DNA of 64,000 bases. Origin: Squalus acanthias (taxonomy: Eukaryota). The stretch's first letter is position 1. Each line of letters starts with the position of its first letter. The stretch is from assembly GCA_030390025.1 (NCBI GenBank), contig CM059431.1:153700001-153764000 (forward strand), written 5' to 3'. Positions 1 through 64,000 of this stretch are shown here, piece by piece. The notes below the pieces were generated by a model. It was given only the letters and a program-made list of their open reading frames with translations, ran no database searches and was not told where the DNA came from. The position numbers and the translations under genes are program-made.

Positions 1-789
1 AAGATGTTTCCACTTGTTCGGGGAGCCCAAAACACGGTGTCATCAATATAAGATAGCCACTAATAACTCCAACTGATAATTCAGGAGGAACTTCTTCACT
101 CAGAGTGTAGTGGGAATATGGAACTCACTCCCACAAGGAAAGGTTGAGGCTAAATAAGCACAAGGACGGAAGGAATAAAGGATATGCTGATCGGGCGAGA
201 TGAAGTAGGGTTGGGAGGAGGTGCATGTGGAGCAGAAACATCAGCAAGGATCCGATTGCCCTCTTTCTGTGCTGTAATTCGATGTAGATTGCTGCATCTC
301 CGCAACTAATCAAATAATCCGCGGAAATGAGCATCATCCGTGGATCGAACTATCTCCAGACTTGAGCAGAACCCAAGGAGCAAGTCTGGGACAGGGCAAG
401 AGATGCTGCAGACTTGGGGGGAGGGGGGCACCAACCTATACCCATCAAGCAACAGCCCAGACTCCAACACTAACCCTGGGTGTGTCCTGTCCCACCACAA
501 CAGACCCACCAGAGGTGGCGGCACAGTGATATATAGTCGGGAGGGAGTTGGTCTAGGAGTCCTCTGGACCCAATTAAGTCTCATGGCTTCAGGTCAAACA
601 TGGGAAGAAACCCCAGCTGATTACCACCTACCGCACTCCCTCAATTGCAGTAAATAATCACAACGAGGCAATATCTGCCATCTATGAGTTGTTGACCTCC
701 ATTCCTTTGGGCTTCACTCACAGGTCGAAACAGACCCCACCTGGACTCGGGCTCCTTTTACAAGGTAGAAAGCACTAATCTCCCAGCTC

Positions 790-1030
790 ACCTCCCCAGT
801 GCTCCTCCCTCCCAGTGCAAGGGGACAGCTTCCTCCATCCCCAGTGCACTGCTCCTCCCTCCCAGAGCAAGGGGATAGCTGTCCCCACCCTCAGGATACT
901 GCCCCTCCCTCACAGAGCAAGGGGACAGCTCTCCCCACCCCCCCAGGACACTGCCCCTCCCTCCCAGAGCAAGGGGACAGCTCCCCCCACCCCCAGGACA
1001 CTGCCCCTCCCTCCCAGAGCAAGGGGGCAA
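790..1030. repeat. Short C-rich tandem repeat (ctgcccctccctcccagagcaaggggacagct...)
   Basis: About four to five imperfect copies. Confidence 0.8.
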
Positions 1031-1189
1031 AAAAATCACCTGTTCCCTGGATCTCACCACCCACATCTTCCAAATGGGGAATCACCGCTGCCCCTCCCCG
1101 CCCCCACTTCAGGAATCCTCCACCATCCCCACATCAAACCCCAACCAATGTTTAACAGCAATGTTAGAGTAAATTCAGGCTCCACAATT

Positions 1190-2715
1190 AGAAAGAACTT
1201 GCATTTATACAGCGCCTTTCACCAACCTCAGGACGTCCCAAAGCGCTTTACATCCAACAAAGTACTTTATTGAAGTGTAGTCAGTATTGTAGTGGAGAAA
1301 ACGCAGTAGCCAATGTAGACGCACAGCAAGATCCCACAAACTGCAATGTGATAAATGACCAGATCATGTGTGGTTTTTAGTGATGTTGGTTGACAGACAA
1401 CAGGGAGAACTGCCCCTGCTCTTCTTCAAAATAGTGGCCATGGGATCTTTTACGTCCACCTGAGGGGGCAGACAGGCCCCTTAGTTCAACTTCTCATCTA
1501 AAAAGACTGCACCACAGACAGTGCAGCACTCCCTCAGTACTGTCCCTCCGATAGCGCAGCCCTCCCTCAGTACTGTCCCTCCGACAGTACAGCGCTCCCC
1601 CAGTACTGTCTCTCCGACAGTGCGGCGATCCCTCAGTACTGCCCCTCCGACAGTGCGGCGCTCACTCAGTACTGTCCCTCCGACAGCGCAGCCCTCCCTC
1701 AGTACTGTCCCTCCGACAGTGCGGCGCTCCCTCAGAACTGTCCCTCCGACAGTACGGCGCTCCCTCAGTACAGTCCCTCCGACACCGCGGCCCTCCCTCA
1801 GTACTGTCCCTCCGACAGTGCGGCGCTCCCTCAGTACTGCCCCTCCGACAGTGCGGCGCTCCCTCAGTACTGCCCCTCCGACAGTGCGGTGCTCCCTCAG
1901 TACTGTCCCTCCGACAGTGCGGCGCTCCCTCAGTACTGCCCCTCCGACAGTGCGGCGCTCCCTCAGTACTGTCTCTCCGACAGTGCTGCGCTGCCTCAGT
2001 ACTGCCCCTCCGACAGTACAGCGATCCCCCAGTACTGTCTCTCCAACTGTGCGGCGCTCCCTCAGACAGTGCGGCGCTCCCTCAGTACTGTCCCTCCGAC
2101 AGTGCGGCGCTCCCTCAGTACTGCCCCTCCGACAGTGCGGCGCTCCCTCAGTACTGCCCCTCCGACAGTGCGGCGCTCCCTCAGTACTGTCCCTCCGACA
2201 GTGCGGCGCTCCCTCAGTACTGTCCCTCCGACAGCACAGCGCTCCCCCAGTACTGTCCCTCCGACCGTGTGGCGCTGCCTCAGTACTGTCCCTCCGACAG
2301 TGCGGCGCTCCCTCAGTACTGTCCCTCCGACAGTGCGGCGCTCCCTCAGTACTGTCCCTCAGACAGTGCGGCGCTCCCACAGTACTGTCCCTCCGACAGT
2401 GCGGCGCTCCCTCAGTACTGTCCCTCCGACAGTGCAGCGCTCCCTCAGGGCCGCCCCTCCGAGGGCGCAGCGCTCCCTCACTGCCGCTCCTCAGTACCGT
2501 CCCTCAGACAGTGCAGCGCCCCCTCAGTACAGTCCCTCTGACAGTGCCGAGGGTGCAGCGCTCTCAGTACTGCCCCTCAGACAGTACAGCGCCCCCTCAG
2601 TACTGGCACCAGGGGGGAGTGTCAGCCTGGAATATCAGGGCTCAAGTCTCTGAAGTGGGGGATCGAAACCACAACCTTCTGACTCAGAGGGCGAGACAGA
2701 GCGCTGCCCACTGAA
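1190..2715 (-). mobile_element. DeuSINE/SacSINE1-like SINE with an internal 33-bp minisatellite expansion
   Basis: L2-like tail (gaaagaacttgcatttatacagcgcctttc) at the left end, tRNA-like head near 2640-2715; related copies at 4470-4850, 7740-8000, 10395-10710 and 15650-16350. Family name from memory. Confidence 0.55.
1515..2605. repeat. 33-bp minisatellite (cagtactgtccctccgacagtgcggcgctccct)n
   Basis: 11-aa periodicity in the spurious ORFs ([11 protein letters not shown]). Confidence 0.95.
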
Positions 2716-3764
2716 GCAGGCCGCTGATTAAACAGTGGAGACGTTCCCCTTGCACTGTATGGAGTTGGTCAAGCTCAACTTGGCTGGGGGACATTGGGCT
2801 CTGCAGCGCTGTCATTACCCACACTCCCCAGCTCTGCGTGGAGCTGAACACGTCACCCGTCCCCCTTCCTTTCTCACCAACACCATCCGATATCAAAACC
2901 CCACCGTCTCTCTCTCTCTCACTCTCCCCTCTTCAAAGGGACTCTTTCACCAGACTCTCGATATTCAAAACGCGCACTGACCCGTCACCCCCACCATCTC
3001 CGAACAGTGAACTCCAAGAGGTGCCAGAACTCCAGGTCTGAACTGAACTCCGTCGCTCGCTCCCCAGGGTGCCCAGAACCTGACCCCTTCCAGCTAAAGG
3101 CAGCCTCTCACACCCGCACCCAAGGCTGAATAGCCGGACTCCTTCTCCCCAATCGGGCCCAAGAGCCCAGTTTGGGAACGTGAACCCCACTCGTACAGGC
3201 ACGGAAATATAGCCAGTCCACAGATACAATCCCCTTCCCTCCCATCCTGCCTGTAGCGAAGTCTCCACCCTCCCCACCCCTTCCCCCCGCTCCCTCACGA
3301 TCGACGGCCCTTGCGACCAAAATAAACGCCCATTATCACCGTGAGCCCCGTCACTTCCCAGCCGACCAGACAGATAAGGAGAGCGAGAGAGTGAGACATA
3401 AAACAATACACGAACACTCGGAGGGCGAGGGAAGAGTCTAAAATAAAACTGGATTTGAAAAGGAACCCGTTAACAGATTTGATTTTTATAGAATATATCG
3501 GGTGTCATTTTACAACGGGGTTGTCGTTCAACCTGGCGATTGGAAATCATTGCCCCAGTTGGGGGGGTGGGGGTCGGGGGGAAGGGAGGGAGGGAGGGAG
3601 GGGGGCTGAATCCCCCTCGGCTGTTGATGATCCTCCTCCTCCTCCTCCTCCCGTGGGGAATCAGAAAGAAGTGGTCGCTCAGTCCCAGTCCAGTCGCGTC
3701 GCTCAGTCCAGGCCAGTCGCGCACACACACACACGCACACACAGGCAGCAGTGGGCGTTGGGCT

Positions 3765-3913
3765 TCAGAAGATGTCTGGACACAGGCGCCAGTCTTGCTT
3801 CTCTTTCGCCTCCCAGTAGCCGCCCTTGTAGAGGTGCACCACTTCTTTGGTGTAAGGATCCTCGCGCTTCTCGAACCACAGCGGCCGATAGCTCGAATCA
3901 GCGTGGGGGTGGC
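3765..3913 (-). CDS. OSBP: OSBP-like terminal exon: (G)[48 protein letters not shown]
   Basis: tttttgcag|GC acceptor; ends in the typical OSBP C-terminus CPDIF-stop. Confidence 0.93.
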
Positions 3914-6900
3914 CTGCAAAAACCAACGGTGGGTAAAGGCCAGAGTTATTTTCAGCTCTTGTCATCAATGCAGGACAATTTTCATTCCAGTTAGATACAG
4001 AGTAAAGCTCCCTCTACACTGTCCCATCAAACACTCCCAGGGTAGGTACAGCACGGGTTAGATACAGAATAAAGCTCCCTCGACACTGTCCCATCAAACA
4101 CTCCCAGGACAGGTACAGCACGGGTTAGATACAGAGTAAAGCTCCCTCTATACTGTCCCCATCAAACACTCCCAGTGCAGGTACAGCACGGGTTAGATAC
4201 AGAGTAAAGCTCCCTCTATACTGTCCCCATCAAACACTCCCAGTGCAGGTGCAGCACGGGTTAGATACACAGTAAAGCTCCCTCCATACTGTCCCATCAA
4301 ACACTCCCAGTGCAGGTACAGCACGGGTTAGATACACAGTAAAGCTCCCTCTATACTGTCCCATCAAACACTCCCAGGGCAGGTACAGCATGGGGTTAGA
4401 TACAGAGTAAAGCTACCTCTTGAAATTGTTCTTGATCTGATGTGTGTTCACTCTTGACATTTAGGGAAACACAGCACAGCCAATTTGCACCAGCAAGGTC
4501 CCACAAACTGCAATGTGATAACGATCAGATAACCTGTTTTTTTAGCAATGTTAGTTGAGGAAAAAGTATTGGGCCCAGGACACCAGGGGAGAACTCACCC
4601 CGCTGTACTCAGTACTGCCCCCTCCGACGGTGCAACGCTTCCTCGGTAACGCCCCCTCAGACAGTGCAGCGCTCCCTAGGGACTGCCCCTCCGACAATGC
4701 AGCACTCCCTCGGTACTACCCCCTCCGACGGTGCAGCACTCCCTAGGTCCTGCCTCTCCGACAGTGCAGTGCTCTCTCAGTATTGGCACCGGGGAAGTGT
4801 CAGCATTGGTTATGGGGCTCGAACCCGTGACCTTCTGGCTCAGGGGGAGAGAGGGAGAGAGGGAGAGAACGAGAACCGCCCGTTCAGTAGATGGGGTCTA
4901 TACTCTCTGGAGTACTGAGGGACCACAGGCACTGTCGGAGGGCTGTCCTATGATGAGAGATTGCCTAGAATGGCCCTGTACTCGCTAGAGTTTAGAAGAA
5001 TGAGAGGTGATCTCATTGAAACATAGAAGATTCTGAAGGGGATTGACAGGGTTGATGCGGAGAGTGTCTAGAACTAGGGGGCATAGTCTCAGGATAAGGG
5101 GTCGGCCATTTAAGACTGAGATGAGGAGGAATTTCTTCACTCAGGGATGTGAACCTTTGGCGTTCTCTACCCCAGAGGGCTGTGGATGCTCAGTTGTTGC
5201 GTATATTCAAGGCAGATTTTTGGACTCTCGGGGAATCATGGAATATGGGATCGGGCGGAGAAAGTGGAGTTGAGGTCGATGATCAGCCATGATCTCATTG
5301 AATGGCGGAGCAGGCTCGAGGGGCCGAATGACCGACTCCTGCTCTTATTTCTTACGGTCTTGTGGCCACGCCCTGAACCAATTGAGGGAGACAAGGCGGG
5401 GCGGGGAGATTTGGGAGGCTGAATTGGACACCCCTTCCCCCCGAGACAGCCCTCACCTCCCCCTTCCCCCCGAGACAGCCCTCACCTCCCCCTTCCCCCC
5501 GAGACAGCCCTCACCTCCCCCTTCCCCCCGAGACAGCCCTCACCTCCCCCTTCCCCCCCGAGACAGCCCTCACTTCCCCCTTCCCCCCGAGACAGCCCTC
5601 ACCTCCCCCTTCCCCCCGAGACAGCCCTCACCTCCCGCTTCCCCCCCCGAGACAGCCCTCACCTCCCCCTTCCCCCCCGAGACAGCCCTCACCTCCCCCT
5701 TCCCCCAGAGACAGCCCTCACCTCCCCCTTCCCCCCCGAGACAGCCCTCACCTCCTCCTTCCCCCCGAGACAGCCCTCACCTCCTCCTTCCCCCCGAGAC
5801 AGCCCTCACCTCCCCCTTCCCCCGAGACAGCCCTCACCTCCCCCTTTCCCCCGAGACAGCCCTCACCTCCCCCTTCCCCCGAGACAGCCCTCACCTCCCC
5901 CTTCCCCCCGAGACAGCCCTCACCTCCTCCTTCCCCCCGAGACAGCCCTCACCTCCCCCTTCCCCCCGAGACAGCCCTCACCTCCCCCTTCCCCCCGAGA
6001 CAGCCCTCACCTTCCCCTTCCCCCCGAGACAGCCCTCACCTCCCCCTTCCCCCCCGAGACAGCCCTCACCTCCCCCTTCCCCCCGAGACAGCACTCACCT
6101 CCCCCTTCCCCCCCCCGAGACAGCCCTCACCTCCCCCTTCCCCCTGAGACAGCCCTCACCTCCCCCTTCCCCCGAGACAGCCCTCACCTCCCGCTTCCCC
6201 CCCCGAGACAGCCCTCACCTCCCGCTTCCCCACCCCGAGACAGCCCTCACCTCCCCTTCCCCCCGAGACAGCCCTCACCTCCCCCTTCCCCCCGAGACAG
6301 CCCTCACCTCCCCCTTCCCCCCGAGACAGCCCTCACCTCCCCCTTCCCCCCGAGACAGCCCTCACCTCCCCCTTCCCCCCCGAGACAGCCCTCACCTCCC
6401 CCTTCCCCCCCCCCCTTCCCCCGAGACAGCCCTCACCTCCCCCTTCCCCCCGAGACAGCCCTCACCTCCCCCTTCCCCGACCCTTACCGTCCTCGGTGAT
6501 CCTGCTGACGTCGGACTCCCGCTTGCGCCGCACGACTCGCTGCTTCTCCTCCAGCCGCTGCTTCTCCATGTTGGCCTCGTCCCACCTGCCGTTCTCCATC
6601 AGCCTCTGGTCGGGCCGCAGGCGGCTGTCGGTGGGGGCCACCCCATCCTCCGGCTCGTTCAGAGTCAGGGCCAGCTCCGAGAAGTAGTACATGGTCTCCG
6701 CGTGTTCCCTGGCGGGACAGGAGGGAGCAGAGTGGGAGGTGTTTAATCCCGCATCCTCGGATTCAGAGCCCCCCCCCCCCCCACTCTATACAGACGCCCC
6801 GCGCTCCCTCTACCAGCCCCCGCAATTCCCATTCCGCAACTCTGAGCATCACAGCCAAGCCCCACCTTCCTGTCCCCGGCCCCAGCAGATCAGATACAGA

Positions 6901-9900
6901 TTAAAGCTGCTGAAGTCAGGGCATCGGCACCCTTCAGGAATTAAGGGGTTAACAATGCAGCTTGCACACTAGAAACGGTTGAGACAGAGACCGGCGGAGA
7001 TAGCTCAGACATGCTGACCACAAGGTCTCCATGCTTTTCAAGATTAGATGAAACTAGCTCAGGAGCACCATCTCTGATTAACCACAAACTATGGAACCGA
7101 GAGATCAGTAAAACCACACGGGGCACAGCGAGACTGAAATGCAGACATGCGGTTTTACTAAGTCACAAAATTATAACAGGTGAGATCAGAAAGATCATGT
7201 GACAATAAATATAGGCGAACAGTCATGTGATGCGAGATATGGAATTAGCCAACTGTGCATGCGGGCTTTAAGCCAATTAAAAGTGTAACGGGATTGCGCA
7301 CGAGGCTACCACGACTTTTGAACGCGTAAATATGTAAGGCTTACTGTATCAATTTGGAGAAATCTCCTGGTGCGCCAGTAGAGATTGTCTCCCTACCGGT
7401 GGAATAAAGACCACTTAAATAACAATCTAAAACCTCGTGTCGAGTGTTGGTTTAAAATACTCCACAACAGCTCCCTCGACACTGTCCATCAAACACTCCC
7501 AGGGCAGGTACAGCACGGGTAAGATACAGAGTAAAGCTCCCTCTACACTGTCCCATCAAACACTCCCAGGGCAGGTACAGCACGGGTTCGATACAGAGTA
7601 AAGCTCCCTCTACACTGTCCCATCAAACACTCCCAGGGCAGGTACAGCACGGGTTAGATACAGAGTAAAGCTCCCTCTACACTGCCCCATCAAACACTCC
7701 CAGGGCAGGTACAGCACGGGTTAGATACAGAGTAAATCTGTTGTTTTTTAGTGATGTTGGTTGTGGGATAAATATTGGCCCAGAATACCGGGGAGAACTC
7801 CTTCTGTTCTTCTTCCAAAAGTGGCCCTGAGATCTTTCACGTCTACCTGAGGGGGCACCTCAGACGGTGCAGTGATTCCTCAGGACTGGCATTGGGAGTG
7901 TCGGCCTAGATTACGGGTTTCAAGTCAGTGCAGTGGGACTCGAACCCACAACCCTCTGACTCAGAGGGTGAGAGTGCTGCCCACTGAGCCACGGCCGACA
8001 TCCATTGTTGCCCCTTGAGAAGGTGGTGGTGAGCCGCCTTCTTGAACAGCTCCCATTTATACAGCACCTTTAACCTCGTCAAAACGCACCAGGTTGCTAC
8101 ACAGGAGTAATTAGCAAATTAAGTCGACACCGAGCCACATCAGGAGACATCAGGATAGATGGCCAAAAAGCTTGGTCAAAGACGTAGGTTTTGAGGAGCG
8201 TCTTAAACGGCGGAGAGAGAGAGGGGGGTTTAGGGAGGGAATCCCGGAGATTAGGGCCTTAGCAGCTGAAGACATGGCTGCCAATGGTGAGCGATTAAAA
8301 TCAGGGGTTGGGGGGGGGGGGGTGGGGGGGAGTGCGCAAGAGGCCAGAATTGGAGGAGCGCAGAGATCTCGGAGGGATGTAGGGCTGGAGGAGTTTACGG
8401 AGATAGGGAGGGGGGGGGGGGGGGGGGGGGGGCGAGGCCATGGAGGAATTTGAAGACAAGGGTGGAGAATTTGAAAAAGCGAGGTGTTGCCGGACCGGGA
8501 GTCGATTCAGGTCAGCACCGGAGGAGAAGGGCTGATGAACCGGTGCAGTCCGTGCCGTGCTCCCGCAGCGCTGTCGGGAAGGGGAGTTCAAGGATTCAGC
8601 GAAGGACCGGCCGATATAGCTCCAAGTTGGGATGGTGTGGACCCGGAGTGGGGAGTGTCTCTGAGGTTGAGGGGCGCTCGCGTGCGCCTGCCTGGGAACA
8701 ACTCACGGGGCTTTGTGCCTCTTCCACAGCTCCTTCTCCCGCAGGGTCTCGTACACCGTCTTCTGCCTCCCCTCCGTGCCGTTCTCCCCTTTGCTGCTGT
8801 GCAGGACCCGCGAGTAGTCCATCTTGTCGTCCCACGTCCCCGAGAGGATTTAGTGAGCTTTGCCCCCGATGTCAGTCACAACACCAGTGACCTACGACCC
8901 CAGCGATAAAAAACAACAAAAGAAGTCAGACGTCAGGCAATCGCTCCACATCTCAAACCGCACACCCATAACGTTTCCAGCACCCACAGTGTTTATGCTT
9001 TTGTTATCGTGTTTAATACTGCATACAGTTTTGGTGTCCATACTTAAGAAAAGACATACTTGCTCTCGAGGCAGTACAAAGAAGGTTCACTCGGTTAATT
9101 CCGGGGATCAGGGGGTGGACATATGAGGAGAGGTTGAGTAGATTAGGGACTCTACTCATTGGAGTTCAGAAGAATGAGAGGCGATCTTATTGAAACATAT
9201 AAGATTGTGAAGGGGCTTGATCGGGTGGATGCAGGTAATGATGTTCCCAAGGATGGGTGAAACTAGAACTAGGGGGCATAATCTTAGAATAAGGGGCTGC
9301 TCTTTCAAAACTGAGATGAGGAGAAACTTCTTCACTCAGAGGGTAGTGGGTCTGTGGAATTTGCTGCCCCAGGAAGCTGTGGAAGCTACATCATTACATA
9401 AATTTAAAACAGAAATAGACAGTTTCTTAGAAGTAAAGGGAATTAGGGGTTACAGGGAGCGGGCAGGAAATTGGACATGAGGCTGAGTTCGGATCGGTCA
9501 AGGCCCTGTGGGTGGCGGAGCGGGCCCAGGGGCTGAGTGGCCGGGTCCTGCTCCTACTACTTGAGTTCTTTAGAGTTGAGGTAGGATCAGATCAGCCATG
9601 ATCTTATTGAATGGCGGAGCAGGCTCGAGGGGCCAAGTGGCCTACTCCTGCTCCTATTTCTTATGTTCTTAAATCTCCCCTTAAGCTTCTCTGCTCTAAG
9701 GAGAACCACCCCAGCTTCTCCAGTCTCTCCACATATTGAAAGTCTTTCATCCCTGGTACCATTCTGGTAAATCTCCTTAGCGGGCACGGGGGAGGGCTAC
9801 AAGAACAGAGGGACTTGGGGGTGCATCGTCACAAATCTTGGAAGGTGGCAGGGCAAGTTGATAAGGTGGGTAAGAAAGCGCTTGGAATACTTGGCTTTGT

Positions 9901-12900
9901 AAATAGGGGCATTGAATACAAAAAGAAGGAAGTCATTCATTAGGCCTCAGCTGGAGCATTGTGTCCAATTCTGGGCCCTGCGTTTAAGGACATCAAGGCC
10001 CTGGAGAGGGTACAGCGGAGGTTGACCAGGGTGCTACCAGGGATGAGGGACTTCAGCTGTGTGGAGAGACTGGAGAAGCTGGGGTTGTTCTCCTTAGAGC
10101 ACAGAAGGTTAAGGGGGGCCTATTACAGGTATTCAAAATTTAAAAAGGGGTTTTTGATCGAGCAAGTAGGGAGAAACTGTTTCCTCTGGCAACCGGGTCG
10201 ATAACCAGAGGTCACTGATTTAAGATAATTGGCACAAGAACCAGAGGGGAAAGGAGGAGAGATTTCTTCACACGGAGAGGGTTTGTTAAGATCTGGAACA
10301 CACTACCTGAAAGAGCGGTGGAATCAGATTCCATAGGAACTTTCAAAAGGCAATTGGACGTGTACTTGTAGAGGAATAATTTGCAGGCTTATGAACGAAA
10401 GACAGACTTGCATTTCTATAGCGCCTTACACAACCACCGGACGTCTCAAAGCGCTTTACAGCCAATGAAGTACTTTTGGAGTGTAGTCATGCTTGTAATG
10501 TGGGAAACGCGGCAGCCAATTTGTGCACAGCAAGCTCCCACAAACAGCAATGTGATAATGACCAGATCATTTGTTTTTAGTGATGTTGATTGAAGCATAA
10601 ATATTGGCCAGGACACCGGGGATAACTCCCCTGCTCTTCTTCGAATAGTGCCATGGGATCTTTTACGTCCACCTGAGAGAGCAGTTTAACGTCTCATCCG
10701 AAAGACGGAAAAATCTGGGATGTGGGATTAATGGGAGAACTCTTTCAAAGAGGCGGAACAGACGACGGGCCGAATGGCCTCCTTCTGTGCTGTAGGATTC
10801 TATGATTCAGCCCACAGCTCCGTGCCGGTGTTTATGCTCCAAGCGAGCCTCCTCCCACCCTATCAACATATCCATCTATTCCCATCTCCCTCCTGTGTTT
10901 ACCTGGCTTCCTAGATATGTGACGAGAAAAAGATTGGTGAAGTCAAGCGTAGATCCCTTGCAGTCAGAATCAGGGGAATTTATAATGGGGAACAAAGAAA
11001 TGGCAGACCAATTAAATACATACTTTGGTTCTGTCTTCACAAAGGAGGACACAAATAACCTCCCAGAGATGTCGGGGAACATAGGGTCTAATGAGAGGGA
11101 GGAACTGAATGAAATCAGTATTTGTAGGGAAATGGTGTTAAGGAAATTGACGGGATTGAAGGCCGATAAATCCCCAGGGCCTGATAATCTACATCCTAGG
11201 GTACTTAAGGAAGTGGCCCTAGAAATAGTAGATGCATTGCTGGTCATCTTCCAAAATTCTATAGACTCTGGAACAGTTCCCATGGATTGGAGGGTAGCTA
11301 ATGTTACCCCACTATTTAAAAAAGGTGGTGGAGAGAAAATGGTGAATTATAGACCGGTAAGCCTGATATCGGTAGTGGGGAAAATGTTAGAGTCCATGAT
11401 AAAAGATGCAATAGCAGAGCACTTGGAAAACAGTGACCGGATCGGACAAAGTCAACATGGATTTACAAAATAAATCAAGCTTGACTAATCTACTGGAATT
11501 TTTTGAGGATGTAACTGGTAGAATAGATAAGGGAGAACCAGTGGATGTGGTGTATTCGGACTTTCACAAGGCTTTCGATAAGGTCCCGCATAAGAGATTA
11601 GCGTGCAAAGTTAAAGCACACGGGATTGGGGGTAAGGTACTGTCTTGGATAGAAAACTGGTTGGCAGACAGGAAGCAAAGAGTTGGAATAAATGGGTCTT
11701 TTTCCGAGTGGCAGGCAGTGACTAGTGGGGTACCGCAGGGATCGGTGCTAGGACTCCAGCTATTCACAATATATATTAATGATCTAGACGAGGGAACTAG
11801 ATGTAATATCTCCAAGTTTGCAGACGACACAAAGCTGGGTGGGCGTGTGTGCTGTGAGGAGGATGCAGAGAAACTCCAGTATGATTTGGACAGGTTGGGT
11901 GATTGGGCAGATGCATGGCAGATGCAGTATAATGTGGATAAATGCGAGGTTATCCACTTTCGTGGCAAAAACAGGAAGACAGATTATTATCTGAATGGCA
12001 ATAGATTGGGAAAAGGGGAAGTGTAACGAGACCTGGGTATCCTTGTGCACCAGTCGCTGAAGGTAAGCATGCAGGTGCAGCAGGCGGTTAAGGCGGCAAA
12101 TGGCATGTTGGCCTTCAAAGCGAGAGGATTCGAGTACAGGAGCAAGGATGTCTTGCTGCAGTTGTACAGGGCCTTGGTGAGACCACACCTTGAGTATTGT
12201 GTGCAGTTTTGGTTGCCTTAACTGAGGAAGGATGTTCTTGCTATGGAGAGAGTGCAGCGAAGATTCACCAGACTGATACCTGGGATGGCAGGAATGACGT
12301 ATGGAGAGAGATTGGGTCGATTGGGCTTGTATTCGCTAGAGTTTAGAAGAATGAGAGGGGATCTCATCGGAACATATAAAATTCTGACAGGTCTGGACAA
12401 ACTAGATGCAGGAAAGATGTTCCCGATGGTCGGAGAGTCCAGAACCAGGGGTCATAATCTAAGGATAAGGGGTAAGCCATTTAGGACAGAAATGAGGAGG
12501 AATTTCTTCACCCAGAGAGTGGTGAACCTGTGGAATTCTCTACCACAGAAGGTAGTTGAGGCCAAGTCATTAAATATATTCAAGAATGAGTTAGATATAT
12601 TTCTTAAAGCGAAAGGTATCAAGGGATATGGGGAGAAGGCAGGGACAGGGTACTGAGTTTGGATGATCAGCCATGATCTCATCGAATGGCAGAGCAGGCT
12701 CGAGGGGCCGAATGGCTTACTCCTGCTCCAATCTTCTATGTTTCTATGTTTAAGCTCCACCCACATCCAAAGAACAAGTTAGCAATAAGAATATGATCGA
12801 TATCTGGGGGGAGCAGGAAGGTTTGAGGGGGACAGCTTCAAAACAGCTTACATTTATACAGCACCTTTACTGTAGTAAGTCCCAAGGCGATTCACAGGAG

Positions 12901-15900
12901 CGATTATCAAACAAAATTATCGAGCCACAATAAGGCGATATTAGGACAGCTGACCAAAAGCTTGGACAAAGAGGTAGGTTTTAAGGAGCGTCTTAAAGGA
13001 GGAGAGAGAGGGAGAGGGGTTTAGGAAGGGAATTCCAGTCTTTGGGGCCTCAGCGGCTGAAGGCACGGCCGCCAATGGTGGAGCGATTAAAATCGTGGGG
13101 GGGTGGGGGGGGGGAATTGTGCAAGAGGCCAGAATTGGAGGAACACAGATATCTGAGGGTTGTAGGGCTAGAGGAGGTTAGAGAGATCGGGAAGGGGTGA
13201 AGCCATGGAGGGGTTTGAACACAGGAATGGAAATTGGGCAGGGTGACCGAGAGTCAAGGTAGGTCAGCGAGCACGGGGCTGGGGGCGAAGGTGTGGATAA
13301 CGGGCGAGTGTGAGTGAGAGTGAGAGGGGAACCTACCTTCCGTGCCACGTCCCGGGAGAAATAGCTGTAAGGTGCAAACTTTAGGTGGCACTGGTCCCCT
13401 GTCCTCTTGTTGATGTCGTCGATTTCCCCACTCTGTTAGCACAAAAACAAGAGCGCGACGGTAAGTACTGGTCAGTTCAAGTATCCTCGGAACACAGGAG
13501 GAGGCCATTTAACCCCTCGAGCCTGTTACACAGGAACAGGAGGAGGCCATTCAGCCCCTCGAGCCTGTTACACAGGAACAGGAGGAGGCCATTCAGCCCC
13601 TCGAGCCTGTTACATTGGAACAGGAGGAGGCCATTTAACCCCTCGAGCCTGTTACACAAGAACAGGAGGAGGCCATTCAGCCCGATCGAGCCTGTTGCAT
13701 TGGAACAGGAGGAGGCCCATTCAGCCCCTCGAGCCTGTTACACAGGAACAGGAGGAGGCCATTTAACCCCTCGAGCCCGTTACACAGGAACAGGAGGAGG
13801 CCATTCAGCCCCTCGAGCCTATTACACAGGAACAGGAGGAGGCCCATTCAGCCCCTCGAGCCTGTTACACAGGAACAGGAGGAGGCCATTTAACCCCTCG
13901 AGCCTGTTACACAGGAACAGGAGGAGGCAATTTAACCCCTCGAGGCTGTTACACAGGAACAGGAGGAGGCCATTGAACCCCTCGAGCCTGTTACACAGGA
14001 ACAGGAGGAGACCATTCAGCCCCTCGAGCCTGTTACACAGGAACAGGAGGAGGCTATTCAGCCCCCTCGAGCCTGTTACACAGGAACAGGAGGAGGCCGT
14101 TCAGCCCCTCGAGCCTGTTACACAGGAACAGGAGGAGGCCGTTCAGCTCCGAGAGCCTGTTACACAGGAACAGGAGGAGGCCGTTCAGCCCCGAGAGCCT
14201 GTTACAGAGGAACAGGAGGGGACCGTTCAGCTCCGAGAGCCTGTTCCGCTATTTAATTAGATTGTGGCTGGTCTGTACCTCAACTTCATTTACCCGCTTT
14301 GGTTCTGTAACCCTTAATAACCCTGCCTAACAAAAATGTATCTACCTCAGTTTAGAAATTATCAATTGACCCCCAGCCTCAACAGCTTTTTTTGGTGGGG
14401 GGGAAAGAGAGAGAAAGAGTTCCAGATTTCCACTACCCTTTGAATGAAGAGATGCTTCCTGACATCACCCCTGAACGGTCTAGCTCTCATTTTGAGGTTA
14501 AGCCCCCTTGTTCTGGACTCCCCCCACCACTGGAAACAGTTGCGCTCTATCTATCCTATCAACTCCTTTAACCATCAGAAACACCTCAATTAGATGACCC
14601 CTTAATCTTTATTCAGGGGATTACAAACCTAGTCCATGCAACCTGGCCTTAGAATGATACCAGGGATAAAAGGGTTAAATTCAATCCCAGATAGCACTGT
14701 GAAATACGACTGAATTTGGTATCCAATGGACTTTTTAATCCTGATAATCTACCCCCAAAACGATACACCAGAATTAGCAGCAGGGTCCTCGATCTCAGTG
14801 TCACCCAGATTGATTTTTATCCAACCGCACATCTTTACAGCAGAGGCCATTTGGCCCAGCACGGCACGATTGGTTACATTCTGGAGCAATTCCAAACTAA
14901 TCCCACTGCCCCACTCTCTCCCCGTAGTCCTGTATCAATCCCAAACTAATCCCACTGCCTCGCTCTCCCCATAGTCCTGTATCAATCCCAAACGAATACC
15001 ATTGAAGGCTCTCTCCCCCAAAGCCCCATTAATCACAAACTAATCCCACTGCCCCGCTCTCTCCCCGTAGCCCTGTACCAATCCCAAACTAATCTCACTG
15101 CCCCGCTCTCTCCCCGTAGCCCTGTATCAATCCTAAACTAATCCCACTGCCCCGCTCTCTCCCCATAGTCCTGTAACAATCCTAAACTAATCCCACTGCC
15201 CCGCTCTCTCCCCGTAGCCCTGTACCAATCCCAAACTAATCTCACTGCCCCGCTCTCTCCCCGTAGCCCTGTATCAATCCCAAACTATTTCCACTGCCCC
15301 GCTCTCTCCCCGTAGCCCTGTATCAATCCCAAACTAATCCCACTGCCTCGCTCTCTCCCCATAGCCCTGTATCAATCACAAACTAATCCCACTGCCCCGC
15401 TCTCTCCCCGCAGCCCTGTATCAATCCCCAAACTAATCCCACTGCCCCGCTCTCTCCCCATAGCCCTGTAACAATCCTAAACTAATCCCACTGCACCGCT
15501 CTCTCCCCATAGCCCTGTATCAATCCCCAAACTAATCCCACTGCCCTGCTCTCTCCCCATAGCCCTGTAACAATCCTAAACTAATCCCACTGCACCGCTC
15601 TCTCCCCATAGCCCTGTATCAATCCTAAACTAATCCCACTGCCCCGCTCTCAGCCAATGATGTATGTTTGAAGTGTTGTCTCTATTGTAAGGTATGGAAG
15701 GCGGCAGCCAATGAGCGCACAGAAAACTTCCACAAAAAATAATGCAGTAAATGACTGGATCAAATGTTTTTTTTTAAAAAGTGAAGTTGGTTGAGGGGTC
15801 AATATTGGCCCCAGGACACTGGGGAGAACTCCCCTGCTCTTCTTCCAAATAGTGACCATGGGATCTTTTACGTCCACTTGAGACAGCAGGCGGGGCCTCG

Positions 15901-17721
15901 GTTTAACATCTCACCCGAAAGACGGGACCTTCGATAGTGCAGCACTCCCTTAGTACTGCCCCATCTGACGGCGCAGTGCCCCTCCCTCAGTGCAGCACTC
16001 CCTCAGTACTGCCCCATCTGACGGCGCAGCGCTCCCTCAGTGCAGCGCTCCCTCGATACTGCCCCTCCGACAGTGCAGCGCTCCCTCAGTACTGTCCCTC
16101 CGACAGTGCAGCACTCCCTCAGTACTGCCCCGCCGACAGTGTGGTGCTCCCTCAGTACTGTCCCTCCGACAGTGCAGCGCTCCCTCAGTACTGTCCCTCC
16201 GACAATGCAGCGCTCCCTCAGTACTGCCCCGCCGACAGTGCAGCGCTCCCTCAGTACTGCCCCGCCGACAGTGCAGCGCTCCCTCAGTACTGCCCCGCCG
16301 ACAGTGCAGCACTCCCTCAGTACTGCCCCGCCGACAGTGCAGCGCTCCCTCACCTGGTCGATCCACAGCTTGCCTACGATGATGTTGTGCACTGTGGTGG
16401 TGACTTTTTTCCACGTGTAGTGGTTGCCGCTTTGATGGAAGGTGCAGTGGATGGAGCCTGCAGCACAGAAGACACGTGCATCAGACGATTGGCACATCGT
16501 ACGCTTAAAAAGCACCAGAGGCAGCTCAGTGGACATGTGTGTGGGGAGGGGGTGGGAGGGAGCGGGTAAACGGTAATTCTATTACCCACATTTCTGGGCT
16601 CCGCGTCGGCGTGACACTCCAGTCCGGGCCTGTGTGTGTGTGTGAGACTCCAGTCCGGGCCTGTGTGTGTGTCTGAGACTCCAGTCCGGGCCTGTGTGTG
16701 TGTCTGAGACTCCAGTCCGGGCTTGTGTGTGTGTCTGAGACTCCAGTCCGGGCCTGTGTGCGTGTCTGAGACTCCAGTCCGGGCCTGTGTGTGTTTCTGA
16801 GACTCCAGTCCGGGCCTGTGTGTGTGTGTGTGTGTGACTCCAGTCCGGGCCTGTGTGTGTGTGTGAGACTCCAGTCCGGGCCTGTGTGTGTGTGTGAGAC
16901 TCCAGTCCGGGCCTGTGTGTGTGTGTGAGTGACTCCAGTCCGGGCCTGTGTGTGTGTGTGTGACTCCAGTCCGGGCCTGTGTGTGTGTGTGAGACTCCAG
17001 TCCGGGCCTGTGTGTGTGTGTGTGAGACTCCAGTCCGGGCCTGTGTGTGTGTGTGAGTGACTCCAGTCCGGGCCTGTGTGTGTGTGTGTGACTCCAGTCC
17101 GGGCCTGTGTGTGTGTGTGTGAGACTCCAGTCCGGGCCTGTGTGTGTGTGTGAGTGACTCCAGTCCGGGCCTGTGTGTGTGTGTGAGACTCCAGTCCGGG
17201 CCTGTGTGTGTGTGTGAGTGACTCCAGTCCGGGCCTGTGTGTGTGTGTGAGACTCCAGTCCGGGCCTGTGTGTGTGTGTGAGTGACTCCAGTCCGGGCCT
17301 GTGTGTGTGTGAGTGACTCCAGTCCGGGCCTGTGTGTGTGTGAGTGACTCCAGTCCGGGCCTGTGTGTGTGTGTGAGTGACTCCAGTCCGGGCCTGTGTG
17401 TGTGTGAGTGACTCCAGTCCAGGTGTGCGTGTGTGTGTGTGTGTGACTCCGGTCCTTACCCAGTCTGACCCAATAAATGCTGGCTTTGCCAGCAATGCCC
17501 ACGACCGGAGAAGGAATATAATGAATGATATGTTGTTTTGAAACCACCCACACAGCAAGCTGGGATTGTTCCCCAGCTGGTGAATCACTGGCACACTTAC
17601 CCAGGGGCATGATGGACAGGTATTTGCCTCGGAACTTGCTGGCGATGGCTATCTCCTGGCGCAGTGCCCAGCCATTCTTGGACTCGGTGTGATGGGCAGC
17701 GGCCGGAGGGTGGTGGCTGAC
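3765..17721 (-). CDS. OSBP: Oxysterol-binding protein (OSBP-like), 3' six coding exons (C-terminal half of the ORD); one in-frame stop, 5' exons not in window
   Basis: Six GT-AG exons with compatible phases splice to VSHHPP...KFRGKYL...[16 protein letters not shown]...[15 protein letters not shown]...CPDIF*, the OSBP-family ORD signature. SRDVARK favours OSBP over OSBP2 (from memory). Confidence 0.9.
3990..4420. repeat. ~67-bp tandem repeat (gttagatacagagtaaagctccctctacactgtcccatcaaacactcccagggcaggtacagcacgg)n
   Basis: About six copies; same unit at 7470-7737. Confidence 0.92.
4950..5360 (+). mobile_element. CR1 3' fragment
   Basis: [25 protein letters not shown] plus 3' UTR gatcagccatgatctcattgaatggcggagcaggctcg. 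Confidence 0.8.
5430..6480. repeat. ~30-bp C-rich minisatellite (ccccgagacagccctcacctcccccttc)n abutting the OSBP donor
   Basis: Direct reading; variable C-run lengths. Confidence 0.95.
6488..6708 (-). CDS. OSBP: OSBP-like exon: [73 protein letters not shown](G)
   Basis: cccgccag|G acceptor and G|gtaagg donor; 221 nt; overlaps ORF 6462..6692. Confidence 0.93.
6908..7469 (+). mobile_element. Possible solo LTR
   Basis: AT-richer 562-bp block bounded by TG(ctg)...(caa)CA with AATAAA near 7403; it interrupts a 67-bp repeat unit (aaagc|...|gctccctc). No clear TSD. Confidence 0.45.
7470..7737. repeat. ~67-bp tandem repeat, second array
   Basis: About four copies of the 3990-4420 unit. Confidence 0.9.
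8707..8891 (-). CDS. OSBP: OSBP-like exon: [60 protein letters not shown](P), in-frame TAA at 8850-8852
   Basis: gtcgtag|GTC acceptor and CC|gtgagt donor; 185 nt; frame fixed by both flanking exons. TAA sits where an aromatic residue (Y/F) is expected. Confidence 0.88.
9020..10390. mobile_element. Cluster of short CR1 3' fragments in both orientations
   Basis: [18 protein letters not shown] ORF2 C-termini (9217..9480, 9959..10204) and a CR1 3' UTR stem-loop. Confidence 0.75.
10915..12752 (+). mobile_element. 5'-truncated CR1/HER1-like LINE (RT region and 3' tail), same family as 42554-47186
   Basis: ORFs 10802..11473, 11433..12026 ([15 protein letters not shown]) and 12243..12656; tail (ttctatgt)n. 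Confidence 0.92.
13337..13432 (-). CDS. OSBP: OSBP-like exon: [32 protein letters not shown]
   Basis: ctaacag|AGT acceptor and AAG|gtaggt donor; 96 nt; translated by hand. Confidence 0.9.
13490..14250. repeat. 42-bp minisatellite derived from the CR1 3' terminal stem-loop
   Basis: (acacaggaacaggaggaggccattcagcccctcgagcctgtt)n; continues into a minus-strand CR1 fragment to ~14650. Confidence 0.9.
14890..15650. repeat. ~49-bp minisatellite (aatcccaaactaatcccactgccccgctctctccccgtagccctgtatc)n
   Basis: Direct reading. Confidence 0.92.
15935..16350. repeat. 33-bp minisatellite, same unit as 1515-2605, abutting the OSBP splice donor
   Basis: Direct reading. Confidence 0.92.
16354..16457 (-). CDS. 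OSBP: OSBP-like exon: (G)[34 protein letters not shown]
   Basis: tgcag|GC acceptor and CAG|gtgag donor; 104 nt; phase matches the preceding exon. Confidence 0.93.
16612..17450. repeat. Compound minisatellite gactccagtccgggcc(tg)n
   Basis: Constant 16-bp core with a variable TG microsatellite. Confidence 0.95.
17601..17721 (-). CDS. OSBP: OSBP-like exon: [40 protein letters not shown](G)
   Basis: cctccccag|GTC acceptor and G|gtaagt donor; 121 nt; contains the (EQ)VSHHPP fingerprint. Confidence 0.93.
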
Positions 17722-17961
17722 CTGGGGAGGGTTCAAAGCAGCACACCGTTAAAAAGATTACACCCTCCCCCGAAACGATCCAATCAGTGCCTCCTCCTGG
17801 CGACAGGTCAACCCCGCGTCCTAACAGAAGGCCCCGCGGGCTTCAGTTAGAGTGAGCTTCCCTTCACCGGTTACCAGATCTCCCGTAACCACCCCACTCT
17901 GAACAAAGCCAGAAGTACTTCAGCTTTGATCGGAGTCCGTTCGCTCGCTGGCCTGCTTCGG

Positions 17962-18293
17962 NNNNNNNNNNNNNNNNNNNNNNNNNNNNNNNNNNNNNNN
18001 NNNNNNNNNNNNNNNNNNNNNNNNNNNNNNNNNNNNNNNNNNNNNNNNNNNNNNNNNNNNNNNNNNNNNNNNNNNNNNNNNNNNNNNNNNNNNNNNNNNN
18101 NNNNNNNNNNNNNNNNNNNNNNNNNNNNNNNNNNNNNNNNNNNNNNNNNNNNNNNNNNNNNNNNNNNNNNNNNNNNNNNNNNNNNNNNNNNNNNNNNNNN
18201 NNNNNNNNNNNNNNNNNNNNNNNNNNNNNNNNNNNNNNNNNNNNNNNNNNNNNNNNNNNNNNNNNNNNNNNNNNNNNNNNNNNNNNNNNNNNN
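17962..18293. other. Assembly gap (332 N)
   Basis: Run of N. Confidence 1.
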
Positions 18294-19772
18294 GGTAGTG
18301 AAACATCGATCAATGATATCGTTAGTATTCAATATGAATTATAAAATGTATCGTTACAATCAAAATAATAAATATGTTAAAGGATTAAATCTAATGTCAA
18401 AGTAGGCTGACATATTAGTTCAGTTATATTGAGGAGGATATGATCAGATATCATCGTGGGTAGGCAATAGGAAGATAGCCAAAATATGTTTCCCACACAG
18501 GATACACAAATCACACGGGAATGAAAGCAGTGATGGGCAGACAAGAATTACTTGGGCTTGCAGATATAATGAAATAAACAATAGATTTTGAAATTGAATG
18601 TAGGATAATTGAGCTAGTTATATAAAACAAATGAAAGGAGCCTGGGTAATATAGTGAACATTTAATAGATGAATGAGTGGCCGGTGACAGAGTTCGAGAC
18701 AATGATCGCATTCTAAGTACACTTCGAGCAAAAAAGTTACACAAATGAAAGAGCAGTGTAGAGATGAAATGGGAATGGTTCATTTAGAGGGCGAAGGATT
18801 CACTGAAAAGCTATTGGTGCTGTTTCGATGAATTATCGTGATTTTGGAATGAATGAAAAACTCATTGAAGACAATGGAAATAAAGTCAGCCACAAGTAAA
18901 ACTGGGCTGCCAATTTGCTTAGCGCGTTTGACACAATTGGCCAACAACGGCCAACACCTTGTGACCCATTCTTTATGGTTGACAACTAGTGCAATCTGAG
19001 TTTCCAAAAAAGTAACTGTGAGCTTTCCACAATATTAAGGTCCTTAACTACCAATAATTATTCGTTTTGATCGGTTCCTATACCTGTAACCGTAGCTTTG
19101 TGCTTTGATTTTGCACTTTCCTCTTTTCCATAGGTCAGTTGCTGGTTATAATGAGAGAAAGTCCAGTCGACCAGGGTGTCTCAAAGGCTGACTCTTTTCT
19201 ATCTCTGTCACCTCTTCCAATCCTACAACCTGTCGAGATCCAGGCGCTGACCCAATTTCTTACCTCTTGTGCATCCCCATTTTCACGCTCCACCATTGAT
19301 GGCCTTGGCTTACGCGGATTTGACCCTAAGCTCTGGAATTCACACCGAAACCACTATGAATCTCTATCTCTCTTTTTTAAGACTCTCTTTAAATCTACTC
19401 TATGACCAAGCTTGGATCACCTGTCCTAATATCTTCCTCTGATGCTTGGTGTTACATTTTGTTGTTATAACACTCCCTTTTCAACGCTTTGGGACGTTTT
19501 ACTGCGCTAGTTCTTGTTGTTTCTTCTTAATTCTCATGGCAGGCACGCCTCCTGTCTGACTAATGGTGTATCTTCCTTTTATTCGCTTCTGGAATCTGGG
19601 CGACGCTGTCAAGGACAGCATTTATTGCTCATCCTTTATTTGTTTTCTGCATTAACTCCCGATTCTGAACGTTTCATGTCTCTCCGAAGGAAATGTTGAA
19701 ATAGCAAAACGTTTCATATCCGAGTTTGTACATTACTTCTCTATATATGATTGCAATATCCATTCTTGTTAG

Positions 19773-19969
19773 GAAATCAGATCCCTAGCTGAATGTCACC
19801 GCAGAAACGATGCATGCCAACTCATTTTCGATACCGTGCTGGAAAAGGGGGCTCGGGGAGAAAGAACAATGTGGAACATATTGCATCAACTGCAGAACAC
19901 CAAAACCAAGCTGAAAATGACATTGTCAGAGATAGAGATAGATGTACAAGGGAGAAAGTGATCTAGAAG
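19773..19969 (+). pseudogene. CARD-like module exon B1; 197 nt, frameshifted near its 3' end
   Basis: cttgttag|GAAATC...CTAGAAG|gttagt; two nt shorter than the other B exons (gagatagatgtacaaggg vs cagaacagatgtacagaggg), giving a TGA before the donor. Confidence 0.65.
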
Positions 19970-21041
19970 GTTAGTAGTATCAAATCTAATTTTCCGTTAG
20001 TATAACAACGTTTTATATAAGATGAGCGCTATTTTTAACTCGTTTATGTGATGTGGGCGTCGCAGCCAATGCCAACATTTATTACCCATCCCTAGTTGCC
20101 CTTGAGATGGTGGTGGTTAGCCGCTTTCCTGAAACGCTGCAGTATATGTGGTGAATGTTCTCCCCAATGCTTTTGGGGAGGCAGTGCCATGCGTTTGACA
20201 AAGCGACAATGAAGGAACGGCGATATACTTCCAAGAGAGGATGGTGTGTTTCTTGGAGGGGAATTTGGAAGTAGTGGTGTTCCCAGGCGTTGATAATCTT
20301 GACCTACTAGTTGGTAGAAGTCGCGGGTTTCGAGGTACTGGCGAAGAAGCCATGACGAGTTGCAGCAGTGCATCTTGTAGATGGTCCACTCTGCAGCCAC
20401 TGTGTGGCAGTGGGGAAGGGACTGGATGCGACGAATTTATACAGGCTTGTGTGAGTTTTATACTCGATTCATTGAAAGACCTTTGGCACTGCCCGTTATA
20501 AATTTCAGCTTGAACAGAGCTACACTACTCCGAAGCAAATTCACCTTTTGTTCCACGGATCCGTGATGCAATCATTAACTGATCTACTTTGATTCCTTAA
20601 AACACATTGATAATTTGTGAAAGGCTCCTACTCATCCTCAAATCTCTCGCCTACCTTATCTGTAAAGTCGTCTTCACATCCCCTATTTTGCACTCCAGTC
20701 CCTCCTCTCCCTTGCTGTGGTCTCCAGTGTACCAGTTCATCAGCTCCGAACTCCAGACATACAACTGATACACACCGACTGGAACTCAGTTCCTATGAGC
20801 TTCCATCTCTGTACTTCTTACTTATTAAATAACGATCACATTTAGCTAGGCCTGCGTTGTTTCTCTTAACACCAGCAGAACCGTCAGCGTTAATTCAGAA
20901 TACCACCTCTGTAAGGCACCACTGGCAATATTCACTGCTTGAAAGACACTCTGAAGAACTTCTGTCGCGATAGCATTTAGTTCAGAGTATTCACACTTTC
21001 ATGGCATTTATGTTAATCTGCTCTCGTTTACATCTTCACAG

Positions 21042-21211
21042 AAAATGCAGTTACTGAAATATTACCAACGTTGGCGAGCTACACGGATTTCCAGCTGCGC
21101 AGAGTTATCGTTTGCTATCGTCAGAGACTAGAACAGTCAATTGAAGAGGTAGTGGAGGCCGTTAGTCAGTCGCTTGTAGATGCAAACGTGCTTACTGAAA
21201 CAAATCATAAG
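21042..21211 (+). CDS. CARD-like module exon A1: NAVTEILPTLASYTDFQLRRVIVCYRQRLEQSIEEVVEAVSQSLVDANVLTETNHK
   Basis: cttcacag|AA...AAG|gtacgt; 170 nt, open. Confidence 0.75.
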
Positions 21212-24200
21212 GTACGTTTCATCTATGTTAGAATCGTATAGCGTTAAATGAGTCAAACGATTGACTGTTTAGACAGAGAGTATTCTGTGCAAACCCAACG
21301 ATATAACAGTAAAATAACGCTGTACTGGTTTAACTTCAGTAAGACAATCTGAAATTAAATGTCCTGTGCAGTGATTAGAAATACTCTTCTGAGATATCAC
21401 TGTTAAATTTTTTTTCTAGAATTGTCAATGCATTGCATTCTTAATACAGAACAGGACCTCATGGCTAACCGTGATTTTTAATGGCAGGCCTACTGTGCCC
21501 AATTGTCGTCCAAGCTGCTTCATGAATGACCTCTTCAAAGGTCAGAGTTGGGGCTATTCGCTATTGCTTGCACAATGTTTAGGTTCCGTTCGCAATTCCT
21601 CAGAAAATGAAAATGTCCATGCCCACACGCAGCATGACCCGGACAACATCCACGTTTGGGCCGATCAGTGACAGGTAACATTATGCTACGTAATTTCAGT
21701 TACTGGCTACTTGCAACTAGAGAATGAGTAACCTATTACCATTGAGATTCAAAACGCTTTACCATCGGCGTTCTACCACCATGAGTGTCTCGGTGATCAC
21801 CCATAAAACCGGCTTTGAGAATGTACTGCCAAACATCTTTCAGTTAACGTTATAACAGTAGCCAAGACACTCGAAATGAGTAATTGAATAAGACAAAACA
21901 TGCAGCGCAAGCAACATACATCATCATTACAGTCCAATGGACAACCAGGTGCTAATTCAAAACAGTTATAATCACAAAATTCAAATCTCATGTGAATTAG
22001 TTAACTGAATCATACGAACTTAACAGTATGACATTTCCTACGATCACATGCGAGATGTTCCGCCCATTCTCCATCAAAACGGCCGTGCGCTTCGAATTGG
22101 ATTGAGTCATTGCCGTTGGCGCGGACTGAAAAAATTCTGCTGAACATATCCAATTGGTTTCTTCCATTCTACTTCTTGCTATGTCCCAACCCTACCTCGG
22201 TCCAAAACTCAGGGAGGTCAACACACCTAGCATCTCCCGAGGCCACATCCTCTCACCTGAGGAATGATTAATGTCGCATTTCATAAAAATACCCTAGTCT
22301 AATCTATGATGTTTATCTGCTCCGTTTCTCCAATACCTCCTCAATCATGTAACACAAATGTAAACAGAAATAGTACTGTGAATAAAGCTGGGAATTTCAT
22401 GGTACAGTTTGTCTGAGGGGATGATATAATGATGTGATCGACGTGGCTCATATAAGGGCAGGATTGGGAGATGAATTGTGCTCTGTTACCTGAAGATCAT
22501 GGGAACTTAAGTTGTATTCAAATAGGGAGCATTCATCAATAACAGATTCAGTTGCAGAATTGGATCTTCAGGAATGATATAAGGAATGATTGAAAATAGA
22601 AATCTATAAGTTTGTCATAACACCATCATAACATAACTCTTTGTCTATAAGGCGTTCGTTGTCTTACACAACATAATGGAAACGTGATAGAAGAAGTGTT
22701 ATATAGACAAATTGGAGATAATGCAGCAATAATAGTAACAGCGATTGGTGACAGTAAATATCCAAAATACAGAAGTAACCCAAGTGGGGAAGGGAGGCCG
22801 TGGTGTCTGAAGCTTGTCCAGGACATTATTCAGCTGGCTAATATTTTGGACGACAAGAAAGGATTGAGCATTTCATCTATTTCTCGAAATGGGCAGGGCT
22901 AGTCGGTGAGGTAAAGGTAGTGAAACACTACCAATGATATCGTTTGTATTCATATGAATTTTAAAATGTTTCCTTACAATCAAAACAATAAATATGTTAA
23001 AGGATTAAATCTAATGTCAACTAGGCTGACATGTAAGCTCAGTTATATTGAGGCCGATATGATCAAATAATATCGTGGGTAGGCAATCGGAAGATAGACA
23101 ATATAGGTTTCCCATACAAGATACACAAATCACACGGGAATGAAAGCAGTGCAGGGCAGACAAGAATTACTTGGGCTTGCAGATATAATGATATAAACAA
23201 TAGATTTAAAATTGAATGTAGGAGTATTGGGCTAGTTATATTAAACAAATGAAGGAAGCCTGGGTAATACAGTGAACATTTAATCGATGAATGAGTGGCC
23301 GGCGACAGAGTTCGAGACAATGATCATATTCCATATACACTTCAAGGAGAAATGGTACACAAAGTAAAGAGCTATGTCGAGATGAAATGGGAATGGTTCA
23401 TATAGGGGACGAAGGATTCACTGAAAAGCTGTTGGTACTGTTTCAATTAATTAACGTGATACTTGGAATGAATGAAAAACTCATTGAAGTCAATGGAAAA
23501 GAAAGTCAGACGCGAGTAAAAAGGGGCTGCCAATTCCCTTCTGCGCGTTTGACCCAATTGGCCAACAATGGCCAACACCTTGTGACCAATGTTTATGTTT
23601 GTCAACTTGTGCAATCTGAGTTTCTAAAAAACTAACAGAGAGCTTTCATAAATATTAAGTTGCTTAACTGCCAATAATTATTGGTTTTGATTATATCCTA
23701 CACCTATATCCGTAGGTTTGTGCTTTGATTTTGCACTTTACCCTTTTCCATCAATCACTTCCTGGTTATAATGAGAGAACGATCAGTTGCCGTGGGTGTC
23801 TCAAAGCTGCTCCTTTCTATCACTGTAACCACTTCCAATACTACAACCTGGCGAGATCCAGGCGCTGGTCCAGTTCTGGCCACTTGTGCATCGCCATTTC
23901 CATCGCTCCACCATTGACGGCCTTGCCTTAAGCGGTTTAGACCCTAAGCTCTGGAATCCGCCCCCAGCGCCCCGCCCCCCCCCCCCGCCAAACCACTATG
24001 AATCTCTATCTCTCTCTTCTCTAAGACTCTCTTTAAAGCTACTCTGTGACAAAGCTTTGGTCACCTGTCCTAATATCTTCATCTGATGCTTGGTGTTACA
24101 TTTTGTTTGATAAAACTCACTTTGCAACGCTTTGGGACATTTTACTTCGCTATATCTTGCTGTTTCTACATAATTCTCATTGCAGGCACGCCTCCTGTCT

Positions 24201-27200
24201 GACTAATGGCGTGTATTCCTTTTATTCGCTTATGGGATCTGGGCGTCGCTGGCAAGGACAGCATTTATTGCTCATCCCTTAATTGTTTTCTGCATTAACT
24301 CCCGATTCTGAGCGTTTCATCTCTCTCCTAAGGAAAGCTCGATATAAAAAGGACGTTTCTTATCCGAGTTTGTACATTACTTATCTATATATGATTGCAA
24401 TATACATTCTTGTTAGGAAATCAGATCCCTAGCTGAATGTCACCGCAGAAGCGATGCAACCCAACTAATTTTCGATACCGTGCTGGAAAAGGGAGCTCGG
24501 GGAGAAAGAACAATGTGGAACATATTGCTTCAACTGCAGAACACCAAATCCAAGCTGAAAATTTCGTTGTCAGAGATACAGAATGGAAGTACAGAGGGAG
24601 AAAGTGATCTAGGAGGTTGGTGGTATCCAAATCTAAATTTCCTTTAGAATGACAAAGTTTTATTTGAGGTGAGAATTTTATTTTATTCTTTTAAGTGATG
24701 TCGGCGTCACTGGCAAGGCCAGCATTTATTGCCCATCCCTAGTTGCACTTGGGAAGGTGGTGGGTATCCGCTCCTGCTCATCCTAAAAGCCCTCCCCCAC
24801 TTTATCTCTAAAATCGGCTTCACAACGCCTCTTTTACACTCCTGTCCGTCCTCTCCCCTTGCTGTGCTTTGCAGTCAACCAGTTCATCTGCTCCGGACTC
24901 CAGACATAGAACTCATCCACACGGAGTTGAACACAGTTCCTATGAGCTTCCATCTCTGTATGTCTTAATATTTTAAGCACCGACCACATGTTGCAAGGCC
25001 TGGTTCGTTCTCTTAACTCCAGCAAAACAGTCAGCCTTAATTCTGAATTCCACCTCTGTAAGGCTCCACTGGCAGTGTCACCGCTAAAGAACTGCCGTCG
25101 CGATAGCAGTTAGTTCAGAGTATTCACTGTTTCATAGCGGAAATTTATGTTCATCTCTTCTCATTTATACCTTCAAAGAAAATGCAGTTACTGAAATATC
25201 ACTAACGTTGGCGAGCTACACGGATTTCCAGCTGCGCAGAGTTATTGTTTGCTACCGTCAGAGACTAGAACATTTAATTGAAGAATTCGTGGAGGCCGTT
25301 AGTCAGTCGCTTGTAGTTGCAAACGTGCTTGCTGAAAAAGATCATAAGGTATGTTTCATATATGTTCGAATCGGATGATGTTAAATGAGTCAAACGATTG
25401 ACTGTTTCGACAGACTGTGTTCTGTGCAACTCAACTATATTAGCGGTACTTCACGCTGCACTTTATTGACTGAAATTGTTGTCCAGTGCCAGTGTAGTCA
25501 ACATTTGAAGTACTCTTCTGAGATATCTCTCTGTTAAATTAATTTTTCATGAATTTTCAATGAATGTATTCATAATAAGAGAAGTTTCTAATGAACTAAC
25601 TGTGATTTTTTAACGCAGCCTGCTTGGCCCAATTATCGCCAGCTTCAATAATTTTCCTTCAAAAGCTCAGAGTTGGGGCTGTTCGCTGATGATTGCACGG
25701 TGTTTAGTTCCATTCGCAAATCCTCAGAAAATGAAGCATTCCATGCGCACACGCAGCATGACCTAGATAACATCCATGTTTAGTCCGATAAGGGCAGGTA
25801 ACATTTATGCCACGGAGTACCAGGTACTGGCTACCTACAGCTGGAGAAAGTCTAACAAATTGCCATTGACATTCAATAGCTTTACCATCGGATTTCTACC
25901 ACCATGAATGTCCTTGTGATCAGCAGTAAAAACCAGCTCTGAGATTTCACTGCCAAACTTCTTGCAGTTAACGTAATTCCAGTAGCCAAGCACCTCGAAA
26001 TGAGTAATTGAATAAGACACAATGTGCAGCCTAAGCATCATGCATCCTCATTACAGCCCCAATGGACAACCTGGAGATAGATCAAAACTGTAATAACCAC
26101 ATACTTCAAATCGCATGTGAATAAGTTAACTGACACATACGAACTTAACCGTATGAATTTCGCTACGATCACGGCCAAGATTTTCCACCCATTCTCCATC
26201 AAAACGGCCGAGAATTTCCAATTGGATTGAGCCATTGCCGGTGGTGCGGATTTAAACAATTTCTGCTGAACATATCCATTCGTTTCTTCTATTCTACTTC
26301 TGCTAATTCCCGCCCCTACTTTGGTCCAATGCTCAGGCACATGAAAAAAAACCGGCCTCTCCCGAGGCCACATCCTCTCCCCTCATGAATGCCATAATAT
26401 CCCAATTCTTAAAAAAAACCTAGTCTAATCTATGATGTTTATCTTCTCCCTTGCTCCAATAACTCCTCACTTATGTAACACAAATGTAATGAAACATAAT
26501 ACTGTGAATAAAGCGTGTGAGTTCAATGAATAGTTTGTCTGAGGGTATGAAATAATGATTTGATCAACGTGGCTTATATAAGGGCAGGATTGGCAAATGA
26601 AGTGCCCTGTTACCAGAAGATCATGGTAACTTAAGTTGTATGCAAATAGGGAGCAGTCATTAACAACAGATTCATTTGCCGCATTGGAGCTTCAGGACTG
26701 ATATAAGGAATGATTCAAAATAGAAATCTATAAGTTCGGGGTAACACAATAATAATGGAACACTTTTTCTATAAGGCGCTCGTTGTCTTACACCAAATAG
26801 TGGAAAAGGGATAGAAGAAGAGTTATATAGACAAATTGGAGAAAATGCAGCAATAACATTAACGTTGATTTTTGACTTTAAATATCCCAAGAACAGAAGT
26901 AACATAAGTGGGGAAGGGAGGCCAGGCTTCTGAAGCTTTATCAGGACATTATTCAGATAGGTTCAATTTTAGGACAACAATAATTAATTGAGCATTTGAT
27001 CCATTTCTAAAAATTAACAGCGGATACTCAGTGAGGTAAGTCTAGTGAAACATTCACCAATTATATCGTTAGTATTCATGTGAATTAGAAAATATCTCGT
27101 TAAAATCAAAAAAATAAATATGTTAAAGGAAAATATCTAATTTCAACGCGGCTAACATAATAGCTCAGTTATATTGAGGCAGATATGATCAGATAATATC

Positions 27201-30200
27201 GTGGTGAGGCAATAGAAAGATAGCCAATAGAAATTTACCATACAAGATACACAAATCACACTTGACTGAAAGGAGTGCAGCAAAAACTAGAATTACTTCG
27301 GCGTGCATAGAAAATGAAATAAAGAACAGATTTTACAATTGAATGTAGGAGTGCAGGGCTAGTTATATAAAACAAATGAAGGACCGCTTGATAATATAGT
27401 GAATATATAATAGATGTTTGAGTTGCCGGTGACAGAGTTCAGACAATGATCACATTCCGTATAAACTTCAAAGAAAATAGTTACACAAACAACAGAGCTG
27501 CTTAGAGATGAAAAGGGAATGGTTCATATATATGACGAAGGATTCACTGAAAAGCTATTGGTACTGTTTCGATGAATGAAGGTGATACTTGGAATGAGTG
27601 AAAAACTCATTGAAGTCAAATGAAAAGAAAGTCAGAAGCGAGTAAAAAGTGCCGCCGATTCGCTTCAGAGCGTTTGACCCAGTTGTCCAACACTGGACAA
27701 CATCTTGTGACGCATTATTTATGTTTGTCAACTTGTGCAAACTGAGTTTCTAAAAATCAAGCTGTGAGCTTTCAAAACGATTATTGTCCTTAACAACGAA
27801 TAATTATTGATTTTGACCGTATCCCATAGCGGTAATCTTAAGTTTGTGTTTTGATTTGGCTCTTTACCCTTTTCAGTCAATCAGTTGCTGCTTAAAATGA
27901 AAGAAAGTACAGTCGCCGTAGGTGTCTTAAAGCTGCTCCTTTCTATCTCTGTAACCTCTTCCAATCCTACAACCTGTCGAGAGCAAGGCGCTGGTCCTGT
28001 TCTGGCCTCTTGTGCATCTCCCATTTTCATCGCTGCAACATTAATGGCCATGCCTTCAGCGGTTTAGACCCTAAGCTCTGGAATTCCCTCCCGAAACTAC
28101 TGTGAATCTCTAACTCGCTCTTTTCTAAGACTCTCGATAAATCTACTCTATGACCAAGCTTTGGTCACCTGTCCTAATATCTTCCTCTGATCCTTAGTGT
28201 TACATTTTGTTTGATAACACTCCCTTTGCAAGGCTTTGGGACGTTTTACTACACTAGTTCTTTTTGTTTCTACTTAATTCTCATTACAGGCACGCCTCCT
28301 GTCTGACTGATGGCGTATCTTCCTTTCATTCGCTTATGGGATCTGGGCGTCGCTGGAAAGGCCAGCATTTATTGCTCATCCCATAATTGTTTTCTGCATT
28401 AACTCCCGATTCTGAGCGTTTCATCTCTCTCCTAAGGAAAGCTATAATTGAAAAGACATTTCCTATCAAATATTGTACAATTCTTCTCTATATTTGATTG
28501 CAATATACATTCTTGTTAGGAAATCAGATCCCTAGCTGAATGTCATCGCAGAAGCGATGCATCCCAACTCATTTTCGATACTGTGCTGGAAAAGGGAGCT
28601 CGGGGAGAAAGAACAATGTGGAACATATTGCTTCAACTGCAGAACACCAAACCCAAGCTAAACATGACATTGTCTGAGATACAGAATAGATGTACAGAGG
28701 GAGAAAGTGATCTAAAAGGTTAGTGGTGTCCAAATCTAATTTTCCGTTAGAATAACAAAGTTTTATTTAGGATGAGCACTATGTTTTACTCGCTTATATG
28801 ATGTGGTCTTCGCTGCCAAGGCCAGCATTTATTATCCATCCCTGGTTGCCCTTGAGAAGGTGGTGGTTCGCCGCTTTCCCTGAAATGCTGCAGTCCATGT
28901 GGTGAAGGTTCTCCCACAATGCTGTTGGGGAGGCAGTGCCATGAGTTTGACAAAGCGAAAATGAAGGAACGGCGATATACTTCCAAGAGTGGATGGTGTG
29001 TGTCTTGGAGGGGAACCTGGAAGTGTTGGTGTTCCCAGGCGCCTGATACTCTTGACCTTCTAGTTGCTAGAGGTCGCGGGTTTCGGAGGGTACTGGCGAA
29101 GAATCCTTGACGAGTTGCCACAGTGCATCTCGTAGATGGTCCACTCTGCAGCCACTGTGGTGGCAGTGGGAAAAAGACTGGATGCTACTAATTTATACAG
29201 GCTTGTGTGAGTTTTATACTCGATTCCTTGAACGAACTTATACATTTCAGTTTGCACAGAGCTCCACTACTCCTGTGCAATTTCACGTTTTTTTCCACGG
29301 ATCCTTGATGCCCTCAATAACTGACCAACTTTGATTCCTTAAACCATATTGATCATTTGTTAAAGGCTGCTACTCATCCTCAAATCTCTCGCCTACCTTA
29401 TCTCTAAATCTTCTTAACATCCCCTCTTTTGCACTCCAGTCCCTCCGCTACCTTGCTGTGGTCTCCAGTGTACAAGTTCATCAGCTCCGAACTCCAGTCA
29501 TAGAACTCATCCACACGATCTGGAACTCAGCTCCTATGATCTTCAATCTCTGTACTTCTTGCTTATTTAAACAACGACCGCACTTAGCAAGGCCTGGTTG
29601 TTTCTCTTAACTCCAGCAGAACTGTCAGCGGTAATTCTGAATACCAGCACTGTAAGGCATCACTGGCAGTGTTCACTGCTTGAAAGACACTCTTAAAGAA
29701 CTTCTGTCGTGATAGCCGTTACTTCTGAGTATTTACTGTCCCATAGCATTTATGTTAATCTGTTCTCATTTACACCTTCACAGAAAATGAAGACACTGAA
29801 ATATTACCAACTTTGGCGAGCTACACGGATTTCCAGCTGCGCAGAGTTATCGTTTGCTACCGTCAGAGACTAGAACAGTCAATTGAAGAGATAGTGGAGG
29901 CCGTCAGTCAGTCGCTTGTAGATGCAAATGTGCTTGCTAAAACAAATCATAAGGTATGTCTCATCTATGTTAGAATCGTATAGTTTTAAATGACTCAAAC
30001 GATTGACTGTTTATAGTCATAAAGTCATAGAGTCATAGAGTTGTACAACATAGAAAGAGGACCTCGGCCCATCGCGTCCGGCGCCGGCCATCAAGCCCTG
30101 TCTATTCTAACCCCATTTTCCAGCACTTGTTCCGTTGCCTTGTATGATATGCCGTGTCAGTGCTCATCCAAATGCTTCTTGAATGTTCTCTGGGTTCCTG

Positions 30201-33200
30201 CCTCTACCACCCCTTTCACGCAGTGAGTTCCAGATTCCAATCACCCTCTGGGTGAAAATGTTTTTCCTGAAATCCCCTCTAAACCTTCTGCCCCTTACCT
30301 TGAAGCTATGCCCCCTTGTTATTGACACCTCTACTAATGGGAAAAGGTCATTTCTATGTACCCTATCTATGCCACTCATAATTTTCTACACCTCAATGAG
30401 GTCCCCCATCAGCCTTCTCTGCTCTAAGGATAACAACCCCAGCCAGTCCAGTCTCTCTTCATAGCTGTAGCGCTGCTACCCAGGTAACATCCTGGTGAAT
30501 CTCCTCTGCACCCTCTCTAATGCAATCACATTCTTCCTATAATTTGGCGACCAGAACTTCACACAGTATTCCAGCTGTGGCCAAACTTGCGTTTTGCACA
30601 GTTCCATCATAAACTCTCTGCTCTTATAATCTATGCCTCGTCTAATGAATGCAAGTATCCCATATTTCTTCTTAACCACCTTATATACCTGTCCTGCTGC
30701 ATTCAGGGATCTATGTACATGCACACGAAGTTCCATCTGATCCTCTGTCCTTCCTAAGATCCTACCATACATAGTGTATTCCCTTGCCTTGTTAGTCCTC
30801 CCAAAATGCTTCACCTCAAACTTTTCAGGGTTAAACATAATTGGCCACTGTTCTGCCCATCTGACCAACACGTCTATATCGTCCTGTAGCCTAAGGCTTC
30901 CCTCCTCGCTATTTACCACCCCACCAATTTTCGTGTCATCTGCGAACTTACTGATCATACCTCCTACATTCATATCTAAATCATTAATGTACACTACAAA
31001 CAGCAAAAAGTCCCAGCACCGATCCCTGCGGTACACCATCGGACACAGGCTTCCAGTCATAAAAACAACATTCGACCATCACCCTCTGCATCCTGCTACT
31101 AAGCCAATTGTGGATCCAATGTGCAAAGTTGCCCTGGATTCCATGGGCTCTTACCTTCTTGATCAGTCTCCCATGCGGGACTCTGTCAAAAGCCTTACTG
31201 AAGTCCATGTAGCCACATCAAGTGCACTACCCTCTTCCACACATCAAGTCACCCCCTCGAAAAATTCAATGAAATTGGTCAGACATGATCTCCCCCTGAC
31301 AAAGCCATGCTGACTATCCTTGCCTTTCCATGTCGAGACTAATTCTGTTCCTCAGAATTGTTTCCAATAATTTCCCTGCCACTAATGTTAGGCTCACTGG
31401 CCTATAATTCCCTGGTTTATCCCTACTACACATCTTGAATAACGGTACTACGTTAGCTGTTCTCCATTCCTTTGGCACCTCCACTGTGGCCAGAGAGGTT
31501 CTGAAAATTTGTGTTATAGCCCCTGCAATCTCCTCCCTTGCCTCACACATGAGCCTGGGATACATCTCGTCTGGCCCTGGGGATTTATCCACTTTTAAGC
31601 CAGCTAAAACCGCTAGTAACTCCTCCCTCTTAATAGTAATTTGTTCAAGTATATCAAAATCCCCCTGTCTGATTTATATGCCTACATCGTCCTTCTCCAT
31701 AGTGAACACAGATGCAAGACATTCATTTAAAACCCCACCGACATCTTCTGGCTCAACACACAGATTGCCACTTTGGTCCCTAATGGGCCCTACTCTTTCC
31801 CTGGTTATCCTCTTGCACTTAATATACATATAAAACACCTTAGGATTTTCCTTTATTTTGCCCACCAGTGTTATTTTTTGCCCCCTCTTCGCTCTCCTAA
31901 TTTCTTTTTTTAAGTACCCCCTGCACTTTCGATACTCCTCGAGGGCTTCCACTGTTTTTAGTCCTTTGTATGTGCCAAAAGCCTCCCTTTTTTCCTACTC
32001 CATTCTACGCATATCCCTTGACATCCAGGGTTCAATTAGGTTGCTTGTCCCACCCTTGACCATTACGGGAACATGTTGCCGTTGTACACTCTCTATTTCT
32101 TTTCTGAAAGAATCCCACTGCTCTGATGTGGATTTTCCTAAAAGTAGCTGATCACAGTACACTTTGGCCAGATCCTGCCTTATCATATTAAAATCGGCCT
32201 TCCCTCAATTTAGAACCTTTATTTCCGGTCCATCTTAGTCCTTTTCCATGACTACCTGAAATCTCACCGAATTATGGTCACTGTCACCAAAATGCTCTCC
32301 TACTAACACTTCTCCCACTTGCCCGGCTACATTACCGAGAATTAGGTCCAGTACCGCCCCCTTTTTGGTAGGACTTTCTACATGCTGGCTCAAAAAACTC
32401 TCCTGGATGCACTTTAAGAATTTCGCACCCTCTAAGCCTTTCACACTCTGACTATCCCAGTTAATATTGGGGAAGTTGAAATCCACTACTATTATTACCG
32501 TCTGATTTCTATACTTCCTTGAGATTTGCCTGCATATCTGTTCCTATATCTCGCCCTGACTGTTTGGGGGCCTATGGTAAATTCCCAGCAAAGTGCTTGC
32601 CCCCTTTTAGTTTTTAAGTTCTACCCATATGGCCTCATTAGAGGAACCTGCTAAGACATCATCCCTCCTTACAGCAGTAATTGACTCGTTGATTAATATG
32701 GCGACACTCCCTCCTCTTTTACACCCTCCTCTGCCTCGCCTGAAGATTCTATGCCACGGAATATTGAGCTGCCAGTCCTGCCCCTCCCGCAACCATGTCT
32801 CTGTGACAGCACTAAAATCGTACTCCCATGTGTTCAACAACGCCATCAATCCATCTACCTTACTCAAAAGACTACTTGCATTAAAATAAATGCCATCCAG
32901 CCTTGCCATACTCCCTTGTGCCGTTACATATTTGCTCTGCATTTCAGGCTGATTTGTTTTTTCCTCTATAGTTGGCAGTGCATCACCCCCTACTATCCTG
33001 CCACTCCATATCCCATCCCCCGGCCAAGTTAGTTTAAAACCCCCCCCCCCCCCCCCCCCCCCGCCCCCCCAACTGTTTTGGAAATATCCCCGCAAGGATG
33101 TTGGTCATGTTGCGGTTCAGGTGCAACCCGTCCGAATTGTACAGGTGCCACCTTCCCCAGAAGCTGACCCAGTGATCCAGGAAACTAAAGCCCTCCCTCG

Positions 33201-36200
33201 TGCACAAACACTTTAGCCACGCATTCATCTGCTCGATCCTCCTATTCTTATACTCACTAGCAAGTGGCAACGGGAGTAATAAAGAGATTACTACCTTTAA
33301 GGTCCTGCTTTTAATCTGATACCTTGCTCTCTAAATTTTTTTGCAGGACCTAATCCCTCTTTCTAGCCATGTCGTTGGTACCAATGTGAACCAGGACGAC
33401 TGACTGTTCGCCCTCCCCCTTCAGAATGCCCTGCAGCCGTTCAGTGACATCCTTGAACCTGGCACCAGGGAGGCAACATACCATCCTGGAGTCACGTCTG
33501 CGGCCACAGAAACGTCTGTCTGTTCCCCTTACGATAGAGTCCCCTATCACTATTGCTCTCCCACTCTTTTTCCTCGCCTCCTGTGCAGCTGAGCCACTCG
33601 TAGTGCCACGGACTTGGCTCTTGCTGCATTCCATTGAGAAAAAATCTCCCCCATCAGTATACAAAACGGAAAATCTGTCGGAGAGGGAGATGGACCTAGG
33701 GGACTTCTGCACTACCTTCCTCGTTCTTTTACTCTGTCTGATGGTCACCCATTCCCTAGCTGCCTGTGCACTCTTTACAAGCGGTGTGACAAACTTGTTA
33801 AACGTGCTATCCACGAATATCTCAGCTTCGCGGATTCTACACAGTGACTCCAGCCGCAGCTCCAGCTCCGAAACGCGGATTTCGAGAAGCTGCAGCTGGA
33901 GACACTTCCTGCACATGTGCTCGCCCTGGACACCTAAAGTGCCCCTGACTTCACAAAAAGCACAAGAGGAGCACTCCACGCTGTTTAGACAGTGAATATT
34001 CTGTGCAAACTAACCATATAGGCAATACATTACGCTGTACTGGTTTAACTTCAGCAGATAATCTGAAATTAATGTCCCATATCAGTGTATTGAAATACTC
34101 TTCTGAGATAGCTCTTTTAAATTAATTATTCCTGAATTGTCAATGCATGCATTCATAATAAGAGAACAGTACCTCATGGACGAACCGTGCTTTTTTAATA
34201 GCAGCCTTCTGTGCCCAAGTATCGTCAGCTGCTTCATCAATGACCTTCCTTCAAAAGGTTAGAGATGGGGCTATTCGCTAATGATTGCACAATATTTAGT
34301 TCCGTTCGCAATTCATCAGAAAATAAAGCAGACCATGCCCGCACGCAGCATGACCCGGACAACATCCACGTTTGGGCCGATAATGACAGTTAACATTTAT
34401 GCCACGTAAGTTTCAGGTGCTGGCTACTTGCAACTCGTGAAAGTCTAACCCATTAACATTGACAATCAATGGCTTTACCATCAGCGTTCTACCACCATGA
34501 GTGTCCCGGTGATCACCACTAAAACCAGCTCTGAGAATTTACTGCCAAACCTCTTGCAGTTAAAGTTATTCCATTAGCCAAGCCACTCGAAATGAGTAAT
34601 TGAATAAGACAAAACTTGCAGCGCAAGCAACACACATCATCATTACAGTCCAATGGACAACTAGGTGCTAAGTCAAAAGTGTTATAATCACATAATTCAA
34701 ATATCATGTGAATAATCAACTGACACATACGAACTTAACAGTATGACATTTCCTACGATCACGGCCGAGATACTCTGGTCATTCTCCATCAAAACGGCCG
34801 TGCCTTTCGAATTGGATTGAGCCATTGCAGGTGGCGCGGACTGAACAATTTCTACTGAACATATCCAATTGCTTTCTTCCATTTTACTTCTTGCTAAGTC
34901 CGACCCCTAACTCGGCCAAGACTCAGGGAGGTCAACACACCTAGCCTCTCCCGAGGCCACATCCTCTCACCTCAGGAATGCCATAATGTTGCATTTCATT
35001 AAATAGCCTTAATCTAATCTATGATGTTTAACTTCTCCCTTTCTCCATTAACTGCTCTCTTACGTAACACAAATGTAAAGAGACATAGTACTGTGAATAA
35101 AGCAGGGAATTTCAAGGTACAGTTTGTCTGATTGTATGATATAATGATCTGATCGACGTGGCTTATCGAAGGGCAGGATTGGGAGATGAATTGTGCTCTG
35201 TTACCTGAAGATCATGTTAAATAAGTTGTATGCAAACAGGAAGCATTCATTAATAACAGATTCATTTGCAGAATTGGATCTTCAGGAATGATATAAGGAA
35301 TGATTCAAAATAGAAATCGATAAGTTTGGGGTAACACCACAAATTGGAACTCTGTCTATAAGGCGTTCGTTGTCTTACAAAAAATAGCGGAAAAGGGATA
35401 GCAGAAGCGTTATATAGACAAATTGGAGATCATGCAGCAATAACAGTACCAGTGATTGGTGACTTTGTATATCCAAAGTACAGAAATAACCGAAGTGGGG
35501 AAGGGTGGCCGTGGTGTCTTAGGTCCGTCCAGGACATTTTTCAGCTGGCTACAATTTTAGAACGACAAGGAAGGATTGAGCATTTCATCTATTTTTTGAA
35601 ATGGGCAGGGGCCAGTCGGTGAGGAAAGGGTAGTGAAACATCTACCAATTATTTCGTTAGTATTCATATGAATTATAAAATGTTAAAGGAATAAATCTAA
35701 TGTCAAGGAGGCTGACATATTAGCTCAGCTTAATTGAGGCGGATGTGATCAGATAATATCGTGGGTAGGCAATAGGAAGATGGACAAAATACGTTTCCCA
35801 TACACGATACACAAATCATACGGGAATGAAAGCAGTGCAGGGCAGACAAGATTTACTTGGGCTTGCAGAGACATGAAATAAACAATAGATTTAAAATTGA
35901 ATGTCGGCGTGCAGGGCTAGTTATATAAAACAAATGAAGGAAGCCTGCGTAATATAATGAACATAATAGATGTATGAGTGGCCGGTGACAGAGTTCGAGA
36001 CAATGATCATATACACTTCAAGGAGAAAAGTTACACAAAGAAAAGCGCTGTGTAAAGATGAAATGGGAATGGTTCATATAGAGGACGAAGGATTCACTGA
36101 AAAGCTATTGGTACTGTTTCGATGAATTAAGGTGATACTTGGAATGAATGAAAATCTCATTAAAGTCAATGGAAAAGAAAGACAGAAGCGAGTAAAACTG

Positions 36201-39200
36201 GGCTGCCATTTCGCTTCTGCGCGTTTTACCCAATTGGCCAACACTGGCCAACACATTGTGACCCCTTCTTGATGGTTGTCAACTTTTGCAATCTGACTCT
36301 CTAAAAAACTAACTGTGAGTTTTCTAAAATATTAAGGTCCTTAACTACCAATAATTATTGGTTTTGTTCCTATCCTATACCTGTAACCGTTGCTTTGTGC
36401 CTTGATTTTGCAATTTCCCCTTTTCCATCAATCAGTTGCTGTTTATAATGAGAGAAAATCCAATCGCCCTGGGTGTCTCAAAGCTGATCTTTTCTATCTG
36501 TGTAACCTCTTACAATCCTAAAAGCTGTCGAGATCCAGGCACTGACCCAATAGTTACCTCTTGAGCATCCCCCATTTTCATCGTTCCACCATTGATGACC
36601 TTGCCTTAAGCGGTTTAAACCCTAAGCTCTGTAATTCACTCCAGAAACCACTATGAATCTCTTCCTCTCACTTCTCTAAGACTCTCTTTAAATCTACTCT
36701 GTGAGCAAGCTTTGGTCACCTGTCCTAATATCTTCCTCTGATGCTTGGTGCTACATTTTGTTTGATAACACTAGCTTTGCAACTCTTTTGGACATTTTAC
36801 TAAGCTAGGTCTTGCTGATTCTGCATAATTCTCATTGCAGGCACTCCTGCTGTCCGCCTAATGGCTTATTCCCCTTTTTTTTCGCTCAGGGGATCTGGGC
36901 GTCGCTGGCAAGGACAGCATTTATTCCTCATCCCTTAATTGTTTTCTGCATTAACTCCCCTTTCTGAGCGTGTCTTCTCTTTCCCCAGGAAAGCTAGAAA
37001 TAGAAAAGACGTTTTTTCTCCGAGTTTGTAAATTTCTTCTCTTTATATGATTGCAACATACATTCTTCTTAGGAAATCGGATCCCTAGCTGCATGTCACC
37101 GCAGAAGCGATGCTTCCCAACTCATTTTCGATACCGTGCTGGAAAAGGGAGCTCGGGGAGAAAGAAAAATGTGGAACATATTGCTTCAACTGCAGAACAC
37201 CAAACCCAAGCTGAAAATGACATTTTCAGAGATACAGAACAGATATACAGAGGAAGAAAGTGATCTAGAAGGTTAGTGGCATCGAAATCTAATTTTACCT
37301 TAGATTAACAACGTTTTTTTAAGGTGAGAACTATTTTTTATTCGTTTATTGGATGTGGGCGTCGCTGGCAAGGCCAGCATTTATTATCCATCCCTAGTTG
37401 CCCTTGAGTTGGTGGTGGTTAGCCGCTTTCCTGTAACGCTGCAGTCTATGTGGTAAAGGTTCTCCCACAATCCTGTTGGGGAGCGAGTGCCATGAGTTTG
37501 ACAAAGCGACAATGAAGGAACGGCGATATACTTCCAAGCCAGGATGGTGTTTCACTAGGAGTGGACCTTGGAAGTGTTGGTGCTCCCAGGCGTCTGCTGC
37601 ACTTGTCCTTCTAGATGGTAAGGTCGCCGGTTTGGGGGTACTGCCGAAGAAGCCTTGACGAATTGCCGCAGTGCATCTTGTAGATGGTCCACTCTGCAGC
37701 GAAATTATGGCAGTGGGGAAGGGCTTGAATGCTACCAATTTATACAGTCTTGTATGAGTTTTATACACGATTCCTCGAACGACTTTTGGCACTGCCCGTT
37801 ATAAATTGCAGCTTGGACAGAGCTCCAATACTCCTATGCAAATTCACCTTTTGTTCCACGGATCCGTGATGCCCTCATTAACGGACCTACTTTGATTCCT
37901 TAAAGCACATTGATCATTTGTGAAAGGCTCCTACTCATTCTCAAATCTTTCGCCTACATTGTCTCTAAAGTCGTCTTCACATCCCATCTTTTGCACTCCA
38001 GTCCCTCTTCTCCTACTTTGATTCCTTAAAGCTTGAAAGACTCTGCAAGGAACATCTGTCGCGATAGCCGTTAGTTCAGAGTATTTCATAGCATTTATGT
38101 TAATCTGTTCTCACTTACACCTTCACAGAAAATGCAGATACTGAAATATTAATACCGATGACGAGCTACACGGATTTCCAGCTGCGCAGAGTTATCGTTT
38201 GCTACCGTCAGAGACTAGAACAGTCAATTGAAGAGGTAGTGGAGGCCGTTAGTCAGTCGCTTGCAGATGCAAACGTGCTTACTGAAACAAATCATAAGGT
38301 ATGTTTCATCTATGTTTGAATCGTATCGTGTTAAATGTGTCAAACGATTGACTGTTTAGACAGAGTGTATTCTGTGCAACGCAACGATATAAGCAGTTCA
38401 TAAAGCTGTGCTGGTTTAACTTCCGTAGACAATCTGAAACTTGTCCTATGCCAGTGATTTGAAATACTCTTCTGAGATATCACTGTTAAATTATTTTTTC
38501 ATGAATTGCCAATGCATGCATTCTTAATAAGAGAACAGTACCTCATGGACTAACCGAGATTTTTAATGGCAGCCTTCTGTGCCCAATTACAGTGAGCTGC
38601 TTCATCAATGACCTTCCTTCAAAAGGTCAGAGTTGGGGCTATTCGCTAATGATTGCACTATGTTTAGTTCCGTTCGCAATTCCTGAGAAAATGAAGCAGT
38701 CCATGCCCGCGCGCAGCATGACCCAGACAACATCCAAGTTTGGGGCGAGAAGTGACCGGTAACATTTATGCCACGTAAGTTTCAGGTGCTGGCTACTTGC
38801 AACTAGAGAAAGTCTAACCCATTAACATTGACATTCAATGGCTTTACCATCAGCGTTCTACCACCATGAGTGTCCCGGTGATCACCACTAAAACCAGCTC
38901 TGAGAATTTACTGCCAAACCTCTTGCAGTTAAAGTTTTCCAGTAGCCAAGCCACTCGAAATGAGTAATTGAATAAGACAAAACTTGCAGCGCAAGCAACA
39001 CACATCATCATTACAGTCCAATGGACAATCAGGTGCTAAGTCAAAACTGTTATAATCACATAATTCAAATATCATGTGAATAATCAACTGACACATACGA
39101 ACTTAACAGTATGACATTTCCTACGATCACGGCCGAGATACTCTTCTCATTCTCCATCAAAACGGCCGTACGTTTCGAATTGGATTGAGCCATTGCCGGT

Positions 39201-42200
39201 GGCGCGGACTGAGCAATTTCTACTGAACATATCCAATTGCTTTCTTCCATTCTACTTCTTGCTAAGTCCGACCCCTAACTCGGATAAGACTCTGGGAGGT
39301 CAACACACCTAGCCTCTCCCGAGGCCACATCCTCTCACCTCAGGAATGCCATAATGTTGCATTTCATTAAATAGCCTTAGTCTAATCAATGATGTTTAAC
39401 TTCTCCCTTTCTCCATTAACTCCTCTCTTACGCAACACAAATGTAAAGAGACATAGTACTGTGAATAAAGCAGGGAATTTCAAGGTACAGTTTGTCTGAT
39501 TGTATGATATAATGATCTGATCGACGTGGCTTATCGAAGGGCAGGATTGGGAGATGAATTGTGCTCTGTTACCTGAAGATCATGTTAATTAAGTTGTATG
39601 CAAACAGGAAGCATTCATTAATAACAGATTCAGTTGCAGAATTGGATCTTCAGGAATGATATAAGCAATGATTCAAAATAGAAATCCATAAGTTTGGGGT
39701 AACACCACAAAATGGAACTCTGTCTATAAGGCGTTCGTTGTCTTACATAAAATAGTGGAAAAGGAATAGCAGAAGAGTTATATAGACAAATTGGAGATCA
39801 TGCAGCAATAACAGTAGCAGTGATTGGTGACTTTGTATATCCAAAGTACAGAAGTAACCGAAGAGGGGAAGGGTGGCCGTGGTGTCTTAGGTCCGTCCAG
39901 GACATTTTTCAGCTGGCTACAATTTTAGAATGACAAGGAAGGATTGAGCATTTCATCTATTTTTTGAAATGGGCTGGGGCCAGTCGGTGAGGAAAGGGTA
40001 GTGAAACATCTACCAATTATTTCGTTAGTATTCATATGAATTATAAAATGTTAAAGGAATAAATCTAATGTCAAGGATGCTGACATATTAGCTCAGCTAT
40101 ATTGAGGCGATTGTGATCAGATAATATCGTGGGTAGGCAATAGGTAGATAGACAAAATACGTTTCCCATACAAGATACACAAATCATACGGGAATGAAAG
40201 CAGTGCAGGGCAGACAAGATTTACTTGGGCTTGCAGAGACATGAAATAAACAATAGATTTAAAATTGAATGTCGGCGTGTAGGGCTAGTTATATAAAACA
40301 AATGAAGGAAGCCTGCGTAATATAATGAACATAATAGATGTATGAGTGGCCGGTGACAGAGTTCGAGACAATGATCATATACACTTCAAGGAAAAAAGTT
40401 ACCCAAAGAAAAGCGCTGTGTAGAGCTGAAATGGGAATGGTTCATATAGAGGACGAAGGATTCACTGAAAAGCTATTGGTACTGTTTCGATGAATTAAGG
40501 TGATACTTGGAATGAATGAAAATCTCATTAAAGTCAATGGAAAAGAAAGACAGAAGCGAGTAAAACTGGGCTGCCATTTCGCTTCTGCGCGTTTTACCGA
40601 ATTGGCCAACACTGGCCAACACATTGTGACCCCTTCTTGATGGTTGTCAACTTTTGCAATCTGACTCTCTAAAAAACTAACTGTGAGTTTTCTAAAATAT
40701 TAAGGTCCTTAACTACCAATAATTATTGGTTTTGTTCCTATCCTATACCTGTAACCGTTGCTTTGTGCCTTGATTTTGCAATTTCCCCTTTTCCATCAAT
40801 CAGTTGCTGTTTATAATGAGAGAAAATCCAATCGCCCTGGGTGTCTCAAAGCTGATCTTTTCTATCTGTGTAACCTCTTACAGTCCTAAAACCTGTCGAG
40901 ATCCAGGCACTGACCCAATAGTTACCTCTTGTGCATCCCCCATTTTCATCGTTCCACCATTGATGACCTTGCCTTAAGCGGTTTAGACACTAAGCTCTGT
41001 AATTCACTCCCGAAACCACTATGAATCTCTTGCTCTCACTTCTCTAAGACTCTCTTTAAGTCTACTCTGTGACCAAGCTTGGTGCTACATTTTGTTTGAT
41101 AACACTAGCTTTGCAACTCTTTTGGACATTTTACTAAGCTAGGTCTTGCTGATTCTGCATAATTCTCATTGCAGGCACTCCTCCTGTCTGCCTAATGGCT
41201 TATCTTCCTTTTCTTTCGCTCAGTGGATCTGGGCGTCGCTGGCAAGGACAGCATTTATTCCTCATCCCTTAATTGTTTTCTGCATTAACTCCCCTTTCTG
41301 AGCGTGTCTTCTCTTTCCCCAGGAAAGCTAGAAATAGAAAAGACGTTTTTTTCCCGGAGTTTGTAATTTTCTTCTCTATATATGATTGCAATATACATTC
41401 TTCTTAGGAAATCGGATCCCTAGCTGCATGTCACCGCAGAAGCGATGCTTCCCAACTCATTTTCGATACCGTGCTGGAAAAGGGAGCTCGGGGAGAAAGA
41501 AAAATGTGGAACATATTGCTTCAACTGCAGAACACCAAACCCAAGCTGAAAATGACATTTTCAGAGATACAGAACAGATGTACAGAGGAAGAAAGTGATC
41601 TAGAAGGTTAGTGGCATCGAAATCTAATTTTACCTTAGATTAACAACGTTTTTTTAAGGTGAGAAATATTTTTTATTCGTTTATTGGATGTGGGCGTCGC
41701 TGGCAAGGCCAGCATTTATTAGGCATCCCTAGTTGCCCTTGAGTTGGTGGTGGTTAGCCGCTTTCCTGTAACGCTGCAGTCTATGTGGTAAAGGTTCTCC
41801 CACAATCCTGTTGGGGAGGGAGTGCCATGAGTTTGACAAAGCGACAATGAAGGAACGGCGATATACTTCCAAGCCAGGATGGTGTTTCACTAGGAGTGGA
41901 CCTTGGAAGTATTGGTGCTCCCAGGCATCTGCTGCACTTGCCCTTCTAGATGGTAAGGTCGCCGGTTTGGGGGTACTGCCGAAGAAGCCTTGACGAATTG
42001 CCGCAGTGCATCTTGTAGATGGTCTACTCTGCAGCGACGATGTGGCAGTGGGGAAGTGATTGAATGCTACCAATTTATACAGTCTTGTATGAGTTTTATA
42101 CACGATTCCTCGAACGACTTTTGGCACTGCCCGTTATAAATTGCAGCTTGGACAGAGCTCAAATACTCCTATGCAAATTCACCTTTTGTTCCACGGATCC

Positions 42201-45200
42201 GTGATGCCCTCATTAACGGAACTACTTTGATTACTTAAAGCACATTGATCATTTGTGAAAGGCTCCTACTCATCCTCAAATCTGTCGCCTACCTTGTCTC
42301 TAAAGTCGTCTTCACATCCCATCTTTTGCACTCCAGTCCCTCTTCTCCCCTTGCTGTACTCTCCAGTGTACCAGTTCATCAGTTCCGAACTCCAGACATA
42401 GAATTCATCCACACCGACTGGAATTCAGTTCCTATGAACTTCCATCTCTGTACTTCTTACTTATTTTAAACAGCGAGAACCTGCAGCAAGGCCTTGGACG
42501 TTTCTCTTAACTCCAGCAGAACAGTAAGCGTTAATTCTGGATACCACCGCAGTAACATAGAAACATATAAGATGGGAGCAGGAGTAGGTCATTCGGCCCC
42601 TCGAGCCTGCTCCGCCATTCAATGTGATCATGGCTGATCATCCAACATTAGTACCCTCTACCTGTCTTCACCCCATATCCTTTGATACCTTTAGCTTTAA
42701 GAAATATATCTAACTCATTCTGGAATATACTTCAAGACTTGGCCTCAACTACCTTCTGTGGTAGAGAATTCCACTGTTTCACCACTATCTGGTGAAGAAA
42801 ATCTTCCGCAATTCTGTCCTAAATGGCTTACCCCTTATCCTTAGATTATGACCCCTGGTTCTGGCCTTTCCGACCATCGGGAACATTCTTCCTGCATTTA
42901 GTTTGTCCAGACCTGTCAGAATTTTATATGTTTCGATGAGATCCCCTCTCATTCTCCTATACTCCAGCGAGTATATGCCCAATCGACCCAATATCTCCTC
43001 ATATGTCATTCCTGCCATCCCAGGTATCAACCTTGTGAATCTTCGCTGAACTCCTTCCTTGGCAAGAACATCCTTCCTCAGATAAGGTGACCAACACTGC
43101 ACACCAAGGCACTGTACAACTGCAGCAGGACATCCCTGTTCATACTCTCAAACCCTTTCGCTATGAAGGCCAGCATACCATTTTCCTTCTTCACCGCCTG
43201 CTGCAACTGCATGCTTACCTTCAGCGACTGGTGCAGAAGGACACCCAGGTTTCGTTGCACTTCCCCTTCTCCCAATCTATTGCCTTTCAGATAATAGTCT
43301 GCCTTTCTGTTTTTTGACACCAAAGTGGATAACCTCGCATTTATCCACGATATGTTGCATCTGCCACGCTTCTGCCCACTCACCAAATCTGTCCAAATTA
43401 TCCTGGAGTTTCTCGGCATCCCCCTCGCAGCACACACGCCCACCCAGCTTTGTGTCATCTGCAAACTTGGCGATATTACATTTAGTTCCCTTATCTAGAT
43501 CATGAATAGATATTGTGAATAGCTGGGGTCCAAGTCCGATCACCTCACTAGTCACTGCCTGCCACTCGGAAAAAGACCCATTAATTCCTATTCTATGCTT
43601 TCTGTCCGCCAACCAGTTCTCCATCCACGTCAATACCTTGCCTCCAATCCCATGTGCCTTAACTTTACACGCTAATCTCTTATGCGAGACCTTATCGAAA
43701 GCCTTTTGAAAGACAAATACACCACATCTACTGTTTCTCCCTTATCTATTTTCCCAGTTATATCCTCAAAAAATTCCTGTAGATTATTCAAGCACGATTT
43801 ACCTTTTGTAAATCCATGTTGACTTTGTCCGATCCTGTCACTGTGTTTCAAGTGCTCAGCTATTACATCCTTTTTAATGCACTATAGCGTTTTCCCCACT
43901 ACCGATGTCAGGCTTACCGGTCTGTAATTCCCTGCTTTCTCTCTGCCACCCTTTTTGAATAGTGGGGTAACATTAGCTACCCTCCAATCCATGGGTACAG
44001 TTCCAGATTCCATCGAATGTTGGAAGATGATGAGCATGCATCTACTATTTCTAGGGCCACTTCCTTAAATACCCTAGGATGTAAATTATCAGGACCTGGG
44101 GATTTATCGGCCTTCAATCCCGTCAATTTCCCGAACACCATTTCCCTGCAAATATTGTTTTTTTTCAATTCCTCCCTTTCATCCGACCCTATGTTCTCCA
44201 AGATCTCTGGGAGGTTATTTGTGTCCTCCTTTGTGAAGACAGAACCAAAATATGCATTTAATTGGTCTGCCATTTATTTGTTCCAAATTATAAACTCCCC
44301 TGCTTCTGACTGCAAGGTACATACACTCGTTTCACTAATCTTTTTTTCTTCACATATCTATAAAAGCTCTTACAGTCAGTTTTTATGTTCCCTGCAAGCT
44401 TATTTTCATATTCTATTTTCCCCTTCTTAATTAATCCCTTTGTCCTCCTTTGTTGCATCCTATACTGCTCCCAATCCTCAGGGTTACCGCTTTTTTCTGG
44501 GCAATTTATATACCCTCTCCTTGGATCTTATGCTACCCCTAATTTCCATTGTTAGCCACGGTTGAGTCACCCTTTTTGGTTTTTTTCTTATGCAACACTG
44601 TGATGAACCAATTCTGTAGTTCATCCATGCAGTCTTTTAATGTTTGCCATTGCCTATCCATCGTTAACCCTTTGAGTGACATTCCCCAATCAATCCTACC
44701 CAATTCGCAACTCATACCATCTTAGTTTCCTTTATTTAAATTCAGGACCCAAGCCTCTGATTCAACTACTTCACTCTCCATCCTAATGAAGAATTCTATC
44801 ATATTATGATCACTCTGACACAAGGGGCCTCGTACAAGAAGATTGCTAATTAATCCCTTCTCGTTACATAATACCCAGTCTAAGATGGCCCGATCTCTGG
44901 TTGGCTCCTCGACATATTGTTCCAGAAAACCATCCCGTAAACATTCTAGGAATTCCTGCTCCACAGTATTCTTACTAATTTGGTTAGACCAATCTACATG
45001 TAAATTAAAGTCACCCATGATGACTGCTGTGCCCTTACTGCATGCTTCTCTAATTTCCCTTTTAATGCCGTTATCAACCTGCGTATTACTGTTTGGAGTT
45101 CTATATACCACTCCCACTAACGTTTTCTGCCCCTTGTTATTTCTCAGTTCTACCCATACAGATTCTTCATCATCAGAGCTAATATCGATCCTTTCAATTG

Positions 45201-48200
45201 TGTTAATTCCCTCTTTAACGAGCAATGTTACCCCACCTCCCTTTCTTTTTAGCCTATCTTTCCTAAATATTGAATACCCCTGGATGTTGAGTTCCCAGCC
45301 TTGGCCACCCTGGAGCCATGTTTCTGTAATCCCAATCAAATCGTATTAATTTACCTCTATTTGCGCAGCTAATTCATCCACCTTGTTCCGAATGCTCCTT
45401 GCATTCAGACACAAAGCCTACAGGCTTGTTTATTTTAACGCTCTCAGACCTATATGAATTATTATTTACTGTGTACATGTTTGATTTAAACCGCTGAGTT
45501 CTTTGCCTTCTACTTTTGTTTTTCTCCTTCCTGTCTATTTCTTTTATCCCTGTTTCCCTTTCCTCTGTCTCCCTGCTCAGGTTCCCAAACCCCTGCCACT
45601 TTAGTTTAAACCCTCCCCAATAGCACTAGCAAACACTCCCCCGAGGACATCGGTCCCGGCCCTGCCCAGGTGTAGACCATCCCGTTCGTACTGGTCCCAC
45701 CTCCCCCAGAACTGGTTCCAATGTGCAAGGAATTTGAATCCCTCCCCGTTGCACCATTCCTCTAGCCACTTATTCATTTGAATTATCCTCCTATTTCTAC
45801 TCTGACTGGCAGATGGCACTGGTAGCAATCCTGAGATTATTATCTTTGAGGTGCTATTTTTTAATTTAGCTCCTAACTCCCTATATTCTGCTTTTAGGAC
45901 CTCATCCCGTTTTTTACCTATATCGTTGATGCCTATGTGTACCACGACAATTGGCTGTTCGCCCTCCCCCTCCAAAATGTCCTGTAGCCGCTCCGAGACG
46001 TCCTTGTCCCTTGCACCAGGGAGGCAACACACCATCCTGGAGTCTCGTTTGGGGCCCGCAGAAACGCCTATCTATTCCCCTTACAATTGAGTCCCCTATC
46101 GCTATAGATCTTCCACACGTTTTCCTCCCAGCCTGTGCAGCAGAGCCACCCATGGTGCCAGGAAGTTGGCTGCTGCTGCCTTCCCCTGATAAGTCATTCA
46201 ACCAACAGTATCCAAAGCGAATTATCTGTTTGAGAGGGGGATGGCCACAGGGGACCCTTTCACAACCTGCCTGCACCTCTTACTCTGCCTGGTGGTCACC
46301 CTTTCACTTCCTGCCTGTACACCCATTACCTGCGGTTTGACCAACTCGCTAAACGTGCTATCCACGAAGTTCTCAGTGTCGCGAATGCTCCAATATGCAA
46401 CCATCCGCATCTCCAGCGCCGCAATGCGATCTATCAGTAGCTGCAGCTGGATACAATTCCCACACACGTGGTCGTCAGGGACACAGGAAGCGTAACTGAT
46501 TTCCCACATATTGCATGAGGAGCGTATCACGGGACGGAGCTGTCCTGCCATGACTAACACTTTATTTAATTAATTAAAATTAACTTAAATAAATCCCACC
46601 AATTACACTTCAATTAAATGATATACTCAAGGGCCCTTTTCCGACATTGGCCTCTGTAAAAAGCCCACGAAAGTGAGTTTCAATACTCACTGTGCTGCTG
46701 CTCTCTACGCCCCCGACACTGGACTCTGGAAAAAAGCCCGCGAAAGTGAGTTTAAAAATTCACTGTGCTACCGCTCTCTCCGCTCCCGACACTGGCCTCT
46801 GGAAAAAAGACAGCGAAAGCGAGTATAAATACTCACTGTGCTGCTGCTCTCTCTGCTCCTGACACTGGACTCTGTAAAAAAAACCGCGAAAGTGAGCTTA
46901 AATACCCACTGTGCTGATGCTCTCTCCGCTCCCGACACTGGCCTCTGGAAAAAAGCCCGCGAAACTGAGTTTAAATACTCACTGTGCTGCTGCTCTCTCC
47001 GCTCCCGACAATGGCCGCTGGAAAAAGGCACTCGAAATTGAGTTTTAATAATCACTCTGCTGCCCGACTACCCGCTCCTGGCACTGGCCTCTGTAAAAAA
47101 AAACCGCGAAAGTGAGTTTAAATATTCACTGTGCTGCTGCTCTCTCCGCTCCCGACACTGGTCTCTGTAAAAAAAAGCCCGCGAATGGCACCCCTAACAG
47201 AGTTTACTGCATGAAAGACTCTCGAAAGAACTTCTGTCGCGACAGCAGTTAGTTCAGATAATTCACTGTTTGATAGAGGGCATTTATGTAAATCTGTTCT
47301 CATTTATACCTTCAAAGAAAATGCTGATACTGAAATATCACTAACGTTGGCGAGCTACACGGATTTCCAGCTGCGCAGATTTATCGATTGCTACCGTCAG
47401 AGTCTAGAACATTCAATTGAAGAGGTAGTGGAGGCCGTTAGTCAGTCGCTTGTAGATGCAAACGTGCTCACTGAAACAAATAATAAGGTATGTTTCATCT
47501 ATGTTAGAATCGTATAGTGTTAAATGAGTCAAACGATTGACGGTTCAGACAGAGTGTATTCTGTGCAGCCCAACGATATAACCAGTAAATAATGCTGTAC
47601 TGGTTTAACTTCAGTAGAAAATTATTGTCCTGTGCCAGTGATTTGAAATTCTCTTTTGAGATATCTGTGTCAAAATTTTTTTTCATGAATTGTCAATGCA
47701 TGTATTCTTAATAAGGGAAGAGGATCTCATGGACTAACCGTGATTTTTTAATGGCATCCTTCTGTGCCCAATTACCCTCAGCTGCTCCATCAATGACCTT
47801 CCTTCAAAAGGTCAGAGTTGGGGCTGTTCGCTAATGATTGCACAATGTTTAGTTCCGTTCGCAATTCCTCAGAAAATTAAGCAGTCCATGCCCGCACGCA
47901 GCATGACCCGGACAACATCCAAGTTTGAGCCGATAATGACAGTTAACATTTATGCCACGTCAGTTTCAGGTGCTGGCTACTTGCAACTAGAGAAAGTCTA
48001 ACCCATTACCATTGACATTCAATGGCTTTACCATCGGCGTTCTACCACCATCAGTGTCCCGGTGATCACCACTAAAACCAGCTTTGAGAATTTACTGCCA
48101 AACCTCTTGCAGTTAACGTTATTCCAGTAGCCAAGCCCCTCGAAATGAGTAATTGAATAAGACAAAACATGCAGCGCAAGCAACACTCATCATCATTACA

Positions 48201-51200
48201 GTCCAATGGACAACCAGGTTCTAAGTCAAAACTGTTATAATCACATAACTAAAATCTCATGTGAATAATTTTACATGACACATACGAACTTAACATCATG
48301 TCATTTCCTACGATCACGGCCGAGATGTTCCGCCCATTCTCCATCAAAACGTCCGTGCGTTTTGAATTGTATTGAGCCATTGTCGGTGGCGCGGAATGAA
48401 CAATTTCTTCTGAACAGAACCAAATGGTTTCTTCCATTCTACATCTTGCTAAGCCCCACCCCTACCTCGGCCCAAAACTCAGGGACGTCAACACACCTAG
48501 CCTCTCCCGAGGCCACATCCTCTCACCTTAGGAATGATATAATGTCGCATTTCATAAAATAACCCTAGTCTAATCTATGATGTTTATCTGCTCCCTTTCT
48601 CCAATACCTCCTAACTTATGTAACACAAATGTAAAGAGACATATTACTGTCAATAATGCTGTGATGTTCAAGGTACAGTTTGTCTGAGTGTATGATATAA
48701 TGATGTGATCGACGTGGCTTTTATAAGGGCTGGATTGGGAAATGAATTGTGCTCTGTTACCTGATGATCATGGTAACTTAAGTTGTATGCAAAGAGCGAT
48801 CGTTCATTAATAACAGATTCAGTTGCAGAATTGGATCAATTAACGTGATTCTTGGAATGAATGAAAAACTCAATGAAGTAATTGGAAAAGAAAGTCAGAC
48901 ATGAGTAAAACTGGGCTGCCAATTCACTTCAGCGCGTTTGAACCAATGGGCCAACACTGTCCAACAACTTGTGACCCATTCTTTATGGTTGTCAACTTGT
49001 GCAATCTGAGTTTCTAAAAAACTAACTGTGAGCTTTGCAAAATATGAATGTCCTTAACTACCAATAATTATTCGTTTTGTTCGTATCCTATAACTGTAAC
49101 CGTAGTTTTGTGCTTTGATTTTGCACTTTCCCCTTTTCCAGCAATTAGTTTCTGGTTATAATGAGAGAAAGTCCAGTCGACTTGGGTGTCTCAAAGCTGA
49201 ACTTTTCTAGCTCTGTAACCACTTCCAATCCTACAACCTGTCGAGATCCAGGCGCTGAGCCAATTCTTACCTCTTGTGCATCCCCCATTGCCATCGCTCC
49301 ACCATTGATGGCCTTGCCTTACGCGGATTTGACCCTAAGCTCTGGTATTCACAACCGAAACCACTGTGAATCTGCATCTCTCTCTTTTCTAAGACTCTCT
49401 TTACATCTACTCTGTGACCAAGCTTTGGTCACCTATACTAATATCTTCCTCTGATCCTTGCTGTTACATTTTATTTGATAACACTCCCATTGCAACGATT
49501 TGGGACGTTTTACTATGCTAGTTCTTGTTGTCTCTACTTAATTCTCATCGCAGGCATGCCTCCTCTGACTAATGGCATATCTTCCTTTTATTCGCTTATG
49601 GTATCTAGGCGTCGCTGGCAAGGATAGCATTTATTGCTCATCCCTTAATTGTTTTCTGCATTAACTACCGATTCTGAGCGTTTCATCTCTCTCCTAAGGA
49701 AAGCTAGATATAGAAAAGAAGTTCCATATCCGAGTTTGTACATTACTTCTGCATATATGATGCAAAAATCATTTTTGTTAGGAAATCAGATCACTAGCTG
49801 AATGCCACCGCAGAAGCGATGCATCCAAACTCATTTGCGATACCGTGCTGGAAAAGGGAGCGCGGGGAGAAAGAACAATGTGGAACATATTGCTTAAACT
49901 GCAGAACACCAAACCCAAGCTGAAAATGGCATTGTCAGAGATAGAGAATGGATGTACAGAGGGAGAAAGTGATCTAGAAGGTTAGTAGTAACCAAATCTA
50001 ATTTCCCGTTAGTATAACGAAGTTTTATTTAAGATGAGTACTATTTTTAACTCGGTTATGTGATGTGGGTGCCGCTGCCAAGGCAGGCATTTATTACCCA
50101 TCCCTAGTTGCCCTTGAGAATGTGGTGGTTCGCCGCTGTCCTGAAACGCTGCAGTCCATGTGGTGAAGGTTCTCCCAAAATGCTGTTGGGGAGGCAGTGT
50201 CATGCGTTTGACAAAGCGTCATTGAAGGAACGGCGATATACTTCCAAGAGAGGATGGTGTGTGTCTTGGAGGGGAATTTGGAAGTGGTGGTGTTCCCAGG
50301 CGCCTGATACTCTTGACCTTCTGGTTGGTAGAGGTCGCGGGTTTCGGATGTACTGGTGAAGTAGCATTGACGAGTTACTGCAGTGTATCTTGTAGATGGT
50401 CCACTCTGCAGCCACTGTGTGGCAGTGGGGAAGGAACTGGATGCTACGAATTTATACAGGCTTGTGTGAGTTTTATAATCGATTCCTTGAACGACCTTTG
50501 GCACTGCCCGTTATAAATTTCAGCTTGGTCAGAGCTCCACTACTCCGATGCAAATTCACCTTTTGTTCCACGGATCCGTGTTGCCCTCATTAACGGACCT
50601 ACTTTGATTCCTTAAACCACATTGATAATTTGTGAAAGGCTCCTACTCATCCTCAAATCTCTCGCCTACCTTATCTCTAAAGTCGTCTTCACGTCCCCTC
50701 TGTTTCCCTACAGTCCCTCCTCTCCCTTGCTGTGGTCTCTTGTGTACCATTTCATCAGCGCCGAACTCCAGATATACAAATCATACACACCGACTGGAAC
50801 TCAGCTCCTATCAGCTTCCATCTCGGTACTTCTTACTTATTTAAACAACGACCACACATAGCCAGGCCAGCGTTGTTTCTCTTAACTCCAGCAGAACAGT
50901 CAGCGTTAATTCTGAATACCATCTGTGTAAGGCACCATTAGCAATGTTCACTGCTTGAAAGTATCTCTAAAGAACTTTTGTCGCGATAGCAGTTTGTTCC
51001 GAGTATTCACTCTTTCATAACATTTATGTTAATCTGTTCTCATTTACAACTTCACAGAACATGCAGATACTGAAATATCACTAACGTTGGCGAGCTACAC
51101 GGATTTCCAGCTGCGCAGAGTTATCGTTTGCTATCGTCAGAGACTAGAACAGTCAATTGAAGAGGCAGTGGAGGCCGTTAGTCAGTCGCTTGTAGATGCA

Positions 51201-54200
51201 AACGTGCTTGCTGAAAAAAATCATAAGGTATGTCTCATCTATGTTAGAATCGTATAGTGTTAAATGAGTTAAACGATTGACTGTTTAGACAGGGAGTATT
51301 CTGTTCAACCCAACGATATAAGCAGTAGATAACGCTGTACTGGTTTAACTTCAGTAGACAATCTGAAATTAATGTCCTGAGCCAGTGATTAGAAATACTC
51401 TTCTGAGATATTAATGTTAAATTTATTTTTCATGAATTGTCAATGCATGCATTCTTAATAACATAACAGTACCTCATGGACGAACCGTGATTTTTAAAGG
51501 CAGCCTTCTGTGCCCAATTATCGTCAGCTGCTTCATCAATGACCTTCCTTCAAAAGGTCAGATTTGGGGCTATTCGCTAATTATTGCACAATGTTTAGTT
51601 CCGTTCGCAATTCCTCAGAAAATGAAGCAGTCCATGCCTGCACGCAGCATGACCCGGACAACATCCACGTTTGGGCCGATCAGTGACAGATAACATTTAT
51701 GCCACGTAAGTTTCAGGTACTTGCTACTTGCAACTAGAGAAAGTCTAATATTTTACCATTGACATTCAATCGCTTTACCATCGGCGTTCTACTTCCATGA
51801 GTGTCCCGGTGATCACCAATAAAACCATCTCTGAGAATTTACTGCCAAACATATTTCAGTTAACGTTATAACAGTAGCCAAGCCACTCGAAGTGATTCAT
51901 TGAATAAGACAAAACATGCAGCGCAAGCAACACACATCATCATTACAGTCCAATGGACAACCAGATGCTAAGTCAAAACTGTTATAATCACATAATTCAA
52001 ATATCATGTGAAAAGTTAAAAAACACATACGAACTTAACAGTATGACATTTCCTACGATCACGGCCGAGATTTTCCACTCTTTTTCCATCAAAATGGCCG
52101 TGCGTTTCGAATTGTATTGAGCCATTGCCGGTAGGCGCGGAATAAAACAATTTCTGCTGAACATATCCAATTGGTTTCTTCCATTCTACATCTTGCTAAG
52201 TCCCACCCCTACGTCGGCCCAAAACTCAGGAAGGTCAACACCCCTAGCCACTCCCGAGGCCACATCCTCTCACCTCAGGAATGCCATAATGTCGCATTCA
52301 TAAAATAATCCTAGTCTAATCTATGATGTTTATCGGCTCCCTGTCTCCAATACCTCCTCACTTATGTAACACAAATGTAAAGAGACATAGTACTTTAAGT
52401 AAAGCTGGGAATTTCATGGTACAGTTTGTCTGAGGGTATGATATAATGATGTGATCGACGTGGCTTATATAAGGGCAGGGTTGGGAAATGAAATGTGCTC
52501 TGTTACCTGAAGATCATGATGTGGAGATGCCGGTGTTGGACTGGGGCGGACAAAAATGAGAAGTCGCACAACACCAGGTTATAGTCCAACAGTTTTATTT
52601 GAAATCACAAGCTTTCGGAGCTGCTGCTCCTTCGGCGGGTGAAGTAAAGAGATACAGAATCGCCAAAGCATATATAGATAGAGAACAATGCATGTGTACC
52701 TTACAATGGCTTCGACTAAATTTAATCATCCTGACTGTTTATCTGCCGAGCTGTGACAAAAGGCAATCAGGTCAGCCAGGAAGGTACCACATCAAAGACA
52801 TAGCAAGATACAACTGAGAAAATGAGGTGGAGTTACAGGGGGTCTAACGTGCCAAAAGCTGCAGTCGGTATGTAAAACGATAAACTTTAAAATGTTTACT
52901 TTTTTACTGGGAATCGCATCTGTGAACAAGCCAACGACGACTCGAGTTGGGATCACGTCATGTATCGTGACATAAACCCAAGATCCCGGTTGAGACCGTC
53001 CTCATGAGTGCAGAACTTGGCTATCAGTTTCTGCTCGATGATTTTGCGTTGTCGTGTATTTCTAAGGCCGCCTTGGAGAACGCTTACCCGCAGATCCGAG
53101 GCTGAATGTCCTTGACTGCTGAAGTGTTCCCCGACTGGGAGGGAACACTCCTGCCTGGTGATTGTTGCGCAGTGTCCGTTCATACGTTGTCTCAGTGTCT
53201 GCAAGGTCTCGCCGATGTACCATGCCGCGGTGCATTCATTCCTGCAACGTATGAGGTAGACAAAGTTGGCCGAGTCAAAAGAGTATGTACCATGTACCTG
53301 GTGGGTAGTGTCCTCACGTGTGATGATGGTATCTGTGTTGATGACCTGGCATGTCTTGCAGAGGTTGCCGTGGCAGGGTTGTGTTGTGTCGTGGTCGCTG
53401 TTATCCTGAAAGCTGGGTAATTAGCTGCGAACGATGGTACTTCTGAGGTTAGGTGGCTGTTTGAAGGCAAGTAGTGGAGGCGTGGGGATGGCCTTAGCGA
53501 GGTGTTCATCGTTATCGATGACTTGTTGAAGGCTGCGAAGAACATGGCTTAGTTTCTCCGCTCCGGGGAACTACTGGACGACGTAGGGTACCCTGTTGGT
53601 TGTGTCCCGTGTTCGCCTTCTGAGGAGGTCTATGCGATTTTTCGCTGTGGCCCGTCGGAACTGTCGATCGATGAGTCGAGCGACATATCCCGTTCTTCCG
53701 AGGGCGTTTTTCAGCGTCCGTTGGTGTCCATCGCGTTCCTCCTCGTCTGAGCAGATCCTGTGTATTCGCAGGGCTTGTCCATAGGGGATGGCTTCTTTAA
53801 CGTGGTTAGGGTGGAAGCTGGCGAAGTGGAGCATCGTGAGGTTGTCCGTGGGCTTGCGGTAGAGTGAAGTGCTTAGGTGTCACTCTTTGATGGAGATTCG
53901 TGTGTCCAGGAATGAAACCGATTCTGAGGAGTAGTCCATGGTGAGTTTGATGGTGGGATGGAACTTGTTTATGTTATCGTGTAGTCTTTTCAGTGATCCT
54001 TCGCCATGGGTCCAAAGGAAGAAAATGTCGTCGATGTATCTGGTGTACAGCGTTGGTTGGAGGTCCTGTGCAGCGAAGAAGTCTTGCTCGAACTTGTGCA
54101 TGAAGATGTTGGCGTATTGGGGTGCGAATTTGGTCCCCATGGCTGTTCCGTGTGTTTGGGTAAAAAAATAGTTGTCGAAGGTGAAGACATTGTGATCAAG

Positions 54201-57200
54201 GATGAAGCGGATGAGTTGTAGGATGGCTTCTGGAGATTGGCTGTTGTTGGTGTTGAGCACTGAGGCTGTCGCAGCGATGACGTCATCGTGGGGGATACTG
54301 GTGTAGAGTGCCGATACGTCCATCGTGGCAAGGAGTGTTCCTGGTTCAACTGGTCCGTGGGTGCTGAGTTTTTGTAAGAAGTCTGTAGTGGCGCGGCAGA
54401 AGCTGGGGGTTCCCTGTACGATGGGTTTCAGAATGCCCTCGACGTATCCAGAGAGGTTCTCACACAGGGTTCCGTTGCCTGATACGATAGGACGTCCGGG
54501 TGTGTTGGCTTTGTGTATCTTTGGGAGGCAGTAGAAGTCTCCCACGCGGGCAGTACGTGGCATGAGAGCGCGTAGGATGTTTTGAAGGTCTGGATCGAAG
54601 GTCTTGATCAGTCTATTGAGTTGGCGGGTGTGTTCTTTGGTCGGATCTGCGGGTAGCTGTCTGTAGTGTTCCTGGTTGTCCAGTTGTCGGTATGCTTCTT
54701 TGCAATAGTCCATTCTGTTCTGTATGACGATGGCTCCTCCTTTATCCACTGGTTTGATGTCGATGTTGCGGTTGGTCTTGAGAGCGTGAATGGCATTGCG
54801 TTGTGCTCGGGTGACATTCTGGACTGTCTTGTGAGTGCGGCTGATGAATCTGGCGTCGATACATCTCCTGACAGCTTGAGCATACATGTCAAGCTTGGGG
54901 CAGCGACCCTCCGGAGTGGTCCATTTTGACTCTTATTTCTTCGGTTGCTGCACTGCGAGTCCCTCTGTCTGCTGTTCTGGATCATTGATTGTCTGATTGG
55001 GTTTGTTGCTGACATCTTGTGATTTGTGGAAGTATTCCCGCAGCCTCATTCTCCTGATGAATTCCACCGTGTCCGCCGCGAGACCGATGGGGTCCATTTT
55101 GGTGGTGGGGCAGAACTTGAGCCCTAGGGCGAGAACTTCGATTTCGTCTGGTTGAAGGGTATGGTCGGACAAATTGACGATGGATTCAAATAGGGAGCAT
55201 TCGTTAATAACAGATTCAGTTGCAGAATTGGATCTTCAGGAATGATATAAGGAATGATTCAAAAAGAAATCTCCAAGTTTGCGTTAACACCATCATCACA
55301 TAACTCTTATTGTATAAAGCGTTCGTTGTCTTACACAAAATAATGTAAAAGTGATAGAAGAAGAGTTATACAGACAAATTGGAGATAATGCAGCAATAAC
55401 AATAACAGTGATTGGTGACTATAAATATCCAAAGTACAAAAGTAACCTAAGTGGGGAAGGGAGGCCGTGGTGTCTGAAGCTTGTCCAGGACATTATTCAG
55501 CTAGCTACAATTTTGGACGACAAGAAAGGATTGAGCATTTCATCTATTTCTCGAAATGGGCAGGGGCTAGTCAGTGTGGTAAGGGTAGTGAAACACTACC
55601 AATAATATCGTTAGAATTCATATGAATTATGAAATGTTTCCTTACAATCAAAACAATACATATGTTAAAGGATTAAATCTAATGTCAACGAGGCTGACAT
55701 ATTAGCTCAGTTATATTGTGGCCGATATGATCAAATAATATCGTGGGTAGGCAATAGGAAGATAGACAACGATAGCAAAATACTGCGGATGCTGGAAATC
55801 CGAAATAACAACAGAAAACGCTGGAAAAACTCAGCAGGCCAGGCAGCATCCGTGGAGAGAGAAAGAGAGTTAACGTTTAAAGGTCATCGACCTGAAACGT
55901 TAACTCTCTTTCTCTCTCCACGGATGCTGCCTGGCCTGCTGAGTTTTTCCAGCGTTTTCGGAAGATAGACAATATAATTTTCCAATACAAGATACACAAA
56001 TCACACGGGAATTGTAGCATTTCAGGGCAGAGAAGAATTACTTGGGCTTGCAGAGATAATGAAATAAACAATAGATTCAAAATTGAATATCTGAGTGTAG
56101 GGCTAGTTATATTAAACAAATGTAGGAAGCCTGGGTAAGATAGTGAAAATTTAATCGATGAATGAGTGGCCGGTGACAGATTTCGAGAGAAGGACCCTAT
56201 TTCTTATACACTTCAAGGAGACATGGTACACAAAGTAACGAGCGATGTAGAGATGAAATGGGAATGGTTCATCCAGAGGACGACTGATTCACTGAAATGC
56301 TGTTGGTACTTTTTCGATGAATTAACGTGAAACTTGGAATGAATGAAAAACTCATTCAAGTCAATGGACAGAATGTCAGACGCGAGTAAACTGGGCTGTC
56401 AATATGCTTCAGCGCGTTTGACCAAATTGACCAACAACATAGAAACATAGAATCTAGGAGCAGGAGTAGGCCATTCGGCCCATCGAGCCTGCTCCACCAT
56501 TCAATACGATCATGGCAGATCATTCAAATCCAGTACCCTGTCCCTGCTTTAATCCCCACAGTACACATATCCCACCCTACCCCCGTAACCCCACGTATTT
56601 AATTCCCCCTAACATATCCCATCCTATCCCCATAACCCCACATATTGAATCCCACCCTAACACTAAGGGTCAATTTATCATAGCCAAATCAACCTAACCC
56701 GCACATTTTTGGACTGTGGGTGGAAACCGGAGGACCCGGAGAAAACACACGCAGACTTGGGAGAATGTGCAAACTCCACACAGACAGTCACTCGAGGTCA
56801 GATTCGAACCCGGGTCCCTGGCGCTGTGAGGCACCAGTGCTAACCATTATGCCACCGTGTGACCCATTTTTATGGTTGTCAGCTTGTGGAATATGAGCTT
56901 TTAAAAAACTATCAGTGAGCTTTGAAAAATATTAAGTTGCTTAAATGCAAATAGTTATTGGTTTTGATCGTATCCTATATCTGTAACCGTAGCTTTGTGC
57001 TTTCATTTTGCACTTAAAACTTTTCCATCAACCAGTTGCTGGTTATAATGAGAGAAAGATCAGTTGCCCTGGGTGTCTCAAAGCTGCTCCTTTCTGTCTC
57101 TGTAAACTCTTCCAATCCTACAAACTGTCGAGTATCAGGCGCTGGCCCAATTCTTATCTCTTGTGCATTCCCCATTTCCATCGCTACACCATTGATGGCC

Positions 57201-60200
57201 TTGCCTTAAGCGGTTTAGACACTAAGCTCTGGAATTCCCTCCCAAACCACTATGAATCTCTAACTCTCTCTTCTGTAAGACTCTCTTTAAATCTACTCTG
57301 TGACCAAGCTTTGGTCACCTGTCCTAATAACTTCATCTGATGCTTGGTGTTACATTTTGTTTGATAACACTCCCTTTGCAACGCTTTGTGACGTTTTACT
57401 ACGCTAGTTTTTGTTGTTTCTACGTAATTCTCATTGCAGGCACGCCTCCTGTCTGACAAATGGCGTATCTTCCTTTTATTCGCTTATGGGATCTGGGCGT
57501 CGCTGTCAAGGACAGCATTTATTGCTCATCCCTTAATTGTTTTCTGCATTAACTCCCGATTCTGAGCGTTTTATCTATCTCCGATGGAAAGCTTGAAATC
57601 GAAAAGACGTTTCTAATCCGAGTTTGTACATTACTTCTCTATATATGATTGCAATATACATTCTTGTTAGGAAATCGGATCCCTAGCTGAATGTCACCGC
57701 AGAAGCGATGCATCGCAACTCATTTTCGATACCGTGCTGGAAAAGGGAGCTCGGGGAGAAAGAACAATGTGGAACATCTTGCTTCAACTGCAGAACACCA
57801 AACCCAAGCTGAAAATGACATTGTCAGAGATACAGAACAGATGTACAGAGGGAGAAAGTGATCTAGGAGGTTGGTGTTATCCAAATCTAATTTTCCGTTG
57901 GAATAAGAAAGTTTTATTTAAGGTGAGAATTATATTTTATTCTTTTAAGGAATATGGGCATCACTGGCAAGACCAGCATTTATTGCCCATCCCTAGTTGC
58001 ACTTGCGAAGTTGTTGGGTAACCGCTTTCCTGAAACGCTGCAGTCGATGTGGTGAAGGTAAACCCACAATGTTGTTGGAGAGGGAGTGCCATGAGTTTGA
58101 CACAGCGACAATGAAGGAAAGCGATATACTTTAAAGTTAAGATGGTGTGTGAGTTGGAGGGGAAAATGGAAGTAGTGGTGTTCCCAGGCGCCTGCTGCTC
58201 TTGTCCTTCTAGGTGGTAGATCTCGTGGAATTGGTGGGTACGTCGAAGAAGCCTTGACGAGTTCCCACAGTGACTCTTGCAGATGGAACACTCTGCAGCC
58301 ACGATGTGGCAGTGGGGAAGGGACTGGATGCTACTAATTGATTCATGCTTGTATGAGTTTTATACTTAATTGCTTAAACGAACTTTGGCACTGCCCGTTA
58401 TAAATTTCAGCTTGGACAGTGACCAATACTCCTATTCAAATTCACCCTTAGTTCCACGGCTCCGTGATGCCCACATTATCTGACCTACTTTAATTAATTA
58501 TCCCATATTGACCATTTGTGAAAAGCTCCTGCTCATCGTAAAAGCCCTCCCCCACTTTATCTCTAAAGTCGTCTTCAAAACCCCTCTTTTGCACTCATGT
58601 CACTCCTCTCCCCTTGCTGTTGTCTCCAGTGTACAAGTTCATCTGGTCCGGACTCCAGACATAGACTTCTTTCACACCGACTGGAACTCAGTTCCTATGA
58701 GCTTCCATCTCTTCACGTCTTACTTATTTTAAGCATCGACCATATGTTGCAAGGCCTGGTTCGTTCTCTTATTTCCAGCAAAACAACCTGCGTTAATTCT
58801 GAATTCCACCTCTGTAAGGCTCCACTGGCAGTGTCACCGCTAAACAACTGCTGTCGCGATAACAGTTAGTTCAGAGTATTCACTGTTTCATAGCGGGCAT
58901 TTATGTTAATCTGTTCTCTTTTATAATTTCAAAGAAAATGCAGTTACTGAAATATCACTAACGTTGGCGAGCTACACGGATTTCCAGCTGCGCACAATTA
59001 TCGTTTGCTACCGACACAGACTAGAACAGTCAATTGAAGATTTCGTGGAGGCCGTTAGTCAGTCGCTTGTAGATACAAACGTATTTACTGAAACAGATCA
59101 TAAGGTATGTTTCATATATGTTCCACTCGTATGGTGTTAAATGAGTCAAACGATTGACTGTTTAGACAGACCGTGTTCTGTGCAAACCAACTAAAATAGC
59201 GGTACTTTACGCTGCACTTTATGAACTGAAATTATTGTCCAGTGCCAGTGTAATCAACATTTGAAGTACTCTTCTGAGATATCTCTCTGTTAAATTATTT
59301 TTTCAGGAATTTTCAATGAATGTATTCATAATAAGAGAAGTTTCTCATGGACTAACATTGAGTTTTTTAATGGCAGCCTTCTTGGCACAATTATCGCCAG
59401 TTTATATACTCTTCCTTCAAAAGCTCAGAGTTGGGGCTGTTCCCTGATGATTGTACGGTGTTTAGTTCCATTCTCAAATCCTCAGAAAATAAAGCAGTCG
59501 ATGCCCATACGCAGCATGACCTAGACAACATCCATGTTTAGGCCGATAAGGGGCAGGTAACATTTATGCCGCGTCGTACCAGCTACTGACTACCTACAGA
59601 TAGAGAAAGTCTAACTCTTTGCCGCTGACATTCAATGGCTTTACCATAGGAGTTCTACCACCATGAGTGTCCCGTTGATCACCAGTAAAACCGGCTGTGA
59701 GAATTCACTGCCAAACTTCTTGAAGTTAACGTAATTCCAGCAGCCAAGCCCCTCGAAATGAGTAATTGAGTAAGACACAATGTGCAGCCTGAGCATCACG
59801 CATCCTCATTAAAGCACCAAATGGAAAACCTGTAGATAGATCAAAACTGTAATAACCACATACGTCAAATCGCATCTGAATAAGTTAACTGACACATACG
59901 AACTTAACAGTATGAATTTCCCTACGATCACGGCCGAGATTTTCCGCCCATTCTCCATCAAAACGGCCGAGAATTTCCAATTGGATTGAGCCATTGACGG
60001 CGGATTTAAACAATTTCTGCTGAACATATCCAATTCGTTTCTTCTATTCTACTTCTTGCTAAGTCCCGCCCCTACTTTGGTCCAATGCTCAGAGACATCA
60101 ACAAACCCGGCCTCTCCCGAGGCCAGATCCTCTCACCTCATGAATGCCATAATTTCCCATTTCTTAAATAAACCTAGACTAATCTATGATGTTTAACTGC

Positions 60201-62317
60201 TCCATTTCTCCAATAGCACCTAACTTATGTAACATAAATGTAATGCAACATAGTATTGTGAATAAAGCTTGTGAGTTCAATGAACGCTTTGTCTGATGGT
60301 ATGACATAATGATTTGATCAGCGTGCCTTATATAAGGGCAGGATTGGGAAATGAAGTTCCCTGTTACCAGAAGATCATGGTAACTTAAGTTGTATGCAAA
60401 AAACTGGAGCAGTCATTAATAACAGATTCATTTGCAGCATTGGAACTTCAGGACTGATATAAGGAATGTTTCAAAATAGAAATCCAGAAGTTTGGGGTAA
60501 CACAATAATAATGGAACACTTTTTGTATGAGGCGTTCGTTGTCTTACACCAAATTGTGGAAAAGGGATAGGCGAAGAGTTAGATAGACAAATTGGAGAAA
60601 ATGCAGCAATAACAGTAACGGTGATTGTTGACTTTAAATATCCTAAGAACAGAAGTAACATCAGTGGGGAGGGATGCCAGGAGTCTGAAGCTTTCCCAGG
60701 ACATTATTCAGATAGGTGCCATTTTAGGACAACAAGAAAGGATTGAGCATTTGATCCATTTCTAAAAATTGACAGCGGCTACTCAGTGAGGTAAGTCTAG
60801 TGAAACATTCACCAATTTTATCGTTAGTATTCATATGAATTAGAAAATGTTTCGTTAAAATCAAAACAATAAATATGTTTAAGGAAAATTTCTAATTTCA
60901 ACGTGGCTAACATATTAGCTCAGTTATATTGAGGCAGATATGATCAGATAATATCGTGGTGAGGCAATACAAAGATAGACAATAGAAGTTTACAATACAA
61001 GGTACACAAATCACACGTGAATGAAAGGAGTGCAGCACAAACTATAATTACTTGAGCGCGCATAGAAAATGAAATAAAGAACAGAATTTACAATTGAATG
61101 TAGGAGTGTAGGGCTAGTTATATAAAACAAACGAAGGACGTGTTGGTAATATAGTGAATATATAATAGACGAATGAGTGCCCGGTGACAGAGTTCATATA
61201 ATGATCAAATTCCGTATAAACTTCAAAGAAAATAGTTACACCAATAACAGAGCTGCTTAGAGATGAAAGGGGAATTGTTCATATAGATGACGAGGGATTA
61301 ACTGAAAACTATTAGTACTGCTTCTATGAATGAAAGTGATACTTGGAATGAGTGAAAAACTCATTGAAGTCAATTGAAAAGAAAGTCAGACGCGAGTAAA
61401 ACGGGCCGCCGATTCGCTTCAGAGCGTTTGGCCAGGTTGGCCAAAACTGGCCAACACCTTGTGACCCATTATTTATGGTTGTCAACTTGTGCAATCTGAG
61501 CTTCTAAAAACCAAGCTGTGAGCTTTCAAAACGATTATTGTCCTTAACAACGAATAATTATTGATTTGATCGGATCCCATACCTGTAATCTTAAGTTTGT
61601 GCTTTTTTTGCACTTGACCCTTTTCCATCAATCTGATGCTGGTTATAATGAGAGAAAGTCCATTCGCCGTGGGTGTCTCAAAGTTGATCTTTTCTATCAC
61701 TTTCACCTCTTCCAATCCTACAACCTGTAAGATCCAGGCGCTGGTCCAGTTCTGGCCTCTTGTGCATCCCCCATTTTCATCGCTGCACCATTCCTTCAGC
61801 AGTTTAGACACTAAGCTCTGGAATTCTCTCCAGAAACGAACATGAATCTCTAACTCTCTCTTCTCTTAGACTCTCTTTAAATCTACTCTGTGACCAAGCT
61901 TTGGTCACCTGTCCTAATATCTTCCTCTGATGCTTGGTGTTACATTTTGTTTGATAACACTTCCTTTGCAACGCTTTGGGACGTTTTACTACACTAGTTC
62001 TGGTTGTTTCTACTTAATTCTCATTGCAGGCACGCCTCCTGTCTGACTGATGGCGTTACTTCCTTTTATTCGCTTATGGGATCTGGGCGTCGCTGGCAAG
62101 GATAGCATTTATTGCTCATCCCTTAATTCTTTACTGAATTAACTCCCGATTCTGAGCGTTTCATCTCTCTCCGAAGGAAAGCTAGAAATAGAAAAGACGT
62201 GTCTTATCCGAGTTTGTACATTACTTCTCTATATATGATTGCAATATACATTCTTGTTAGGAAATCAGATCCCGAGTTGAATGTCACCGCAGAAGCGATG
62301 CTTCCCAACTCATGTAA
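21042..62317 (+). CDS. Putative spliced poly-CARD/death-fold protein (exons A1-B2-A2-B3-A3-B4-A4-B5-A5-B6-A6-B7-A7-B8), ~812 codons, six complete 123-aa repeats; start not identified
   Basis: 13 full exons of constant length (170/199 nt) with AG/GT boundaries, alternating compatible phases and no stops on manual translation, ending at TAA in B8. The helical pattern YRQRL..I..V..V...L....VLT.....I......D....I.D.V..KG......W..L matches a CARD-like fold. Confidence 0.7.
24417..24615 (+). CDS. CARD-like module exon B2: EIRSLAECHRRSDATQLIFDTVLEKGARGERTMWNILLQLQNTKSKLKISLSEIQNGSTEGESDLG
   Basis: cttgttag|GAA...GGAG|gttggt; 199 nt, open. Confidence 0.75.
25179..25348 (+). CDS. CARD-like module exon A2
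   Basis: cttcaaag|AA...AAG|gtatgt; 170 nt, open. Confidence 0.75.
28520..28718 (+). CDS. CARD-like module exon B3
   Basis: cttgttag|GAA...AAAG|gttagt; 199 nt, open; several synonymous differences from other copies (CAT, ACT, CTA, TCT). Confidence 0.75.
29784..29953 (+). CDS. CARD-like module exon A3
   Basis: cttcacag|AA...AAG|gtatgt; 170 nt, open. Confidence 0.75.
30014..33980 (-). mobile_element. CR1-clade LINE, degenerate (ORF1 zinc finger/SGNH esterase, ORF2 AP endonuclease and RT), 7-bp TSD ctgttta
   Basis: ORF fragments 33350..33979 (GDSIVRG), 32607..33095 (VTETWL), 31314..31592 (KSPGPD), 30476..31060 (FADDTK); 8-bp tail repeat (agtcatag)n; ctgttta at 30007-30013 and 33981-33987. Confidence 0.92.
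37073..37271 (+). CDS. CARD-like module exon B4
   Basis: cttcttag|GAA...GAAG|gttagt; 199 nt, open. Confidence 0.75.
38129..38298 (+). CDS. CARD-like module exon A4
   Basis: cttcacag|AA...AAG|gtatgt; 170 nt, open. Confidence 0.75.
41408..41606 (+). CDS. CARD-like module exon B5
   Basis: cttcttag|GAA...GAAG|gttagt; 199 nt, open; almost identical to B4. Confidence 0.75.
42554..47186 (-). mobile_element. Near full-length CR1/HER1-like LINE, degenerate, with 5' tandem monomers
   Basis: ORF1 fragments 46222..46560 and 45601..46276, endonuclease 44722..45339, RT 42785..44273; tail (aacataga)n at left end; host unit sequence resumes at ~47187. Confidence 0.92.
46640..47186 (-). repeat. ~73-bp tandem monomers (~7 copies) at the 5' end of the LINE
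   Basis: aa(g)tgag motif recurs at ~46671, 46744, 46816, 46889, 46963, 47036 and 47109. Confidence 0.85.
47318..47487 (+). CDS. CARD-like module exon A5
   Basis: cttcaaag|AA...AAG|gtatgt; 170 nt, open. Confidence 0.75.
49782..49980 (+). CDS. CARD-like module exon B6
   Basis: tttgttag|GAA...GAAG|gttagt; 199 nt, open. Confidence 0.75.
51058..51227 (+). CDS. CARD-like module exon A6
   Basis: cttcacag|AA...AAG|gtatgt; 170 nt, open. Confidence 0.75.
52519..55183 (-). mobile_element. Penelope-like retroelement (RT + GIY-YIG endonuclease), 5'-truncated and degenerate
   Basis: ORF 53880..54887 (LPKIHK..PGRPIVS, GTAMG, RYIDDIF), 53571..53834, and 52953..53204 (LRQRMNGH...GLN, GIY-YIG C-terminal part); pLTR-like end at ~52520-52640. 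Confidence 0.92.
55770..55959. mobile_element. 190-bp palindromic insertion (65-bp perfect inverted arms), 13-bp TSD
   Basis: Arms 55814-55878 and 55895-55959; ggaagatagacaa at 55757-55769 and 55960-55972. Confidence 0.85.
56436..56858 (-). mobile_element. tRNA-derived V-SINE (HE1-like) with CR1/HER1-type 3' tail
   Basis: Minus strand: A box ggtggcataatggtt, B box gggttcgaatc, V-domain-like gtggagtttgcacattctccc...ccggtttccacccacagtccaaa, tail matching the LINE 3' ends at 12660-12750 and 42554-42650. Confidence 0.8.
57671..57869 (+). CDS. CARD-like module exon B7: EIGSLAECHRRSDASQLIFDTVLEKGARGERTMWNILLQLQNTKPKLKMTLSEIQNRCTEGESDLG
   Basis: cttgttag|GAA...GGAG|gttggt; 199 nt, open; partly captured by ORF 57734..58021. 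Confidence 0.75.
58935..59104 (+). CDS. CARD-like module exon A7
   Basis: tttcaaag|AA...AAG|gtatgt; 170 nt, open. Confidence 0.75.
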
Positions 62318-62459
62318 GGTACCGTGCTGGAAAAGGGAGCTCGGGGAGAAAGAACAATGTGGAACATATTGCTTCAACTGCAGAACACCAAACCCAAGCT
62401 GAAAATGACATTGTCAGAGATACAGAACAGATGTGCAGATGGAAAAAGTGAGCTAGGAG
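62261..62459 (+). pseudogene. CARD-like module exon B8 with in-frame TAA at 62315-62317
   Basis: CTC ATG TAA GGT replaces CTC ATT TTC GAT of the other copies; splice sites intact. Confidence 0.7.
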
Positions 62460-63525
62460 GTTAGTAGTATCCAAATCTAATTCTCCGTTAGAAAAACAAA
62501 GTTTTATTTAAGATGTGCACTATTTTTTACTCGTTTATGTGATGTGGGCGTCGCTACCAAGGCCAGCATTTATTAACAATCCCTAGTTGTCCTTGAGAAG
62601 GTGGAGGCTTGCCGCTTTGCTGAAACGCTGCAGTCCATGTGTTGAAGGTTCTCCCACAATGCTGTTGGGGAGGCAGTGCCATGAGTTTGACAAATGTCAA
62701 TGAAGGAACGGCTGTATACTTCCAAGAGAGGATGGTGTGTGTCTTGAAAGGGAACTTGGAAGTGTTGGTGTTCCCAGGCGCCTGATACTCTTGCCCTTCT
62801 CCTTGGTAGAGGCCGCGGGTTTCGGAGGTACTGGCGAAGAAGCCTTGACGAGTTCCCGCAGTGCATTTTGTAGATGGTCCACTCTGCAGCCACTGGGTGG
62901 CAGTGGGGAAGGGTCTGGATGCTACTAATTTATAAAGGCTTGTGTGAGTTTTATACTCGATTCCTTGAACGAACTTATAAATTTCGGCTTGGACAGAGCT
63001 CCACTACTCCTATGCAAATTCACCTTTTGTTCCTCGGATCCGTAATGCCCTCATTAACTGAACTACTTTGATTCCTTAAACCACATTGATCATTTGTGAA
63101 AGGCTCCTACTCATCCTCAAATCTCTCGCCTACCTTTTCTCTGAAGTCGTCTTCACATCCCCTCATTTGCACTCCAGTCCCTCCTCTCCCTTGCTGTGCT
63201 CTCCATTGTACCAGTTCATCAGCTCCGAACTCCAGACATACAACTCATCCCCACCGAATGGAACTCAGCTCATATGAGCTTCCATCTCTGTACTTCTTGC
63301 TTATTTAAACAACGACCACACGTAGCCAGGCCTGGGTTGTTTCTCTTAACTCCAGCAGAACATTCAGCGTTAATACTGAATACAACCACCTCTGCAAGGA
63401 AACACTAACAGTGTTCACTGCTTGAAAGACTCTCGAAAGAACTTCTGTCGCGATAGCCGTTAGTTCAGAGTATTCACTTGTTCCATAACATTTCTGTTAA
63501 TCTGTTCTCATTTACACCTTCACTG

Positions 63526-63695
63526 AAAATGCAGATACTGAAATATTACAAACATTGGCGAGCTACACGGATTTCCAGCTGCGCAGAGTTATCGATTGCC
63601 ACCGTCAGAGACTAGAACAGTCAATGGAAGAGGTAGTGGAGGCCGTTAGTCAGTCGCTTGTAGATGCAAACATGCTTACTGAAACAAAACTTAAG
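63526..63695 (+). pseudogene. CARD-like module exon A8; frame open but acceptor AG mutated to TG
   Basis: cttcactg|AAAAT instead of cttcacag|AAAAT; 170 nt; donor gtatgt retained. Confidence 0.65.
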
Positions 63696-64000
63696 GTATG
63701 TTTCATTTATGTTAGAATCGTATAGTTATAAATGAGTCAAACGATTGACTGTTTATACTCATAGAATCAGAGAGTCATCGCCCAGATATTGGAGTTCAAT
63801 GATTGCCGCGGGGGTAACGATCCGCCGCGATATCGCACTCCGCGCCTACCTTTATGGTTTTGGCCCACACGAACTTCAGTTCCTGGGCCTCTCCCTGGTG
63901 CCGGCACGCAGTGTGTGCGTGTCCCAGAGGCACAGTTAATTCGATATGACCTCTGGGATCACGTGGACCAGTTAGAGCCAATGGCAGCACACCATCTTTC

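Follow-up and report, generated by a model that had tools for sequence, protein, structure and literature searches.

The locus raises the question of whether a row of near-identical exon pairs in Squalus acanthias encodes a string of CARD domains, and what kind of gene it belongs to. An earlier note, made from the window (the whole stretch of 64,000 nucleotides that was analysed), had proposed a hidden poly-CARD gene built from eight two-exon cassettes. Six-frame scans and boundary checks located eight copies of a 170-nt exon A and eight copies of a 199-nt exon B in the window, all on the plus strand. Exon A is entered in phase 1 and left in phase 0, exon B is entered in phase 0 and left in phase 1, and together they make up 369 nt per cassette, corresponding to a 123-aa module, which bears out the cassette, the phases and the module length of the earlier note. 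The exon copies are 87-98% identical in pairwise comparisons, and for exon A as well as exon B more than 100 occurrences were counted on this chromosome arm. Judging from this copy identity and number of occurrences, the array is not a product of chance.

Cassette 1 consists of exon A at 21042-21211 and exon B at 24417-24615, both open and bordered by ag and gt. The boundary checks placed cassette 2 at 25179-25348 (A) and 28520-28718 (B), and cassette 3 at 29784-29953 (A) and 37073-37271 (B), the two exons of the latter being separated by an intron of 7.1 kb. Two ORFs in this intron (30479-31078 and 33353-34009) display retroelement-like motifs without a Pfam match. Cassette 4 (A, 38129-38298; B, 41408-41606) is followed by a spacer of 5.7 kb, in which a LINE endonuclease ORF on the minus strand (44725-45345) and a 73-bp tandem repeat (46641-47185) were observed. 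Cassettes 5 (A, 47318-47487; B, 49782-49980) and 6 (A, 51058-51227; B, 57671-57869) come next, and the intron of cassette 6 contains a reverse-transcriptase ORF on the minus strand (53883-54932). In cassette 7 (A, 58935-59104; B, 62261-62459) exon B carries an in-frame TAA, while its counterpart in a paralogous array is open. Exon A of cassette 8 (63526-63695) has TG at the usual acceptor position and an in-phase AG 9 nt downstream, which is used by all nine A exons of a related array; its exon B partner lies outside the window, at 71590 on the window scale.

On the 5' side the array is truncated by a run of 332 N at 17962-18293, an assembly gap or a withheld stretch, which interrupts an A-to-B intron. 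Aligned with the 1.5 kb that precede ten other B exons, the 1479 nt immediately after the gap agree at 82-87%, beginning at the very first base, and the alignment thus identifies 18294-19772 as the 3' part of an A-to-B intron (plus strand) whose exon A is lost in the gap. The 1962 bases to the left (16000-17961) gave no match when queried against the array. The first exon B (19773-19971) is an orphan: its AG acceptor is present, and an indel near its end leads to a premature stop and a shifted donor. GT donors were found in all eight A exons of the window, and AG acceptors in all eight B exons and at the position given for seven of the eight A exons. The canonical splice sites claimed before are hence present at nearly all borders, the exceptions being exon A at 63526 with its TG and the shifted donor of the orphan at 19773.

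The array does not end with the window. It extends 33 kb beyond the window end, to 96578 on the window scale, with four further A and five further B exons, giving a total of 12 A and 13 B exons, and the gene therefore has at least 12 CARD cassettes, with its 5' end cut by the assembly gap, rather than eight. All 12 A donors are GT, all 13 B acceptors are AG and 12 of the 13 B donors are canonical; the first AG is present at 10 of the 12 A acceptors and the in-phase AG at +9 at 12 of 12. When the exons from A1 onwards were joined in order by script, the frame remained open up to codon 813, the TAA in exon B at 62261, in agreement with the roughly 812 codons and six complete modules expected earlier. 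In the all-inclusive frame of the complete array (array 1), stop codons are found in the B exons of cassettes 7 and 10 (B7 and B10).

An open exon of 614 codons follows 1.9 kb after the last exon B, 34.5 kb beyond the window end. It matches Pfam NACHT (1.6e-32) and NOD2_WH (5.2e-07) and contains the Walker A motif GSSGIGKST and the Walker B motif LFIFDD. Its acceptor is a phase-1 AG at 98537 on the window scale, and in the Mustelus gene model P0006 the last module meets the NACHT region at the same place. Further on, at 102470-103027, lie short LRR-like exons that can be aligned to the C-terminal ends of P0006, P0007 and P0004. Since the array ends before these NACHT and LRR-like exons, the window is not a gene of its own: it represents the 5' two-thirds of a single NLR gene, a shark-type sensor of innate immunity, with the order missing 5' exon or exons, at least 12 CARD cassettes, NACHT/WH/HD2 exon and short LRR-like exons. 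As each cassette is both entered and left in phase 1, any number of them in series joins the NACHT exon in frame. The search of the flanks suggested in the earlier note was thus successful on the downstream side; no start codon or first exon was found for the array, and neither any exon A nor the ORFs running into exon A contain an in-frame ATG.

The assignment of the module to the death fold was upheld at the level of the fold, by a structure search with the homologue P0123. In the AF2 model of P0123 (mean pLDDT 84.3), CARDs made up 32 of the 34 top rows of a VIA-align search, led by the NLRC4 CARD (rmsd 2.8, 89 aligned residues) with a Z of 11.8, a maximum that is within the range the tool flags for helical bundles as a possible common arrangement. 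The first death domain appeared at rank 35 (Z 7.4), and nine of the ten best Foldseek matches were CARDs. Pfam CARD was passed by module 5 of the catshark protein P0007 only (40.4 bits, cut-off 23.9), which the window module profile matches at 3e-32; single window exons (12.9 bits) and P0006 remained below the cut-off, and a search of PDB sequences with the module profile yielded no CARD, the best match (E 0.09) being to a designed protein and annexins. On single-module homologues the stretches matched by exons A and B adjoin exactly, with neither gap nor overlap, and the profile of ten spliced window modules matches annotated proteins contiguously over positions 1-114 of 122. Taken together, the module is a CARD by its modelled fold, as assessed for a homologous module.

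The suspected link to expanded chondrichthyan NLRs was confirmed with the same profile, which matches modules in elasmobranch 'NLRP3-like' NLRs. These proteins, named NLRP3-like or NLRP12-like by NCBI, resemble the window gene in their N-terminal module, NACHT-WH-HD2 exon and LRR-like end, for example P0006 of Mustelus asterias (1186 aa); P0007 of Scyliorhinus torazame (1405 aa) is a further member of these elasmobranch-expanded NLRs. The NACHT exon is 47-50% identical to theirs, and both the joints between modules and the joint between module and NACHT are at matching positions. The public models are unnamed or named for PYD-bearing proteins, whereas the module itself is CARD-like. Most of the retrieved models have one N-terminal module and the maximum is five, in contrast to at least 12 cassettes in the window gene and 15-17 in its paralogue. 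Two to five adjoining modules are predicted in ten retrieved public gene models, namely five in P0007, four in P0107, three in P0006 and P0109 and two in six more. The whale shark genome was described to contain a new, expanded NLR family near the NLRPs, and repeated CARDs are not mentioned for it in the parts of that report consulted (PMC8455134).

The cassette exons look like coding exons in sequence comparisons. No indels were found in the 24 exons of the inner cassettes (369 nt per cassette), as opposed to 800 nt of flanking sequence with 46 distinct gap intervals, and pairwise divergence averages 0.08-0.09 for exons, compared with 0.115-0.29 for flanks. Stop-creating substitutions are depleted, with one event versus 7.1 expected among 155 substitutions in array 1 (P 0.006), none versus 9.7 among 206 in array 2 (P < 0.0001), and one scored versus 5.7 among 116 in a third array (P 0.02), the final exons of which are without a stop. 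Splice sites are kept in nearly all copies. The constraint on the amino acids is weak: dN/dS is about 0.7-0.9 (pairwise 0.72; A, 0.92; B, 0.58) and near 1 in cassettes 4, 7, 10 and 11, and the synonymous excess tested in the arrays was not significant (p 0.19, 0.064 and 0.66). One could therefore argue that only the cassette adjacent to the NACHT exon, together with a start exon, is used, and that the others are by-products of crossing-over that decay or are gene-converted. The 87-98% nucleotide identity makes the cassettes young, their missense-to-synonymous ratio is not significantly under the neutral one, and array 1 has two stops, one broken orphan exon and two altered acceptors. Nevertheless, we consider this improbable in view of the depletion of stops in three arrays, the exons free of indels and the retained splice sites; moreover, two cassettes of array 1 lack the first AG, and the one nearest to the NACHT exon is among them.

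Related arrays are present elsewhere in the same genome. Array 2, a near-identical paralogue 0.9 Mb away, has 15 A and 15 B exons, all 30 open, with AG at 14 of 15 A acceptors and every other splice site canonical; its open NACHT exon shares 99% identity with that of array 1. The two arrays are collinear and differ by 0.65% in exons and 1.0% in flanks, and their exon differences (10 synonymous, 17 missense, 2 stop) fit neutrality, as decaying relics would also do. Arrays 1 and 2 could possibly be two haplotypes of one locus instead of two genes. Array 3 has eight A and eight B exon matches without stops and an open NACHT exon (94% identity). The collinearity and 99% likeness of arrays 1 and 2, as well as the N gap that truncates the array, might point to mis-assembly of a repetitive immune locus as the source of the repeat number or of the entire array. 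We give this almost no credence, as cassettes within the array differ by 2-13% and have distinct retroelement insertions and spacers of 563-5711 nt, and ten or more sites carry arrays of 5-17 cassettes that differ in sequence; doubt attaches at most to the count and to how arrays 1 and 2 are related, not to the structure.

It is also conceivable that an array or part of it is transcribed and terminated alone, yielding multi-CARD adaptors or decoys devoid of NACHT, in line with the decoy idea of the earlier note. Public models with CARD modules only are available (P0107 with four, P0108 with two and a hydrophobic C-terminal stretch, P0109 and P0110), and several arrays have no NACHT match nearby among the matches listed. 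However, this list covers 72 of 672 NACHT candidates scored, so that missing matches mean little. In each of arrays 1, 2 and 3 an open NACHT exon of matching phase follows on the same strand, at a distance of 1.9-5 kb from the array end. Products of this type, for which no start codon could be located, are in our view very unlikely.

Whether cassettes are included together or chosen singly is a separate matter. With every cassette in phase 1-1 any subset remains in frame, and each mRNA might draw on a single cassette or a few of them through alternative or mutually exclusive splicing, resulting in isoforms with different CARD surfaces. Stop-bearing cassettes could then be skipped, and frames and splice sites that are kept while amino acids change almost freely (dN/dS 0.7-0.9) fit diversifying alternatives. 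The changes are concentrated in module positions 1-10, 51-60 and 111-122, and 54 of 122 positions are invariant. Yet the most variable stretches are the presumed linker ends, mean conservation varies rather little across the B-to-A spacers (0.76-0.92 per 40 columns), where no island stands out as strongly conserved, and gene models of five other elasmobranch species string two to five modules in one frame. Such a choice of cassettes thus seems rather unlikely to us. We favour, as the probable reading, one NLR gene in which the N-terminal CARD is laid out as tandem phase-1-1 two-exon cassettes, several or many of which are included together to form a CARD string. Stops in cassettes 7 and 10 mean that array 1 must skip these cassettes or is the decaying twin of the 15-cassette paralogue. 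Unequal crossing-over of a roughly 4-kb unit probably multiplied the cassettes, and retroelement insertions later lengthened some units to 8-9 kb.

Tandem N-terminal CARDs on a nucleotide-driven sensor, as in the window gene, are also present in NOD2, RIG-I and MDA5, and the structure search recovered the tandem CARDs of RIG-I (Z 9.8) and MDA5 (Z 9.7). In RIG-I and MDA5 these tandem CARDs nucleate a downstream CARD filament. All three sensors have a fixed pair of differing CARDs, while the window gene has many near-identical ones in variable number, with long predicted flexible linkers instead of a rigid arrangement; a four-module model (pTM 0.32) predicted no confident packing between modules. 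As a gene layout, two-exon domain units of a few kb placed head to tail in one gene are found in LPA (kringle IV-2) and NBPF (Olduvai), where units are phase-compatible and variable in copy number and the mRNA is known to contain all of the copies. Those genes and domains are unrelated, and for the window array we infer this co-inclusion. An unnamed predicted protein of the cod Arctogadus glacialis (P0112, 1254 aa) has eight Pfam CARD stretches in one chain (E 9.3e-93) and is matched by the exon-B profile (E 4.6e-07); with classical CARDs, two death domains and no NACHT, it is a distant relative. In the expanded zebrafish NLR-B30.2 family (Howe et al., 2016; PMC4852459), which shows exon shuffling among members, some groups have a region N-terminal to the NACHT exon that is described as 'extensively duplicated'. 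As far as that account goes, what is repeated in zebrafish is a peptide of some 30 aa, of unknown fold and confined to the family, in contrast to a whole 123-aa death-fold domain over two exons in the window gene.

With at least twelve two-exon units, the gene may encode a chain of many CARDs. Their joint inclusion in the mRNA, the site of the start codon and the effect on signalling are things that we infer rather than observe. Inclusion of several or many cassettes would give an NLR with CARDs on flexible linkers of about 20-25 aa, and upon NACHT-driven activation the string would provide a high local CARD concentration. Owing to this concentration, it could nucleate or recruit CARD partners of the RIPK2, ASC or caspase type more readily than a receptor with one or two CARDs. 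If the cassettes are included together, this would be one sensor protein with many CARDs, where known CARD proteins have one or two.

A six-frame scan of the window showed that exons A and B recur as short open frames on the plus strand from 19773 to the window end, eight copies of each in alternation. Boundary checks confirmed the exon borders proposed in an earlier note: exon A (170 nt) lies between an AG acceptor and a GT donor and goes from phase 1 to phase 0, while exon B (199 nt) goes from phase 0 to phase 1. In-order splicing by script reproduced the open frame of about 812 codons described there, which a TAA closes at codon 813, within the exon B copy at 62261. The same note had counted eight cassettes between 19773 and 63695. 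This holds for the exon copies of the window itself, but when 50 kb upstream and 100 kb downstream of it were taken in from the 3.7-Gb genome, the array (array 1) proved to continue to a total of 12 A and 13 B copies, and its final B ends beyond the window at window-scale position 96578 (the same numbering run on past 64,000). The A-to-B introns within the window measure 2.3-7.1 kb, and the B-to-A spacers of the whole array measure 563-5711 nt, with eight of the twelve at 1059-1077 nt. ORFs of retroelement type sit inside the longer intervals, including one with a Pfam endonuclease match (44725-45345) and one with a Pfam reverse-transcriptase match (53883-54932); two others (30479-31078 and 33353-34009) gave no Pfam match. 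A 73-nt tandem repeat of 7.4 copies (46641-47185) is located in the single 5.7-kb B-to-A spacer and stops about 130 nt short of the exon A that opens cassette 5. Open frames of 104 amino acids at other copies had raised the suspicion of intron-less CARD exons; they are B exons reading into the intron, and A/B cassettes are present there too.

The flank search proposed in the earlier note revealed NACHT and LRR-like exons downstream of the array, but no first exon. Beyond the window, 1.9 kb past the last B exon, one uninterrupted exon of 614 codons occupies window-scale 98476-100317. It matches Pfam NACHT (113.1 bits against a cut-off of 26.7, E 1.6e-32) and the winged-helix family NOD2_WH (30.1 bits against 23.1, E 5.2e-07), with NLRC4_HD2 at 30.1 bits, below its cut-off of 33.1, and its translation contains Walker A (GSSGIGKST) and Walker B (LFIFDD) motifs. 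The exon accordingly has the layout of an NLR, with both Walker motifs in its NACHT domain and the winged-helix and helical domains after it. At window-scale 98537 there is a phase-1 AG; it agrees with the phase in which exon B ends and marks the point at which P0006, a gene model of Mustelus asterias (1186 aa), goes from its last module into its NACHT part. Two short exons (window-scale 102470-102559 and 102836-103027) align at 55-67% with the LRR-like C-termini of P0006, of the Scyliorhinus torazame gene model P0007 (1405 aa) and of the homologous protein P0004. No Pfam LRR was detected in these two exons, nor in P0006 or P0007 at E <=0.01, the repeat region being short anyway. Since each cassette enters and leaves in phase 1, any number of copies stays in frame with the NACHT exon. 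Further downstream, the ORF list shows a retrovirus-like order of long ORFs at window-scale 112847-121332 (plus strand) and 158713-163202 (minus strand). Short NACHT-like fragments matching P0006, P0007 and P0004 at 139387-139596 (minus) and 140120-140260 (plus) look like remnants of another downstream NLR gene.

On its 5' side the array is interrupted by a run of 332 N (17962-18293). The 1479 nt to the right of this gap are A-to-B intron from the first base, and the 1962 bases to its left (16000-17961) show no match to the array, so the first B exon (19773), which is also broken by an indel, is an orphan. The true 5' end of the array 1 gene is absent from the assembly at this place. Just left of the gap, the minus-strand ORF 16585-17748 contains an oxysterol-binding-protein (OSBP/ORP) exon at 17584-17724 (Pfam Oxysterol_BP, E 6.8e-11, residues 9-55 of the ORF), which shows this side of the gap to be part of another gene. 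Across 800-17455 there is a dense run of GC-rich minisatellites (periods 29, 31, 33, 42, 49, 50 and 67 nt; at most 33 copies), with a LINE reverse-transcriptase ORF (11415-12023) among them. Composition shifts sharply at the gap, from a GC content of 0.45-0.59 in the bins to the left to 0.34-0.48 from bin 18001 on.

When P0006, P0007 and P0004 were compared by tblastn with 214 kb, only their module, NACHT and LRR-like parts were recovered and none of their N-termini. Residues 1-132 of P0006 had no counterpart anywhere in the genome with this query. These residues, which contain two hydrophobic, membrane-span-like stretches at the start of a three-CARD NLR model, may be a genuine membrane anchor or may stem from fusion with an upstream gene. 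The B-to-A spacers are evenly conserved (0.76-0.92 per 40 columns) and thus give no sign of a hidden exon; a portion of the spacer resembles a dispersed repeat. The 7 kb upstream of the cassette at 154613169, in the near-identical array 2 some 0.9 Mb away, are mostly retroelement-like. Separate transcription of each unit was rejected, as no exon A and no ORF entering exon A contains an in-frame ATG and the spacer is only about 1.07 kb long.

Whether the inner cassettes are coding or young relics of duplication was assessed from the pattern of their divergence. Defects are present: array 1 carries stops in cassettes 7 and 10 (B exons at 62261 and at window-scale 80773), and the first acceptor AG has been lost in cassettes 8 and 12. 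On the other hand, the 12 cassettes diverge by 8-9% in exons and by 11.5-29% in the 200-nt flanks, and no indel was found in 24 exons as against 46 distinct gap intervals in 800 nt of flank alignment. On a parsimony tree, one of 155 substitutions in array 1 creates a stop on its own, where 7.1 would be expected (P 0.006), the second stop being the product of two changes within one codon. In array 2, none of 206 substitutions creates a stop, where 9.7 would be expected, and the array at 158.03-158.09 Mb shows no final stop among 116 substitutions against an expectation of 5.7. Splice sites in array 1 are largely preserved, with GT at 12/12 A donors, AG at 13/13 B acceptors, intact B donors in 12/13 and AG at 10/12 A acceptors. 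The two A exons that lack it at the first position still have an AG in phase 9 nt further on, and this downstream AG is the sole acceptor AG in 9/9 A exons of a related nine-cassette array (L057-L074, G000:C7:158025705-158089551). Unlike that array, the exon A copies of the window carry a pair of in-phase acceptors spaced by 9 nt. Missense change, by contrast, is barely restrained: dN/dS from pairwise comparison is 0.72 for the whole cassette (0.92 for exon A, 0.58 for exon B), and the synonymous excess is not significant in any of the three arrays (p 0.19, 0.064 and 0.66). Variation is uneven, 54 of 122 positions being invariant and changes concentrating at positions 1-10, 51-60 and 111-122. 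We read this pattern as selection on frame and splice signals, and thus as a sign that the exons are translated, while single residues, mostly in linkers and loops, appear free to change or pushed to change.

Paralogous arrays bear on the possibility that the long array is a product of mis-assembly. Array 2 (154613169-154710493) is collinear with array 1, has three extra cassettes on its 5' side, and is accompanied by two more diverged cassettes further upstream within the same 139-kb cluster. All of its 15 A and 15 B exons are open, A acceptors are AG in 14/15 and all remaining sites are canonical; the NACHT exon that follows is likewise open, at 99% identity. Between the two arrays, 29 of 4428 exon bases are different (10 synonymous, 17 missense and 2 stop changes), as are 17 of 1680 flank bases, too few for a selection test. 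Given this small difference, arrays 1 and 2 may be two haplotypes placed in series. Array 3 (155454220-155512747), further along the same contig, comprises 8 + 8 exon matches without stops and an open NACHT exon of 94% identity. We then surveyed 153.7-159.6 Mb of the contig, where at least 116 B, at least 107 A and at least 26 NACHT matches were placed in order (72 of 672 NACHT candidates were scored). This region contains at least seven simple A-B-NACHT genes and strictly alternating arrays, of at least 5, 8, 12 and 17 cassettes, each closed by a NACHT match. It also holds further arrays of about 5, 6, 7, 9 and 9 cassettes without NACHT among the matches listed, an arrangement to be kept in mind for the alternative that cassettes give rise to CARD-only products.

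To establish the identity of the encoded module, single window exons were scanned against Pfam. They gave no clear result, as they are too short: exon A reached 12.9 bits for CARD (cut-off 23.9, E 0.12) in one of two copies, alongside annexin and other matches as weak as this one, and exon B matched nothing relevant. Annexin was considered as a candidate on account of weak Pfam matches to exon A alone (E 0.039 and 0.07) and PDB profile matches at E 0.17-0.75, and was overruled by the CARD fold matches described below. A profile was built by script from ten stop-free spliced window modules. It matches contiguous stretches of homologues over profile positions 1-114 of 122, and exons A and B abut exactly on single-module homologues (alignment A3). 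Module 5 of P0007, which this profile matches at 3e-32, passes the Pfam CARD cut-off (40.4 bits against 23.9), the Cetorhinus maximus protein P0108 lies just under it (22.9 bits), and P0006 has no Pfam CARD match at E <=0.01.

The fold was tested on P0123, a 160-aa homologue matched by the window profile over residues 7-116 at 5e-21, of which an AlphaFold model was made from a 14-row alignment (pLDDT 84.3). In VIA-align, 32 of the 34 top rows for this model are CARDs (Z 7.5-11.8, model residues about 15-117), including the CARDs of NLRC4 (Z 11.8), ASC, ARC, NOD1, caspase-1 and Apaf-1, with no death domain or death-effector domain placed higher than rank 35. Foldseek likewise returned CARDs in 9 of 10 top rows, with a best E of only 0.4. 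VIA-align Z values of less than about 13 can arise from helical bundles in general; the CARD assignment is nevertheless preferred because the structure matches are uniform in identity. A first PDB profile search was filled with ribonuclease inhibitor and NLRP LRRs owing to LRR-bearing rows in its alignment (A2) and was uninformative on the module, and a second one (A3) gave ten matches at E 0.09-5, none of them a CARD. The CARD assignment of the earlier note thus stands at the level of the fold, where the homologue is predicted to form a six-helix death-fold bundle nearest to solved CARDs, while by Pfam the picture is mixed, singly scanned window exons falling below the cut-off and module 5 of P0007 passing it. 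Overall, the module is very likely a CARD, with a core of about 100 of the 123 residues and a short extra N-terminal helix and a linker as the remainder.

A profile of the eight B exons retrieved 24 of 1.84 billion representative proteins at E <=0.001, and the named elasmobranch matches among those looked up came from Scyliorhinus torazame, Mustelus, Cetorhinus, Hemitrygon, Hypanus, Pristis and Pristiophorus. The likeness to the N-terminal domain of expanded chondrichthyan NLRs, which the earlier note had pointed to, was borne out by the window profile and by the NACHT part, a member of the elasmobranch NLR expansion (named NLRP3-like or NLRP12-like at NCBI). Most matched proteins contain one module. 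At least two adjoining modules were found in ten: five in P0007, four in P0107, three in P0006 and P0109, and two each in P0108, P0110, P0025, P0115, P0129 and P0114. Modules in tandem thus occur repeatedly within this elasmobranch NLR family, the longest cassette runs among the proteins and the genome compared being by far those of Squalus acanthias. In word-index searches, which are a weak test, exon B had no match at E <=0.001 among 23 longer candidate proteins, and the three-module part of P0006 had none at E <=1e-5 among 5627 candidates of 2077-5000 aa. The metagenome repeat protein P0118, matched by the exon B profile in seven stretches (E 6.9e-5), was taken as spurious.

In P0108 (342 aa), two modules are followed by a hydrophobic C-terminal stretch resembling a tail anchor. 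This stretch is also found between modules 4 and 5 of P0007 (residues about 560-610), which may therefore fuse a membrane-anchored multi-CARD protein, MAVS-like in layout, with a one-CARD NLR. P0112 from the cod Arctogadus glacialis (1254 aa), with eight Pfam CARD stretches and two death domains in one chain, is possibly another poly-CARD fish protein, unrelated to NLRs.

The anatomy of the gene and the logic of its frame are regarded as shown, and two uses of such an array are compatible with them: cassette choice, in which particular cassettes would be selected, and the joint inclusion of several or many cassettes, which would yield an NLR with a string of CARDs. On balance we favor joint inclusion over cassette choice, and likewise over relics, CARD-only products and mis-assembly. 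In the model of the four-module protein P0107 (overall pLDDT 63), the modules are folded (pLDDT 70-90), the linkers are disordered (<50) and there is no confident mutual arrangement of the modules (pTM 0.32), so that the chain is pictured as beads on a string rather than as a rigid rod. CARDs signal in pairs such as NOD1/2-RIPK2, NLRC4-caspase-1 and RIG-I-MAVS, and on that precedent a high local CARD valency should lower the threshold for nucleating the CARD filament of the partner. More speculatively, and with little expectation on our part that it will prove correct, 12-17 CARDs on flexible linkers might fold back into several turns of a CARD helix and serve as a built-in filament seed, so that one activated receptor would be enough to start the downstream CARD polymer, with no NLR disc needed beforehand. 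In that case the firing threshold would be tuned by unequal crossing-over that adds or removes cassettes (three paralogues have 8, 12 and 15-17).

Tandem-CARD sensors of the NOD2 and RIG-I type have exactly two non-identical CARDs as a fixed pair, whereas array 1 has at least 12 near-identical cassettes. In the parts of the literature consulted, no description of such arrays in shark or fish NLRs was found. The sections seen of the whale shark genome paper (PMC8455134) report an NLR expansion near NLRPs and do not mention repeated CARDs, and those of a 2025 review of fish NLRs mention tandem CARDs for NOD2 only. N-terminal repeat exons are also multiplied in zebrafish NLR-B30.2 genes, according to the portions seen of PMC4852459, but these repeats are 30-aa peptides, unlike the 123-aa module of Squalus. 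Gene models with 2-5 modules, a two-module one of Pristis pectinata (XP_051865178) among them, are already public and uncharacterised; the novelty lies in the scale, with at least 12 cassettes in array 1 and as many as 15-17 in a paralogue, in the cassette architecture and in the evidence of frame maintenance.

A large family of elasmobranch NLRs carries this module as its standard N-terminal domain, and public annotation names the family after PYD-bearing proteins, so the CARD assignment suggests other downstream partners to look for in sharks and rays. In the current view, death-fold signalling proceeds by nucleated polymerisation of single or paired CARDs gathered by receptor oligomerisation. 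If a dozen or more CARDs are linked covalently, these genes would provide a natural test of how CARD valency relates to the threshold and speed of the switch. NLRs are known to diversify by gene-family expansion and LRR variation; if our reading is true, intragenic variation in the copy number of an effector domain would be a new route.
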